Shown here: one piece after another, positions 1 to 51,206 of the stretch | How positions within the stretch are numbered: position 1 is the stretch's first letter | Layout of the letters: each line of letters begins with the position of its first letter | From: a virus | Taxonomy: Duplodnaviria; Caudoviricetes | Virus record (IMG/VR): IMGVR_UViG_3300036823_000047 | Location: 1-51,206 of that record | Length of the DNA stretch: 51,206 nt | Strand: one strand, 5' to 3' | Notes under the pieces: model-generated | What the model was told of the DNA's origin: nothing | What the model saw: the letters and a program-made list of their open reading frames with translations, nothing else | Databases searched by the model: none | Translations under genes and position numbers: made by a program

Positions 1-127
1 GGTATCTCGATCCTCCGTTCCGCGTACAAGCACTACCAGTACAAGGACACGCTGTACAAGATCGATGCTATTCAGAAGGAGCGTCACGGCATCGGCGTTC
101 CGGTCATCAAGCTTCCGCCGGGCTGGA
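1..127. repeat. 127-bp exact terminal duplication (left copy); circular/permuted genome, probable assembler overlap
   Basis: 1-127 is identical to 51080-51206; the portal reading frame runs continuously across the junction. Confidence 0.95.
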
Positions 128-810
128 AGCGTGAGGACAAGATCCTCGCCGAGCAGATCGGTCGCAACCTTCGTACCAACGAACGTTCACATATCATCCT
201 CCCACCAATGTGGGACATCATGTTCGCCAAGCTCGAAGGTCAGCCGGTGGATTGTCTCGGCTCGATCGAGCACCACAACATGATGATCATGACCAACGTG
301 CTTGCACCGTTCCTTACTAGCTCTTCTGTCAAGAAGGAGAGCCTGGAGACCTTCTACAAGGGTACTCGGTACATCGCGGAGACCATTGCGGACACGATGA
401 ACCGTTATGTCATCCAGCCGCTGGTTGACATTAACTACTCTCGTGTCAAGTACCCTGAGCTCAAGGTCAAGCGGATCGGCGAGTGGGAAGACGCTCGCAC
501 GCAGAGCTTCACCCTCCGCAACTACGTCGGTGCAGGTCTCATTGTTCCGGACAAGACGCTCGAAGCATACCTTCGCGACGAGAATGACCTGCCCGAGATC
601 GATGAGGAGACGCGTGAGCCTCTCCAGATCGGCAGTGCGACTGACCCGAATGCTAACGTTCAGGCTGGTGCGCCTGGAGCTCCTGGCAGTGCTCCGAACG
701 CTGCGAATCCTCCCAAGCCTGCACGCACCGGTCCTCCTCGTCAGGGACCTGCAAGTCCTGGTTCGCCTCGACACAACGGCGGTAACGACAGGTCCGGAGG
801 TACGAAGTGA
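1..810 (+). CDS. Portal protein (Mu gp29/DUF935-like), C-terminal part; continues from 50354
   Basis: Frame 1 reads GISILRSAYKHYQYKD...ERHGIGVP into ORF 208-810; the joined gene is about 511 aa and follows the large terminase. Confidence 0.88.
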   Translation, partial: GISILRSAYKHYQYKDTLYKIDAIQKERHGIGVPVIKLPPGWKREDKILAEQIGRNLRTNERSHIILPPMWDIMFAKLEGQPVDCLGSIEHHNMMIMTNVLAPFLTSSSVKKESLETFYKGTRYIAETIADTMNRYVIQPLVDINYSRVKYPELKVKRIGEWEDARTQSFTLRNYVGAGLIVPDKTLEAYLRDENDLPEIDEETREPLQIGSATDPNANVQAGAPGAPGSAPNAANPPKPARTGPPRQGPASPGSPRHNGGNDRSGGTK

Positions 811-1250
811 CTACACCTACGATGATTACGGTCATCGGGGATCTCATTCCGGATGAGCGTGCGACCCAAGTCACGTTCTATGTTCCGCAGATCATTCGCT
901 ACAGTCATGGACCTGAGACGATCATCCCATCGGAACTGATCGCGCTTCCACTCCCTGATGGGACGTTCACTCTTCCTGTGTACAGCACGAACGATCCTGA
1001 TTGGAGTCCCAACAACTGGAACTACCTGGTTAGCATCGATGGACCTGACGTGCACAGGGAGTACTACGTTCAGGTTCCCTATGATGTAGTGGGTGCGGAG
1101 ATCAACTTCTCTGCTATCCTGCCCGTACAGCCGGCAAGCAAAGGGACCTTGTACGCACCGTTCGCTCATGGGGCGCACGTGCTAGTGCTGGCTACGGGTG
1201 CGGACGTTCCAGAAGGTACACCACCCAACACCTTGATTGCGAGGGTCTAA
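807..1250 (+). CDS. Hypothetical virion-associated protein
   Basis: GTGA overlap with portal stop; LPDGTFTLPV...PNNWNYLVS resembles N-terminal modules of actinophage minor structural proteins. Confidence 0.6.
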   Translation: MTTPTMITVIGDLIPDERATQVTFYVPQIIRYSHGPETIIPSELIALPLPDGTFTLPVYSTNDPDWSPNNWNYLVSIDGPDVHREYYVQVPYDVVGAEINFSAILPVQPASKGTLYAPFAHGAHVLVLATGADVPEGTPPNTLIARV

Positions 1251-1251
1251 T

Positions 1252-1782
1252 ATGTCCGTTGTTGGCACTGACATGCTCCTCATGTTCAGTGTCTCGGCTG
1301 CTGCTGGCGATACCACTGCCGGTACTGCTGCGACCTCACTCGGTGACCAGGTCAGCACGACTCAGGTCACTACTGCGACGATGGACAACCTCTTCGACGA
1401 TGTCTCCTCATCGGAAGCTTCCAGTGGTGACACGGAGTATCGTTGTGTCTTCGTCAAGAACAACCACGCCACTGACACCGCGTTCAACGTTCAGCTGATC
1501 GTCCAGTCCGAGATTGCTCTTGGTGGCTCGATCACGGTGGCTGTCGACAACATCGGTGTCACTGCCAAGGCGTCAGCGAGTGCTCAGGCGCTGGCTGTTG
1601 CGAACGAGAACACTGCTCCTTCGGGCGGTGCAGGTGTTGGCAGCTTCGGTTCCTCAGCTAGCGCTGCCGCTTCGATGGGACCTGGTACCGTTCAGGGCTT
1701 CTGGGTCAAGAGGGTTGTCGGAGCTTCTACTGCTGCACTGTCTCTGGATGGTGGCGTTCTCCGGATTGGTGGGGACGGCTAA
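1252..1782 (+). CDS. Hypothetical structural protein (NLFDDVS...YRCVFVKNNH...GFWVKR type)
   Basis: ATG 1 nt after previous stop; Ala/Gly/Ser-rich beta-type sequence in the structural operon. Confidence 0.65.
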   Translation: MSVVGTDMLLMFSVSAAAGDTTAGTAATSLGDQVSTTQVTTATMDNLFDDVSSSEASSGDTEYRCVFVKNNHATDTAFNVQLIVQSEIALGGSITVAVDNIGVTAKASASAQALAVANENTAPSGGAGVGSFGSSASAAASMGPGTVQGFWVKRVVGASTAALSLDGGVLRIGGDG

Positions 1783-3236
1783 TGAGTAGGGCCTTCAACG
1801 GTGGTACAACGCTGGACATGATCACGTTCGGTGTCGGGGCTGCTCCGCCGGACCAAGGCCCTATCACCATTGCTGTCTTGGCTAAGGCCACTGGTGTTGG
1901 TACGAACACCTCGTACATGATCCAGGGCATGAATGGTTCGACTGCTGTCTGGTCGTTCCTGTTCAGTAACAATGCCGGTGGTAAGATGTTCATCGAAGGT
2001 GACTTCGGTGCAGGTGGAGCTGGTCTCACCACTGACTGGGCTTGGTATGTAATCACGAAGGCAGCAGGCTCTGCGCTCCCCCGATTCTCTTCGAAGGACG
2101 TCACTACAGGAGGTGCATGGGCACATGCTAATGGTACCTTCTCTGTTGGTGATGGTACTGGCCCGATCACATCTATTCGTGTCGGATCGAACAACGCACT
2201 AGGAACTACCTTCCGTGGTTCGATTGCTGTCATTGGACTCTGGGATACGCAGCTCAGTGATGCAGACGTTGAGCTCGCGTGCACCTTGGCCTACAGTGAC
2301 ATTGTTACAACGAAAGCTGCGAAGTGGGCGGTCAAGCTCAACCAGGCGAGCATCGCGACGAGTGTCACGAACGACGCAGCTGGTGGTGGTAACCAGACAG
2401 CGATCTCGAACACTGCCGTAGATGTTACTGGTACTCCTGATCCTCCTGGGTACAACTACACGCTGTCGTCGACTACTCCCTTCACGCATGACTACTCTCT
2501 TCAGTGGCGTGTTCTAAACTCCTTCACCAAGGATACGTCACTCCAGTGGCGAGTACTAAACGCATTCACTGCAGATACCAGTTTGCAGTGGAGGGTGTTG
2601 AATGCCTTCACGAAGGATACGAGTCTTCAGTGGCGAGTGCTTAACGGCTTCACTCATGACTACCAGCTTCAGTGGAATGTTCTGAATAGCTTCACCAAGG
2701 ATGTCAGTCTGCAATGGAGGGTACTCAACTCCTTTACCCATGACACTCAGCTACAATGGCGTGTGCTGAATGGGTTCACGGCTGACACACAGCTCCAATG
2801 GCGTGTCTTGAATGCCCTCCACAATGACTATGACATTCAGTGGGCTATCCTATCTGGGACGGCTTTCACTCATGACTACAGCCTTCAGTGGCGAGTGCTT
2901 AATGCCTTCCAGGCAGATACGTCGCTTCAATGGCGTGTACTAAACGCGTTCCAGAACGACTACACTTTGCAATGGCAGGTCCTTAGCGGATCAGCCTTCC
3001 AGCATGACTACGTACTCCAATGGCGAGTCCTGAATGGATTCGTCAAGGACACCAATCTGCAGTGGCGAGTTCTTAACCACTTCACCAAGGACACGAACCT
3101 TCAATGGCGTGTATTGGGTCCTAGCAGCATCGTGTTCTCGTACTGGTACAAAGGCGTAGAAGTTCCTGCAGACATCGAAGGGATCTGGAACGGTTCGACA
3201 GTTGTACCTGTAACGTCGTTTGAGATTTCCTCGTGA
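1782..3236 (+). CDS. Putative fibre/decoration protein: lectin/LamG-like N-terminal domain plus 15 tandem 14-16-aa FTxDxxLQWRVLN repeats
   Basis: TAATG coupling; FRGSIAVIGLWDTQLSDADV resembles the end of LamG/ConA-like domains; repeats visible in translation. Confidence 0.7.
   Translation: MSRAFNGGTTLDMITFGVGAAPPDQGPITIAVLAKATGVGTNTSYMIQGMNGSTAVWSFLFSNNAGGKMFIEGDFGAGGAGLTTDWAWYVITKAAGSALPRFSSKDVTTGGAWAHANGTFSVGDGTGPITSIRVGSNNALGTTFRGSIAVIGLWDTQLSDADVELACTLAYSDIVTTKAAKWAVKLNQASIATSVTNDAAGGGNQTAISNTAVDVTGTPDPPGYNYTLSSTTPFTHDYSLQWRVLNSFTKDTSLQWRVLNAFTADTSLQWRVLNAFTKDTSLQWRVLNGFTHDYQLQWNVLNSFTKDVSLQWRVLNSFTHDTQLQWRVLNGFTADTQLQWRVLNALHNDYDIQWAILSGTAFTHDYSLQWRVLNAFQADTSLQWRVLNAFQNDYTLQWQVLSGSAFQHDYVLQWRVLNGFVKDTNLQWRVLNHFTKDTNLQWRVLGPSSIVFSYWYKGVEVPADIEGIWNGSTVVPVTSFEISS
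2481..3122 (+). repeat. Coding tandem repeat, about 42-bp unit x15 (two 48-bp units), synonymously diverged
   Basis: Repeated LQWRVLN encoded by varied codons (cag tgg cgt gtt cta / caa tgg agg gta ctc etc.). Confidence 0.9.
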
Positions 3237-3238
3237 CC

Positions 3239-3268
3239 TTGCGAGGGCTTAGTTGTCCACTATATAAT
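3239..3268 (+). promoter_or_regulatory. Sigma70/HrdB-type promoter for head genes
   Basis: TTGCGA-N18-TATAAT followed by CAAGCA, then GGAGG RBS. Confidence 0.7.
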
Positions 3269-3291
3269 CAAGCACAGCCCGGGAGGTGAAA

Positions 3292-4533
3292 ATGGCACGT
3301 TTTGGTTACTACACCGATCTGCGTGGACTGACTCTCGCTGAGGGTGAGAAGAAGTGGCTACAGGCCATGCGCGTGGGAGATTACCTTCACCCAGCGTACG
3401 GCAAGATCAGCTTCACTACGGATCGGCTCAAGCGCTTCGCTGACTCTGTCAAGAACAAGGTCCGCGGCATTGCGCTTGACATCGACTACGACCACAAGGC
3501 CGACCCTGCCCGAGGCAATGAAGCCGCTGGGTGGGTAGAGGACGCTAAGGTCGAGGGGGACGCCCTCTACCTGCTCGTGGACTGGACGAAGACAGCCGCA
3601 GAGAAGATCCGTGAAGGTGCCTACCGCTACTTCAGTCCAGAGTTCCAGGACGAGTGGCGTGACGCGAACGGTATCCAACACAGGGACGTTCTCTTCGGTG
3701 GTGGAATCACCAATCGTCCGTTCCTGAAGGATCTGCTTCCGGTCAACCTGAGCGAGCTGACGTTCGCGGAGAAGAAAGAGGAAGGTATGGACCTGAGCAA
3801 GCTTCGCAAGCTCTATGGTCTCGCCGAGGACGGTTCCCAGGATGACCAGATCCTGACCCGCGCCGAGGAAGACCGGAACGCTGCGACCACCAAGGGCGGG
3901 ACGGTCGACAAGACCGCCACCACCCACGCTCCGAACAACTCGGCGCTCGACAAGCAGCCCACGGTCAACGGCCAGAAGCTCGACGCGACGACCGCCGGCC
4001 AGGTGAACCCGGACGGCACTCAGATCAGCCAGGACGAGTTCCAGCTGAGCGAGCTCGCCAAGACCAACCCGATGATCCGCCTGATGCTGGCCGAGCGCGC
4101 CGAGACCAACAAGCGTCTGGCCGAGCTCGAGCAGGCGAACCTCCTCAGCGAGATCACGATCAAGCTGAACGAGTATCGTACCGGCGACAAGGTGGTGGCT
4201 CCTGCCATCCTCGACGAGGCGACCAAGCTCCTCGCCGCGCTGCCTCGTCAGCTGCACGAGAAGGTTCACGCCATGCTGGCCGAGGTCAAGAAGCTCGGTG
4301 CAGCCGCCACGGTGCAGCTGGGTGAGACCGCGACGGGCAACGGTGCCAGCAACGACCGTGGCGCCATGCAGCTCGCCGAGAAGAAGGTCGACGACCTCGT
4401 CGCCAGGAAGCTCTCCGAGGCCAAGGCGGCCGGCAACGAGCTCTCCTACGCTGACGCCATGACCGACATCTTCCGGGAAGACCCGAAGCTGTTCACCGAG
4501 TACCAGAACGCGTCCTACGCGTTCCGCATCTGA
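3292..4533 (+). CDS. Capsid maturation protease fused to scaffold (Mu gpI-like)
   Basis: DIDYDH, AAGW, YRYFSPEF, GGGITNRPFLK motifs; helical C-terminal scaffold; RBS favours ATG 3292. Confidence 0.88.
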   Translation: MARFGYYTDLRGLTLAEGEKKWLQAMRVGDYLHPAYGKISFTTDRLKRFADSVKNKVRGIALDIDYDHKADPARGNEAAGWVEDAKVEGDALYLLVDWTKTAAEKIREGAYRYFSPEFQDEWRDANGIQHRDVLFGGGITNRPFLKDLLPVNLSELTFAEKKEEGMDLSKLRKLYGLAEDGSQDDQILTRAEEDRNAATTKGGTVDKTATTHAPNNSALDKQPTVNGQKLDATTAGQVNPDGTQISQDEFQLSELAKTNPMIRLMLAERAETNKRLAELEQANLLSEITIKLNEYRTGDKVVAPAILDEATKLLAALPRQLHEKVHAMLAEVKKLGAAATVQLGETATGNGASNDRGAMQLAEKKVDDLVARKLSEAKAAGNELSYADAMTDIFREDPKLFTEYQNASYAFRI

Positions 4534-4546
4534 GAGGGGGTAAACA

Positions 4547-4966
4547 ATGGGTCCTAACTACGTTCTCGACAAGGGCATGAACCTCGCCAACTCGGGTGCT
4601 GCTCAGGCGATCTACCGGTTCATGAAGTTCGGTTCCGCCGAGAACCAGGTCCTCCAGACCGCGGCGATCACCGACAAGGCGCTCGGCGTCACCCAGCAGC
4701 GTATCGAGGCTGTCGACTCCGCTACGGGTAACGTGCAGGTCGACGTTCGCATCCTGGGCATCTCCAAGGTCGAGGTCGGCGCTGCCAACTCGGGCGTCAT
4801 CGCTCTCGGTTCGCCGGTCGCTCCCGACGCCAGTGGCTGTGCCCAGGTTTGCGCCGCGACGCAGACCATGGCCGGCATCGCCATGCAGGCCGGCTCCGCT
4901 GCTGGTCAGTGGATCGACGTTCTGCTTCTGCCGTACGCCCGCAGCACGGCTGCCGGCACCGCGTAA
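4547..4966 (+). CDS. Capsid decoration/cement protein (DUF2190-like)
   Basis: Small Ala/Gly-rich protein between protease and capsid; G-I-A-x-x-A...G-x-x-I-D-V-L-L pattern. Confidence 0.7.
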   Translation: MGPNYVLDKGMNLANSGAAQAIYRFMKFGSAENQVLQTAAITDKALGVTQQRIEAVDSATGNVQVDVRILGISKVEVGAANSGVIALGSPVAPDASGCAQVCAATQTMAGIAMQAGSAAGQWIDVLLLPYARSTAAGTA

Positions 4967-4992
4967 CTATCTGAGAGAGGAGGCAACACACA

Positions 4993-5970
4993 ATGGCGGT
5001 TTACAACCCCAATGGTGGCGGCAACGTTCACATCGACAAGATCCTCACTCAGATCTCGATCGGGTGGCCGAACAACGGCTTCGTGGGCGAGGCTCTGTTC
5101 CCGAGTGTCGGCGTCGCCAAGCAGTCGGACCTGTACTACGTGTTCGGCCGTGAGGGCTGGCTGCCGGAGCGTGGCGACGAGCGTGCTCCTGGCACCGAGG
5201 CCAACGAGATCCCGGGCATCCAGGTCTCGACGAACCCGTACTACGCGAAGGAGCACGCGCTCCAGATCGCAGTCACGGACGAGGAGCGAGAGAACGCTGA
5301 CTCTCCTCTCTCGCCGGACCGTGACGCCACCGAGCTGGTGACTTCGAAGATCATGCTGGGCCGCGAGCTCGCCATGAAGACCCTGGCCACCACCGCTGCG
5401 AACTACGCCACGGGCAACTCGATCACCCTTTCGGGTGTCGACCAGTGGGACTCCGGTGACGTGACCGGTTCCGACCCGATCGCGGACACTCGCTTGGGCA
5501 TCATCACGATGCACTCGAAGCTGTTCCTGCGCCCGAACACCATGGTGATCCCCTTCCAGGTCATGTCTGCCCTGGAGGACCACCCGAAGTTCCTCAACCG
5601 CATCATCTACTCGGAGCGGGGCATCTTCAGCCAGGACCTTCTGGCGGCGCTGTTCCACATCGACAAGTTCATCGTTCCGGGTGTCGGCTACAACACGGCC
5701 GTCAACTACGGTGCGGCGGAGACGCTCGGCTACGTCTGGGGCGATGACGTCATCCTGGCCTACGTGCCGGACCGTCCGGGCATGAAGACCCCTGCGTTCG
5801 GGTACGAGTTCCGGTGGGGTCAGCAGTTCGTGGACCGCTGGCGCGAGGAGAAGCGTGCGTCGGACGTCATCCGCATCCGGCGTCGCTACGACCTCAAGAA
5901 CGTGGCCCTCGATGGCTCCGGCAAGAACGTTGCCGGCTACATCATCAAGAACACCCTCGCGGCGTTCTAG
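4993..5970 (+). CDS. Major capsid protein
   Basis: 325 aa; HIDKILTQISIG, ERAPGTEA, RPNTMVI motifs; strongly GC3-biased codons; synteny. Confidence 0.88.
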   Translation: MAVYNPNGGGNVHIDKILTQISIGWPNNGFVGEALFPSVGVAKQSDLYYVFGREGWLPERGDERAPGTEANEIPGIQVSTNPYYAKEHALQIAVTDEERENADSPLSPDRDATELVTSKIMLGRELAMKTLATTAANYATGNSITLSGVDQWDSGDVTGSDPIADTRLGIITMHSKLFLRPNTMVIPFQVMSALEDHPKFLNRIIYSERGIFSQDLLAALFHIDKFIVPGVGYNTAVNYGAAETLGYVWGDDVILAYVPDRPGMKTPAFGYEFRWGQQFVDRWREEKRASDVIRIRRRYDLKNVALDGSGKNVAGYIIKNTLAAF

Positions 5971-5982
5971 GAAGGAGCGGAC

Positions 5983-6234
5983 ATGGCGAACAAGTTCACC
6001 GCTGCTACGCGGATCAAGCACGGTCGTCGGACCGAAGACGGTTCGGCCGAAGGCAAGTACGAGTCGGTCACCTTCGAGCAGGGCGAAGAGGTCAAGGGCC
6101 TCGAGCCGTCCGAGATGAAGGAACTCTGGGAAGCCGGAGCGCTCGTCAAGGCCGAAGGCGACGAGACCGAGACCCCGAAGGAGTCTTCGAAGTCGAAGGC
6201 TCCTTCGGCTCCCGAGGACCCGCCGAAGAAGTAA
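5983..6234 (+). CDS. Small hypothetical protein after capsid gene
   Basis: AGGAG RBS; high GC3; typical post-capsid position. Confidence 0.7.
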   Translation: MANKFTAATRIKHGRRTEDGSAEGKYESVTFEQGEEVKGLEPSEMKELWEAGALVKAEGDETETPKESSKSKAPSAPEDPPKK

Positions 6235-6238
6235 GCCA

Positions 6239-6277
6239 GAGGCCCCCAAAGCGTCCGGGGCGGTCCGCGGGGGCCTC
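6239..6277 (+). terminator. GC-rich hairpin after capsid block
   Basis: gaggcccc...ggggcctc inverted repeat right after the stop codon. Confidence 0.55.
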
Positions 6278-6300
6278 TCCAAATATAGAAAGGAGCCAGC

Positions 6301-6750
6301 ATGTCTGCATTGATCCTACTGCAAGAAGCACAAGCATGGGGCGAGAAGACGAAGCTGGCTCCTGCGTGGGAAAATGGTCTTGACACTGTTCTGCTAGAGC
6401 AGATCCAGTCGGAGGTGCTCGGCAACATTGCAAGCGTTGCCGACACTGCAACCTGGATCGACTCGCCGACCACTCCCACGTTGGTCAAGACGATCATCTC
6501 CAAGCTGTATGTAGCCTGGATCATTGATCGGCAGTACTCAGAGGATGAGGAGCTCTCGCAGTACGCCGCGCTGTTGCGTGCCACCGCGTTGTCTCTGCAG
6601 ACGAGCATCACCTCGAGCGATATCGACATTCCTGGTGTCGTTGTCGGAGATGCCGGTGACGGTCTCCCTGGTATGTACCCCCTAGATACTACCACAGACC
6701 GTCACGGGCGTCCCTATGGTCCGTACTTCACGATGGACGCAGTCTTCTGA
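6301..6750 (+). CDS. Head-to-tail adaptor (Mu gp36-like)
   Basis: TPTLVKTIISKLYVAWI helix pattern; size and synteny. Confidence 0.6.
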   Translation: MSALILLQEAQAWGEKTKLAPAWENGLDTVLLEQIQSEVLGNIASVADTATWIDSPTTPTLVKTIISKLYVAWIIDRQYSEDEELSQYAALLRATALSLQTSITSSDIDIPGVVVGDAGDGLPGMYPLDTTTDRHGRPYGPYFTMDAVF

Positions 6751-6762
6751 GAGGAGGTCATT

Positions 6763-7464
6763 ATGGCAGGTATCGAAGACCTAATGACAGCTTCTCAAAT
6801 CGCTGGGGCTATCGATAACATCCGTTTCGACGGAATGATCACGGCGTTCGAGTTCCAGCCGTCGATTGGCATCATGGCCAAGAAGTTCGCAGCCTTGGCT
6901 GACGAGCTGCAAGACCTCCGAGTGCCTCTCACTGAGTCAATCGTTGAGGTCATGGAGATCTCGATCCTGGAGAACTTCATGTCAGGAGGTCGTCCTACTT
7001 GGGATGACCTATCTCCTGTGACCGTAGGCATTCGAGCCAAGCAGAGTTCCGGCACGTTGATCCTAGTACGCTCTGGTAAGCTTGCTGAAGCTGCAAGCTC
7101 CTTGGGCATCTGGTCGATCGGCAAGTCCACAGCAACTGTACGTGACCTTCCTGCCGATGTCTGGTACGGTAAGGTACATCAGGCTGGTTACGGTGGAAGT
7201 CAGTTCTCTGGTGGCAACTGGTTCAAGAAGTACCAGAGCGCTGCACGTAAGGCTGTAGGACCGGATGAGGATCAAAAGACTGTTGACGAACTTGCTTACA
7301 AGATGTTCGACAAGAGGCTGAACAGTCATGGGCCGGCACCGCGCGGAGCATCCCCTATCCCAGCTCGTCCGTTCATTATGTTCCAGGACGAAGACATTGA
7401 TGCGATCCAGAACATCTTTGCCAAATGGGTGGAGAAGAAGGTTGAGGAGGTGCTTACCCTGTGA
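6763..7464 (+). CDS. Virion morphogenesis/tail completion protein (Mu gpG-like)
   Basis: NF..GGRPTWDDLSP, ILVRSGKL, YGKVHQAG, IPARPF motifs. Confidence 0.8.
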   Translation: MAGIEDLMTASQIAGAIDNIRFDGMITAFEFQPSIGIMAKKFAALADELQDLRVPLTESIVEVMEISILENFMSGGRPTWDDLSPVTVGIRAKQSSGTLILVRSGKLAEAASSLGIWSIGKSTATVRDLPADVWYGKVHQAGYGGSQFSGGNWFKKYQSAARKAVGPDEDQKTVDELAYKMFDKRLNSHGPAPRGASPIPARPFIMFQDEDIDAIQNIFAKWVEKKVEEVLTL

Positions 7465-7928
7465 GCAGCCCCGCCAAGTATCCATCCGTGATCGCGCAAA
7501 GGATCTTCGCGCTGCTGGACGCGGCGAAGACGGATCTGATGAACGACAACGCACTGGTGTTCTACGGGGACCAGAACCGTGTGCCTGTTACCCCTGCGCT
7601 GTGTGTCGAAAGTGGCGAGACGGGTCGTGCGCTCGGAGGGGTCCCGAACCGCGTTGAGAACACGCACACCTGTTACATCATCCTGTACCACTCGCCAGTC
7701 GATGAGACGCAGACCTCCAAGCTTCAGTCGGAACAGTACGCGGAAGCGGTCACAGCCTTCCTCGATACGAACCTGACGCTGGACCTGGATGGCGATGGAG
7801 GCATTGTTATCCATGGGTTCGTACGTAACATCGAACCAGGCTACAGCTACAAGAACAAGGGTAACACGCTTATGAACTCTGTCCGCCTAACCTGGCAGGG
7901 CACGACGAAGACGATTTTGGGGGCTTGA
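7461..7928 (+). CDS. Putative tail terminator
   Basis: VFYGDQ..P.TPALCVE pattern; lies before the major tail gene. Confidence 0.6.
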   Translation: MSSPAKYPSVIAQRIFALLDAAKTDLMNDNALVFYGDQNRVPVTPALCVESGETGRALGGVPNRVENTHTCYIILYHSPVDETQTSKLQSEQYAEAVTAFLDTNLTLDLDGDGGIVIHGFVRNIEPGYSYKNKGNTLMNSVRLTWQGTTKTILGA

Positions 7929-8134
7929 TGCTTTACAAAGTCACTAACCTGGGTGAAGCCCGAACCGTCACGTTCCTCGGCGTGTTCGCGAAGGGCGAGT
8001 CCAGGGAGTTCAACCAGTCCGAGATGGAGAGCTTCCAGGCGATGTCTGGCGTTCCGATCTTCGCTTCCGTCCTCACCGACGAAGACGAGTTCGACGTCGT
8101 AGTCATCTCCGACGACACTGAGAAGGTGAGCTAA
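7928..8134 (+). CDS. Small hypothetical protein
   Basis: TGATG coupling upstream, TAATG downstream. Confidence 0.65.
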   Translation: MLYKVTNLGEARTVTFLGVFAKGESREFNQSEMESFQAMSGVPIFASVLTDEDEFDVVVISDDTEKVS

Positions 8135-9069
8135 TGGCATACGGTGTTGGCGCAGGTGGCATCATGGGCGTCGCGCTGGAGACTGTCTCCGGTACGTACG
8201 TCGCTCCGGCCAAGTTCGTCCCGTTCAACAGCGAGAGTCTCCAGTATCAGCAGGAGACCAACTTCCGTCGAGTCATCCGCAACTCGCCTGACGTGAGCTA
8301 CGCCGTTCCCGGCAACGCTCACATCGAGGGCGAGATCGCCATGGATGCCCTCGAGGACATCCTGCCGTACTTCATGACTGCGTCTCGCATGGACGTCGTG
8401 AAGACTGGTACGACTCCGAACTGGATCTACACCGGTACTCCAAACGCTCTCGCCACGCCTGCCAAGACCATGTCGGTCACGATCATTCGTGACGGCATCG
8501 TCTACGGTTACGTTGGGTGCGTCATCGGCAACTTCACCTTCGGCATCGACGACGGCACGATGACCTACACGGTCAACATCCAGGGTGCTGACGAGGCTGT
8601 CCAGACGGCACCTGGTTCGGTCACCTGGCCTACGACCACTCCGTACGGCATGGGTCAGTACAGCATCGAGATCCCCACGGGCACTCCGGTCACCGACGCT
8701 GACACCTTCGAGTTCCAGGTCGAGGACAACGCCGAGCCGCAGTACCGGCTGAAGAACCCCACACGTGGCGCGAACTTCGTCAAGTTCGGTGAGCGCGAGG
8801 TCACGCTCACGATGGACCGTGACTTCCAGTCTCGGACTGACTACGACGCCTTCAAGGCGATGACGTCGCAGACCATCACGCTGACGGCCAGCAAGGGCAC
8901 GAACAACAGCGTTTCGATCCTCGCGCCGGTGTCGATCAAGGACACCTACGAGGTGAACCTTAGCGGCCAGGGCGACCTCGTTCGTGCATCGATCGCATAC
9001 CAGTGCCTCGTCGGACCATCGACGGCTTCGTACACGATCGTCGTGAAGACGCAAGAGTCCCTCACCTAG
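8134..9069 (+). CDS. Major tail (tube) protein
   Basis: 311 aa, G.A.ET..GTYVAP N-terminus, high GC3, upstream of chaperones and tape measure. Confidence 0.85.
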   Translation: MAYGVGAGGIMGVALETVSGTYVAPAKFVPFNSESLQYQQETNFRRVIRNSPDVSYAVPGNAHIEGEIAMDALEDILPYFMTASRMDVVKTGTTPNWIYTGTPNALATPAKTMSVTIIRDGIVYGYVGCVIGNFTFGIDDGTMTYTVNIQGADEAVQTAPGSVTWPTTTPYGMGQYSIEIPTGTPVTDADTFEFQVEDNAEPQYRLKNPTRGANFVKFGEREVTLTMDRDFQSRTDYDAFKAMTSQTITLTASKGTNNSVSILAPVSIKDTYEVNLSGQGDLVRASIAYQCLVGPSTASYTIVVKTQESLT

Positions 9070-9076
9070 CATGGAG

Positions 9077-9123
9077 ACCCGGGGCGTGTGGAGTCTCGTA
9101 CAATCCACTCCCCCGGGTTTAAC
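9077..9123 (+). promoter_or_regulatory. Hairpin/terminator containing element-A half site (CGTGTGGAG-N23-GTTTAAC)
   Basis: acccgggg...ccccgggt stem; CGTGTGGAG at 9085-9093; GTTTAAC at 9117-9123. Confidence 0.7.
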
Positions 9124-9162
9124 ATGGTTAATCGCCCTCATCGGAATTTCGTCCGTTGGGGG

Positions 9163-9192
9163 TTGCTTTAACATTGTGATCCAAGGTATAAT
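9163..9192 (+). promoter_or_regulatory. Sigma70-type promoter for chaperone/tape measure genes
   Basis: TTGCTT-N18-TATAAT followed by CAAGCA (same downstream hexamer as the 3239 promoter). Confidence 0.7.
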
Positions 9193-9223
9193 CAAGCATA
9201 AGAGACCAGTGGAGGGTCACGAA

Positions 9224-9586
9224 ATGCCTGTAGCAGTTGTCCAGAGTGAGGACCACCGGGAAGAGCTGAAGACGCTCCCTGGTGGTTACGTGGTCATCCG
9301 CGAGATGACCTACGGAGAGCGCATTACTCGGCAGAGCCTCATGGGTGCCATGAAGGTTCTGAAGGACGTTAAGTCGGACTACGCCGGCGAGATCTCGATG
9401 GCGACGGAGAAGATGACTCTCTGGGACTTCTCCCACCTCATCAAGGAGCACAACCTCCAGGACGCCGACGAGCGACTGCTCAACTTCCAGAACGTCCAGG
9501 ATGTTCAGAAGCTGTCCTCGAAGGTGGGTGACGAGGTTGGTTCCCTGATCGACAAGTGGAACAGCTTCGAGGACGAGGGAAACTAA
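9224..9586 (+). CDS. Tail assembly chaperone (gpG-like)
   Basis: GGAGG RBS before ATG 9224; ends in slippery GGGAAAC just before TAA. Confidence 0.85.
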   Translation: MPVAVVQSEDHREELKTLPGGYVVIREMTYGERITRQSLMGAMKVLKDVKSDYAGEISMATEKMTLWDFSHLIKEHNLQDADERLLNFQNVQDVQKLSSKVGDEVGSLIDKWNSFEDEGN

Positions 9587-9831
9587 TACCGCGGCTCAGG
9601 GCATCTATTGTCCTGGACCGCCCCGCTGACAGTGATGCAGTTGAAGTCCTGAACCTCTACCACTTCTGCAAGTTGTTCCATGCTCTACCAAGTAGTGGTG
9701 GCGTATTGGATCAGCCGTTCAAGGTGATGATCCTCTTCGAGGCAATCAGCGCTGCAGAGTCTGAGAGGGATATTCTGGAAGAGGCGCGTCGCAAGCGAGA
9801 GGCGAAACAAAGTGCCGGCAACCGTTCGTGA
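9577..9831 (+). CDS. Tail assembly chaperone -1 frameshift extension (gpGT-like)
   Basis: G-GGA-AAC at 9577-9583; -1 frame is open to 9831 (LPSSGGVLDQP). Confidence 0.85.
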   Translation, partial: GKLIPRLRASIVLDRPADSDAVEVLNLYHFCKLFHALPSSGGVLDQPFKVMILFEAISAAESERDILEEARRKREAKQSAGNRS

Positions 9832-12800
9832 CATCCTTCTTATGATCCGTGCGAAAGATGATGCAACACGGTCGCTGAACTCTGTCTCAAGCTCCATGCG
9901 CCGTGCCTCGTCCCAGGCACAAGCAGCAGGAGCACGTGCGAACGCTGCAGCTCTTCGAGCAGCTGCACAGCAGGGCCGCGTCAATGGTATGACAAACCAG
10001 CAGGTCGCGGCCCTGCGTCAGAACGCTACTGCGTGGGAGAACCACGCACGTGAGATCGAACGTGACAACAGTCGTATGCAGGAGATGGGTCAGACCATCT
10101 CTGGTGTAGGCCAGCTCATGACTACTGCTGGGCTAGGCATCGCTGCTGCAGGCGCTGTTGGCGTTGTCGCACTGGGTAAGACTGTAGGTGCGGCAGAAGA
10201 GTGGGACCGTCAGGTACGTCTTACTTGGACGCAGGTCGATAAGAAGTACAAGCCCTCGCTCCAGGCTCTTGGTGACATCGGTATTGATGTTGCCAAGAAG
10301 GTGGCAGTCCCATTCGATCAGATCCAGACGGCCTTGTTCGACATCTTCTCATCGATGGACGTTAGCCTCCCGCAGGCACAGAGCCTGATGATGTCATTCT
10401 CTAAGGCAGCCGTTGCTGGTCAGACTGATGTGCAGACGGCGTCTCGTGCAACCATTGGTCTGATGAACACCTTCGACGTACCTATCAAGGACGTCAACAA
10501 GGTTCTGAACTCTCAGTTCGAACTTGTCAAGGAAGGTGTCGGTACCTACGAGGAGTGGGCTAAGACCCTCGGTAACGTTTCACCTTCGGCTCGACGCGCT
10601 GGCCAGTCTATGGACACCATGATGGCTGCGCTCGCTACTGCTACTCGTCAAGGTATGACAGCCGCTCGGGCATCGACTTCAGTCGCACGTGCCTTCGACG
10701 CGATGTCGAATCCGAAGACAGAGAAGAACCTTCAGGCACTGGGTATTGCCACACGTGATGCCAAGGGGCAGTTCCTTCCCATGGTTGATGTGCTCGGCAA
10801 GTGGAAGGCACAACTTGACAAGCTGCCTGAGAAGGATAAGGTCAAGGAGATCCTTGACGTTATGAAGGGTGCTGGCGGCACCATTGAGGCGCGCCGCTTC
10901 CTTCAGAACATCCTCCTCACCAAGGGAGGCTTGGGCCTCTTCCAGACTGAGCTCAAGGCGTTCTCCACAGACAAGGACGCCTTCAAGCGTGGCTACAATG
11001 AGATGGCAGGCTCTGTCGCTTCGCAGACCACGTTGCTCAACAACGGCTGGCAGACTCTTAAGGTCACTGTTGGACATGCTCTCACTCCTGTTCTTCTTGA
11101 CCTAGTCAAGAAGGGTCAGAAGCTGATCGACTGGTTCAATAATCTTCCTGCACCTGTTAAGGAACTAATCGCGAAGCTTGCTCTCCTTGCATCTGTGCTC
11201 CTGATCATTAGTGGTGCTGCCACGATCATCGTAGGTGCACTACTTGCACTGGCTGGAGCAATCGCCGCAGCAGGTACAGCCATTCTTCCTGTCCTGGCTG
11301 GTATGACTCTTCTTGGCGGTGCCTTCGTCGCTATCGGTGGGGCGATCGCAGGCTTCGTCGCTCTAATGGTGCTGGCATGGCAGAAGAGTTCAAACTTCCG
11401 TGGCATGCTCCACGACATCTGGAACGATGTTAAGACGGATGCTGGTGTCTTTGTCGACGCTGGTAAGAAGATCTGGTCAGCAGCTCAGGCACAGATCGTT
11501 CCTGCTTTGAAGAATGTCTGGACAGTCATCGACCAGCAGTACATCCCAGCCATTCGTGATGCGATCAAGTGGATGCAGGATCATCTGCTTCCAGTCTTCC
11601 AGGCCATTGCAGCGTACGCCGAAGCACGTATCATTCCAGCGTTCAACCAGATCAAGGACGTCATCAACAACGATGTCGTTCCTGCACTGAAGTTAATGGT
11701 GGCCTGGTGGAACCAGAATAAGTCCACTCTCGTGCCACTCATCAACATGTTCCTGATGTTCGTCAAGATTCTCGGTGGTGTCGTTGTTGACGTCATCGTA
11801 GGCTTGATCACCTGGATTGCCATCATCATCAAGGTGCTTAGTGGCCTGAGCTACTACGTTCAGACACTTGCCAACGACTTCAAGAACCTTGTTACTGCAG
11901 GCATTAACCTTGTCATCGATACGTTGACACGACTGTACAACACCATCAAGGACGTCATCAAGTGGTTCAAGAGTCTTGGTGATGGTGCTGAGAGTTCCTG
12001 GAAGAAGGTGCCTAGTGTCTTCCGTAACGGCATCGGAACCATCAAGGGCATGTTTAGTAACTCCGGCAGTATGTTGTTCGGTGCAGGACAGAACATCGGA
12101 CAGGGTCTTGCGAACGGCGTCAACAGTAAGCTCGCAGCTGTACGTGCTGCAGGTACGGCAATTGGTAATGCCGTTGCTGCTGCTACACGCGCTTCACTGG
12201 ATGAGCACTCACCGTCAAAAGTGTTCAAGGATATCGGTGCCAACATCGTTCGCGGTCTGACACTCGGTGTCTCGACTGGTGGTACGCAGAAGCAGTTGTC
12301 TACGGCGTTGTTCAACTTGTCACGAAGTGTGATCAACTCCATCGACGCTGCTAAGGTCTCGAAGTCGCTTTCCAAGAAGCAGAAGAAGGCCATGACGAGT
12401 AAGTGGCAGACGCGTTTGTCTTCCACTACCAAGAAGCTGAACTCGCTCGAGAGCAAGCGTACAGCTCTCCAGACCAAGTTGGCTGCGGCACAGAAGAGTG
12501 TGAACGATCAGATCAAGGTTCGTAACGATCTGGCCTCCAGCATCACTGACTCGCTCAGCAAGCAGACTGACCTTACCACTCTGGATGTGAAGTCGCAGAA
12601 GAGTGCCACGTCGATGGCTGCAGGGTTGAACACGCGCTTGCAGGCACTCAAGACGTTCCAGGCTAACTTGCTCAACTTGTCCAAGCGAGGACTTGACAAG
12701 CAGACGATCGCAGACCTTGCATCGCAGGGCGTTGACACTGCAGGTGCGATCGTCCAGACGCTCGTCAATGGTAGCAACGGTGATCTGCAGCAGATCAGTA

Positions 12801-13258
12801 AGATCCAGGGGCAGATCCGTTCGATCGCTAGCCAGACGGGTACTAGCGTAGCAGGTAGCCTCTACAACGCAGGTATCCAGGCAGCGCAGGGTCTGGCTAA
12901 GGGCTTGCAGAGTCAGATCGCGAACATCACCAAGCAGATGACTAGCATCGCCAACGCGCTTGTGAAGCAGATCAAGAAGGAGCTGGGTATTCACTCGCCT
13001 TCAAAGGTCATGCACGCGATCGGTGTGAACACTGCTAAGGGCTACGTCAACGGTTACACTCAGCACATGAATAAGAAGCTGGGCACTATGACGGGTGGTC
13101 TGATCCCGAGTCGCCTCGGTGGTACGTCTTCGGTGGGCTACATGGGCTCGAGTGTCAATAAGGTGTACAACCAGAACATTAACGTCCACACGCAGGAGAT
13201 CGATCCGCGTAAGACGTCCGCGCAGCTCGGTTGGGAACTTATGGGGAAGGTGGGCTAA
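9812..13258 (+). CDS. Tape measure protein
   Basis: 1148 aa helical, TP901-type N-terminal region, hydrophobic stretch, two HSPS motifs; follows chaperones. Confidence 0.95.
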   Translation: MPATVRDILLMIRAKDDATRSLNSVSSSMRRASSQAQAAGARANAAALRAAAQQGRVNGMTNQQVAALRQNATAWENHAREIERDNSRMQEMGQTISGVGQLMTTAGLGIAAAGAVGVVALGKTVGAAEEWDRQVRLTWTQVDKKYKPSLQALGDIGIDVAKKVAVPFDQIQTALFDIFSSMDVSLPQAQSLMMSFSKAAVAGQTDVQTASRATIGLMNTFDVPIKDVNKVLNSQFELVKEGVGTYEEWAKTLGNVSPSARRAGQSMDTMMAALATATRQGMTAARASTSVARAFDAMSNPKTEKNLQALGIATRDAKGQFLPMVDVLGKWKAQLDKLPEKDKVKEILDVMKGAGGTIEARRFLQNILLTKGGLGLFQTELKAFSTDKDAFKRGYNEMAGSVASQTTLLNNGWQTLKVTVGHALTPVLLDLVKKGQKLIDWFNNLPAPVKELIAKLALLASVLLIISGAATIIVGALLALAGAIAAAGTAILPVLAGMTLLGGAFVAIGGAIAGFVALMVLAWQKSSNFRGMLHDIWNDVKTDAGVFVDAGKKIWSAAQAQIVPALKNVWTVIDQQYIPAIRDAIKWMQDHLLPVFQAIAAYAEARIIPAFNQIKDVINNDVVPALKLMVAWWNQNKSTLVPLINMFLMFVKILGGVVVDVIVGLITWIAIIIKVLSGLSYYVQTLANDFKNLVTAGINLVIDTLTRLYNTIKDVIKWFKSLGDGAESSWKKVPSVFRNGIGTIKGMFSNSGSMLFGAGQNIGQGLANGVNSKLAAVRAAGTAIGNAVAAATRASLDEHSPSKVFKDIGANIVRGLTLGVSTGGTQKQLSTALFNLSRSVINSIDAAKVSKSLSKKQKKAMTSKWQTRLSSTTKKLNSLESKRTALQTKLAAAQKSVNDQIKVRNDLASSITDSLSKQTDLTTLDVKSQKSATSMAAGLNTRLQALKTFQANLLNLSKRGLDKQTIADLASQGVDTAGAIVQTLVNGSNGDLQQISKIQGQIRSIASQTGTSVAGSLYNAGIQAAQGLAKGLQSQIANITKQMTSIANALVKQIKKELGIHSPSKVMHAIGVNTAKGYVNGYTQHMNKKLGTMTGGLIPSRLGGTSSVGYMGSSVNKVYNQNINVHTQEIDPRKTSAQLGWELMGKVG

Positions 13259-14110
13259 GTGGACTCGTTCTCCTATCAGTTGGATGACAACGGCATCGTT
13301 CTCAATCCAACTAGCCAAGTCACTCCCTTCGTGGACATCACTACGATTCAGGGGATCGACAGTCCTGAGTTCCGTAGTACTGAGCGTGACCATGAAGGTG
13401 CTGACGGTGGCTTCTTGGATGCAGAGTTCGAGAAGATGCGAACGATCATCCTGGAAGGACAAGTCATTGGAGGTGACGATAGTGTCGAATCCCTCCTAGA
13501 CCAGCTGAAGGCTAACTGGTCTCCTCGACGGTCCACGATCCCATTCTACTACTCACATCCAGGAGCAGGCGATCGAGTTGTCTTCGTCAAGCCTCTTGGT
13601 GTCAAGTTCGACTACACCACACTCCGTCGAATCGGATCGTGCGATGTTCAGTTCACCTGCGAAGCTGAAGACCCCATCATCTACGACGCAGCTCTCCAGA
13701 CCTTCAACTTGGGTCAGGGTCTCGCGATCACCAATGGTTTCGGATTCAGTCTCGGCTTCAGCTTTGGATTTGGTAGCTCCGTCGACCCGAACCAGTCGAA
13801 CGTATTCAATGGTGGCAATCGCCCTGCTCCAGCCATCATTACGATTCCTGGGCCTGTAAGCGATCCAGTAATCTTCAACGACACCACTGGCAACACGCTA
13901 TCGTTCGACATCGATGTGTCTGCCAGTGATACGTTGGTCATCAACTTGTTCTACAGGACAGTGAAGCTCAACGGCACGGCATCTCGACGGAGTACTCTAC
14001 TCGAGCCTGACTGGTTCCTCTTGGCTCCTGGGGATAACTTCCTACGCTACCGGGCATCGACTGCTGGTGGTCCTGCAGCAACTGTATCTTTCCGAAACGC
14101 CTGGAGGTAA
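13259..14110 (+). CDS. Distal tail (Dit-like) minor tail protein
   Basis: Follows tape measure; DP.IY, NGGNRPAP, WFLLAPGDN, AWR C-terminus. Confidence 0.8.
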   Translation: MDSFSYQLDDNGIVLNPTSQVTPFVDITTIQGIDSPEFRSTERDHEGADGGFLDAEFEKMRTIILEGQVIGGDDSVESLLDQLKANWSPRRSTIPFYYSHPGAGDRVVFVKPLGVKFDYTTLRRIGSCDVQFTCEAEDPIIYDAALQTFNLGQGLAITNGFGFSLGFSFGFGSSVDPNQSNVFNGGNRPAPAIITIPGPVSDPVIFNDTTGNTLSFDIDVSASDTLVINLFYRTVKLNGTASRRSTLLEPDWFLLAPGDNFLRYRASTAGGPAATVSFRNAWR

Positions 14111-14115
14111 CCTTT

Positions 14116-15234
14116 ATGGCTATCATCACTCCGCCCGGGTTCCTACAGAACGCCGGAAGCGTACACACCGCCGAGGTGATGCGTAACTCTCAGGCAGGCA
14201 TGCTCAATGGTGCCCGCTCGGCTGCTTCGCTCGTAGCGAGGGGAGGTGTTCACCCCGCACTGGGCGGACAGGCTGCAGTCACTCAGCAGGGTTCTCCCAC
14301 AATGGGCGTCACTGTTGCTACTGGCTCCATCTACGTTCCTGGAACCGAAGGCAGCTCGCAGGGTGTCTACAGCTGTGTCATTGGCAGCTCGACCAACCTG
14401 ACCGTGACTGCCTCGAGCCCTTCGCTGCCCCGCATCGATACTGTTTGTGCTACTGTTCGTGACTCTGCCTACAGTGGTGCGAACAACGACTGGATTCTTC
14501 AGGTCATCGCGGGTACGCCCAACGCTTCACCTTCAGCACCTGCTATCCCTGCTGACTCCATCGCGCTGGCGAACATTGCTGTCGCAGCAGCTGCCACACA
14601 GGTCGTGAATGCGAACATCTCCGATCTCCGGCAGTACATTGGTATGGGAATCATTCCTGTACGCAACGCTGCGGCTCTTCCAAACCCTGCCTACGAAGGC
14701 ATGTACGCCTACACGCTTGACACGAACATCATGTACTTCTACGATGGCGCGGCGTGGCAGCCCAACAGTGAGCGCTACAAGCCCGTCTGTAACGTCGTGC
14801 AGCAGGCAGCAGACATCCAGTCAGGCTGGACCACCGCCACAGTCACTGCTGTCAAGTTCGGTGCAGGTTCAGAGGTCCTCGACACCGACAGTGCACACGA
14901 TGTCACCACCAACAACTCCCGTATCCTCATCGGTGTGAAGCTTGGCTGGTGGCGAATCGGTGCAATATACTGCCCGGCTTCAAACGGTGCGACGACTTCA
15001 GTGCGTGCGGTCATCTATAAGAACGGTTCTCCAATTCCCGGATCGTTCAATGGTCTGCCTGCAGCCAACGTGTTCGTAGGTGTACCCACCGGCGAGATGT
15101 ATGTTCAGGCTACTTCTGGTACTGACTACATCGAACTGATGGGTTACCAGGCGGCTGCCAGCGGTACGATCGGAACTTCCGTCAGTGCTCCCTACGTTGC
15201 AAGCTCCATCTCAGCAACGTGGGAACGTCCCTAG
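14116..15234 (+). CDS. Minor tail protein / tail fibre
   Basis: PRID.V, GTPNASPSAPAIP, NISDLR, YEGM motifs typical of actinophage minor tail proteins. Confidence 0.75.
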   Translation: MAIITPPGFLQNAGSVHTAEVMRNSQAGMLNGARSAASLVARGGVHPALGGQAAVTQQGSPTMGVTVATGSIYVPGTEGSSQGVYSCVIGSSTNLTVTASSPSLPRIDTVCATVRDSAYSGANNDWILQVIAGTPNASPSAPAIPADSIALANIAVAAAATQVVNANISDLRQYIGMGIIPVRNAAALPNPAYEGMYAYTLDTNIMYFYDGAAWQPNSERYKPVCNVVQQAADIQSGWTTATVTAVKFGAGSEVLDTDSAHDVTTNNSRILIGVKLGWWRIGAIYCPASNGATTSVRAVIYKNGSPIPGSFNGLPAANVFVGVPTGEMYVQATSGTDYIELMGYQAAASGTIGTSVSAPYVASSISATWERP

Positions 15235-15246
15235 CTAGGAGGTGAA

Positions 15247-15963
15247 ATGGGTAAGTCAGCAGTAGAGTGGAATGGTGTAGCAATGCTCACGCCCGGGTTG
15301 AAGAACCTGGGCAACCAGATCAATGAGTGGGCACCTGATCGGTTCGGTGACTCCGATGGAGCCGTCGGTGACTACGCCCACACGCAAGAGGATTCCGGAC
15401 ACAACCCGGATGACACTTCGCATCACAATGCGGAGTGGGATGGCGACAAGGACAACAAGCCTGAGATTCGGGCTATCGACGTCGACATCGATTTCAACAA
15501 CGGCTCCAACGCGCAGGCGCTCGTTGACCACATCGTTGGCCTGAGGCCTTCTTCAGTCCTTCGGTACGTCATCTACAACAAGCGCATCTACCGTGCAACG
15601 TCGGGCTGGCCCACTAAGGGCGAGGTCTACGACGGGCCGTCCGCCCACACCGAGCACGTCCACTTCTCCGGTGCGTACTCCGATGCATCGGACGAGAACA
15701 CGTCGTACAACTACAAGCTGGAGGAGATTCCCGTGGCACTGACCGCCGCAGACAAGCAGTGGCTCCTGGAAACCGTCGTCGATGCGGTCGAGGCCGCTGT
15801 CTGGAACCACATGGAGCTTGACCCTCTCTCGACGGCAACCCCGCAGGGCTCTGGTCGTACCGGTGGGTGGGTACGCATGATGGAGAAGCGTCGGTTCGAC
15901 ATGCAGGCCGACCTCGAGGCCAAGCTCGACGGCATCATGGCCGCAGTCACTCCGAAGGCCTAG
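15247..15963 (+). CDS. Endolysin, M15/LAS-type Zn peptidase-like
   Basis: GD.AH..SGHNPD, RAIDVD, LRYVIY, HTEHVHFS (H...D...HxH ligand pattern). Confidence 0.75.
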   Translation: MGKSAVEWNGVAMLTPGLKNLGNQINEWAPDRFGDSDGAVGDYAHTQEDSGHNPDDTSHHNAEWDGDKDNKPEIRAIDVDIDFNNGSNAQALVDHIVGLRPSSVLRYVIYNKRIYRATSGWPTKGEVYDGPSAHTEHVHFSGAYSDASDENTSYNYKLEEIPVALTAADKQWLLETVVDAVEAAVWNHMELDPLSTATPQGSGRTGGWVRMMEKRRFDMQADLEAKLDGIMAAVTPKA

Positions 15964-15965
15964 TC

Positions 15966-17048
15966 GTGACCGAACTCCGTTACGTATTCGCCGATGCTCT
16001 TACTGGTAAGATCATCGACGAATTCCCCATGTTCAGTGTCTCTGTGAGCCTGTCAGTTGATACTGGGGAGTTCACGGGGTTCTTCGGACTTGACCAGTCT
16101 GGGTACGACAACGACCAGCTCATCTCAGCTTCAGTCCCCGGACGATCCTTTGTGATCGTTGAGTCTGAGAACCGTGTCATTTGGGGTGGGCTGGTCTGGT
16201 CTCGTACTTATCAGAGCCAGGCGAAGTCTGTGCAAGTCTACGCCAAGTCGTTGGATCAGTATCCAACCAAGAGGCTCATCCACACGGACTGGGACTTCAC
16301 AGACACTGACCCCCGAAACATCTTCCGTACGTTGTACATGGACATGCAGGCAGATCCATACAGCATCAGTGTTTCAATCCCTGCAGCGTTTGACAATGCG
16401 TCGATCATCGACTTTGACGTAGCAGCAAGTGAACTGAAGACCTACCGTAGTGTGTTCGATACATTGTCTACAGCAGCTGACAGTGGCTTCGAATGGACTA
16501 TTGACTGGCAGCGCGTAGGCAATGCGTACACACGTACCTTACGCGTTGGTAAGCCTCTCGGATCGCCCCTATCAGACAACAGCGTCGTATTCGAATACCC
16601 AGGCAACATCCTGAACTACTGGCGTAACGATACGATCGCTTCCGGAGGTACCGACATGTATGGTGTCGGTGCTGGAGAAGGTGACTCAATGCTTGTATCA
16701 CAGGTTGAGTACAGTGACCTTCTGGCTAACGGTTACCCCCGCCTGGAAGATCAGGTCAGCTTCAAAGACGTCGATGACATGACTGTCCTGGATGGACTCA
16801 CGAAGACGCAGGCTGACATCTACAAGGCTCCACAGCCGGTGTATTCGGTCCAGATGAAAGCAGACCGTGAGCCAGCATTTGGTGACTATGGACTCGGTGA
16901 CTTCTGCAAGTTGGTGCTGAAGGATCCTCTACACCCAGCTCCTGGGGTCACCTTCGCAACGCGCGTCCTGAAGTGGGACTACACACCGCCTTCAAGTTCA
17001 GATGTCGAGCAGGTACAGCTGAGCTTCCAGGGAGACGACAATGGCTAA
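15966..17048 (+). CDS. Minor tail protein (ReqiPepy6 gp37-like hub)
   Basis: GTG at 15966; WGGLVW, FEYPGNI, GAGEG, GYPRLE, YGLGD motifs. Confidence 0.8.
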   Translation: MTELRYVFADALTGKIIDEFPMFSVSVSLSVDTGEFTGFFGLDQSGYDNDQLISASVPGRSFVIVESENRVIWGGLVWSRTYQSQAKSVQVYAKSLDQYPTKRLIHTDWDFTDTDPRNIFRTLYMDMQADPYSISVSIPAAFDNASIIDFDVAASELKTYRSVFDTLSTAADSGFEWTIDWQRVGNAYTRTLRVGKPLGSPLSDNSVVFEYPGNILNYWRNDTIASGGTDMYGVGAGEGDSMLVSQVEYSDLLANGYPRLEDQVSFKDVDDMTVLDGLTKTQADIYKAPQPVYSVQMKADREPAFGDYGLGDFCKLVLKDPLHPAPGVTFATRVLKWDYTPPSSSDVEQVQLSFQGDDNG

Positions 17049-17748
17049 CATCAAGCGGTTCAGGGAAACACCTGACCTGGTTACGAAGCTGGCCGACATG
17101 GAACGTCGACTGGCTCTCCTGGAGAACACTCGACGCATTGGGACAACTTCGATCGACTCAGGACGTCTTGTCGTCAACCAGGGTGACATCGTGTTCGTCG
17201 ACTCCGATGGTCATGCAACGATGACTCTCCAGCATGGTGACACACCTGTCATCCGGATGCTGCCAGGTACTCAGCCAGGGTACCACGCAGCACTGTTCGC
17301 CTGGGACTCTGGTGACTTCGGTGCCATATACGAACAGCACATCGAACAGCAGGATGGTACCAGGGATGGTGGAAAGCTTCTCCTTCAGAAGAATGCCGCC
17401 TACCTGTCACACCAGCCAGCAAGTGGTGCTGAAGCCTTCATCGCTGTAGGCGATCTGGGACTAGGTACGGAGCACTTCCGTCTTCGAGGCCGCTGGCCCT
17501 ACAACACAGGATACGACGAGCAGGATGCCATCATCTGTGGCTTCGATTCTTTCGGAGCAGGCTTCGGTGCGTCGAGCTACTCGTTCCCGTTTACCTTCGA
17601 CCAGGTACCCATCGTGATCTGCAACATCATGAACGCAGGCACAGCAGTAGCGTGGGACCTCTCAGCAGTCTCCACTTCGGGGTTCTCAGTGGCATGGGCA
17701 ACCGGTACTACTGCCAAGACGGTCATGTGGGTGGCGTTCAGGCGATGA
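17041..17748 (+). CDS. Minor tail protein with C-terminal H-type lectin-like domain
   Basis: N-terminal coiled coil (LADMERRLALLE); FPFTFDQVPIV...STSGF...WVA C-terminus. Confidence 0.7.
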   Translation: MANIKRFRETPDLVTKLADMERRLALLENTRRIGTTSIDSGRLVVNQGDIVFVDSDGHATMTLQHGDTPVIRMLPGTQPGYHAALFAWDSGDFGAIYEQHIEQQDGTRDGGKLLLQKNAAYLSHQPASGAEAFIAVGDLGLGTEHFRLRGRWPYNTGYDEQDAIICGFDSFGAGFGASSYSFPFTFDQVPIVICNIMNAGTAVAWDLSAVSTSGFSVAWATGTTAKTVMWVAFRR

Positions 17749-18194
17749 AGATCGAAGACGTTCAGTTCCAGTCCGGGCAGTACGCCGTCACCTTGGTGAG
17801 GCAAGACTCCACACGGGAGAGGCACGTGTTCCCGCCTCAAACAGTTGCAGATCGTATGCAGCAACATGACCTGGGCCTCGATGAGGCAATCGTCCACGTT
17901 CTCAATGAACGTTTCGAAGACAATCCGATCCAGCCGAGTGAAGAGCACTTGGCAACGATCCGAGAGGAGTTCAAAGATGGCAAAGTACACGAAGGCATTG
18001 AGCGCGCTCGGCGCTGGCCTACTGGTAGCGATTCCGTCTCTCGTGGCAGCGGGACAGGATGGCCACGTGAGCCTTCAGGAGTGGCTGACCGTCCTGGGCC
18101 TGTTCGTCCCCGCCGTCGTCGTAGCGTTGTCGCCGGCGAACACGTTGGGGGAGAACCAGCTGGTACAGCAGGTCCTGAACAACCCCAGCGTTGA
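17745..18194 (+). CDS. Hypothetical protein (C-terminal half overlaps holin gene)
   Basis: ATGA coupling at 17745; first ~80 aa look natural, remainder overlaps 17977-18194. Confidence 0.5.
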   Translation: MKIEDVQFQSGQYAVTLVRQDSTRERHVFPPQTVADRMQQHDLGLDEAIVHVLNERFEDNPIQPSEEHLATIREEFKDGKVHEGIERARRWPTGSDSVSRGSGTGWPREPSGVADRPGPVRPRRRRSVVAGEHVGGEPAGTAGPEQPQR

Positions 18195-18327
18195 CAAGAT
18201 CCTGGCGAAGCTTCACGTGTCACCGCAGAACCTGCTTCGTGCACTGCGAGGCAACCTGAACATCCCGCCGGTCAGCACTACCACGACAGGGTCACCTTCA
18301 CCTGTCATCGTGACCGAACAGAAGTAA
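17977..18327 (+). CDS. Holin
   Basis: GAGGAG RBS; KYTKAL-TM-DG.VS..EW-TM-PAN pattern of actinophage holins. Confidence 0.8.
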   Translation: MAKYTKALSALGAGLLVAIPSLVAAGQDGHVSLQEWLTVLGLFVPAVVVALSPANTLGENQLVQQVLNNPSVDKILAKLHVSPQNLLRALRGNLNIPPVSTTTTGSPSPVIVTEQK

Positions 18328-18334
18328 CAAGACT

Positions 18335-18390
18335 CCAACCCCCTTCGTGCTACCGTCGCTCTCCGGTAGTTCCACCACGAAGGGGGTTGG
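18335..18390. terminator. Bidirectional terminator between converging arms
   Basis: 15-bp stem 18335-18349/18376-18390 with inner ctaccg/cggtag. Confidence 0.8.
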
Positions 18391-18397
18391 TCTCTGT

Positions 18398-18850
18398 TCA
18401 CTTCAGCTTGACGAGAAACTCCTGGATGCCCTCAGTGAAGGTTCGATGGTAGAGCCAATGCCTGAGGGCATCTTTCTCGTGCTTCGACTTCGTCTTGATA
18501 CCGAGCTTCTTGATCTTGTCGTCCGTCCAGAAGGCCTTCGCCTGCGATGCGCTCTGCATGTACAGGAGTACGTCGTTGATCTCTGCGAAGGTCTTGATGG
18601 TCCCAACGAACTCTCCGGCCTGGTAGTTCAGGTACTCCTTGTCCCTGTACTCCTTCCGGAACTCGAAGCTCTCGCAGATGATTCGATCCTTGTTCGGATC
18701 GATCATGTTGTCGAGCCAGTGGTACAGGAACGCGTACGGCAGTTGATGCTTGGATACATCCGTGAAGTCCAACGTCACCGTAGCAAAGCCTGCAGCAGTC
18801 CAGTACACGATACCTGTATGAGGTCCAGGGTCAATTGCAAACGTCGTCAC
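18398..18850 (-). CDS. RuvC-like Holliday junction resolvase
   Basis: FAIDPG.HTG, ICESF, HEKDALRH motifs. Confidence 0.75.
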   Translation of the reverse strand: MTTFAIDPGPHTGIVYWTAAGFATVTLDFTDVSKHQLPYAFLYHWLDNMIDPNKDRIICESFEFRKEYRDKEYLNYQAGEFVGTIKTFAEINDVLLYMQSASQAKAFWTDDKIKKLGIKTKSKHEKDALRHWLYHRTFTEGIQEFLVKLK

Positions 18851-18875
18851 GCTTTACCTTTCTTACTCTGTCCCA

Positions 18876-18985
18876 GGCCCGTGTGGAGTTCTTGAGTTAA
18901 CATGTTCTTGTTTAGACAAGGTTAGACGCGAGAAGATCTTGAGCTCTAGAACTGTGTTGCTACTAGAAGTCCTCGCGTCTAACCT
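18876..18985. repeat. Element-A arm plus element-B inverted repeat
   Basis: GGCCCGTGTGGAG 18876-18888; AGGTTAGACGCGAG 18919-18932 / CTCGCGTCTAACCT 18972-18985. Confidence 0.85.
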
Positions 18986-18999
18986 ACGTGCTATCTGGT

Positions 19000-19326
19000 C
19001 TATTCCTCGTCGAAGTTCTCTCGAGCAAGCTTGGCTTTGAGGTCGTTGATCAGGGCGATCCTGTCATCTACTTCAGCCTGCAGTCGTGCGATCTTCGCGT
19101 TGATGCTCCCCTTCGTCACCGAGAGCTCGATGTTCTCGGCGTCAAGGTTTTGGCGGTTGTTGTCCTTGAAGATGGCACGCTCACCTGGAAGGAGCTGTCG
19201 ACCGATGCTTGCCTCTAGGATCAGAGTGTGCTTGCCAACCCAGCCACGGTCTTCTGTCTTGACCTGGATGTAGCCGTTGGCGTTAGTCGTTTCCGTCCCC
19301 ACTGGGCTCGTTACTCCACGCGGCAT
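19000..19326 (-). CDS. HNH-like protein with degenerate active site plus coiled coil
   Basis: NGYIQVK..WVGKH.LI.E..IGR.L.PGE..IFKDNNRQN...ENIEL. Confidence 0.65.
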   Translation of the reverse strand: MPRGVTSPVGTETTNANGYIQVKTEDRGWVGKHTLILEASIGRQLLPGERAIFKDNNRQNLDAENIELSVTKGSINAKIARLQAEVDDRIALINDLKAKLARENFDEE

Positions 19327-19516
19327 CTGCTACCACCACCTTGATGTCGGATTCGATCTCCCACATGAACTCTGCGAGCTTCGTGACAGCATCCGTCTTC
19401 TCTTCGAGGGACGGAGCACGCCACCCATCGATAGGGTAGCCGTTGGTCTTTGTGGGCTGTATGCTCCACGCGTCGACAATAGTAACAGCCTTGTCGATAG
19501 CCTCTTCACGGTTCAT
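19283..19516 (-). CDS. Hypothetical protein
   Basis: ATGA coupling to polymerase stop. Confidence 0.6.
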   Translation of the reverse strand: MNREEAIDKAVTIVDAWSIQPTKTNGYPIDGWRAPSLEEKTDAVTKLAEFMWEIESDIKVVVADAAWSNEPSGDGND

Positions 19517-21912
19517 AGTTCTCCCCAGCTCCTTCCTACTGATACATCTACTTCGAATGGGACGTAGTCGGTAATTCGACGAGCTGCTTCGACCATCTCA
19601 GTGCGGAGCATATGCTGCACGAGCTCCACCCGTGACTCATGCGCCTCGACGACCAGAGCATCGTGAATCGTAAGCCTAATGAATCCGATGCCCCGCAGCT
19701 GAGGACGTAGGCGTACGAGAGCACTAAGACAGATATCTGATGCAGTTGACTGAGGAAGGTAAGAGAGTCCTTCCTTGAAGACGTCGTTCTGTGTCTGAGG
19801 GGTGACGAGTGCGAAACGGCGTCGCCTACCGAAGGGCGATACCAGGTCTTCGCCTCGAAGGATCCTGTCCTTGATTGTCTCCTGCCATGCGACAGTGTCT
19901 GGGATCGTGGCGAGGAACGCCGCAAAGTCACTGCGTGCCTCGTCAAGGGGGATCTTGTACTCTTGTGCAATGGAGTAGGCTTCTCTACCGAACGCGATGC
20001 CGTAGAAGAAGGCCTTTGTTCTGACACGTTGTTCCTTATTCAGTTCCGAGGGATCGCACTTGTAGAGACCGGAGCCGAGCATATTGAACAAGTCCTGGTC
20101 ACTGGCAAAGATGTCACGCAGGTATGTGTCTTGAGCCAGCCACGCAATAACTCGACCCTCAGCCTGCTTGTAGTCTGCTTGTACCAGGACGTGTCCCGGC
20201 TTGCTCGCAACAAACTGACGTCTAATGTCCTTATCCCGGACAATGTTCTGTAGGTTCGGATTCCTACTCGCCAGGCGGCCAGAGGTCGTCCCGTGGAGAA
20301 GGTAGTTGGTGAAGACACGGTTACCGTAAAGCCTTTTCCGAATACCTTTGACGTAGGTCCCGTAGCGCTTAGCTTCGAAGCGATGCGCCAGTAGTCCGTC
20401 AACGAACTGACCTTCGTGCGTTTCGAGACTGAGCCGCTCCGCAAGACTATTGAGAGTGTCTTTGTCGGTCGAGGCGACACGAATCGCTCGCGCTTCGAAG
20501 AACGCCTTGACTTGCTTCGGGGAGCGGGGGTTGATTGCTTTGATGTCTCCCTTAGTAGCCTCAGCAACGATTCGGGATAGGTCATCTTCCATCCTATCCA
20601 GCTTGGACAGGTAAGCCCGCTCAAGCTCCTTGTTGTAGTCTACATCGACCGCCATACCGTTGAGCTCAAGGTACATAAGCTCATTTGATGCTGCCACCAG
20701 GAAGTCATGCCAATCCCGGAGAGACTTGACAGGCAGACTCGGATAAGGCCAAACCCATGCCTCGGGCGTAGGTGCATCGAGCTCGGCAGTGAACACCTCG
20801 AACAGATCCCACGTACACGCGATGTCAATTGCATTGTATTTGTATAGGATGGGACGGGGGATCTGTGCGTAGGAGCCACCGTGCGGGATGAACCTCTTGA
20901 TCTCGTCGTCGTACTGTGGAGCACCCAAACGTTCGACTGCAAGGACCTTAAGTCCATGTCCTCCCGAACGTTCGTCCAAAGCGTAGTGCGCCAGCATAGT
21001 GTCGAACCATAGTCTGAGGGCACCAAAGATGGGATAGAGACCTTCGAGATCGAACTTACCGTTTTGGCCAATGAGTCGACTGCGCCGTAGAATACGGTAA
21101 AGCCGTCCCCTGACTTGAGCGTTTGCCATTGCAGCTTCGCCGACGACATAGACCGAGCCCTTCTCCCAGCCAAGTCCCACACAGAGCATCTGATACATGT
21201 TCGGGTGATCGAACGATGTATCCTTGTCGATACCTACCTCGATGTCGATAACCAGTTCGAGGTTGCCTGTCTCGTTCTGCCAACGCCAGAGCCAGTCGAG
21301 GAACGTAACGGCTTGAAGAGGTTCCTCACCGTAGTTCCAAGTAGGCTCCTTCCAGTCGTTCAGGAAGACCTTGTTGACCTTCTCGATGTCCGAGGCTAGC
21401 GTTGGAAACGCATCTGGATTTCGGAGAGCGTAAGCAGGGTGCCACGTTGGGATAATTCGCTCAACAGGGCTATTGCGAAGTCGCTCGGTCGGTCTTTTCG
21501 GAGGGCCAACACGGAGGGCTGTAATAGTCCTTGGATCGTCAATGAGGATATTAGTTGCAGTTCCTCCGAGCGCAACCACAGTAGCGACACCGGAGTCGGC
21601 GAGCTCTTGTAGAAGGCGAGGTCGACAAGCAACCTGTGCTGCTGCAGGTGGAGTTGCATTGTCTGGAGGTCGACATAGGCAGACATTGGTATACAACACC
21701 TCCTTGCGTTCGAAGCCTACGTAGTTCAGAACACGATCAAGCAGCTTGCCAGATGGTCCCTTGAAGGGTTCACCGTACACTGTCTCCTGGAAACCTGGAG
21801 CTTCTCCGACAACTGCCAGGCGAGGCACCCCCACCGGAATCAGTGAGGGTGCCATGCGCTCGTCTTTCAAAGGGCAGTGTTCGCAGTCAGCCCCAGGAGC
21901 CTTAGGCTCCAC
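19513..21912 (-). CDS. Family A DNA polymerase with N-terminal family-4 uracil-DNA glycosylase domain and 3'-5' exonuclease
   Basis: CxxC, GEAPG, CLCRP, WHPA (UDG); DIE, NGKFD, YNAID (exo); TTSGRLAS.NPNLQN, DYKQAE, K...YG, IHD (pol A). Confidence 0.95.
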   Translation of the reverse strand: MEPKAPGADCEHCPLKDERMAPSLIPVGVPRLAVVGEAPGFQETVYGEPFKGPSGKLLDRVLNYVGFERKEVLYTNVCLCRPPDNATPPAAAQVACRPRLLQELADSGVATVVALGGTATNILIDDPRTITALRVGPPKRPTERLRNSPVERIIPTWHPAYALRNPDAFPTLASDIEKVNKVFLNDWKEPTWNYGEEPLQAVTFLDWLWRWQNETGNLELVIDIEVGIDKDTSFDHPNMYQMLCVGLGWEKGSVYVVGEAAMANAQVRGRLYRILRRSRLIGQNGKFDLEGLYPIFGALRLWFDTMLAHYALDERSGGHGLKVLAVERLGAPQYDDEIKRFIPHGGSYAQIPRPILYKYNAIDIACTWDLFEVFTAELDAPTPEAWVWPYPSLPVKSLRDWHDFLVAASNELMYLELNGMAVDVDYNKELERAYLSKLDRMEDDLSRIVAEATKGDIKAINPRSPKQVKAFFEARAIRVASTDKDTLNSLAERLSLETHEGQFVDGLLAHRFEAKRYGTYVKGIRKRLYGNRVFTNYLLHGTTSGRLASRNPNLQNIVRDKDIRRQFVASKPGHVLVQADYKQAEGRVIAWLAQDTYLRDIFASDQDLFNMLGSGLYKCDPSELNKEQRVRTKAFFYGIAFGREAYSIAQEYKIPLDEARSDFAAFLATIPDTVAWQETIKDRILRGEDLVSPFGRRRRFALVTPQTQNDVFKEGLSYLPQSTASDICLSALVRLRPQLRGIGFIRLTIHDALVVEAHESRVELVQHMLRTEMVEAARRITDYVPFEVDVSVGRSWGEL

Positions 21913-22660
21913 GCGCCCAGCTGAGGAAGGTATCGATGTTGTACGACAGCGTGTCGTTATCGATCTTCCCCGTCCAGTCAGCCGTGAAGTATGCTCCTGG
22001 ACGGTTCATGTGCACGTCGGGAGCATCAATGCGGAAGCCCGCGATGGCGTAGTTGTACGGCATGCTGCTGTCGACACCTCGTACCCACGGGAACTCCTTC
22101 CCGATCGTCTTGACCTCCTTCGGCCACACAGGGTTGGTGCCAAGAAGGTGAACACGGGTGTCCTCGCCCCACCGCCGAGCGATGTACTTCAGAACGTGGA
22201 TCCGTGCCTCGACATCGGCCAGCGTGGTCAAGAAGTGCCGAGGGATACCGAGAACAGGATTGTCGTAGGTGTTCATGTAGTGATCGATGCTACGCTGAAC
22301 CTCGTGCCAGTCGAGGCCCTGGACGACCAACATGAAGCGCAGGGGTGGCAGACCGGACCAATGACTCTTCCGGTCCAGGAAGTCCCGAACGCGGTTGATC
22401 GTCCCCTCGCAGTCCCTCATGACGTCGGGAACAACAACCTCGTTCGCCGACATGTTCCGAGCAGCGATGATCAGATCAGCATCCGAGACAGTGCTACCCT
22501 CAGCGGCACCGTTATCGACGATGACATAGTCGCCAGCGCCCGCCTCGTAGGCGTAGTTGCTCAGGTAGTCGTCCGTATCGATCTGTGCCAGCGCCAGGTG
22601 GTAGTTGGACACATGCACCGTGTTGTAGTAACCCTTCGGGGCGATCAAGGCCGCTTTCAT
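21902..22660 (-). CDS. dpdA: DpdA-like 7-deazaguanine DNA transglycosylase (TGT fold)
   Basis: VDNGA, VPDV, VVQG, VHLLG, RGVDSS motifs; in operon with preQ0 synthesis genes. Confidence 0.75.
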   Translation of the reverse strand: MKAALIAPKGYYNTVHVSNYHLALAQIDTDDYLSNYAYEAGAGDYVIVDNGAAEGSTVSDADLIIAARNMSANEVVVPDVMRDCEGTINRVRDFLDRKSHWSGLPPLRFMLVVQGLDWHEVQRSIDHYMNTYDNPVLGIPRHFLTTLADVEARIHVLKYIARRWGEDTRVHLLGTNPVWPKEVKTIGKEFPWVRGVDSSMPYNYAIAGFRIDAPDVHMNRPGAYFTADWTGKIDNDTLSYNIDTFLSWARGA

Positions 22661-22995
22661 TCCGGACGTCCCTTCAGCATCTTGGCGTTCTTGCCGAGCG
22701 GGCCCATGTAGTCGGACTGCTCGTGCTTGATACTGGCGTCGGCCTGGAACTCGCCGATCTTGTCCTGAAGCATGCGGAGCTTGATGTAGCTGAAGCGGGC
22801 GTAGTTAGCCAGGTCGAGGATCTCATCCATGGCGTGCTGGAGAGTATCGATACCGAGCCAACTACCTGCGCCGTACTTCTTCTCGCCCTCGTCGTGGCGC
22901 TCTTGGGTCTTCTGATCGAACTCGGCGCTGTACGAGTTGATTCGGTCGATCAACTGCGTAACCTCGCCCGGGTCGGAGATGGTGAAGTCAGGCAT
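22657..22995 (-). CDS. All-alpha NTP pyrophosphohydrolase-like protein
   Basis: GEKKYG...DTLQHAMDEILDLANY; start at ATG 22995. Confidence 0.55.
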   Translation of the reverse strand: MPDFTISDPGEVTQLIDRINSYSAEFDQKTQERHDEGEKKYGAGSWLGIDTLQHAMDEILDLANYARFSYIKLRMLQDKIGEFQADASIKHEQSDYMGPLGKNAKMLKGRPE

Positions 22996-23377
22996 TGTTG
23001 TCCTCTCGTGGGGAGATGTCCTCAGGCACGTCGTCCAGGCCGGTCGCCGGGTGACGTACGTCCTTGTAGGAACCGAAGCGCGCGTCGTTGAAGTCACGCT
23101 TCGCGTTCCAGACGCTCTCCCAGTTGACGTCCTTGAACTCCTTGGCACCCATCAGGTTGCACAAGTAGATCATGACATCGACGATCTCCTCGGCCAGCTC
23201 CTCTCGAACGTCATCGAGCTGAACGGAACCGCGAACGATCTTCTTGGTCAGGTTCGCGACCTCGCCCGCCTCACCACACATGCAGAGGACGAGGTTAGGA
23301 AGCTCCTGAGCCCTACCAGGGAACCACTTCGTACTGTCGATCACGCACTGGGTGATCATCAGTTCAAGATCCATCAT
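22988..23377 (-). CDS. MazG-like nucleotide pyrophosphohydrolase
   Basis: GEAGEVANLTKK...LAEEIVDVMIYL (EXXE...EXXD). Confidence 0.85.
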   Translation of the reverse strand: MMDLELMITQCVIDSTKWFPGRAQELPNLVLCMCGEAGEVANLTKKIVRGSVQLDDVREELAEEIVDVMIYLCNLMGAKEFKDVNWESVWNAKRDFNDARFGSYKDVRHPATGLDDVPEDISPREDNNA

Positions 23378-23610
23378 ACCTCGTCCTTCTTGTCGCCACC
23401 GGTCCAGCGGTCCGAGCCTTCGTGCCCCAGTGTCTGATGAATGGTTGGTCCCTGGATGTGCTTGGACTGCATGTGCTGCAGCTTGGCCATCTCCATGTAG
23501 CCAACAGCCTCGACGGTGGTAAAGCCTTCGCTAACGGATACCTCCAGACCGATCTCTTCCCTCTCGATGTCCTCAACGACCGTGATGACGATCTGCTTCT
23601 CTACCCTCAT
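23374..23610 (-). CDS. Hypothetical protein inside modification cluster
   Basis: ATGA coupling with folE stop at 23607-23610. Confidence 0.6.
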   Translation of the reverse strand: MRVEKQIVITVVEDIEREEIGLEVSVSEGFTTVEAVGYMEMAKLQHMQSKHIQGPTIHQTLGHEGSDRWTGGDKKDEV

Positions 23611-24242
23611 TTGATCCTCGACAGAAACTCGGTCTTCGCGGTCTTGGAGTGATCGCTGAAGACACCACGGGTCACCACAGTGCTTGTAGTCGTGCCTGGG
23701 GTCTGAACCCCACGAATGGTCATGCACAGGTGCTCAGCCTCCATCATCACGATGATCCCCTTCGGGGTAAGGCGCTGCTCGAGGAAGTCGGCCACGTTCT
23801 CCGTCAGCCCCTCCTGCACCTGAAGTCGTCGAGCGAAGTGGTGAACCACTCGAGCGAACTTGGAGAGGCCTGCTACCTCGCCGTCAGGTACGTAACCGAT
23901 CCAGGCGTGACCGACGAACGGGACGACGTGATGGTTGCAGACGCTCGCGAAGGGGATGCGGTTGATGATCACCATCTGGTCAACGTCTTCCGCGAACGTC
24001 TTCCACTTGATGCAGTCACCGTTACAGTCCTTGCACCTGGTCACCTCCTCGATCATGTTGATGAAGCGCTTCGGAGTCTCTCGAGCGTGGCCACTCGTCA
24101 TGTCGAGGCCAGCGTGGTTAGTGAGGATGTTCTCTGCATCCTCAACAGTCGTACTGAAGGTATTGCCCATAGGCCCTTCGACAGCCGGAGTGAAGATTTC
24201 TCCCAGGCGCTTCAGACCTGGGTTAAAGTGCTGCTCGTTCAA
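23607..24242 (-). CDS. folE: GTP cyclohydrolase I
   Basis: ETPKR, CNHH, GLSKFAR, RLQVQE, HLCM.IRG motifs. Confidence 0.95.
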   Translation of the reverse strand: MNEQHFNPGLKRLGEIFTPAVEGPMGNTFSTTVEDAENILTNHAGLDMTSGHARETPKRFINMIEEVTRCKDCNGDCIKWKTFAEDVDQMVIINRIPFASVCNHHVVPFVGHAWIGYVPDGEVAGLSKFARVVHHFARRLQVQEGLTENVADFLEQRLTPKGIIVMMEAEHLCMTIRGVQTPGTTTSTVVTRGVFSDHSKTAKTEFLSRIK

Positions 24243-24243
24243 G

Positions 24244-24948
24244 TCAGACTCCGATCTTGTCAGGGTGCCAAACGAACTTGTGCACCTGTACGTTCAGTCG
24301 CCAGGGGAGGTCGTCGTTGAGCATGCGCTGACACAGCTCCTCCGTCGACATGGGTCCGTTCCAGACGACGCCGGCATAGATGACAGGTTCCTCCTCCCGG
24401 CCCTTGATGTGGTTCACGTAGCGGTACTTGGCAATGCGGTAGTCGTCCTCATCCTTGATGGTGAACTTGATCGCATCGTGTGCCTCGAGAAAGGCCTTGT
24501 TCACGTCGAAGGTGTTGTACGTCGTCTCGTAGTTCTCGCCCGACCCAGGAAGCTTCCAGTCGAGGATGAAGGTGTCGATCATGTAAGGCAGATCGTCACC
24601 CCAGTCCAACGAACCATTGGTGAAGCATTCCACCTCGATGGTCTCACGTGACCCCTTCAGGCCTGTGATGAACTGGGCGAGGTCCTTCTTGTTCTGAAGG
24701 AAGACCTCGCCGCCGGTGAGGCAGATGCTGTCCGTGTTGAAACTGAGGACGTGGTCTGCCAACTCGATCGGAGTGTAGTGCTGCTGCGTCTTGGTGAAGA
24801 GCGCAGGGTCGATGGCGTGCTGAGTGTCGCACGGCCATCCTGGGCACTTGAAGTTACAGCCAGCGAACCGAACGAAGACCGTCGGCTTCGTCGTGTTGGG
24901 GCCTTCGCCCTGGTAGGAGACGTAAGTCTCCACGACTCGGAGTGTCAT
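24244..24948 (-). CDS. queE: 7-carboxy-7-deazaguanine synthase (radical SAM)
   Basis: SYQGEG, VFVRFAGCNFKC....CDT, LTGGE, TNG, QVHK motifs. Confidence 0.93.
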   Translation of the reverse strand: MTLRVVETYVSYQGEGPNTTKPTVFVRFAGCNFKCPGWPCDTQHAIDPALFTKTQQHYTPIELADHVLSFNTDSICLTGGEVFLQNKKDLAQFITGLKGSRETIEVECFTNGSLDWGDDLPYMIDTFILDWKLPGSGENYETTYNTFDVNKAFLEAHDAIKFTIKDEDDYRIAKYRYVNHIKGREEEPVIYAGVVWNGPMSTEELCQRMLNDDLPWRLNVQVHKFVWHPDKIGV

Positions 24949-25466
24949 CGTGCTCCCTGAACCATCTTGGCGTCGAAGCCATTCCAGTGGTACATAACCT
25001 CTGCACCGTTCGTCTTGGTCTCATCGATACGACAGATCACATCGCACCGGTAGGTGTTAGCAGCCCACTCGGCAATCCACTTGGCGAGGTTCTCTACGGT
25101 CGGATCCCCCGGCACGAGCGACAGACCTGGAAGGAATTTCTGGCTGTCCTCAGCCTTGACCTCGAAGTAGACATTGTCTACCGTCGTGGCATGTGCGATC
25201 TGGAAGATCGGCTGTGCCCAGGGATCCGCTTCGTTGAGAACCAGTCGGTGGTCGTACAAGGAGTCGATGTGGTTCCGGAACTTCCTCTTCATGTCACCGA
25301 ACTCGAGCTGCTCGTGTGCCGCGTTCAGAGCCATACCTTCTGGACCTTCGACTACAAGGAGCTCAAGCTCTACCTGCATCCCATGTCCGTGAATCTGCTG
25401 GCACTTGCCAGTGTCGAGAGAAAGCCTGTGAGCCATCTCCATGTTGTGACGGATTTTCAATCGCAT
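24945..25466 (-). CDS. queD: 6-carboxytetrahydropterin synthase
   Basis: AHRL, CQQIHGH, YDH, PTVENLA, ET motifs. Confidence 0.92.
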   Translation of the reverse strand: MRLKIRHNMEMAHRLSLDTGKCQQIHGHGMQVELELLVVEGPEGMALNAAHEQLEFGDMKRKFRNHIDSLYDHRLVLNEADPWAQPIFQIAHATTVDNVYFEVKAEDSQKFLPGLSLVPGDPTVENLAKWIAEWAANTYRCDVICRIDETKTNGAEVMYHWNGFDAKMVQGAR

Positions 25467-25478
25467 CTGAACGACCTG

Positions 25479-25555
25479 CCCGTGTGGAGTCTTTGGAAGG
25501 TGTAGAGTTACTTGTTAAACAACCACGTGTAGGCTTCTCCAAGGCTCCACACGGG
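25479..25555. repeat. Full symmetric element A: CGTGTGGAG-N24-GTTAAAC-N24-CTCCACACG
   Basis: Arms 25481-25489 and 25545-25553; core 25514-25520. Confidence 0.9.
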
Positions 25556-25618
25556 AGTTGTTTTCCTGTTCATTACGTGCCTCGACACCGATCTGTGAGC
25601 GCATGTCGAGGCTACCTG

Positions 25619-26029
25619 TTACGGCTGAACGAGCTTGATCGATCCGGTCCAGTCGTTGTAGATGCCCATCGAGGCCTGCCCCTGCGGCGCCTGGCCCTCG
25701 TAGACCGACGAGCCGGTGCACGTGGTGTTGTCGTAGAAGTACAGCTCGGCCGTCTGGCCGTTGAACAGTTCGAAGTTCGCGTACCACGAGCTGGTCTTGT
25801 TCGACCACGTGGCGTTGAACTGCCAGCAGTCGTTGGCGGCGTGGAAGATCGCGGCCGTGGTCTGGGCAGCGATCGGCGTGCCGTAGTTGCTGTCCCAGTA
25901 GACGCAGACCGAGCCCGTGTTGCAGCCGTGGACCGTCGTGCCGCTGGCCTGTGCCGGCTGTGCGATGTTCACCGCACCGAACAGGGAGACGAGGGACGCC
26001 ACGAGGGCAATCCCGATCTTCTTGAACAT
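25619..26029 (-). CDS. Secreted peptidase-inhibitor I36 / beta-gamma-crystallin-like protein
   Basis: Sec signal ending PAQA; GC..G.VCVY.D.NY.G, W.NKTSS, YNDWTGSI motifs. Confidence 0.75.
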   Translation of the reverse strand: MFKKIGIALVASLVSLFGAVNIAQPAQASGTTVHGCNTGSVCVYWDSNYGTPIAAQTTAAIFHAANDCWQFNATWSNKTSSWYANFELFNGQTAELYFYDNTTCTGSSVYEGQAPQGQASMGIYNDWTGSIKLVQP

Positions 26030-26044
26030 CCGTGTTCCTCTCTT

Positions 26045-26866
26045 CTACTTGGCGTTCGCGATTGCGGTACGCCAAAACTCTGAGTCCTCGTACTGGGTGG
26101 CGTCGTAGTCGCTACCGTGCCCACCACTCGTACGAGCCGCTGCCTCGTCGATGGCCTCGAGCCGCTCGACGCAGGTGCCACACTTGCCGCAGTGGATGTC
26201 GCCGCCCTTGTAGCAGCTCCACGTCTTCTCGATCGGCACACCCATCGTGATGGCTCGGTGTGCGATGTCGGCCTTGGTCTTGTGCATGTACGGCGCCATG
26301 AGGTACGGAGACCACTCGTCGCCGTCCTTGACGTTACCTGCATCGTCGAACGGTCCGAAGCCCTTGTTGCCGGACATGATGGCCGCGTTGGTGATCTGGA
26401 TGAACTCCGGACGGCAGTCCGGGTAGACGAAGTGGTCGCCGGCGTGGACTCCGGTGAAGAGTGCCCGGTAGCCGTTGTTGACCGCGATGCCTGCCGCGAT
26501 GGAGATCATGATCATGTTGCGGTTCGGAACGACGGTCGCCTTCATGTTGTCCTCGGCGTAGTGTCCCTCGGGCACGTCGATGAGGTCTGAGGCCTTGGTG
26601 TCAGGTGTGACGCCTGCGTACGACGTGAGAGCCGAGTTGCTGATCAGGTGAGTGATACTCGACAGGTCGACGATGTCGTGACGCAGTCCGAGCTCGACAG
26701 CCGTTGCGGCGGCGTACTGGAGTTCCTTCTTGTGTCGCTGGCCGTAGTCGAAGCTGATCAGGTGAGGCATGTAGCCCTGCTCGATGGCGTCGTAGACCAA
26801 CGTCGTCGAGTCCAGACCACCACTGAAGATGGCGGCGGAGTCGGGCGTCTGTCGTGCGTAGGTCAC
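26045..26866 (-). CDS. queC: 7-cyano-7-deazaguanine synthase
   Basis: SGGLDS, FDYGQRH, VPNRN, YPDCR, TWSCY...CGKCGTC motifs. Confidence 0.97.
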   Translation of the reverse strand: MTYARQTPDSAAIFSGGLDSTTLVYDAIEQGYMPHLISFDYGQRHKKELQYAAATAVELGLRHDIVDLSSITHLISNSALTSYAGVTPDTKASDLIDVPEGHYAEDNMKATVVPNRNMIMISIAAGIAVNNGYRALFTGVHAGDHFVYPDCRPEFIQITNAAIMSGNKGFGPFDDAGNVKDGDEWSPYLMAPYMHKTKADIAHRAITMGVPIEKTWSCYKGGDIHCGKCGTCVERLEAIDEAAARTSGGHGSDYDATQYEDSEFWRTAIANAK

Positions 26867-29049
26867 TTGGGTCCTCCTGTTGTCGCGTGGAAGATTTCCT
26901 TACCAGTCTCCGTGCGTGACGAAGAAATCTGACCGCGGTCTTTGAGTGTCAAGAAGATCTGGTTCGCCTGCTGTGATGTCAGGTGGTAGCTCTGCATCAG
27001 AGAGCTCCTGCTGATCCCTGGTCGCTTGGCGATAGCGCTAAGGATTCTTTCCAGATCCCGTTCGTAGGTCGTCTTGCCGATGCCGTTAACTACTTCGATG
27101 GCGTAGGCTCGCCACTGCTTGGTGAACCTAATGGCGTGCAGGATGTCGTTAACACCTACGATGACACCCTTCTCGTCCTTTCGTCCGGCGGCGAGAAGCA
27201 CTGCTGCCTTCAAAGTGTTCTTGGCTAGGCGGTCGAACAGGGGAGTCATGAGCTCGGGCTTCTCCGAGTCAAGCCCAGACTGGAGAAGAGCTCCTTCGAG
27301 CTCGTTGTACCTTTGCCATGCCTCTGGAGTTAGTTCCGCATCTGTACGTGCCTCCTCATTCATCTTCTGTCCGAGAGCCTTGATGTGTACGACTCTCGAC
27401 TGACCGTAGTGCTCGATCAGCTCTTCCATCTTCCGTATAAGGAAGTCCCGATTTCCAAGGTCCTTTGCTGTTGGAGGACCGAGGGGCTGAAGACGACTTG
27501 TATCGGACTCTGCAGTGACGAAGATGAAGCGTGGAATGAAACCGCTTGATACATGCTCATGAGTAAGCAGGCCTTGTACACGGTTTCTAATGCCTCCGGC
27601 GAGGATAAGAAGAATAGGATCACGTACAGTGATCTCCTCCTTGCGCAGGATACGTTTCTGCAGCTTCCCATCGTACAGCTTGGTGAGCACTTCGGCCATG
27701 CCAGCATAGTAGTCCTTCTTAGTGATCATCTCCAGAAGGCCGCTGAACTCGTCCCTCAAGAAGATCGAAGGGCGCCTCGGCCTCGTGGAGAGACCCTGCA
27801 TAAGGCCTTCTACTGAACCGTCCGTAGCTAGGATCGCGTCCGGGTCGACCTCCATCAGAAGGTCGGTGCAGATGTCCATCGCCGTCGACTTCCGTGTCAA
27901 CGTCGTGTCGCCCAGGATCATGAACCACAGGTTCGGAACAACGGGTCCGTAAGACGTCGGCAGGCTCACCCGTCCCGAAAGTAATGCACTCAGGATAGTG
28001 AAGGCACCTGCTTGATGGTATTGTGTAGCCGCATCGCCAAGGCTGCTGGCCCATTCGATGTACTCCTCTACGAAGCCACGTTCCTTCTCAGCGATGACCT
28101 CCTCTTCAGGAGTCATGAGCTCGGCGATCGCAGCTCCAGGGAACACAACAGCGTTCATGCGCTCCTGGTAGTTGACGAAGCCTCGACACACTTCTGTCCA
28201 GAGGTAGCTCTGGTCCTTACCATCCCTACGGTACTTGTTGCAGGCACTCGCCCAGGCTACTACGAAGACCTCTTCGCGGGTCATGCCCATCTCGAACAGT
28301 GACATCTCGAGCTTCCAGAGCTTCTCGCTCCAGGAAGTATCAGGCGTGACGGAGAACAGTTCATACGTAGCAGGAAGGAGGACACTCCGATACTTCTGGA
28401 GAATGTCCTCGGGCTCTTCTTGTGGCAATTGGTCCAGAGTGGGCATCGGCGTCTTCAGGAAGGCGCTGTGCTTGACCTCTGGGTACACTTCGAAGTCTTC
28501 GGCAATGTAGCGCGCTCCGTAGAAGGCTGCAACCTCCACGGTGGGCTTGCCGCTGTACTTGTAGTTGGGTGTAGACGGTACACGGAGCAGCTGTGTCAAG
28601 TCCCAACCGCTACGGTCACAACCATCGGCGGCGTGGAAGTAGGCGATGCGCTTACTGATATCCTCGGCAACGATAGGTGACACCGCATGGGTGAAGTGCC
28701 ACAGTGCTTGGTACCTACCAGGTGATGACTCCACAACCACTGTGGGCTGCACGGTCAACTTGTCGGGAGGACAACTATCCAAGTCAGCCCATGCTGAAGG
28801 GCACTGCTTGACGTTATCCTTGTGTCGACGTCGTGACTCGAACAGCTGGGGACAGTAGTACACATCGGCAAGGTACTTACCGTCGTTACAGTATCGGGCA
28901 GCCTTCTCCACTTCGGAAGGGTAGTGGAAGAACCTTTCGGTCATCTCCCGCTTGTGGCCACCCTCTTGAGACAGCAATGCAATACACAGATAGCCATCGG
29001 ACTCTACTCCGAAGGCCATCTTGAGGAAACCAACGATCGGTGATTCCAT
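26863..29049 (-). CDS. Primase-helicase (RepB-like primase plus DUF3987-like P-loop domain)
   Basis: WADLD, VESSPGRYQALW, LLRVPSTPNYKY; G...TRKST, DEFSG. Confidence 0.85.
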   Translation of the reverse strand: MESPIVGFLKMAFGVESDGYLCIALLSQEGGHKREMTERFFHYPSEVEKAARYCNDGKYLADVYYCPQLFESRRRHKDNVKQCPSAWADLDSCPPDKLTVQPTVVVESSPGRYQALWHFTHAVSPIVAEDISKRIAYFHAADGCDRSGWDLTQLLRVPSTPNYKYSGKPTVEVAAFYGARYIAEDFEVYPEVKHSAFLKTPMPTLDQLPQEEPEDILQKYRSVLLPATYELFSVTPDTSWSEKLWKLEMSLFEMGMTREEVFVVAWASACNKYRRDGKDQSYLWTEVCRGFVNYQERMNAVVFPGAAIAELMTPEEEVIAEKERGFVEEYIEWASSLGDAATQYHQAGAFTILSALLSGRVSLPTSYGPVVPNLWFMILGDTTLTRKSTAMDICTDLLMEVDPDAILATDGSVEGLMQGLSTRPRRPSIFLRDEFSGLLEMITKKDYYAGMAEVLTKLYDGKLQKRILRKEEITVRDPILLILAGGIRNRVQGLLTHEHVSSGFIPRFIFVTAESDTSRLQPLGPPTAKDLGNRDFLIRKMEELIEHYGQSRVVHIKALGQKMNEEARTDAELTPEAWQRYNELEGALLQSGLDSEKPELMTPLFDRLAKNTLKAAVLLAAGRKDEKGVIVGVNDILHAIRFTKQWRAYAIEVVNGIGKTTYERDLERILSAIAKRPGISRSSLMQSYHLTSQQANQIFLTLKDRGQISSSRTETGKEIFHATTGGPK

Positions 29050-29112
29050 ATACTGCCCATTGGGTTAGGGGAGGTCCCCCAGCAGGGTGCGCTGCCAGGG
29101 GACCTCAGTGGA

Positions 29113-29598
29113 TCAGGACGGCAGCAGGGAGCTGTTACCCGGAGTCGCCGAAGCGTTCGGGGCGCCGACACCCTTCTTGCGGTATCCGCCGATCTCGTTC
29201 TTGGCGTCGTACTCCTTCGTCTCGCCGGTCTTCTCGTCCTTGACCGAACGCTTCGGAGTGATCTTGACCTTCGCCACGACTTCCTGGCCCAGCAGTTCCT
29301 CGGGCTCGGGAACCTCGATCTCGCCGGCCTGCGTCTCGATGCCGAGGGCCTCGAGGAGCTGGTTCAGCGAGTACAGGGCGCCAGCGAAGAGCATGACGTT
29401 CGAGAAGACCTTGCGACCCTCGTGCTCGCCCTCGGCCACGGTGTGCTCGATGGCGTAGTACGGCTTGCCGAGGTTCTTGACCGACTTGCTCTCCCGCAGC
29501 TCCACGTCGGTGATGTTGAGCTTGTAGTAGCCCGACGGGATCGGCTCCAGGATGGAGGAGCTGGCTTCCTTCTCGGAAAGAACGACCTTGATACCCAT
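29113..29598 (-). CDS. DUF669-like single-stranded DNA-binding protein
   Basis: PIPSG.Y..ITDVE...G.HEGRKVF; adjacent to AAA ATPase. Confidence 0.75.
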   Translation of the reverse strand: MGIKVVLSEKEASSSILEPIPSGYYKLNITDVELRESKSVKNLGKPYYAIEHTVAEGEHEGRKVFSNVMLFAGALYSLNQLLEALGIETQAGEIEVPEPEELLGQEVVAKVKITPKRSVKDEKTGETKEYDAKNEIGGYRKKGVGAPNASATPGNSSLLPS

Positions 29599-30365
29599 TA
29601 CTTGGTTTCCTTTTTGGTGTAGTAGTTCAGGATAGTTTGCATCGTGACAGTTTCGTCGGCACCGATCACAGTTGGCATCGTGGCACCTCGCACCTTGGCG
29701 ACAGCGGTGTCCGTCTGTGCGGTGAGCATCAGCCGACGTTGCTCACCATCGACCTCTTGGTTGTACATGAAGAGGACGATATCGGGGATCTGGGGGACCT
29801 TCATCTGCAGCTTGCCGTTGAGGAGGGGCATCCACTTGTGCTTGCCCGTCTTGAGCTGTACTCGTTCGGCGTGTGCGATGAAGATCACATGCATCGGGAG
29901 GTCCCGATAGAGGCGGATGAGGCGCGTCAGGCGAACCTGCAGCTTGCCCCACTCGCGGATGCTGGGGATGTCCTCGTCCCGGGATTCGTTCTCCGGGTCA
30001 AGCTTCATCTCCTGCATCACTCTGTCCTTGGCGATCTCGTTGATCTCCGACAGAGAGTCGAGCACCACGGTACGGTATCCGTGGCCACCAGCCTTGAGGC
30101 TGTTGTAGATGTTGATGTAGTCCTGCCACTGCTTAGCAGGGAGGATCTCTACGTTGGGGTGTTCTCGGAGCGTGGCCTTACCGGCCTCAGCATCCAGATA
30201 CAGAACGTTACGCATGCTCGGGACACGCGAAGCAGAACCAGCCAACCAAGTCTTGCCAACTCCAGCCTCCCCATAGATGAGCATGTTCAGCTTGCTGACC
30301 TCGTTGGAGTCGGGCTTCTCGATCTTGAGCCCGGCGAAGGACGTGGGGGTAAGGATCTCACTCAC
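29598..30365 (-). CDS. AAA_24/Sak4-like ATPase
   Basis: YGEAGVGKT, LDAEAG, VVLDSLSE, IFIAH. Confidence 0.85.
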   Translation of the reverse strand: MSEILTPTSFAGLKIEKPDSNEVSKLNMLIYGEAGVGKTWLAGSASRVPSMRNVLYLDAEAGKATLREHPNVEILPAKQWQDYINIYNSLKAGGHGYRTVVLDSLSEINEIAKDRVMQEMKLDPENESRDEDIPSIREWGKLQVRLTRLIRLYRDLPMHVIFIAHAERVQLKTGKHKWMPLLNGKLQMKVPQIPDIVLFMYNQEVDGEQRRLMLTAQTDTAVAKVRGATMPTVIGADETVTMQTILNYYTKKETK

Positions 30366-31696
30366 AGCTTCTCCATTGTCCTGTCAGTGGACGGCTTGGC
30401 ATCTTCCCAGTAGTGCCTGTCCTTGTGATCGTACATCGTGTCCAAGGCGTACTGGTAATCCTCACCACGGTTCTTACCGAGACACGGCTCCCAGAAGGCA
30501 CAGCCTCCGAAGTTACCGAAGCCCTTACAGTGGAAGCGTCCCTGACTAGGGTAGATGTTCAGCTCAGGATTGGTCATCTCCTTCGCTTCCATCCAGATGT
30601 TCTTGCCTGCCTCGACGCACTCCACGTGGTTACGGTACACAGCGTGCCAGGCATGGAAGGCAGGACCTTCTTGCTGGAGGAACTGTATGTGCTCGTTGTA
30701 CAGACCTGCCTCGAAGGCCTCTGGGTCGTTCTGCTCGACGGTCGTCTGGTAGAGTTCCCAGTTAGTGTTCATGGACTTGTTCACACTGAACAGCCGACCG
30801 AGGCGACGAAGCTTCAGAGGCTCGGGCTCTTCTGGAACGGCCTTCTTGATCTCCGCGTAGATGAACCCTACGACCGGAATACCAATGAGTCGAAGAGCCC
30901 ATACGTAAGCAGTGATCTGATCGTCATTCCAGAGGTACTCATCCGATGTCTCGGTCCCTGATAACCGTGCCGCGGTCTTCCAGTCGACGATCCAAAGGTT
31001 TCCTTCAGCATCTTCAAAAATCGCATCGAGTCGTCCTCCATAGGTTACGGGCAGGCCCTTCCACGAGTGCTTCATGTGCCAGGCCTTCTGAATGTTGTCA
31101 CCATCCCTTGCGGGGTCGTACCATGTACCGCCGATGGGAACGTTGATCAAGTGCCACTTGTCCGACATGTACTTCTCGTAGCGCCTACGACAGTGGTCGC
31201 ACTTGCACCAGAGGTCCTGCTCACCCGTGTAAGGGTTCGCAACAGGTACCTCGAACTTGATCTCGACCTTGACAGGCTTGAGACCGTTGTGCTGCCTCGG
31301 TGCTACTTTCGTGAAGTAGTAGTCAAGCATCGCCACGCCGAGGTCAACACGGTCTTTATAGTCCGCGGACATCTCGGGGTCGATGTCTCCGTTGAGCCTG
31401 ACGTAGTTGAGTCGCTGCTCTCGGGTGACTCGCTTGAAGGTTCCCACAGCCACAGCCAGAGAAGCCGAGGGGTCGGGGTTGACGAATAGACCAAGGTAGG
31501 ACCGGTAGTACTCTTCCATCGCCGCGTGGAATGCAACACCGAACTCGAGGGGTCGTGGGGTGATTCGTGGGTAGTAGAATTGACGTGAGATCCAATCCCA
31601 ACGACGACGACATCCACGGAAGCTCCTCCGTTCTGAAGTGTGAATGGAATGGGTAAGGTCGGCCGTGATGTAATCGTTTACAGTTTCCAGTGTCAT
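30362..31696 (-). CDS. Cas4/AddB-like PD-(D/E)xK exonuclease
   Basis: FRGCRRRW, FG.AFH, GRLD, IVDWKT, C-terminal Cys cluster; extra CxCxxC insert. Confidence 0.85.
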   Translation of the reverse strand: MTLETVNDYITADLTHSIHTSERRSFRGCRRRWDWISRQFYYPRITPRPLEFGVAFHAAMEEYYRSYLGLFVNPDPSASLAVAVGTFKRVTREQRLNYVRLNGDIDPEMSADYKDRVDLGVAMLDYYFTKVAPRQHNGLKPVKVEIKFEVPVANPYTGEQDLWCKCDHCRRRYEKYMSDKWHLINVPIGGTWYDPARDGDNIQKAWHMKHSWKGLPVTYGGRLDAIFEDAEGNLWIVDWKTAARLSGTETSDEYLWNDDQITAYVWALRLIGIPVVGFIYAEIKKAVPEEPEPLKLRRLGRLFSVNKSMNTNWELYQTTVEQNDPEAFEAGLYNEHIQFLQQEGPAFHAWHAVYRNHVECVEAGKNIWMEAKEMTNPELNIYPSQGRFHCKGFGNFGGCAFWEPCLGKNRGEDYQYALDTMYDHKDRHYWEDAKPSTDRTMEKL

Positions 31697-31728
31697 CGTG
31701 AACCTCGTGTTGTTCTTTGTGTCTCTAT

Positions 31729-31757
31729 AGTATATAACGCCCACAAAGGGAAATCAC
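31729..31757 (-). promoter_or_regulatory. Promoter for recombination/replication operon
   Basis: GTGATT-N17-TATACT on minus strand. Confidence 0.5.
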
Positions 31758-31774
31758 GGCCGCCCTTTGATCTT

Positions 31775-32029
31775 TTACTGCCAGAGCTCTTCGTGTCTCT
31801 CTTCCAGTTCCTTCTCCTTTCGTATGTCATAATCCTTCTGCCAGAGCTCCTTGCAACACTCCCAGCTGTTAGGGCCAGGACAATCGGGATGATGCGTATT
31901 TCCTACTCGAGTGTTCGAGTAAGGAATAGGCTCACCTGTGTAGCTCTCGTCCTCGTAGGGTCCGAAGATAGTGTCCTCGTGCATCATGTCGTCGTAGTAC
32001 TGCTCGTAGTCAGGATCCCAATCCGTCAT
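31775..32029 (-). CDS. Acidic hypothetical protein
   Basis: ATGA coupling; HxxxC...CC. Confidence 0.6.
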   Translation of the reverse strand: MTDWDPDYEQYYDDMMHEDTIFGPYEDESYTGEPIPYSNTRVGNTHHPDCPGPNSWECCKELWQKDYDIRKEKELEERHEELWQ

Positions 32030-32250
32030 GTCGCAACAGGTCCTCGAGTCATCTCTTGTGCCACCTCGATGCTGGTACTGAAGCAGATGATCTCGAACGT
32101 CTGACCATCTACTCCAATGCGGTTGAGCATCTCTACCGTCATCTCGTAGCTACGACGCTCCCAACCCAAGTAGCCATCGCTCCGACGGTAGATCGTGTAG
32201 ACCCACTTCTTGTTGGGGAAGTAGTGCATCCCCTGGCCCGCCTTGGCCAT
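32026..32250 (-). CDS. Hypothetical protein
   Basis: TAATG coupling at 32250. Confidence 0.6.
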   Translation of the reverse strand: MAKAGQGMHYFPNKKWVYTIYRRSDGYLGWERRSYEMTVEMLNRIGVDGQTFEIICFSTSIEVAQEMTRGPVAT

Positions 32251-32639
32251 TAGGGGAGCTTCTCCGGAATACGCCAGCCACGTCGATCGGCCCTGAAGCC
32301 CATGTAGTACACACGCTCCTTGGGGTCGACGTCCTTCTCCAGAAGGTTGTACGGGTGCTGTAGTGCTCCCGCCTTGGGCTTCGAGCACTTGGCACAGACC
32401 CACCAGCCGTACTTGACGGACTTGGCAGACCACTCCTTCTTGTCCAGGCACTCGCAGAACATGGTAGGTACCGCATAGACCTGCGTCACCTTCCACTCAC
32501 TCGAAGGTTTGTTGACAGATACCTCGTCCTCGAGCTTCGGGTGCGGCTTGCTGAACAAGACGTACCCGTTCTGGATTGCCTCAACGAAGGCGTCGGCCTC
32601 TTCGTTGTCCGGAATTTCAACGACCACGAACCTGGCCAT
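32250..32639 (-). CDS. Hypothetical Zn-ribbon protein
   Basis: GGAG RBS; CxC...CxxC. Confidence 0.65.
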   Translation of the reverse strand: MARFVVVEIPDNEEADAFVEAIQNGYVLFSKPHPKLEDEVSVNKPSSEWKVTQVYAVPTMFCECLDKKEWSAKSVKYGWWVCAKCSKPKAGALQHPYNLLEKDVDPKERVYYMGFRADRRGWRIPEKLP

Positions 32640-32943
32640 CACGAATCTCCTGGAGTAGTAGGTTGGTACGCTGCTGCTCAGCGACGAGCGCGTAGACACC
32701 CTTGGCGATAGCCATCAGAGCCCACGTGCGACTCTGAGCCATGTGCCACTTGTTGTCGCTGATCAGAGTCTTGGCTACGGTCGACTCGCCGAACTTGATC
32801 TTGGCGAGCCTTGCCTCATTGGGAGTACCTGTGGACAGAGTTGCCTCGTCCATGCCACGGAAGAACGTCTCGCGTGCCTTAACAGCCTTGTCAAGGAACC
32901 CACCCGCCTTACCGAGTAGGACACGCATGCCATCGTTAACCAT
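32617..32943 (-). CDS. Hypothetical protein
   Basis: GAGGAGG RBS then GTTAAAC-ATG. Confidence 0.65.
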   Translation of the reverse strand: MVNDGMRVLLGKAGGFLDKAVKARETFFRGMDEATLSTGTPNEARLAKIKFGESTVAKTLISDNKWHMAQSRTWALMAIAKGVYALVAEQQRTNLLLQEIRDGQVRGR

Positions 32944-33034
32944 GTTTAACCCTCCTCTCATGTCGCCACAATGCTCCACACGGGCTTGCTGTCCCAAGTG
33001 AAATCCCTAGGATGGAATTCACGTGCGTGTGGAG
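32944..33034. repeat. Element A half site plus outward-facing second arm
   Basis: GTTTAAC 32944-32950, N23, CTCCACACG 32974-32982; CGTGTGGAG 33026-33034. Confidence 0.85.
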
Positions 33035-33042
33035 CACTGAAG

Positions 33043-33261
33043 CTACACGTCAGTCGGTTGTGTAACTTGGGCCGTCTTGCAGTGGCCGTAGCTCTCGTGA
33101 CGCTCGTTCGTACACGGCGCCAGGAACTTGTGGTAGTGAACGTAGGTCGCCTCGCCCGCGGTGGCCTGCTTGCGGCTCTGCTGGGCTACGACATCCGCGT
33201 CGATCTGGTCAGGGACGATGTACTTGTGGTGATCGGCGAAGACGCCGTGCACCTCATGCAT
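33043..33261 (-). CDS. Hypothetical His/Cys-containing protein
   Basis: Coupled ORF in minus-strand operon. Confidence 0.55.
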   Translation of the reverse strand: MHEVHGVFADHHKYIVPDQIDADVVAQQSRKQATAGEATYVHYHKFLAPCTNERHESYGHCKTAQVTQPTDV

Positions 33262-33520
33262 CCTTGACGATCTCCATCTTCATGTCGTTCTCGGTGTCGT
33301 AGTCACCACCGGCGATGAACTCTTCGAGGTCGAAGTCACCCTCGACGATGAAGCGGCGGTCGTACTCGAGCATCTCTTCCGGCGTCAGGTTGTCCTGCTC
33401 CTCCGTCGAGAGCTCGATCTCGCTGCGCGAGTCGTCGAGGACCTTGTTGTACGCCGACCGGTCGAAGTCGAAGTTCTTCAGGGTGATGGTGACCTTGACG
33501 GTGATGGGAGACTCAGTCAT
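33254..33520 (-). CDS. Acidic hypothetical protein
   Basis: TAATG coupling, high GC3. Confidence 0.65.
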   Translation of the reverse strand: MTESPITVKVTITLKNFDFDRSAYNKVLDDSRSEIELSTEEQDNLTPEEMLEYDRRFIVEGDFDLEEFIAGGDYDTENDMKMEIVKDA

Positions 33521-33849
33521 TACCATTTCCTTCCGGTGATGTCGCGGTGCTGGACCTTCTTGGAGCTGTGCTTGCTGACGCACGGCTGGGCGTAGCTGAC
33601 GGTGGTCGTGTCGTGCCGACCGATCTGCGTTGCGGTGGAGGAGCGACCCTCGAAGAAGGTCTCGTGGTTGGCCAGGGAGTGGATGCAGCCGTTGCCGCCG
33701 GGGATGAGGGGCAGTCCGGCGAGGTGCTTACGGGCGTGGTAGGGGAGGCGGTTCTTCTTCTTCGGGTTGCGTCGTGCCTGGCTGACGCCGAACACACTCC
33801 CCATGTTTCGGAGGTGCACTCCTGCGAGCTCGTTCGTTCCGAGTTGCAT
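33520..33849 (-). CDS. Basic hypothetical protein
   Basis: TGATG coupling, high GC3. Confidence 0.6.
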   Translation of the reverse strand: MQLGTNELAGVHLRNMGSVFGVSQARRNPKKKNRLPYHARKHLAGLPLIPGGNGCIHSLANHETFFEGRSSTATQIGRHDTTTVSYAQPCVSKHSSKKVQHRDITGRKW

Positions 33850-34208
33850 CAGTTACCGATTCCCTTCATCTCGTTGCTGAACTGGTTGATGGCCATCTGG
33901 ATGTGGACCCAGACGTACCACGCTTCGACGAGGCTGATGACGACCGCGATGCAGGTGAGGATGATGACGATGTTCGTGAAGATCTGGAACCAGTGCAGGC
34001 TCTCCTTGGCCTCGAGCAGTTCCTGCTGGGCTGCCATGGGCCAGGCCTCGTCGCACTGCAGCTCACCGATGGGACCGTGACACGATGCACGGTGCATGTG
34101 TGCTGTGCCAGCCGTTGCCTGCCTGTCCATGTACATCTCCTCTGCATTCCGGTACGGCCCCTTGCCGCCGAAGCCACAGTTACTGCCTCGTGGGATTTCA
34201 TGCTGCAT
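33849..34208 (-). CDS. Hypothetical membrane protein
   Basis: One hydrophobic segment (FTNIVIILTCIAVVISLV). Confidence 0.55.
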   Translation of the reverse strand: MQHEIPRGSNCGFGGKGPYRNAEEMYMDRQATAGTAHMHRASCHGPIGELQCDEAWPMAAQQELLEAKESLHWFQIFTNIVIILTCIAVVISLVEAWYVWVHIQMAINQFSNEMKGIGN

Positions 34209-35736
34209 TGGCTCGCTCCTTTGGGTCCAGTAGTTGCTTCAACCAAGTCCACTTGAGTTCGATCTTGTCATTACGTGCGGCGTCAATGGTATCTCGTGCG
34301 ACGAGTACAATGATGAAGACAGCGTTCTTCTGTCCCAGACGGTGAAGACGATCCTCAGCCTGTCGATTCGCCGAGGGACTCCATGCCAGATCGAGGAAAA
34401 TGCACGTCGAAGCAGCAGTGAGGGTGATACCGACCCCGCCTGCCTTAATGGTACTGAGAAACACTCGAAGGCGTCCAGCTTGGAAGTCCTCAACATGCTG
34501 ATCACGATCCGCTTGTTTCGTGTCACCAGTAAGAACCCCAGTGGGTATGCCAGCCGCGTTAAGCCTGGCCGCCAGTAGGTTGATCGCCTGCTTGCTCTGT
34601 CCGAAAACCACGACCTGTTCATGAGTTCCCTCAATGAGTTCCATGGCCGCGTCGAGCTTGCTGCTCGGCTCGTCTAGTACAAGTTGCTGAACATCCCTGT
34701 ACATCCTTGTCCCCACCGGAAGATCTAGGTGGAGACCCTGCTGGTGGTGATGCTCTTCAATCTTACCTGCAAAGCTCTTCGCCACCTGCAGCTTGCCGTA
34801 CGCTACTGCGAACTGCTGCAAACGAACCAGCTGGCTGATCACTACTGGTGCTGCTACCGGCTGATCCTCGTTCTGTCCTACCCACGCCAGCATGGACTTC
34901 TCCATCTGGTCGTACGTCCGTCGCTGCAGTGGAAGGAGGTCTACCTCTCGCCGCTCCCAGGTCTTGTCTGGCATGTCCTTCCAGACAGCTACCTTGGTAC
35001 GTCGTACGTAGGCATTGCCCATCTGTGCGTGGACTTCGTGTTCGTGTTCGAACCCTACGATCTCGGTGTACGCACGCTTGTGCTGCTTACTGCACTCGAG
35101 ACAGAAGCCCTCGTCATGCTTCTTCTGCTTGACGTGGTAGTTGAAGAAGCCCCAGTAGCTGGTGAACTTCCTCGGCCAGAGCCAGTTCAAGACCGACCAA
35201 GCATCGTCGGGCCTATTGTCCGCCCAAGTACCACTTAGCCCCGTCTTGTAGAACGTGCGAAGCTTCTTGAAGACCTGGCTCTGTTGTGCCTTCCTGTTCT
35301 TGATGTTGTGGATCTCGTCGCCGATTACGTGGAACCAGTCCACGGCCTTGAGCTCTTCCGCCATGAACCGCAGTGATTGCCAGTGACAGATGTAGACCTG
35401 TACGCTGGGGTCCTTCAGGGCGGTCAGGAACTTGCTTCGGTTCTTGCGGTCGAGCTCAACGACCTTCAACCATGGTGCCCACGTAGCGTAGTGCTTACGC
35501 CAAGAGCCCATGACGGACGTCTGGGTAACCACCAGCGACTTGGCCTGGTAGTCGTTCTTGTACATCTGTCGCCTGTAGACATCCAGTGCGATAGCTTCGA
35601 CGGTCTTGCCAAGGCCCATGTCGTCACCGATCAGAGCCGAAGTGTCTCCATGTCCTCCCTGGCTAGCTGCCGTGACTCGCTGGTGCTCGAGTAGCTGTGC
35701 TACACACACCTTCTGGAAGTCGTACAGTTCAGGCAT
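34198..35736 (-). CDS. SNF2-family helicase
   Basis: DDMGLGKT, DEIH, LSGT, GGVGITL, QAEDRLHRLGQ. Confidence 0.93.
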   Translation of the reverse strand: MPELYDFQKVCVAQLLEHQRVTAASQGGHGDTSALIGDDMGLGKTVEAIALDVYRRQMYKNDYQAKSLVVTQTSVMGSWRKHYATWAPWLKVVELDRKNRSKFLTALKDPSVQVYICHWQSLRFMAEELKAVDWFHVIGDEIHNIKNRKAQQSQVFKKLRTFYKTGLSGTWADNRPDDAWSVLNWLWPRKFTSYWGFFNYHVKQKKHDEGFCLECSKQHKRAYTEIVGFEHEHEVHAQMGNAYVRRTKVAVWKDMPDKTWERREVDLLPLQRRTYDQMEKSMLAWVGQNEDQPVAAPVVISQLVRLQQFAVAYGKLQVAKSFAGKIEEHHHQQGLHLDLPVGTRMYRDVQQLVLDEPSSKLDAAMELIEGTHEQVVVFGQSKQAINLLAARLNAAGIPTGVLTGDTKQADRDQHVEDFQAGRLRVFLSTIKAGGVGITLTAASTCIFLDLAWSPSANRQAEDRLHRLGQKNAVFIIVLVARDTIDAARNDKIELKWTWLKQLLDPKERANAA

Positions 35737-35737
35737 C

Positions 35738-36121
35738 TTATCCGTCCATCCTTGAACATGCATCGCACTCGTGGCGATCGCCGTACTTTCCGATCACAAC
35801 GTCACAGAACCTCATGTTACTAGTTACCCAATAGAAGGCATCCCAATACGTCAGGAGGTGAATGTTCAGAGGACTCGGTCGCACTCCGCACAGTGCCACT
35901 GCACGAATGTACAACTTGTCATTGACCATCACCACTGTCGAGCGACCCTTGTCCAACTCGTGGATGACGCTCGCCTTCGGAACCAGACTCGTGAACCTGT
36001 CTGCCTTGATCTCCGCCTTCAGAGGTACTGCTTGACGGATCTGCAGGTTGAGTACGTATCTCAATTGTGTCAAGGACATCACCTGTCGCCCTGCAGTACC
36101 AGTGAATGTACGACTTACCAT
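35738..36121 (-). CDS. Hypothetical protein (frame uncertain)
   Basis: ORF abutting helicase start; a competing frame 35919-36320 exists. Confidence 0.4.
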   Translation of the reverse strand: MVSRTFTGTAGRQVMSLTQLRYVLNLQIRQAVPLKAEIKADRFTSLVPKASVIHELDKGRSTVVMVNDKLYIRAVALCGVRPSPLNIHLLTYWDAFYWVTSNMRFCDVVIGKYGDRHECDACSRMDG

Positions 36122-36231
36122 TCCACCTCTCCGGTCTGAAGCCTAACAGTGCGGATTTGTAGCCGTGTCGCTGGCGGTGGTGATGGCACCATACTCCGTC
36201 CTCCTTGAGTGCATTGCCTTCACCTGTCCAG

Positions 36232-36507
36232 TCAGCTCCCTGATGCTTCTTCCTCCGCCTGTATATCTTCGTCGGTTCGGTTCCACTGCCCCAGTCGGAA
36301 GAACTTGTCGGCGTCGTCAACGACTACCACCTTCCTCCCGCACTCGCAGGTAGACCATTCCAGTCTACGACTCCGAAGAGCTGCATAGACCTTCTGAGGA
36401 TAGATCCCTCGAAGCTTGGCATACTGGATAGGCGGCAGCTTGGTCGCCCCTTCGAGGTCGTCCTTCTTCATCTGCTCGATGAGATCGTCCAGATTGCCGC
36501 CCGTCAT
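36232..36507 (-). CDS. HTH (Xis/MerR-like) DNA-binding protein, PQxxY family
   Basis: PPIQYAKLRGIYPQKVY. Confidence 0.6.
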   Translation of the reverse strand: MTGGNLDDLIEQMKKDDLEGATKLPPIQYAKLRGIYPQKVYAALRSRRLEWSTCECGRKVVVVDDADKFFRLGQWNRTDEDIQAEEEASGS

Positions 36508-36508
36508 A

Positions 36509-36892
36509 TCAGCTGACCTTTACCATCCGCCAGATGTTCGTAAAGTCGTCCACCACGACCAGCTCGGAGCCATCGTCGACACTCTTGATGACCGTGACGT
36601 TCATGTCGTAGATGTCCTTCGTGACCATCTTCTCCTCGGGAGGAAGAACCTTAGCAGCGATGAACTCCTGTGACGGCTCGATCAGACGCCACACGTGCTG
36701 CTGGATCCTCTCGATGGGGTTCTCGCTCCTCACGATGTCCGCCATCGCCTGGACGATCTGGGTGTGATTCCAGGTACCCTTGAAGTGCTTCTCGAGCTCC
36801 CTGAGTGTGACGATCCTGTTAGGGTAGGCGTAGAAGTACTGCACGCAGTCATTACGCAACCCCCTCTTGTATGTCGGAGCCTCTTTAGTCAT
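36509..36892 (-). CDS. Hypothetical, possible winged helix
   Basis: GAGG RBS; PNRIVTLREL...IERIQQHVWRL. Confidence 0.55.
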   Translation of the reverse strand: MTKEAPTYKRGLRNDCVQYFYAYPNRIVTLRELEKHFKGTWNHTQIVQAMADIVRSENPIERIQQHVWRLIEPSQEFIAAKVLPPEEKMVTKDIYDMNVTVIKSVDDGSELVVVDDFTNIWRMVKVS

Positions 36893-36907
36893 CGTTTCCT
36901 CGTTTCA

Positions 36908-37016
36908 GCGGTTAGTTCGGTAGGTAGTTTAGACCAGTTAGTTGTTAGGTTAGACGCGAGTTCACCCATCAGTAAGACACTTGTGAGGGCTTAGTTAGAC
37001 GATCGGTTAGAAACTA
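36908..37016. repeat. GTTAG/CTAAC-rich non-coding tract with element-B copy
   Basis: AGGTTAGACGCGAG 36947-36960, GTTAGACGA 36994-37002, several further TTAG units. Confidence 0.7.
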
Positions 37017-37411
37017 ACGTTGGGAACTTCCGCTCCGGGCTTGACCTCCCTTGATACCTGCTCCTCGAGAGCGTCGAGAACCGCCCGTCGTCGAGTAGCC
37101 GACATTGCCGTCGGGGCGAACTGCCTCTCCCGCGTCTTGATGTCGAGCTTGTCCGGGATGGTGTTGTCCGCGCGGATCTGGACGATCCAGCCTTCGGTGT
37201 GAAACTCGCAGCGTGTCTGGAGGCATTCCAGACTCACCAGTTGTCCCTCACGACCCACCGTTCGACGACTCACGACCTTGCCTGTCGTTCCATCGTTCGG
37301 GCAGCTGGATGCTTCCTCCCACGATGTACTCACGACTGACTCCTCCGGAAGGCTGCGTACAGGATCGAGGCCAGGATCATCAGGATCACGATCTGCCAGA
37401 ACAAAGTCCAA
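37007..37411 (-). CDS. Hypothetical Zn-ribbon protein
   Basis: CP.D....C....C pattern. Confidence 0.55.
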   Translation of the reverse strand: MDFVLADRDPDDPGLDPVRSLPEESVVSTSWEEASSCPNDGTTGKVVSRRTVGREGQLVSLECLQTRCEFHTEGWIVQIRADNTIPDKLDIKTRERQFAPTAMSATRRRAVLDALEEQVSREVKPGAEVPNVSF

Positions 37412-37416
37412 GGCAT

Positions 37417-37917
37417 CTACTGCTCCTTCGACAACTGGATGTGATCCACGACCTTTTCCTGTAGCTCCTGGAGTCCCTTGCCGAGGTTCTCGATCGCCTC
37501 GCCGTACTGGTTGACCATGTGCACGAGGTCCTTGACCCGCTGCTCCAGGATCGCCGACTGTCCCTTCGTGGCTCGCCGACGCTCCATGATAGCCTTGAAG
37601 CCATCCTCGGTCGGCTCACAGTGAAGGATCCACTTCGACAGACCCACACCACCACCGCGACGAAGCTGCTCGATGCAGTTCTGTCCGACGAGGGCGTTTC
37701 GGATCTTCGTGTAGTACGGATTGGCGATCTCGAGCTCGGCGAAGAGCCGAGTCAGGTGGCCCTCGTAGATGTTGACCTCTACGTTGAACTCCTGCACGCC
37801 GTCCTCGACGTCACCGTTGTTCAGCGTCTCCTTGTGCGACCTCTTCAGCATCTCCTCGTACACACGCTTGGCGTGGTCGAAGAGAGCTGGAGTCACCTCT
37901 TCTGTAGTGCTACTCAC
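37417..37917 (-). CDS. Hypothetical winged-helix/coiled-coil protein
   Basis: IEQLRRGGG..LSKW; C-terminal coiled coil. Confidence 0.6.
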   Translation of the reverse strand: MSSTTEEVTPALFDHAKRVYEEMLKRSHKETLNNGDVEDGVQEFNVEVNIYEGHLTRLFAELEIANPYYTKIRNALVGQNCIEQLRRGGGVGLSKWILHCEPTEDGFKAIMERRRATKGQSAILEQRVKDLVHMVNQYGEAIENLGKGLQELQEKVVDHIQLSKEQ

Positions 37918-38107
37918 AGTCCCGCTCCAGATACTCTTTGAGGCCTACCATGGCCTTCTTGTCTGCTTCGAGCTCTGCATGGCCCTTGAGTAGCATCTCT
38001 GCATCGTCGTAGTTGACGACGCCAGTGTGCTCTTCCATGGTCTCATCCAAAGCTTCGATGACATCCGAGATGATGCGCACGCACCTCGGCTTATCGAACT
38101 CTGTCAC
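37910..38107 (-). CDS. Hypothetical protein
   Basis: Coupled ORF in operon. Confidence 0.55.
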   Translation of the reverse strand: MTEFDKPRCVRIISDVIEALDETMEEHTGVVNYDDAEMLLKGHAELEADKKAMVGLKEYLERDCE

Positions 38108-38221
38108 TATGATACCCTAGTCTCACATAGCATGGCAGTGTTAAACCTACAACGCCTTTTGGAAAGGCCCGCCAATGAACGGGGGTACATTGACGGGCCC
38201 ATCTTCCCTGCTGGGGGAAGC

Positions 38222-38779
38222 TTACTCCGCCTCGACGACCTCGGCGACCGGCTGAACGGTCTCGGTGGTCGACGCCGGCGCGTCCTTCTTGGCGGCCTTC
38301 TCGGCAGCCTTGTTGGCGGCGGCAGTCTTCTGCGCGGCGACCCGAGCGTCCTTGGCGTCCCACCACGCGAGCGCGGCCTGCGGGTCGACGACCGCAGCGC
38401 GGCCCTCGGCCTTCTCCGCCGGGAACGGGTTCTTACTCTCCGGGCCGTTGTTCTTGATGTACGAGTACACGACCTGCGGAGCGACGGTGATCTCGGCCGC
38501 CTCGGAGTTGGTCTCGCGGGCCTTGGCGGTGAGGTGCTCCGAGAGCACCTTCGCGAAGGCGACCGGGCTGACCTTGCCCTCGGGAACCGGCGGACGCGTC
38601 GACTCCTTCTTCTCCTTGGCCGGCGTCTCGTCGGTGGTCGCGGCCTGGCCGACGGTGTCCTCGCTGGTGACCTCGGGCGCAACGATCGGGGCGTCCACGT
38701 CGACGTCGCCGAAGTCAGGGGTGGTGGTTTCGGTGCTCACAGTGGTACTCTCTTTCGCTTGGGCGGTCTTTCTGGGCAT
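38222..38779 (-). CDS. DNA-binding protein, PQxxY family, with Ala/Lys-rich tail
   Basis: VSPVAFAK...VAPQVVYSYIKNN; AAEKAAKK tail; very high GC3; own promoter. Confidence 0.65.
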   Translation of the reverse strand: MPRKTAQAKESTTVSTETTTPDFGDVDVDAPIVAPEVTSEDTVGQAATTDETPAKEKKESTRPPVPEGKVSPVAFAKVLSEHLTAKARETNSEAAEITVAPQVVYSYIKNNGPESKNPFPAEKAEGRAAVVDPQAALAWWDAKDARVAAQKTAAANKAAEKAAKKDAPASTTETVQPVAEVVEAE

Positions 38780-38784
38780 GATTA

Positions 38785-38813
38785 ATTTTACATCCTTTCC
38801 TTGTCTAAGGCAA
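38785..38813 (-). promoter_or_regulatory. Sigma70-type promoter (possibly near-leaderless)
   Basis: TTGCCT-N17-TAAAAT, 5 nt before ATG 38779. Confidence 0.6.
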
Positions 38814-38842
38814 GAGGTTCATCGCATGATCTTCTAGGAATT

Positions 38843-39349
38843 TTACCGTGCGTTGTTAAGGCACGCCCAGAAGCGTCGGAGCGCTGTCGAAACCCCTCGC
38901 TCGTATTGCGTACGTTGGAAGCGCTTGTGGATGTTCTCGTACAGCTGTTCGAACATCTTCGGGTCGCTCTTGTGCAGCTTCTTGAGGTCTTGTGTCACAG
39001 CTGCCCAAGTCCACTTGTAGCCGACGCTGCAGACGCCCGAGTGTGTCCAGGTGTCCTTGTGTACGTTCTTGTCTCGCCACTCCACTACAGTGGCAAGCAG
39101 GTCCTTGTTCTCAGGCACTGTCTTCATGTTCATCTTGTACGACTGAACGACAGCCTTCATGGAAGTGTTGACCCTGAAGCAGCGAACCTCTCGGTCGATC
39201 GGGTTCTCACTGTTGTCCAGGTACTTGGTCAGCTTCTTCAGGTTCGACTCAACGCCAACATCCGTTGACCATCCACCGAACTCCTCGATGCTAGCCAGGC
39301 AGCTGAGTCGAAGTACCTGCCATTCCACGTTGTACAGAACCTCGAACAT
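38843..39349 (-). CDS. Hypothetical protein
   Basis: GGAGG RBS; own promoter. Confidence 0.7.
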   Translation of the reverse strand: MFEVLYNVEWQVLRLSCLASIEEFGGWSTDVGVESNLKKLTKYLDNSENPIDREVRCFRVNTSMKAVVQSYKMNMKTVPENKDLLATVVEWRDKNVHKDTWTHSGVCSVGYKWTWAAVTQDLKKLHKSDPKMFEQLYENIHKRFQRTQYERGVSTALRRFWACLNNAR

Positions 39350-39371
39350 TCAATTCACCTCCTCTCATTAA

Positions 39372-39402
39372 ATTATAGCAGAGGTCATGCGGTGCTTTGC
39401 AA
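39372..39402 (-). promoter_or_regulatory. Extended -10 promoter
   Basis: TTGCAA-N19-TATAAT with TGn. Confidence 0.6.
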
Positions 39403-39412
39403 GGGATCTTTT

Positions 39413-39580
39413 TCAGGCGAAGCTGTAGTGCGAACTCCGCGTACCCTTGCCCGGCTGTGCACGCCAGTAGGCACGACGGTTGATCTCGGTCGTGGCCTCG
39501 TTGCGAAGCTCGGCAGCGATACGCTTCTGCTCACGCACCTTCTTCATGTAACCCTTGTAGCACTTACCGTTGAACCGCAT
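39413..39580 (-). CDS. 55-aa basic hypothetical protein (not in ORF track)
   Basis: GAGG RBS; MRFNGKCYKGYMKKVREQKR... Confidence 0.6.
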   Translation of the reverse strand: MRFNGKCYKGYMKKVREQKRIAAELRNEATTEINRRAYWRAQPGKGTRSSHYSFA

Positions 39581-39606
39581 CTTTCCTCCTTGGAAGTGTA
39601 ACGAAT

Positions 39607-39686
39607 GGCCCGTGTGGAGATGTGTGGTTTACAACAGACCTTGTTTAACTAGCGCCTGCCTTCGTCCCAACCCCTCCACACGGGCC
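39607..39686. repeat. Full symmetric element A: CGTGTGGAG-N23-GTTTAAC-N24-CTCCACACG
   Basis: 13-bp inverted arms 39607-39619 and 39674-39686; core 39643-39649. Confidence 0.9.
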
Positions 39687-39720
39687 TTGTTGTCCGGTTG
39701 TGCTGTTGTCCTGGTGGATA

Positions 39721-40515
39721 CTACGCCTGGAAGCGAGTGCGACGACGCTTGACCGAGAGGCCGATGAGGATGCCTCCGAGGACCACAACGCCCCCGCCGA
39801 TGCCGGCGAAGATGGTCGACTTGCTTCCGGTGATCGCGAGTGCTCCACCGTTACTGTCGCTACCCCCTCCGACCACCGCGTGAGAAGAGCTCTTCGAGCT
39901 GGACGGCTTCGCCGAAGTACTCGGCTTCGGGCTCGCGGAGCTCGTCGACGGCGAAGGGCTCGGCTTGCAGGTGAGGTCGAACGAGTTGCCGTCGAAGTCG
40001 ACCTCGGTGACAGTCGTCTTGACCGTGCCGGGAGGGTTCGCCGTGTAGCCGACGCCGAACGAGAAGACGAGGTGTCCCTTGCTGAAGTGGTCCACGACCT
40101 TGGTCGGATCCGCGTCGTCGAAGAACTGACCGCCGGTCGACATCTCCCACTTGTCGGTCTTCGTGTTCCAGCGGAGCGTGCCGTAGCCCTTGTTGTCCTC
40201 GTTGATGACCTCGACCGAGAAGAACGAGTCCTGGTCGGGCGCCGGTGAGGCCTTGAACGTGCCGGGCTTGAGGTGCTCGACGTCCGTCTCGGCTTCGAAG
40301 TGCATGAGCTGGTTGCCCTCGAAGACGAAGCCGTCCTTGGTGGACGTGGACATGCGATCCTTCTCGTCACTGTTGACGTACCAGCCAGCAGTGTACGGCA
40401 GGGTGCACGCAGTCGGGATCGCAGTGCCGCCGTCGGGCACGTCCGCGAAGGCCGGGATAGGTGCGAACAAGGCCGCGATGGCCACGCTCGCACCCAGTGC
40501 CAGGGTTTTCTTCAC
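39721..40515 (-). CDS. Sortase-anchored cell-surface protein (LAITG)
   Basis: Signal peptide ending PAFA; Pro/Ser stalk; LAITG, hydrophobic helix, KRRRTRFQA tail. Confidence 0.85.
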   Translation of the reverse strand: MKKTLALGASVAIAALFAPIPAFADVPDGGTAIPTACTLPYTAGWYVNSDEKDRMSTSTKDGFVFEGNQLMHFEAETDVEHLKPGTFKASPAPDQDSFFSVEVINEDNKGYGTLRWNTKTDKWEMSTGGQFFDDADPTKVVDHFSKGHLVFSFGVGYTANPPGTVKTTVTEVDFDGNSFDLTCKPSPSPSTSSASPKPSTSAKPSSSKSSSHAVVGGGSDSNGGALAITGSKSTIFAGIGGGVVVLGGILIGLSVKRRRTRFQA

Positions 40516-40556
40516 TTGGGCGGATCCTTTCTAATGGTACGGTATGTCCGTACTCG

Positions 40557-40633
40557 TGCGCCTGAGTGGACTCGAACCACTGCTTCCCCTTGCCCCAGAC
40601 TGTAGGGCGGCTTCCTGACGGAAGCTCAGGCGA
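40557..40633 (-). ncRNA. tRNA-like cloverleaf 1 (non-canonical)
   Basis: CGCCUG/CAGGCG acceptor, CUUCC/GGAAG arm, GCCCU-ACAGUCU-GGGGC arm, AGUGG-UUCGAGU-CCACU T arm. Confidence 0.7.
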
Positions 40634-40823
40634 CCCCTCTATCCCATGAACGCGTAGGGTCGTTCGAATAGAGGCACTTATCCCTTACCTGTTCGGCCGA
40701 CCGGAGCCTCCGCCATTTGCATTGCGGTCAGGTGGGGGATCGAAGATCTGGTCTCCGTACTCTTCCAGGAGACGTGCGTTCTGTTCCGATCGAGTGGTCA
40801 TGCTGTAGAGGCCGTCGTCGTCC

Positions 40824-41009
40824 TTACGTACGACGAGTGACGTGGAGTTCGATGTCGTCTCCATCCGCTTCCACCTCGAAGTTGTATGCGGAGTTCGGGA
40901 GGAGCTGCCGATCGGTGTAGACGACGACCTCACGGTCGTGGTCGATGTTGATGGACTCGATCTCACCGTCACTCAGACCGACTTCCTTGAGCAGGTCGTA
41001 CAGCTTCAC
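40824..41009 (-). CDS. Acidic hypothetical protein
   Basis: GTGA coupling, high GC3. Confidence 0.6.
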   Translation of the reverse strand: MKLYDLLKEVGLSDGEIESINIDHDREVVVYTDRQLLPNSAYNFEVEADGDDIELHVTRRT

Positions 41010-41284
41010 GCTCGCCCCACTTCCTGAACCTCGAAGGTGACCTGGATGTCGACGAGGCCGCAGCCTTCACGGAACATCTCGTCCATGATCTCCGACAGCA
41101 TCCGAACGCCGACTCGTGCCGGAACGAGGTAGTACTGGCTGTAGTTGAAGCGGTTCGAGACACGCATCATCTCACGAACCGGGGGCGGAGGTGACTTGGC
41201 CTGGACGGAGATGTTGTAGGTGGCGTCCTCTTCCCACTTGTCCTCGGGAGCTACCGGAGGTGCCGAGATCGGCTGGTCCATCAC
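41006..41284 (-). CDS. Hypothetical protein
   Basis: GTGA coupling. Confidence 0.6.
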   Translation of the reverse strand: MMDQPISAPPVAPEDKWEEDATYNISVQAKSPPPPVREMMRVSNRFNYSQYYLVPARVGVRMLSEIMDEMFREGCGLVDIQVTFEVQEVGRA

Positions 41285-41631
41285 ACCTGCCTTTCGTTTT
41301 CGATGTGGTCACGCAGAGTCGTTTGGGTTCTACAGACGTTGATCGTCCAGAGGTTGTCCAGGCCGACCATGTCGAGCAGTGCTCGCCAGGTCATGCCCGA
41401 GTTCTTTACGTCCGGCTGGTGTCCGGTCACATACCAGCCCGCGATGGTCCTGATCGCAGCGTACAGGTGGACCTTCTCTTCGTTCGGGTACGTCTTGTTG
41501 AACACGATAACAGTGCCGACGGTCAGCAGCGTGTCATCTTGCGGGATGTGGCTGACTGCTTTGGCGTACCGCTCGTACAAGGAAGCCTGCTCCAAGTACC
41601 AGCTCGGCTCCAACGATTCGATTCGTGACAT
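41281..41631 (-). CDS. Hypothetical protein
   Basis: GGAGG RBS; YAAIR..AGWYVTG....MTW..L motif seen in actinophage early proteins. Confidence 0.7.
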   Translation of the reverse strand: MSRIESLEPSWYLEQASLYERYAKAVSHIPQDDTLLTVGTVIVFNKTYPNEEKVHLYAAIRTIAGWYVTGHQPDVKNSGMTWRALLDMVGLDNLWTINVCRTQTTLRDHIENERQV

Positions 41632-41651
41632 GTTTCCTCCCTAGATTGTCA

Positions 41652-41712
41652 CGTACCGTAAGAGGACTTGAACCTCTTGGCTGCCAAGGGCTGCGACCCT
41701 CTCAGCTACGGC
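41652..41712 (-). ncRNA. tRNA-like fold 2 (acceptor + T arm + single hairpin)
   Basis: GCCGUA/UACGGU stem, AGAGG-UUCAAGU-CCUCU T arm, GCUG/CAGC enclosing AGGG/CCCU. Confidence 0.65.
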
Positions 41713-41842
41713 GGTACCACATAAAATGCCCTCATGGCAGTCGAAGAACTTTGGACGTTAGACCATGACTCTGCCCTCCAATTGTACGGCCTCGATGCTT
41801 GCGTGGGTGCCATTAGCTGTTTATCCCTCTCACATCGAGTCG

Positions 41843-41916
41843 GGCCCCTGGGAGGCATCGAACCTCCACTAACCGCCGCTTGAAGTTCCCGGCGCGTACG
41901 TATCCCATGCAGGGGC
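41843..41916 (-). ncRNA. tRNA-like cloverleaf 3 (11-nt anticodon-position loop)
   Basis: Perfect 7-bp GCCCCUG/CAGGGGC, GGAGG-UUCGAUG-CCUCC T arm, CGCCG/CGGCG arm. Confidence 0.72.
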
Positions 41917-41922
41917 GTCTTG

Positions 41923-42111
41923 CTACGGCTTGACCTGCTTCGTCATCGGCTTCCACTTGCCGTTGTCGTCACAGATGTCCGTGTGTCCCTTGCTACCGCG
42001 GGTGTCGCCCGGGTTGCAGTGCTTCCCCTTGCTGGTATCCTGACAGCCACTCGCGCCCGACAGGAATCCGATCGTGATCACGGCTGCTGCCGCTACGATG
42101 ATCCGCTTCAC
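41923..42111 (-). CDS. Small putative lipoprotein
   Basis: MKR-hydrophobic-ASGC lipobox-like; two further Cys. Confidence 0.65.
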   Translation of the reverse strand: MKRIIVAAAAVITIGFLSGASGCQDTSKGKHCNPGDTRGSKGHTDICDDNGKWKPMTKQVKP

Positions 42112-42308
42112 TTGGGGACCACGTTGTGCAGGTTCTCCTCGAGCGCCTCGACCGCGGACTCGATGGTCTCCTCACGGTCGTTCATCCCCTGGATCTCGTC
42201 GACGTACTTCTTGCCGACCTGGCACAGGAGGATGAACAGTGCTTCCGAGTGGGTCACCCCTTCGTTCTGGATGATCTCCTGGACGGCCTCTTCGATCTTG
42301 TCGGGCAT
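42108..42308 (-). CDS. Hypothetical protein
   Basis: AGGAG RBS; coupled. Confidence 0.65.
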   Translation of the reverse strand: MPDKIEEAVQEIIQNEGVTHSEALFILLCQVGKKYVDEIQGMNDREETIESAVEALEENLHNVVPK

Positions 42309-42310
42309 GT

Positions 42311-42547
42311 CTACTCCTTCGTGTTTTCCTGGAACACCCTACGCATCAGCTGTACCAGGAAGTGGTTGGGCTGTGCCTTGACGAGGTCGCGCATGGCAAC
42401 CTGTACCAGGATGCGGCGATGGTTGATGTACTCACCATCCGTCACCTTGCGAAAATTCCGACCAAGTGACGCCGCAAGAACCTTGTCCTCTTCGACCTTG
42501 CTGCGGATCTTGCGAACCTCTTGGGCCAGTTCGTCAACGTCTAGCAC
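42311..42547 (-). CDS. Hypothetical protein
   Basis: First gene after promoter; GGAG RBS. Confidence 0.6.
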   Translation of the reverse strand: MLDVDELAQEVRKIRSKVEEDKVLAASLGRNFRKVTDGEYINHRRILVQVAMRDLVKAQPNHFLVQLMRRVFQENTKE

Positions 42548-42580
42548 CCACCGCTCCCTTCTGGCTTTGCGCTTGACTTA

Positions 42581-42610
42581 ATAATACAGCGGTTCGCGAG
42601 CACCCTTCAA
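42581..42610 (-). promoter_or_regulatory. Early promoter
   Basis: TTGAAG-N18-TATTAT. Confidence 0.6.
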
Positions 42611-42638
42611 GAGGTGCAACTTCAAAATCTTTTTGTCC

Positions 42639-43226
42639 TTACAGGACCTTACAGTTCGGCCGGAAGAGATGCCGATGAGCGGTAGGGATAACGCCCTGCT
42701 GCCAGAGGTTCCGAGTGGTCAGGACGAACTGGCCCTCCTCCAGCCGTTCGATCTTCAGACCCTTGTTCTCCAGCACGTGGGCATCGAGCAGAGGAGTCAG
42801 CAACTGCACCCTGAACTGCCATCCACCGAAGCCATCGCCCGCACCGGGCTTGATGGAATCAGGACCGACGGTGTAGTGCGTGTAGCGCTCGGTGATGAGC
42901 GCGTTACCATTCCTGTCCTGCTCAACCATGTCCAGCCAGTAGTCGTCATCGCTGTCCACGTACGGGCCCTCGATGGTGACGTAGAGCTCGTTACGTGCGT
43001 TCAAGGCCGTGTGGAAGTGGTAGAGGTACTTCTCGGGCGTGTAGCCTTCACCCTTCGGTGGATCGATGTTCTCGACCCTACGATACCACCAGACGGGACA
43101 GAACCACGACTCTCCGCGACCTTCCCCTGCCTGGAAGCCTCGACCCTTACGAGCCAGTCGAAGGTGGTTGGTCTCTTCGAACTCCTCGATCGCCTGTGAC
43201 AGACGCACCCAGTGCGGATTCGTCAT
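42639..43226 (-). CDS. Hypothetical protein
   Basis: ATGA coupling at 43226; GFGG..F...TRNLW.QG.IP motif. Confidence 0.7.
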   Translation of the reverse strand: MTNPHWVRLSQAIEEFEETNHLRLARKGRGFQAGEGRGESWFCPVWWYRRVENIDPPKGEGYTPEKYLYHFHTALNARNELYVTIEGPYVDSDDDYWLDMVEQDRNGNALITERYTHYTVGPDSIKPGAGDGFGGWQFRVQLLTPLLDAHVLENKGLKIERLEEGQFVLTTRNLWQQGVIPTAHRHLFRPNCKVL

Positions 43227-43504
43227 CGCTGCAGCTCCGCGAAGTGGGCCAGGTGGTTCGACGCCTCGGCGTACACCTTCATGTAGATCACGTCCTGCGT
43301 CATCCAGAACAGCTTGACGCGCGTACTGTTCTCCATCTCCTCGTCGGCCAGGTCCTCCGCGGTGCATCCGCTAGAGTGCCGAGCGAGGATGTTTACCTCG
43401 TCGCGGATCTCCTGGAGGTCCTTGTAGGTTGCCTCCGCACCCTTCATCCCCAGCAGTGCGTTGTTGAGCTTCGTTCCCAGCTCCTGGAGTCGAGTCTCGT
43501 CCAT
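43223..43504 (-). CDS. Hypothetical protein directly downstream of hammerhead
   Basis: GGAGGAG RBS. Confidence 0.7.
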   Translation of the reverse strand: MDETRLQELGTKLNNALLGMKGAEATYKDLQEIRDEVNILARHSSGCTAEDLADEEMENSTRVKLFWMTQDVIYMKVYAEASNHLAHFAELQR

Positions 43505-43513
43505 TACTCCTCC

Positions 43514-43563
43514 GGTCTCATCAGGCCCAGCGTAACTGGACGACCCCCGAAGGGGTTTCGACC
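43514..43563 (-). ncRNA. Type II hammerhead ribozyme
   Basis: GGUC-GAAA-CCCC-UUCG-GGGG-UC-GUCCAG-UUACG-CUGGGC-CUGAUGA-GACC: complete core, three stems, GUC cleavage triplet. Confidence 0.93.
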
Positions 43564-43764
43564 TTACCTCTTGATCAGGTTACCCTTCCGGTAAGGGTGA
43601 CCTCCTTGCTTGCGGAAGACGGCGCCATTGGACTCGAGCAAGTGATGCATGCCCGAGTAGCTGTACCCGTACTTGTCTGCCAGGAACCGAATGCTGTCCC
43701 CCTTGAAGTACTGGGCCACGATAATCTCCTGGCCCTTCTTCGTGACCCTCGACACCGCACTCAC
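43564..43764 (-). CDS. Small HTH DNA-binding protein
   Basis: Y..GDSIRFLADKYGYSYSGMHHLL...G..FR. Confidence 0.75.
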   Translation of the reverse strand: MSAVSRVTKKGQEIIVAQYFKGDSIRFLADKYGYSYSGMHHLLESNGAVFRKQGGHPYRKGNLIKR

Positions 43765-44024
43765 CTGCAGAACACCCCCGGGTGACTACTTCCGTCGCAG
43801 TCGAACGGGCAGATCAGAGCAGCGAACGACTGGTCCCACGCCTCCTGGCACGTACCGCTCAGGAGGATCTCCTGCTCGTTACTGTCCAGGCCTGCAATGT
43901 CCTGAACGTAGCCCTGGCCCAAGAGCCAGTTGCCGTACGTAGCCTTTGCGACCTCGTTGTCGGGCAGATCGACCTCGTGTGCTACCCTGTGCATGTGACA
44001 TTCGTGGCGACTCTTGACCTTCAC
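43761..44024 (-). CDS. Hypothetical Cys/His-rich protein
   Basis: GTGA coupling; YVQD....L...EQEILLSGTC..AWD. Confidence 0.65.
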   Translation of the reverse strand: MKVKSRHECHMHRVAHEVDLPDNEVAKATYGNWLLGQGYVQDIAGLDSNEQEILLSGTCQEAWDQSFAALICPFDCDGSSHPGVFCR

Positions 44025-44326
44025 TTGCGCTCCTTGAAGTTCTCGCACTCGACGTAGTCGCAACCGTACTTGTCGGCCGGGTGGTCGCACTCCTCGTCGG
44101 TCACGACCATCAGGTCTTCGAACGGGCAGGCGCACTCCTTGTTGTGCAGACCGAACTTGATCACGTGGATCGACCGCTGGAAGGGGTTCTTGGTCAGGTA
44201 CTTCGCGACCGGGTGCTTCTTACACGTGAGCGTGTACATGCCCTCCTTGGGCCGCTGAACGTCTGTCTCTAGACGAGGACCGTCGTACTGGGCGAACTTG
44301 AACACTCGAACTGGAACGAAAGCCAC
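44021..44326 (-). CDS. Hypothetical Cys-rich protein
   Basis: GGAGG RBS; C..H....YLTKNP..R. Confidence 0.65.
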   Translation of the reverse strand: MAFVPVRVFKFAQYDGPRLETDVQRPKEGMYTLTCKKHPVAKYLTKNPFQRSIHVIKFGLHNKECACPFEDLMVVTDEECDHPADKYGCDYVECENFKERK

Positions 44327-44345
44327 GGTGGCCTCCTTTCTACGT

Positions 44346-44380
44346 ACCCGGATGCGCTACTCTGAAGCTGCCATCCGGGT
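44346..44380. other. Intergenic hairpin
   Basis: acccggatg...catccgggt 9-bp stem. Confidence 0.6.
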
Positions 44381-44386
44381 CAGGTC

Positions 44387-44707
44387 TTACAGGAACGCCT
44401 TGAAGCACTCGTCGAGCGTCCAGCCTTCGGCCTTCAGCTGGGTCGGCGTCACGGTGTTCTGGATCGTCTCACACTGGCCGACGTAGTCCGCGCCGTCCGG
44501 AAGTTGAAGCACCTGCTGCCGCAATGCAACTCCTCCGTGGTGGCTACAGGCGCCCTTGCCCGAGCTCGACGAGTGCGAACCGTCCTTGCACGTTGCTCCC
44601 GACGTATGGTTCGTCGTCGTCGTAGGAACCTTGCGGATCTCCCCGTGGTTGCATCCGCCCAGCAGACCCAATGCAACGATACCCACCAGCAGCTTACGCA
44701 CGAACAC
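44387..44707 (-). CDS. Putative lipoprotein with DUF3761-like motif
   Basis: LLGGC lipobox; ATCKDG..S....GACSHHGGV. Confidence 0.7.
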   Translation of the reverse strand: MFVRKLLVGIVALGLLGGCNHGEIRKVPTTTTNHTSGATCKDGSHSSSSGKGACSHHGGVALRQQVLQLPDGADYVGQCETIQNTVTPTQLKAEGWTLDECFKAFL

Positions 44708-44882
44708 GCACCCTCTTCCCCTTGAGAACCGACTCCGCGACTGCCTTCATGGTCAGCCACGCTGCCTCTGACCGAACCGAAGTCGCGGCTTCTGCCTTGC
44801 TGGTGTTAACCGCAACCTCCTGCTCCACGTACTCCTCGTCGTGGTCCCGCAGCCATTCGCGGTACAGCTCGTAGCCCTTCAC
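44694..44882 (-). CDS. Hypothetical protein
   Basis: GGAGG RBS, GTGA coupling. Confidence 0.55.
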   Translation of the reverse strand: MKGYELYREWLRDHDEEYVEQEVAVNTSKAEAATSVRSEAAWLTMKAVAESVLKGKRVRVRA

Positions 44883-45022
44883 AGTTCCTCCTTGAGTGCC
44901 TTGACGAACTCGTCCTTGGTCATCTGTCCGTCCTTGTAGTGCTTAAGAAGGCGTTCGACCCTCTCCCCAATGCCCTCTTCCGGGGAAAGCCTCTCCTGCA
45001 ACCAGTCCATAGACGGTGTCAT
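44879..45022 (-). CDS. 47-aa hypothetical protein (not in ORF track)
   Basis: GGAG RBS; MTPSMDWLQERLS...GQMTKDEFVKALKEEL. Confidence 0.55.
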   Translation of the reverse strand: MTPSMDWLQERLSPEEGIGERVERLLKHYKDGQMTKDEFVKALKEEL

Positions 45023-45039
45023 TGCTCACTCCCTACCTT

Positions 45040-45133
45040 GGTTAACAACACCGAACACGTAGACCCAAAGCACCACACGCCATGGTTTGAATGGCTGTCC
45101 TGGTTTGGGTCTCATGCACATCTGTTGTTAGCC
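45040..45133. repeat. Long imperfect hairpin containing variant element A
   Basis: GGTTAAC 45040-45046, N24, CACCACACG 45071-45079; stems ggttaacaaca/tgttgttagcc, agacccaaa/tttgggtct, gccat/atggc. Confidence 0.75.
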
Positions 45134-45295
45134 GAACAGTGGAAGGATCCTCGTAGTTGGTTCGAGAAGCTGCTCCACCTTCCAAAGCTGATCCCAGGTC
45201 TCCCTCTGATCCTGCAGGGAGTCGTCGTCCATCATCTCCTGCAACGCATCCCGGTGGATCTCCAACGCGGCCTTCATGATCTCTTCGTACGTCAT
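45128..45295 (-). CDS. 55-aa hypothetical protein (not in ORF track)
   Basis: ATGA coupling; MTYEEIMKAALEIHRDALQE... Confidence 0.55.
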   Translation of the reverse strand: MTYEEIMKAALEIHRDALQEMMDDDSLQDQRETWDQLWKVEQLLEPTTRILPLFG

Positions 45296-45630
45296 CGTCC
45301 GAACGCCTTCCTTCCTTGGTTGTCTGTCTCTCCGACGATCCTGGTCGTTACGTACGACCCCTGTGTGGTGTTCGCGTTCCGAGCACTCCTGAGAAGGCCG
45401 ATCTCCGGACCGACCTTACACCCCGTCTTCGGGTTCGTAGCCTGATCGAGCCAATGTCCCCCAGGCACACCTCGGAGGGACTTCTCGAACGTGTTCTGCA
45501 TCTTGTACGGTAGCGGCTTCGACTTCTTCTTGGACGGAACCTCCCCGTTGCCCTTAGACAACATCCGACCTTGGGAGGCAAGTCTCCGGAGCTGTAGCTC
45601 CTTGATCTTGTCCTTCGTCGACTGCTTCAC
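45292..45630 (-). CDS. Basic hypothetical protein
   Basis: AGGAG RBS after promoter. Confidence 0.65.
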   Translation of the reverse strand: MKQSTKDKIKELQLRRLASQGRMLSKGNGEVPSKKKSKPLPYKMQNTFEKSLRGVPGGHWLDQATNPKTGCKVGPEIGLLRSARNANTTQGSYVTTRIVGETDNQGRKAFGR

Positions 45631-45662
45631 CGCTACTCCTTTGATTTGAAGGTTTTCTTTTT

Positions 45663-45693
45663 ATTCTACTGCAGACCCCCTTGGAACCTTCAA
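45663..45693 (-). promoter_or_regulatory. Early promoter
   Basis: TTGAAG-N19-TAGAAT. Confidence 0.5.
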
Positions 45694-45699
45694 GGGGTT

Positions 45700-45860
45700 T
45701 CAGCTGTTTTGCGGAGGGCCGAGACGTTCTACCACGTACGGGTTACCCTGGTGGTACTCCGTAGCGATCTCGACCACCTTGCGAAACGTAGCATACTTGT
45801 CCTGCGGTCTGCCTTTGACAGTGCCGCACGCATCTTGTCCCTCATCTCGTCGTGGTCCAT
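45700..45860 (-). pseudogene. Possibly frameshifted small gene
   Basis: Coupled start MDHDEMRDKMRAALSK; a more natural continuation GRPQDKYATFRKVVEIATEYH lies in another frame. Confidence 0.35.
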
Positions 45861-46261
45861 CAGTACCACGACCCCTTCGCGTTCTGTGCACCAACCCGTC
45901 GTTCCTTACTGGTCGTCATGACCAGTACGTTCTTCTCCGGACGGCCCTGCTTGTACGTGTCAGGCTCACGATACCCATCTGCCCTCGACAGGAGCTGCAG
46001 TACGTCCGCCCAACTCAACATGAACGTCTCTACCACAACCCTGTCCTCGACGAGCCGCGTAACCGAAGTGTTCGGCTTCTGGGGCTTGAGTCCCAGTGCC
46101 AGCAACTCCTCATCCGAGACCCACGTACTCCTCACCCGCTTCAGGATGGCATTGTTGTCATACCACTCTTCTACGGCCCACGACGGAATCGTAACCTTGA
46201 ATGTCAAACCAGGGCGCTCAGGGTCTGCGTTCGTCACGAATACGAATGTATCCATGCCCAT
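45860..46261 (-). CDS. Hypothetical protein
   Basis: GGAGG RBS after promoter. Confidence 0.6.
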   Translation of the reverse strand: MGMDTFVFVTNADPERPGLTFKVTIPSWAVEEWYDNNAILKRVRSTWVSDEELLALGLKPQKPNTSVTRLVEDRVVVETFMLSWADVLQLLSRADGYREPDTYKQGRPEKNVLVMTTSKERRVGAQNAKGSWY

Positions 46262-46290
46262 GCCTCCTAGGGTTTCGTGCTCTTGGATCT

Positions 46291-46320
46291 ATTATACCAC
46301 AGAAACCCATATGACTTCAC
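46291..46320 (-). promoter_or_regulatory. Early promoter with extended -10
   Basis: GTGAAG-N18-TATAAT with TGn. Confidence 0.6.
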
Positions 46321-46382
46321 GACCGTCTGCTGATCGTACGGTCTGGCTCCCCTCTACTAGCTACCGACGATGTATGACCTGA

Positions 46383-46700
46383 CAAACAGGTCGCTAAACC
46401 TGTATGCGAGGCGCAGAAACCGTCTCGGAAAATCGGTCTATTCCCTCTTGAACCCTAACTCGATCATTGGCTGTTCTAGTACCATTCAAGTTAAAGTTCA
46501 TAATACGGGTGTTATTATATCTATGAATTTATATACATAGTTATACTAGAGATTATACAGTACGAAGACTCTAGTCTTTCTACCTTGTTAAACAACCGTT
46601 GTTTTTCTAGCTCGGTGGGATTAGTTCGTAGAACGATACTAATCCCGGACTAGACAATATTACCTGCCTAGATCCCCTAGCCCCTGTGGTGCTGTGGAGG
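46383..46700. other. AT-rich non-coding region (candidate origin or physical terminus region)
   Basis: No ORFs, visibly lowest GC in the window, CTAG-rich; near the divergence of the two arms. Confidence 0.5.
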
Positions 46701-46726
46701 CGACCTAAGCCGCCTCCCAGACCGGA

Positions 46727-46804
46727 CTATCCCCTCGACATTACCAGGGCCATGATTACGATCCCCAGGAGCATCCACTGGAGTACCGAGGCGTGGACCT
46801 TCAC
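46727..46804 (-). CDS. 25-aa hydrophobic peptide
   Basis: GTGA coupling; MKVHASVLQWMLLGIVIMALVMSRG. Confidence 0.45.
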   Translation of the reverse strand: MKVHASVLQWMLLGIVIMALVMSRG

Positions 46805-46962
46805 GCGAAGTCCCAGTCCACGACCAGGGCCGCCTTGATCGACTCCAACTGCTTCTCCGCCCAGACCCAGGCCTGGTAGACCTTGGCCTCCTCGGAGACG
46901 GGCCCCGGGACGTGACCGTTCGCGAGTTCCTCGATGTACGTGTCGATGATGGCCTGACTCAT
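46801..46962 (-). CDS. 53-aa hypothetical protein (not in ORF track)
   Basis: AGGAG RBS; MSQAIIDTYIEELANGHVPG... Confidence 0.6.
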   Translation of the reverse strand: MSQAIIDTYIEELANGHVPGPVSEEAKVYQAWVWAEKQLESIKAALVVDWDFA

Positions 46963-47047
46963 GGAGTGACTCCTAACCTAAGGTATATAACCCCTACGGT
47001 TATATATCCAAGGAAGGGAGGGGGCCCCGTAGGGCCCCTCCTCCTTA

Positions 47048-47377
47048 CTAGATCTGCTTGGTGACGTACTTGGTAGCGAAGGCCACCGACTGGTCCTTCG
47101 TGAGGGCCTTGATACCCTTCTCCCCCTTAACCAGTAGGCCGTTCCGGGAGTAGTTGTACATCATCTGGGGGCGGATCCGCTTCCCACTCCCGAGGGCCTC
47201 CAGGGCCCCGTTCACGATGTTGTGGAGGGCGTAGGGGGTGATGGTCTCCGAGTCCCCGAACACCGTCTCGGTGAGCTCCATGATCACCGTCTCCGGGGTG
47301 GGGGTCTCCTCGAGTTCGGTCTCCTCGAGAACGGTCTCTTCGATGGACTCGGGCTGGGTGGTGGTGATGTCGGACAT
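47048..47377 (-). CDS. DNA-binding protein, PQxxY family, acidic N-terminus
   Basis: ITPYAL...IRPQMMYNYSRNG; first gene of leftward arm. Confidence 0.7.
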   Translation of the reverse strand: MSDITTTQPESIEETVLEETELEETPTPETVIMELTETVFGDSETITPYALHNIVNGALEALGSGKRIRPQMMYNYSRNGLLVKGEKGIKALTKDQSVAFATKYVTKQI

Positions 47378-47425
47378 GGGGTGCTCCTTTGGGTTTTGGT
47401 TGGTTTTTGTTTTCCTGATAACTAT

Positions 47426-47454
47426 ATTATAATGCGGATCATGTAAAGATGCAC
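47426..47454 (-). promoter_or_regulatory. Leftward promoter of divergent pair
   Basis: GTGCAT-N17-TATAAT; A/C-rich unstructured leader and AGGAG RBS. Confidence 0.65.
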
Positions 47455-47517
47455 GCTCCCTACGTGTTTATCAAAACTACATCCAAAACATGTGTTACCA
47501 TGTGGGTCAAGATAGGC

Positions 47518-47546
47518 TTGCTATTGTGATCTGACTCAGCTATAAT
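47518..47546 (+). promoter_or_regulatory. Rightward promoter of divergent pair
   Basis: TTGCTA-N17-TATAAT-CA; GGAGG RBS. Confidence 0.7.
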
Positions 47547-47566
47547 CAGCGTAAGGGAGGGCCAAT

Positions 47567-47926
47567 ATGGACGATGCATGGGTTACTGAGGCTGAGCTTG
47601 CCGCTCTTGGACTCGATCGAGCGACAGGTATTCGGACTGCCGATGGCGGAGCTGAAGGCTACGTAGACCAGGCCAACCGGATGATCCGTGAGGGTGCGCC
47701 CATGGCGGCCGCTTCTCTGGTTCGTCTGGCGCAGTACTCCGAGAGCGACACGATTCGACTCCGAGCTGCGGTTGAGATCCTGAACCGCGCCACCGTGCAG
47801 GGTGCTTCGTCTGTCGACGGTCGCGAGCCTTGGGCGGCTGTGTACGAGAACGTCCTCACGGCTGGGGATGTTGACAAGATGGTCCAGGATGCCAATGCCT
47901 GGCGTGCATCTCAGGAAGGTCGGTAA
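47567..47926 (+). CDS. Probable terminase small subunit
   Basis: AAASLVRLA...SDTIRLRAAVEILNR helical motif; first gene of packaging arm. Confidence 0.6.
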   Translation: MDDAWVTEAELAALGLDRATGIRTADGGAEGYVDQANRMIREGAPMAAASLVRLAQYSESDTIRLRAAVEILNRATVQGASSVDGREPWAAVYENVLTAGDVDKMVQDANAWRASQEGR

Positions 47927-48042
47927 TGGCTGCTGCAAAGAAAGCCGCTGCGAAGAAGGCAATGCCGCCTGCGTTCATCAAGCAGGCGAAGAAGAGCGCT
48001 GCTACGCCTGTCAAGAAGGCTGCGCCGAAGAAGAAGCGCTAG
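47926..48042 (+). CDS. 38-aa histone H1-like Lys/Ala-rich peptide (not in ORF track)
   Basis: TAATG coupling; MAAAKKAAAKKAMPPAFIKQAKKSAATPVKKAAPKKKR. Confidence 0.75.
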   Translation: MAAAKKAAAKKAMPPAFIKQAKKSAATPVKKAAPKKKR

Positions 48043-48121
48043 AAGCCAGTTAGACGAGCAAGCTCTCGAAGCCTCACCCTTGTAACACTGGGGCTGGTTT
48101 GCTCGTCTAACCTAGCTTCTA
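48040..48121. repeat. Element-B-like long inverted repeat
   Basis: GTTAGACGAGCAA 48049-48061 / TTGCTCGTCTAAC 48099-48111, plus tagaagc/gcttcta. Confidence 0.85.
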
Positions 48122-48240
48122 ATCGGTCTAGCAAAGCAGCTATAATAAACACGGTATGAGAGCTGATCACCTAAGGACGGTAGGATCCTAACCAGCTCGA
48201 CACGCACATAAGCCACTACGGATCGCCAAGTAACCCCAGG

Positions 48241-48281
48241 CGTGTGGAGTCTTGAAGAGCTGCTCTAGGAGGTAGTTAAAC
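48241..48281 (+). repeat. Element A half site
   Basis: CGTGTGGAG-N25-GTTAAAC; degenerate inverted arm CTCGACACG at 48196-48204. Confidence 0.75.
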
Positions 48282-48301
48282 ACGGGTAGGAGTGGCCGGC
48301 A

Positions 48302-48487
48302 GTGACAATCGAACAGTACAAGATGAGGTTCATAACTGCGGTGTTGGGGGTATGGGCGATTGTCGTAGGAGCTTCCCTATTCGTGTACCTGTTCAGGGCA
48401 GGCGAGCAACCGCAGGCCTGGCTCCTAGGCATTCCGACGGGCACGTGGTTGGCGGTCTTTCCTCCGTTACCCAAACCGAAAGAGTGA
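48302..48487 (+). CDS. Small membrane protein
   Basis: AGGAG RBS; two hydrophobic segments. Confidence 0.6.
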   Translation: MTIEQYKMRFITAVLGVWAIVVGASLFVYLFRAGEQPQAWLLGIPTGTWLAVFPPLPKPKE

Positions 48488-48489
48488 CT

Positions 48490-48660
48490 ATGACGTACAC
48501 AGAGCAAGCGTTACTGTGGATAGGGACTACAGGAGTCGCTGGATACGCCGTAGGTGCGTCCGCCGAGTTGATCAGGAGGAAGCGTGGACGGAGCAAAAAG
48601 GATCGCGCTATGGCTGCTGGTCGCCGTGCTATCAGTAGCTACCCTAGTTCTGTACGTTGA
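48490..48660 (+). CDS. Small membrane peptide
   Basis: ATG 2 nt after previous stop; hydrophobic segment then basic tail. Confidence 0.45.
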   Translation: MTYTEQALLWIGTTGVAGYAVGASAELIRRKRGRSKKDRAMAAGRRAISSYPSSVR

Positions 48661-48907
48661 CAACTTCCGCACTAAGGACTGTTTGTCGGGGTATATGACA
48701 AGGGATGCTGCAGCTACCAAGGCACGGTCTGATGTGGCAGATACAGAGCGGACGTTCTTCAAGGGCACGTTGTTGACGTTAACGAATCCTGGATCTACGC
48801 CAGTAGCACGTTCGGAAGCGATCAAGGCATACATCGACCTTCTGGACAAGGACGACCAGATTCGGAAGGCCAATCCTCCGCAGCCTGTTCCGACGGAGTG
48901 CAACTAA
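48584..48907 (+). CDS. Membrane-anchored protein with helical Cys-flanked ectodomain (lysis accessory-like)
   Basis: AGGAGG RBS; N-terminal TM; C...PTECN. Confidence 0.65.
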   Translation: MDGAKRIALWLLVAVLSVATLVLYVDNFRTKDCLSGYMTRDAAATKARSDVADTERTFFKGTLLTLTNPGSTPVARSEAIKAYIDLLDKDDQIRKANPPQPVPTECN

Positions 48908-48916
48908 GGAGGAGTA

Positions 48917-50353
48917 ATGGTACAGGCCGTAGACAAGCACAAGTTCTTCGCCCACGTGGGATATGAGCCACACCAGAAGCAGTGGCTGTTCCACGATAGC
49001 ACTGCCCGCTTCCGTGCTCCTGTCTGCGGTCGACGGTTCGGTAAGTCTCGGATGAGTGCCATGGATGAGGCACCTGGTCTGATGATCCCCAAGCGACGTG
49101 GTTGGATCGTTGGTCCTACGTATGACTTGGCGGAGAAGGAGTTCCGAGTCCTTTGGGATCTGTTCATCCTGGATCTCGAGTTCGGACGTAACAAGCGCGT
49201 CAAGAAAGCGTACAACAAGCGCTCTGGTGACATGTACATCGAATTCCCGTGGGGTACTCGTGTTGAATGTCGCTCTGCAGATCACCCTGAGAACCTGGTT
49301 GGTGAGAAGCTCGACTTTGCAATCATGTCCGAGGCTGCGAAGCATAAGAAGGATACCTGGGAGCGATTCATTCGGCCTGCTCTTGCTGACAAGCGGGGCA
49401 ATGCTACATTCCCTACAACTCCTGAAGGCTTCAACTGGCTTCACGGTATTTGGCAGCTGGGCCGTGATCCGGACTTCCCAGAGTACGAATCTTGGCAGTT
49501 TCCATCGTGGGACAATCCATACGTTTACCCTGCTGGCCGTCAAGATCCGGAAATCCTCGGCATTGAGCGAACGACTGCTAACGAGTGGTTCCTTCAGGAG
49601 TATGGCGCAGACTTCTCAGCGTTCGTAGGGAAGATCTATGGAGAGTTCCAAGAGTCCACGCATGTTACTGAAGTCAAGTTCAATCCTGCGTGGGATAGCT
49701 ACGTCGGTTATGATCCCGGGTACACCAACCCTTGGGCTTGGGTGTTCTTTCAAGTTGACCCACAGGACAATGTCTATGTGTGGCGAGAGCACTACGCCCC
49801 GTACATGCAGCTCTCTGAGCACATCGCGCACATGCGTAATCTGGAACAGCCAGACGGATATCACCTGGACCTCGCCTTTGGCGATGCAGCGGATCCGGAA
49901 GCATGTGTTTCGATCTCTGAGAACTTCGTCCCGGCGTACGCTGAACCGGAAGCTAAGAAGAATTGGCGTGAGGGTGTCGACCTTGTCAAGAGCTTTCTGA
50001 AGCTGCAGGATGTTTATTCCCCCAGCGGATCGCTTATCGTCGTCGACGAGCACGGGACGCCTCTTAAGCGGCCGAAGCTCTATATCGATCATTCGTGTAA
50101 GAACCTCATCTACGAATTCAATAACTATCGGGCTCCGGATACACGACCGGAGACAAACGTGCGGGAGAAGGCTAAAGCGCACGCTGATCATGCGCTCGAC
50201 GCACTTCGCTATGGACTCATGCATATCGTCAAGCTGGGCTGCAACTCGCGGCTTGCCGACCTCTACTCTGCCAATGACCTGAGCCTGGAGCGTGACGTAC
50301 TCGCTCCGTCTTCTGACACTGGCGGCTTCTTCAACTGGGACATGGAGTTCTAA
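48917..50353 (+). CDS. terL: Terminase large subunit
   Basis: PH.KQ, GRRFGKS Walker A, TTPEGFNW, YDPG nuclease, DHALDALRY. Confidence 0.95.
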   Translation: MVQAVDKHKFFAHVGYEPHQKQWLFHDSTARFRAPVCGRRFGKSRMSAMDEAPGLMIPKRRGWIVGPTYDLAEKEFRVLWDLFILDLEFGRNKRVKKAYNKRSGDMYIEFPWGTRVECRSADHPENLVGEKLDFAIMSEAAKHKKDTWERFIRPALADKRGNATFPTTPEGFNWLHGIWQLGRDPDFPEYESWQFPSWDNPYVYPAGRQDPEILGIERTTANEWFLQEYGADFSAFVGKIYGEFQESTHVTEVKFNPAWDSYVGYDPGYTNPWAWVFFQVDPQDNVYVWREHYAPYMQLSEHIAHMRNLEQPDGYHLDLAFGDAADPEACVSISENFVPAYAEPEAKKNWREGVDLVKSFLKLQDVYSPSGSLIVVDEHGTPLKRPKLYIDHSCKNLIYEFNNYRAPDTRPETNVREKAKAHADHALDALRYGLMHIVKLGCNSRLADLYSANDLSLERDVLAPSSDTGGFFNWDMEF

Positions 50354-51206
50354 ATGAGTGACCAGATGGAGCTCTTCGAGCTTCCCGAAGGCGGAGATCC
50401 GGGTTCGGTCGCTCTGGCTGAGATCCTTGACTCCTATGACCTTATCACCGCAGACAGTGGAGCTAAGCCCTACATTGTGGTGGCAGAGAAGCAGCTCGCC
50501 GAGCCTATCTCAGTGATGTCGGAGATGGGCTACGCCAGTCCTTCCCCCTACACGTCCTGGACGAGGGAAGAGTGGAACCCGAAGCTCCGTGACAAGCAGG
50601 GCATCACCGAGTACTACCGGATGAAGCGTCTCGATGGTATCGTCCGTGGAGCTCTGCGGGTCTTCAAGACGCCTGTGCTGTCCGCTCACTGGTTCATGAA
50701 GCCTGGTAGTGACAGTACTCGAGACAAGAACGTCGCAGCGGACATTGAGGATAACCTCAAGTGCAAGATGACCACCTCGTGGGCTCGCACTTTGGATGAC
50801 ATCCTCCTCATGTGTGACTACGGCTACATGGCCTTCGAGAAGGTCTACCAGCTTGAGTCGGATGGAAAAATTAGGCTACGTAAGTTGGCTCCTCGACACC
50901 CGAGTGACATTCAGGAGTTCCTGTACGACCGTAACGGCGGTCCTGATGGCATCCTGATGGAGCCGATGTCGCAGATCGGTCAGGTTGATCCAGACCACAG
51001 CGTTAGTGGTACTGCGATCCCTATTCCGATCTCTCGCCTCGTCATCTTCAGTCTGGAAGCTGAGGCTGGTGACCTGAGTGGTATCTCGATCCTCCGTTCC
51101 GCGTACAAGCACTACCAGTACAAGGACACGCTGTACAAGATCGATGCTATTCAGAAGGAGCGTCACGGCATCGGCGTTCCGGTCATCAAGCTTCCGCCGG
51201 GCTGGA
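50354..51206 (+). CDS. Portal protein, N-terminal part (wraps to 810; not in ORF track)
   Basis: ATG right after terL stop; open frame to window end; YGYMAFEKV, KLAPRHP motifs. Confidence 0.88.
   Translation, partial: MSDQMELFELPEGGDPGSVALAEILDSYDLITADSGAKPYIVVAEKQLAEPISVMSEMGYASPSPYTSWTREEWNPKLRDKQGITEYYRMKRLDGIVRGALRVFKTPVLSAHWFMKPGSDSTRDKNVAADIEDNLKCKMTTSWARTLDDILLMCDYGYMAFEKVYQLESDGKIRLRKLAPRHPSDIQEFLYDRNGGPDGILMEPMSQIGQVDPDHSVSGTAIPIPISRLVIFSLEAEAGDLSGISILRSAYKHYQYKDTLYKIDAIQKERHGIGVPVIKLPPGW
51080..51206. repeat. 127-bp exact terminal duplication (right copy)
   Basis: Identical to 1-127. Confidence 0.95.

Follow-up and report, generated by a model that had tools for sequence, protein, structure and literature searches.

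The window, a complete 51.2 kb record of an uncultivated soil phage, contained a dispersed two-part signal between its gene blocks, most likely a point of control over how the genome is read. Each unit consisted of an oriented ~14 bp arm (CGTGTGGAG-TTYTG), a free gap of 23±1 nt, and the palindrome tGTTWAACa; a triad was two units with one common core. The signal is tentatively read as a phage-family-specific cis-regulatory DNA element, at which a bound phage factor would gate transcription between modules in a polar manner. The working of this two-part signal in this phage family has not been described before, and no description of an arm-core element was found in full-text literature searches, as a first reading of the letters (hereafter the sequence-only reading) had supposed.

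Table 1. Arms, cores, and associated features in the window.
Feature	Position	Strand	Remarks
S1 arm	9085..9093	+	Sense; after tail protein gene 8134-9069 (PHROGs); 5' strand of hairpin 9078-9117
S1 core GTTTAAC	9117..9123	+	23 nt after arm
S2 orphan arm	17807..17815	-	Without core; antisense to flanking + genes; kept in relatives L113 and L019
S3 arm	18880..18888	+	Antisense to flanking - genes; only GTTAAC 7 nt on (18896-18901)
S4 triad	25481..25553	.	Arm 25481-25489 (+), core 25514-25520, arm 25545-25553 (-)
S5 sense unit	32944..32982	-	Arm 32974-32982, core 32944-32950
S5 antisense unit	33026..33066	+	Arm 33026-33034, degenerate core GTGTAAC 33060-33066, 25-nt gap
GTTAAAC core without arm	38140..38146	.	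Intergenic
S6 triad	39611..39682	.	Arm 39611-39619 (+), core 39643-39649, arm 39674-39682 (-)
S7' variant unit	45040..45079	-	Arm CGTGTGGTG 45071-45079, 24-nt gap, core variant GTTAACC 45040-45046
GTTAAAC core without arm	46587..46593	.	In 545-bp intergenic region
S7 context	48141..48199	+	-10-like TATAAT 48141-48146; conserved leader hairpin 48160-48199
S7 unit	48241..48281	+	Arm 48241-48249, core 48275-48281; without conserved RNA structure

Copies and spacing of arms and cores

A scan against shuffled sequence, a check suggested by the sequence-only reading, found arms and cores enriched and their spacing non-random. The exact arm (CGTGTGGAG/CTCCACACG) occurred ten times in the window compared with 0.93 expected copies (100 shuffles, shuffle maximum 4). 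The nine copies listed previously were all real, and the arm at 17807 (-) had been missed. Every copy had been described as intergenic, and all ten exact arms fell outside the gene calls of our own codon-usage caller, on which unit orientation also rests; the arm at 17807 (-) is ambiguous because it would be coding if the alternative ORF 17652-18194 (+) is real. Wholly intergenic 9-mers made up 8.3% of window positions, giving a chance of ~1.5e-11 for all ten arms. Arms with at most one mismatch were close to chance (25 matches, 22 expected), so variant arms cannot stand on the motif alone. The proposed variant arm at 45071 was backed by its context, namely the gap and core variant given in Table 1 followed by a ribosome-binding site and an ATG, and its eighth-position change recurred in relatives. 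The variant at 48196 was dropped as an arm: it belongs to the 3' flank of the leader hairpin at 48160-48199, and most relatives did not retain it as an arm.

GTTWAAC cores numbered seven compared with 2.04 expected, a count reached in 0 of 100 shuffles, and five of the seven lay 22-25 nt downstream of an arm. Altogether, seven arm-core pairs were found (arms 9085, 25481, 25545, 32974, 39611, 39674, and 48241) with cores 22-25 nt away, in agreement with the spacing reported for seven of the nine copies; the triad gaps of 24/24 (25481-25553) and 23/24 (39611-39682) were likewise reproduced. Random placement of the seven cores never gave three or more arm-associated cores when the whole genome was used (100,000 trials) and did so once when placement was confined to intergenic DNA (100,000 trials).

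A search of related phages, also suggested earlier, showed arms kept across the family and paired with cores at a fixed gap. The bipartite pattern found 108 viral loci, 52 of which shared 67-78% nucleotide identity with the window. In the window and these 52 loci (478 kb, 88% coding by our own calls), 72 of 90 unique arms were intergenic, 14 were called coding, and four lay at locus edges. Some of the coding assignments came from gene calls that overlap triads. Nine related soil-phage records of ~51 kb carried 3-12 arms each: five complete or near-complete relatives had 11, 9, 12, 11, and 9 arms (reversed control: 0, 0, 0, 0, and 1), and four further related records had 3, 5, 11, and 5. A distant relative, with matches for 36 of the 83 window proteins, kept ~10 arm-like sites and cores. 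Among bacteria and archaea (one genome per species, 185,579 species), a stricter pattern gave only eight single hits, in unrelated bacteria, and no prophage-like multi-copy hits.

The conserved spacing without conserved spacer sequence seen in the window extended to related DNA, where GTTWAAC was found within 5-60 nt of 59 of 89 unique arms and the gap was 22-25 nt in all 59 pairs (22, 23, 24, and 25 nt in 7, 31, 18, and 3 pairs). Eighteen triads had both gaps at 22-25 nt, with the inverted arms ~53-56 nt apart around one core. Triad interiors were not complementary (16 tested, z -2.6 to +1.9, only one below -2); the symmetry is thus not the by-product of one long hairpin, and the symmetric spacing itself is under selection. 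The central W of the core toggled freely between close relatives, and the core kept its G...C ends and free central W even in single units. Arm position 8 varied without compensation in seven of eight variant triads, and in five of seven triads with one variant arm the exact arm was the sense arm. Arm centre and core centre were ~31-32 bp apart, roughly three helical turns. The spacing, the non-complementary triads, the toggling W, and the uncompensated variants fit putative protein recognition on double-stranded DNA.

Gene context and RNA structure

The units were dispersed every 1-12 kb around the genome, and their orientation flipped with the two gene arms diverging from 47378-47566. Lone complete units were sense to transcription in 18 cases and antisense in two, the 18 representing only about five syntenic sites, so that the counts are not independent. 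Arms without a core had no orientation bias (5 vs. 8), and a sense-oriented arm was present at every complete unit site. The distance from arm to start codon ranged from 30 to ~130 nt, and the position relative to the ribosome-binding site differed between sites; a ribosome-binding site lay within ~20 nt of the unit at S4, S5, S6, S7, and S7'.

At S1, TTGCTT-N18-TATAAT (9164-9197) followed the core, with the next gene start near 9224. The S3 site was a complete unit in the distant relative G007. The S4 anti-arm lay directly upstream of a QueD-like gene start (25466). The S5 sense unit held a GGAGG ribosome-binding site inside its gap and an ATG at 32943 abutting its core, an arrangement shared by the window and six relatives, and the S5 antisense unit stood back to back with it; in L042, the second S5 arm was inside an ORF. 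A 55-aa gene started downstream of the S6 triad (39580). The packaging and structural operon opened with a gene whose GTG (48302) was 20 nt past the S7 unit, and the ribosome-binding site started 5-8 nt after the core; the leader hairpin and the -10-like box (~95 nt away) were both upstream of the unit. TATAAT-type or sigma-A-like promoters likewise came after the units in L009, L060, and G007. S5 and S4 preceded the replication and DNA polymerase genes, and S7 preceded every late gene. The minus strand from ~38100 to ~18850 yielded no strict sigma-70-type promoter.

Local hairpins (dG of -20 kcal/mol or lower) were found in 14 of 39 sense units, representing two syntenic sites (S1 and S4), and in 0 of 16 antisense units. 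At these two sites the arm supplied the 5' strand of a hairpin that was conserved in the sense RNA and ended at the core; its G·U pairs, up to five, made the sense RNA more stable than the complementary one. Folding of the S4 sense (-) half spanned 25520-25560, and 13 pairs were seen in the S4 alignment, with wobble changes and with flanks that covary. No local hairpin was found at the S7, S5, and S6 units (for S5 and S6, in most units), and the 11 S7 sequences shared no conserved fold (-1.35 kcal/mol). Only 2-3 U followed the stem (tail UUUAAC or UUAAAC), short of a terminator U-run. A terminator consensus scan returned one site only among the units, 25543-25559 (+), overlapping the S4 right arm, and Rfam gave no match at gathering score on either strand of the window. 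Pairing of arm with anti-arm could give stems of 11-21 bp in the sense RNA of triads and back-to-back pairs. The sequence-only reading had proposed a protein-DNA architecture rather than a simple terminator. The spacing, symmetry, free W, and uncompensated arm variants fit its first part; the terminator-like, sense-only form of the hairpins at two sites makes the dismissal of a terminator too strong.

Scans with Pfam (70 proteins) and PHROGs (20 proteins) hit no repressor, integrase, or partition family and no recombinase. They identified no protein that binds the units and gave one small HTH protein (43564-43755), without a counterpart in the relatives examined. A conserved early protein (47048-47377) had no fold match. 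The phage also encoded an HNH gene (19000-19326).

Candidate roles of the units

In the tentatively preferred reading, one or more phage-encoded factors would bind arm and core on double-stranded DNA, and the complex would form a polar gate between gene modules, at which host RNA polymerase would pause or be blocked until licensed. One unit alone would gate the sense direction, and a triad or two back-to-back units would gate both. At two sites, the sense-RNA hairpin ending at the T-rich core may add an intrinsic terminator-like signal to the gate. We infer the protein binding, the elongation effect, and the factor identity in this model. The enrichment, intergenic location, family-wide presence with absence from bacteria, fixed gap, strand-symmetric constraint, polarity, position at unit ends or leaders, sense-only hairpins, and S5 arrangement (where the core is not a -10 element) argue for it. 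Essential modules, the late genes among them, lie downstream of units, and the minus strand from ~38100 to ~18850 has no strict promoter by the scan, so a gate must be leaky or licensed; a promoter would account for this more simply. With no local hairpin at S7, S5, and S6, termination there would depend entirely on the putative protein, and a stoperator-like silencing role would lack an obvious lifestyle context, given the absence of repressor, integrase, and partition hits.

A phage-specific middle or late promoter, read by host RNA polymerase that a phage factor redirects, is a doubtful alternative. The arm and TTG region would be a -35-like or activator site, the core a -10-like element, and triads pseudo-symmetric bidirectional promoters. 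In its favour, the units are sense-oriented, intergenic, family-specific, ~10 per genome, placed at module starts, and absent from bacterial genomes, and they precede (at S5 and S4) a ~20 kb replication and nucleotide-metabolism block devoid of a strict sigma-70-type promoter. Between the TTG that follows the arm and the core lie 16-18 nt. Bacterial bidirectional promoters are described with a symmetric centre flanked by two inverted upstream elements (PMC12825309, PMC10268837), and halovirus HF2 intergenic repeats were shown to carry promoters (PMC8707807). The 18 triads have the bidirectional geometry but not the -10 consensus. Compared with a TANNNT hexamer, the core has neither A2 nor T6; its middle base varies, its palindromic ends persist in single units too, and base preference is absent where the start site would be. 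Transcription starting downstream of the S5 core would begin inside the gene in the window and six relatives, and the L042 triad overlaps an ORF. The perfect conservation of antisense arms would imply selection for antisense promoters within co-directional gene arrays, and near-consensus TTGNNN-N17-18-TATAAT elsewhere indicates that ordinary host-type promoters are in use. An ordinary sigma-70/sigma-A promoter was rejected separately, as the core hexamers TTWAAC and TWAACA lack A2 and/or T6, although the TTG has a spacing suited to a -35 (16-19 nt from the -10), and the promoter scan listed no unit; the ribosome-binding site inside the S5 unit also argues against the core as a -10 element there, and the S7 ribosome-binding site, 5-8 nt past the core, is a borderline case.

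Punctuation at the RNA level in the sense transcript is unlikely. The units would then be terminators or 3'-end stabilisers, endonuclease processing sites like those for RNase III in T7, or translational operators, and the arm would be a strand recognised by protein or RNA that may pair locally or with the anti-arm. The sense-oriented arm at every complete unit site, the sense-only hairpins with G·U pairs at S1 and S4, the possible arm/anti-arm stems, the nearby ribosome-binding sites at S4, S5, S6, S7, and S7', and the exact sense arm in most triads with one variant arm are consistent with such a role. A one-strand RNA does not explain why the antisense arm-core distance is kept as tightly as the sense one with unpaired spacers; nor do the uncompensated arm variants, the unstructured S7, the antisense orphan arms at S2 and S3, the short U tail, or the lack of Rfam matches suit it. 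Quite unlikely is a DNA transaction other than transcription, such as strand-specific nicking (the HNH gene is present), replication priming or pausing, recombination, or looping-based genome organisation. The symmetric architecture, in which roughly three helical turns separate the arms from a palindromic core, would suit it, as would the dispersal of units every 1-12 kb and the orientation flip at 47378-47566, which would also fit orientation relative to a replication origin there. The avoidance of coding DNA, the nearness to gene starts, and the arm-based sense-RNA hairpins point instead to gene expression, and no recombinase was found in the protein scans. A functionless repeat, for example the relic of a small mobile element, is already disfavoured and very improbable. 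The inverted 9-11 bp ends around ~55 bp in triads resemble such a relic, but interiors differ between copies, the same syntenic sites are occupied in relatives of ~70% identity, and relatives retain arms, core, and gap length despite fully diverged spacers.

Comparison with known systems

In phage T7, about ten sense-oriented intergenic RNase III sites punctuate long transcripts, and every one of these sites is a hairpin. The units described here differ in that S7, S5, and S6 have no local hairpin and the spacing of antisense arms is constrained. The BIME/RIP elements of enterobacteria are host chromosomal and intergenic, with two inverted REP units, themselves palindromic hairpins, around an IHF site. 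The likeness lies in two inverted units flanking a central site (putatively protein-binding here) in intergenic DNA; neither sequence nor spacing is related.

Comparable dispersed repeats, of known or unknown function, exist in actinobacteriophages. In Cluster A mycobacteriophages (L5, Bxb1, D29), stoperators occupy short intergenic spaces, and their orientation is biased relative to transcription. A phage protein binds these dispersed sites and stops transcription elongation (PMC9283540). Many dispersed copies and an asymmetric arm of similar size (~14 bp) are shared, and a repeated asymmetric site with orientation bias was found here (9-12 arms in five relatives; 18:2 sense). Unlike stoperators, the units here join the arm to a palindromic core across a fixed gap of 23±1 bp and are often doubled symmetrically; there is no sequence similarity, binding here is a prediction, and neither the immunity repressor, integrase, and lysogeny genes nor a temperate lifestyle was indicated by Pfam, PHROGs, or the bacterial genome scan.

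Cluster K SAS/ESAS repeats are dispersed and oriented, lie by gene starts, are conserved at the same genes, and have no known function; SAS is a 13-bp repeat at the translation initiation site and ESAS consists of 17 bp inverted repeats with a variable spacer, mostly 4-13 bp (PMC3203893). The units here are likewise dispersed oriented repeats near gene starts, inverted in part and conserved across relatives. Their arms are 30-130 nt from the start and, when inverted, ~55 bp apart (~53-56 nt) around a palindromic core, and in both distances they depart from the SAS/ESAS definition. The non-temperate-looking Cluster O mycobacteriophages carry >30 dyad-symmetric 17-bp palindromes, most of them not at promoters, and their authors predict binding of a dimeric protein and a role other than initiation (PMC4351075). 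The outer bases of that repeat, TGTT...AACA, resemble the core described here; the Cluster O repeat is a single palindrome present in more copies, whereas the units of this phage family add oriented arms at a fixed gap.

Arm-core units in the window and its relatives

The oriented 9-mer CGTGTGGAG, termed the arm, occurred 10 times in the window against 0.93 copies expected from shuffled sequence. The sequence-only reading had claimed nine exact copies, all of them real, and had overlooked one at 17807 (-). It had also held that all arms were intergenic, and each of the ten lay outside the 83 genes called in the window by our own codon-usage gene caller (chance probability ~1.5e-11). The palindromic core GTTWAAC was found seven times (2.04 expected), and five of these cores had an arm at 22-25 nt, together forming a bipartite unit. 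Three or more arm-core associations appeared in 0 of 100,000 genome-wide random core placements. Arms with one mismatch, proposed earlier as extra copies, were present overall at chance level in the window; the variant at 45071 is credible by its context alone, while that at 48196 falls, being part of a conserved leader hairpin with no conserved arm. Even spacing of the units around the genome was ruled out on inspecting the intervals.

The element was conserved in related phages. Viral contigs scanned with the bipartite pattern yielded 108 loci, 52 of which shared 67-78% nucleotide identity with the window. Exact arms numbered 11, 9, 12, 11, and 9 in five complete or nearly complete relatives, against 0, 0, 0, 0, and 1 for a reversed-motif control; four further related records held 3, 5, 11, and 5 arms. 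A distant relative, with matches to only 36 of the 83 window proteins, carried about 10 arm-like sites with cores in equivalent places. Across the related DNA, GTTWAAC lay within 5-60 nt of 59 of the 89 unique arms, and all 59 gaps measured 22, 23, 24, or 25 nt (7, 31, 18, and 3 cases, respectively). An exact arm stood at most 60 nt away from 48 of the 63 unique cores. A stricter pattern, run against 185,579 bacterial and archaeal species at one genome per species, gave just eight single matches, in unrelated bacteria, and the signal is therefore that of the phage family and not of a host.

Position weights built from 88 unique copies described an arm in which CGTGTGGAG runs on into TTYTG and the upstream flank is rich in G/C, a gap with no conserved sequence, and a core of tGTTWAACa followed by GG. 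The central W of the core toggled at one and the same site between close relatives, and the outer G and C were kept in degenerate cores. When arms with at most one mismatch were allowed on both sides, 18 triads (two inverted units sharing one core) were counted, with both gaps at 22-25 nt. Only the eighth arm position varied in triads, and the change was uncompensated in the partner arm in seven of eight variant triads. The inter-arm sequences were not complementary (16 triads tested, z -2.6 to +1.9, one below -2), ruling out the triad as one long hairpin. Because the interiors are non-complementary and the arm variants unmatched, the symmetric spacing must itself be under selection. The earlier argument from spacing to a protein-DNA architecture thus holds, as symmetric gaps were kept without complementary interiors.

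Genome layout and placement of the units

With 51,206 bases and repeats at its termini, the window makes up a complete virus record, which is circularly permuted, since the portal gene spans the record ends. There was no near DNA match among INPHARED phages and no cultured close relative. By protein comparison, the primase shared ~30% identity mainly with phages of Microbacterium, Gordonia, Arthrobacter, and Streptomyces, and the capsid had distant matches only (at most 34% identity). The window DNA occurred in soil metagenomes (11 soil DNA runs), and the host is probably an actinobacterium living in soil.

Coordinates and content of units, gene blocks and other features in the window
Feature	Position	Strand	Content
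Rightward block	47567 to record end to 18327	+	Packaging, head, and tail genes
Leftward block	47377 to 18398	-	Small early genes, SNF2 helicase, PD-(D/E)XK nuclease, primase, 7-deazaguanine precursor gene set, family A DNA polymerase
Unit S1	9085-9123		After tail protein gene; followed by TTGCTT-N18-TATAAT
Unit S4 (triad)	25481-25553		Separates leftward gene blocks; within 7-deazaguanine precursor cluster
Unit S5	32944-33066		Separates leftward gene blocks
Unit S6 (triad)	39611-39682		Separates leftward gene blocks
Unit S7	48241-48281		20 nt before first late gene
Late-operon leader	48141-48199	+	-10-like TATAAT, then conserved hairpin GAGCTGA..CCTAAGG..CCTAACCAGCTC
Hairpin with promoter	3228-3268	+	Plain hairpin and TTGCGA-N18-TATAAT
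Convergence hairpin	18328-18397		Very strong and bidirectional (dG ~ -50 and -54 kcal/mol) where the two gene blocks converge; likely two-way terminator
Polymerase fusion	19513-21912	-	N-terminal uracil-DNA-glycosylase-superfamily domain fused to family A DNA polymerase
7-deazaguanine precursor cluster	23607-26866	-	GTP cyclohydrolase I, radical-SAM QueE-like protein, PTPS/QueD, QueC
T-loop-like regions	40516-40684, 41632-41922	-	Long intergenic regions with tRNA T-loop-like strings GGTTCGAGTCC, GGTTCAAGTCC
HTH_58 protein	43564-43755
Long intergenic region	46256-46800		545 bp; several TATAAT boxes, short hairpins, GTTAAAC core without arm; possible early control or origin region
First leftward early gene	47048-47377	-	Acidic N-terminus and conserved four-helix C-domain
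Terminase-like protein	47567-47926	+	Resembles small terminase subunit
Basic ORF	47926-48042	+	38 residues, Lys/Ala-rich, histone-tail-like; immediately 5' of late-operon leader
GTCTAAC/TCTAAC-type repeats	48049-48135, 18921-18983, 36949-37000, 41757		Intergenic DNA only

The 7-deazaguanine precursor gene set suggests a modified guanine in the phage DNA. ARAGORN called no tRNAs in the T-loop-like regions, which may represent remnants of tRNAs or some other structured RNA.

Units were placed at module boundaries. The window and relatives together formed a context set of 478 kb (88% coding), in which the intergenic location extended to 72 of 90 unique arms. Lone units with a core ran along the flanking genes in 18 cases vs. 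2 opposed, and coreless lone arms had no orientation bias (5 vs. 8), these counts being non-independent with only ~5 syntenic sites behind them. TATAAT-type or sigma-A-like promoters also stood 3' of units in three relatives, and at S7 an A/T box of -10 type and a leader hairpin, conserved and covarying, lay ~95 nt on the 5' side of the unit. The inner stem of this hairpin covaried among relatives and no further copy occurred elsewhere in the window; the region may be the leader RNA of the late operon. Other intergenic regions held near-consensus host-type promoters, and no promoter passed a strict scan of the minus strand from ~38100 to 18850. At the place of the window's plain hairpin with promoter, related locus L009 and distant relative G007 have an arm-core unit before the promoter, whose sequence in L009 is identical to the window's.

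The GTCTAAC-type repeats were not significantly enriched in the window (7 vs. 4.9 expected). They included two long hairpins ending in GTTAGACG...CGTCTAAC, and three direct TCTAAC-like repeats lay immediately 5' of the TATAAT at 48141.

RNA hairpins and candidate binding factors

At a threshold of dG <= -20 kcal/mol, a local hairpin was predicted in 14 of 39 units in sense orientation (relative to flanking gene transcription) vs. 0 of 16 antisense units. Its 5' strand was the arm, and its last pair involved the opening G of the core; with up to five G·U pairs, it favors folding of the sense RNA over that of the complementary strand. These local hairpins were confined to S1 and the sense half of S4. 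Eight S1 orthologues gave a weak alignment-based consensus, since the pairing register varied among them. For the S4 sense half, ten orthologues shared 13 consensus pairs, in which wobble changes were seen, and the flank pairs covaried. Conserved structure was absent at S7 in 11 orthologues. The tail 3' of the stem held two or three U only. A terminator-like RNA hairpin is thus present in some copies, but the unit of arm and core is not in itself a hairpin.

Pfam scans of 70 window proteins, PHROGs scans of 20, and PDB and fold searches of candidate factors found no binding protein for the unit. The terminase-like protein looks weakly like a small terminase subunit (PDB match 6w7t, E 0.3; model pLDDT 66.6). 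The product of the first leftward early gene, the sole small early protein also present in the distant relative, carried in its C-domain a QMMY.Y...G motif that was invariant and read PQMMYNY.RNG in most members. It had no PDB sequence match and no family match; its Atlas leads were weak (at most 0.80) and Foldseek returned EF-hand-like four-helix matches only (E at least 0.06). The HTH_58 protein was not found in the relatives compared, its region being covered in only a few of the phages. Further proteins with counterparts in the distant relative were those at 21902-22660, 37417-37917, 38222-38779, 38843-39349, 32250-32639, and 18398-18850.

Interpretation and comparison with known systems

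The explanation with the fewest conflicts, which we favor tentatively, is that the unit serves as the DNA target of one or several factors, encoded by the phage, that gate RNA polymerase between modules. Such factors would bind the unit as DNA, and the unit would control polymerase passage between gene modules, a single unit acting as a polar gate and a doubled unit as a bidirectional one. At two places, an RNA hairpin would reinforce the gate. A bolder reading, less likely than not, is that the units are the assembly sites of a new symmetric nucleoprotein gate, in which a phage-encoded factor would hold the oriented arm and the palindromic core three helical turns apart and passage of the host RNA polymerase into the next gene module would be set direction by direction. 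Lytic phages would then have an equivalent of stoperators that is built differently, some copies being fused to an RNA hairpin of the same arm. The gate would span ~40 bp of DNA at a single unit and ~75 bp at a triad.

The absence of ordinary promoters ahead of the replication genes would be better accounted for by a phage-specific promoter, a reading that is nonetheless somewhat unlikely. In the window and six relatives, S5 has a GGAGG ribosome-binding site within the gap and a start codon abutting the core, so a start site downstream of the S5 core would be inside the gene; in one relative S5 is a triad with its second arm within the ORF. Also against a simple promoter, the key bases of a -10 element are missing from the core, which stays truly palindromic where the unit is single. 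A reading as an ECF-type site, with GGAAC upstream and the arm ending in GTT, was rejected, since GGAAC stood at -22..-5 in just 2 of 44 arms in sense and 4 of 25 in antisense orientation and the spacing was too short; sigma-54, sigma-B, and DnaA-box resemblances were dropped by eye for unfit spacing or consensus. An element acting at the RNA level would account for the sense hairpins but leaves the constrained antisense spacing unexplained, and we consider it unlikely. A role in other DNA transactions is improbable.

Very little is known of how the many actinophage-like phages of soil, which are uncultivated, regulate their genes. Here, a phage family marks module boundaries with one conserved, easily recognized signal absent from bacterial genomes, a handle for finding the cognate factor, defining the temporal program and marking out transcription units when phage genomes from metagenomes are annotated. 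Were the gate model true, control by dispersed elongation blocks would extend past temperate mycobacteriophages, and work in Actinobacteria would gain a small insulator part whose effect depends on orientation. Were the unit a promoter, it would be of a new class with a palindromic downstream element.

Literature searches with the motif sequence returned primers and unrelated papers only. Keyword searches of full-text literature, with supplementary motif tables outside their coverage, found analogues only and no description of an arm-core element. The unit wholly matched none of the known systems against which its membership was examined. Its nearest analogues are the stoperators of Cluster A mycobacteriophages (PMC9283540), the SAS/ESAS repeats of Cluster K (PMC3203893), and the palindromes of 17 bp in Cluster O (PMC4351075), none of which couples an oriented arm to a palindromic core across a gap of fixed length. 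The arm-core element is best filed among the regulatory repeats known to be dispersed through phage genomes, its own function being putative.

Follow-up and report, generated by a model that had tools for sequence, protein, structure and literature searches.

A compact type II hammerhead ribozyme was located between two small genes of the leftward early block of a phage genome, and, judging from sequence evidence, it is probably a genuine element that would cut the early message between these genes (our rough probability for this reading is 0.75). The window, that is the whole stretch of DNA that was analysed, comprises all 51,206 bases of a complete IMG/VR virus record; it has direct terminal repeats and a G+C content of 57%. 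Its long open reading frames (ORFs) point rightward as far as ~19 kb and leftward between ~48 kb and 19.5 kb, and the hammerhead is situated within the leftward block, among small, tightly packed genes. The relatives of the large primase-like protein are all distant (at most 30% identity) and come mostly from phages of Actinomycetota, including those of Curtobacterium, Streptomyces, Arthrobacter, Gordonia and Microbacterium. The phage DNA is present in soil metagenome runs; its source is an uncultured soil phage. The sequence analysis shows the motif and its fold, the family to which it belongs, the genes between which it stands and that relatives retain it.

The motif and its surroundings are given below in the order of the minus strand; the genes are ORFs, and the core segments, helices and start codon were read from the sequence.

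43761..44135, minus strand: gene upstream of the HTH cassette, weak match to PHROG 20898
43564..43764, minus strand: upstream gene, 66 aa, helix-turn-helix (HTH) protein
43566-43564, minus strand: stop codon TAA of the HTH gene, abutting the 5′ strand of stem II
43514..43563, minus strand: type II hammerhead ribozyme motif (sequence reading, descriptor, covariance model)
43563-43560, minus strand: stem II, 5′ strand GGUC
43559-43556, minus strand: GAAA core segment
43555-43544, minus strand: stem III, CCCC, loop UUCG, GGGG
43543 and 43542, minus strand: U16.1 and C17
43541-43535 with 43531-43525, minus strand: stem I, 6 pairs and a closing U-G
43534-43532, minus strand: triloop of stem I
43524-43518, minus strand: CUGAUGA core segment
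43517-43514, minus strand: stem II, 3′ strand GACC
43513-43507, minus strand: Shine-Dalgarno (SD) sequence GGAGGAG of the 93-aa gene, immediately next to the 3′ strand of stem II
43504, minus strand: ATG of the 93-aa gene
43223..43504, minus strand: downstream gene, 93 aa

The conserved hammerhead core is complete; it comprises CUGAUGA, GAAA and the cleavage triplet GUC (43544-43542). Three helices are present, including the G10.1-C11.1 and A15.1-U16.1 pairs. Stem II has four pairs, with a G-C at the core, and stem III is built of four G-C pairs and an A-U. On the minus strand the elements follow one another as stem II strand, GAAA, stem III hairpin, cleavage site, stem I hairpin, CUGAUGA and stem II strand, so that stems I and III are capped by loops and stem II is open to the flanking transcript, as in type II topology. 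The predicted cut lies 3′ of C17, between 43542 and 43541, and with the ATG at 43504 it would leave a leader of 37 nt. A first-pass annotation had already proposed a type II hammerhead at 43563-43514 of the minus strand, with a complete core and stems I to III, and this was confirmed by reading, by the descriptor and by the family comparison; the cut site and leader length that it predicted agree with the positions read here. It had further placed the motif in the gap between the stop codon of an HTH gene and the next ribosome-binding site, and the fit is in fact tight, as TAA and SD both touch stem II. The upstream product is indeed an HTH protein (Pfam HTH_58, PF19575; 36.5 bits, E 4.5e-9, cut-off 23.8). 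Its gene starts with a GTG that overlaps the stop codon of the preceding gene (GTGA), and the true start of that preceding gene (43761..44135) is probably further in. For the 93-aa downstream protein no Pfam and no PHROG family was found, and the protein Atlas pointed to no function, just to weak fold similarities of a model of low confidence.

For the comparison with related elements, viral contigs were searched with a pattern in which the core and a CCCC...GGGG stem III were fixed, and stems I and II were left free. The pattern matched at least 133 stretches; a rough calculation puts the number expected by chance below one. The family set among the matches listed contains 145 matches and 116 distinct sequences; among these, a stem I of at least 4 pairs is present in 110 of the 116, and a stem II of at least 3 in 114. 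The 116 distinct sequences listed split into two classes of 58 each, one with a long and one with a short loop I, and the window hammerhead falls in the short-loop class.

Covariation was examined in an alignment of 55 short-loop members from which the window sequence was excluded. Standard pairs occupy 96.3% of the cells of this alignment, and the covariation score of 0.614 compares with 0.151 for shuffled alignments (reached in 0 of 500) and with 0.04-0.09 when the pairing partners are slid. Changes on both sides were seen at all 7 pairs of stem I and at 3 of the 4 pairs of stem II, that is at 10 of 16 pairs overall in the 55 members; the pairs of stem III and the stem II pair nearest the core, which the pattern fixed, are uninformative for covariation. 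A covariance model built from the 55 members (R1) covers the window site from 43505 to 43568 over all 64 model positions (E ~1e-15) and scores it at 64.7 bits, of which the share owed to core and stem III is partly there by construction, as the seeds were found via a pattern taken from this very site. Features outside the pattern also fit, namely stem I, the outer pairs of stem II, the U-G and triloop cap, the G-C below the cap and the A before stem II.

The short-loop members form a compact subclass, in which stem I has 6-7 pairs and ends in a U-G and triloop, stem II has 3-4 pairs and an A precedes stem II. Under the triloop the G-C is conserved in 49 of 55 and the U-G in 30 of 55 members, and the A before stem II is almost invariant. 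The window site shows all traits of the subclass, including the stop-to-start position, and departs from it in the first base after stem II, which is G in the window and A in most members.

Gene context was analysed for those distinct listed members that have at least 200 nt of flank on each side. An ORF of at least 40 codons ending between -15 and +4 nt of stem II, with another ORF starting no more than 60 nt beyond stem II, was counted as the family layout. By this measure 97 of 109 distinct members have ORFs on both sides of the hammerhead, as against 13 of 109 in the antisense control. The window hammerhead shares this layout, with a stop codon on one side and the next start on the other. 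It stands unusually close to the start codon: just 7 of 103 members fall in the 0-9 nt bin.

Five viral contigs (L014, L036, L039, L042 and L120) each have two identical hammerhead copies, ~430-580 nt apart. In several of them the identity extends through the leader to the next ribosome-binding site and the 5′ flanks differ, which looks as if ribozyme and leader had been copied together, as a single module, in front of successive genes. Rfam revealed extra type II hammerheads in two more contigs, at 117-176 (plus strand) of L009 with 30.1 bits and at 755-816 (minus strand) of L033 with 39.8 bits, each a few hundred bases from pattern matches; the pattern thus undercounts the copies per contig.

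Under our preferred reading, the hammerhead would be transcribed within the leftward (minus-strand) early polycistronic message and would fold as it emerges, stem III first and then stem I, with stem II closing once GACC has been made. By analogy with tested members of the family, the RNA would then cut itself after C17 (43542) during transcription, and it is on this analogy that we infer cleavage in vivo and an effect on expression. At the 3′ end of the upstream HTH message there would be the GC-rich stem III hairpin and a 2′,3′-cyclic phosphate. The message of the 93-aa gene would start at 43541 with a 5′-OH, the stem I hairpin at its tip and the 37-nt leader that holds the ribosome-binding site. 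Separate stabilities and separate translation rates of the two cistrons would be the likely consequence. Terminal hairpins and unusual ends are known to alter mRNA decay, in a direction that depends on whether the organism uses RNase E or RNase J. A role in separate expression has been suggested in print, and according to a 2019 review (PMC6765202) the role of bacterial and phage hammerheads is still unproven.

Phage hammerheads have been known since 2011, and the window element matches the setting that was described then. As reported by Perreault et al. in 2011 (PMC3088659), prophage type II hammerheads that flank genes cleave in vitro and in E. coli, and several hammerheads flank single genes or short blocks of varying identity. 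The elements described there, with the model RF02276 (Hammerhead_II, clan CL00010), have in common with the window hammerhead the core, the permuted topology and the setting beside small phage genes on the gene strand. Their consensus differs in having a longer loop I and a pseudoknot of at least 4 pairs with the tail after stem II, whereas the window site has a triloop and no pseudoknot. In Desulfovibrio vulgaris, as described in PMC8782182, three type II hammerheads cleave in vivo, with both products captured by cyPhyRNA-seq, and cleavage takes place also during in vitro transcription. These hammerheads are located by hypothetical, phage-like and HTH genes, and the window element likewise stands beside an HTH gene. 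Yet they belong to prophage-like regions of a bacterial chromosome from another phylum, and they are likened here by description.

A much denser arrangement was observed in three IMG/VR records of ~50.5 kb (G001-G003; L137-L139), which contain 11, 9 and 8 R1 matches at E ≤0.01, in contrast to the one copy of the window. The hammerheads of G001-G003 are all on the minus strand at 41-49 kb, within ~8 kb, and occupy nearly every gap between small genes. What these records share with the window is the match to the R1 model, the location on the same strand as the small early genes and the position near one genome end. Kinship of the window phage with G001-G003 was considered and rejected, as primase and terminase each matched 0 of 5 records.

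Searches for relatives of the locus itself gave no match in the phage collection, either by blastn of 42600-44400 or by tblastn of both flanking small proteins. In the viral contigs the HTH protein had one distant partial match (L003, 23 residues) and the 93-aa protein no related locus. With no useful relatives from these searches, positional conservation of the ribozyme was judged from soil-run contigs alone, namely the contigs of four soil metagenome runs (X2-X5) in which parts of the window occur. Their differences from the window are as follows.

43568..43765: 198-nt stretch, essentially the HTH gene, missing in contigs of X2, X3 and X4
43397-43567, X4: 0 differences
43353-43567, X3: 1 difference
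43336-43555, X5: 1 difference
43244-43567, X2: 2 differences, places not listed
Upstream flank, X2: 11 differences and 2 gaps over 97 nt
Upstream flank, X4: 18 differences and 2 gaps over 241 nt
Upstream flank, X3: 31 differences and 11 gaps over 635 nt
Downstream flank, X3: 23 differences over 394 nt
Downstream flank, X4: 27 differences and 2 gaps over 447 nt

The hammerhead and the 93-aa gene form an island (43244-43567) that is 99-100% identical to the relatives (0-2 differences over 171-324 nt), and the flanks at 42600-43236 and 43766-44400 differ from them by 5-11%. For X3, X4 and X5 the sole listed difference within the island is at 43394, outside the motif. The contigs of the relatives break between ~43236 and 43353. 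Such a near-identical island suggests a recent exchange of the module or a strong constraint on it. As the motif is identical in close relatives, they speak for conservation only and contribute no covariation of their own.

In X2, X3 and X4, which come from two studies and are represented by one contig each, position 43567 is joined to 43766 with one letter between, so that the edge of the indel is 4 nt from stem II. In the window the indel is flanked, on the minus strand, by AGGTGA (43766-43761) and AGGTAA (43569-43564). As deduced from the joined sequence, the upstream gene 43761..44135 would end in these relatives at the TAA that closes the HTH gene, with one codon changed; it runs there directly into the hammerhead. 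The HTH gene is therefore a presence/absence polymorphism among close relatives, for which gain and loss are alike possible, and the ribozyme was kept while its upstream neighbour varied. The ribozyme and the gene after it, which occur in close relatives both with the HTH gene ahead of them and without it, make a natural comparison for the effect of cleavage on neighbouring cistrons.

An indel right beside the ribozyme also feeds the idea that hammerheads mark cassette joints in phage mosaics. According to this alternative, which is compatible with the preferred reading and which we consider unlikely, the hammerhead is a joint between exchangeable gene cassettes. Its conserved ~50 nt would provide a short homology for the insertion, loss or swap of single genes between phages, and RNA cleavage would be secondary, or would make a newly acquired gene expressible alone. 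A combined version, in which hammerheads are the joints of a cassette system and transcript cutting makes the expression of each cassette independent of its neighbours, has in our estimate the same rather small chance of being right. The missing HTH gene, with its joint 4 nt from stem II, and the near-identical island inside diverged flanks both fit such a role, as does the statement in Perreault et al. (PMC3088659) that the hammerhead-flanked genes vary. Moreover, 29 of 76 ends of blastn blocks (blocks of at least 150 nt) between G001-G003 fall inside a hammerhead ±10 nt, intervals that make up 9-12% of the region. However, joints in phage mosaics fall at gene boundaries anyway, and so do hammerheads. 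Because nearly every gap of G001-G003 has a hammerhead, the block-end test cannot separate a cassette joint from a gene boundary, and conserved hammerheads by themselves make BLAST blocks end there. In the window, the joint lies between AGGT[GA]A repeats outside the ribozyme and not within it, and a single indel, ambiguous as to gain or loss, was seen.

The cleavage reading was also weighed against tertiary structure and folding. In the account of Perreault et al. (PMC3088659), tertiary contacts are critical for fast cleavage at 0.5 mM Mg, and many hammerheads show none of the known contacts. [quoted passage not shown] Loop I has the sequence UUAC, complementary to GUAA both 5′ of stem II and at the start codon, 6 nt past the SD-side tail. 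Complements of at least 4 nt between loop I and the 3′ tail occur in 12 of 58 members of the short-loop class vs. 6.3 ± 2.3 after permutation, and complements to the 5′ flank in 3 of 58 vs. 6.7 expected. For the long-loop class, Watson-Crick complements of at least 4 nt between loop I and tail were found in 48 of 58 members vs. 21.2 ± 3.4 after permutation; they correspond to the pseudoknot of Perreault et al. (PMC3088659). A UUAC/GUAA pseudoknot with the 5′ flank or the AUG was rejected, as the class-wide statistics do not support it and it looks like a chance complementarity.

[quoted passage not shown] The window hammerhead is like them in its short stems and in having no evident contact, but it belongs to a natural, covarying subclass. 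This subclass may use an undescribed tertiary contact formed by the G-C / U-G cap and the A residues on either side of stem II; alternatively, the compact form may cleave slowly.

The minimum-energy fold of the 50-nt core is the exact hammerhead secondary structure (-20.5 kcal/mol), and the hammerhead helices are contained in the minimum-energy fold when the transcript ends at 43514 or at 43510. Once the SD is transcribed, a fold in which the SD pairs with the stem III 5′ strand gains 3.4 kcal/mol over any that preserves the hammerhead helices. The energy of this SD-pairing fold is unremarkable when compared with shuffled sequences (z -0.62). The calculated energies fit a co-transcriptional time window for the hammerhead.

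These results bear on a second alternative, in which the RNA folds and has its main role without cleavage, as a structure that stabilises the message or controls translation. Stem III would then be a 3′ protective hairpin, or the fold would hide the SD, and the core, slow or inactive, would amount to a 'minimal' hammerhead. The greater stability of the SD-sequestering fold in the longer transcript agrees with this, as do the failure to find a contact that joins stem I to stem II and the SD that abuts stem II, an arrangement with a start codon so near that few family members have it. Against it, the SD-pairing fold is no better than that of shuffled sequences, and all core nucleotides are kept here and in 116 of 116 distinct sequences listed, which the search pattern in part required. 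Three covarying helices around an intact core are hard to explain without catalysis, and the prophage and Desulfovibrio type II hammerheads described as tested do cleave. We therefore regard a non-cleaving structure as improbable, and return to the self-cutting hammerhead as the preferred reading.

The hammerhead motif is not a product of chance. A type II descriptor (core CUGAUGA, GAAA and U-H; at least 4 pairs in stem I, 3 in stem II and 3 in stem III) was run over both strands of the 51-kb window and had a single match, the site at 43514-43563; it had 0 matches in 400 random sequences from a first-order Markov model that kept the length and dinucleotide composition of the window. The check with Rfam hammerhead models that the first-pass annotation had suggested succeeded in one respect and fell short in another: RF02276 aligns to the core at 23 bits, below its cut-off of 37 bits (E 0.015 for a stretch of 301 nt, E 2.6 for the window as a whole), and nothing in the whole window reaches an Rfam gathering score. 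When Rfam was applied to 20 family loci, the 37 bits were reached by 7 of 10 long-loop and 0 of 10 short-loop members; in this sample of ten short-loop members four scored 26.8-28.6 bits and six were unlisted at E ≤1. As no sampled short-loop member passes, the shortfall at 23 bits reflects a limit of the model for the compact subclass, and, being a usual score for that subclass, it is no argument against the hammerhead call. A chance look-alike or functionless dead relic, to which the sub-threshold Rfam score, the single isolated copy in the genome and the rare chance matches that scanning very many windows will turn up might point, is thus disfavoured and in our view scarcely credible, given the clean random sequences, the fit of subclass features not asked by the pattern (U-G and triloop, G-C, A before stem II, position between stop and start) and a motif unchanged in relatives with diverged flanks.

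Taken alone, the window element is one more phage hammerhead and matters little. Of wider consequence is that a large, covarying, compact subclass systematically stays below the Rfam gathering score (0 of 10 sampled), and annotation pipelines will accordingly miss such elements, that of the window included.

The first-pass annotation had also supposed that the phage segments its early transcripts with several RNA processing devices, with tRNA-like folds nearby. ARAGORN detected 0 tRNA genes in the 51-kb window, and Rfam at E up to 5 gave no tRNA and no other ribozyme in it. R1 revealed no second hammerhead in the window; its next best candidate, at 42264-42302 (minus strand), has 13 bits and E 0.21, is devoid of stems I and III and was dismissed as insignificant. 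The idea of several processing devices is therefore unsupported. A further RF02276 candidate at 37622-37704 (minus strand; 10.6 bits, E 1.13) was likewise insignificant.

A reading of the hammerhead site as a terminator was also rejected, as no terminator-like site coincides with it and stem III has no trailing U-run. Elsewhere in the early block, the 130-nt gap upstream of the gene 45292-45630 (minus strand) contains at 45681-45710 (minus strand) a GAAA, a 7-pair CCCCUUG/CAAGGGG hairpin and a GUC. Such an order corresponds to the 5′ half of a hammerhead-like arrangement, with no stem I or CUGAUGA after it, and R1 scores it at 10.4 bits (E 1.2). The hairpin has a terminator-like score when read on the plus strand. 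It may be a relic half-hammerhead or a plain hairpin.

Two other small early genes, at 44387-44707 and 41923-42111 (both minus strand), begin with lipoprotein-like signal sequences, the former with a sub-threshold match to DUF3761 (21.8 bits vs. a cut-off of 29).
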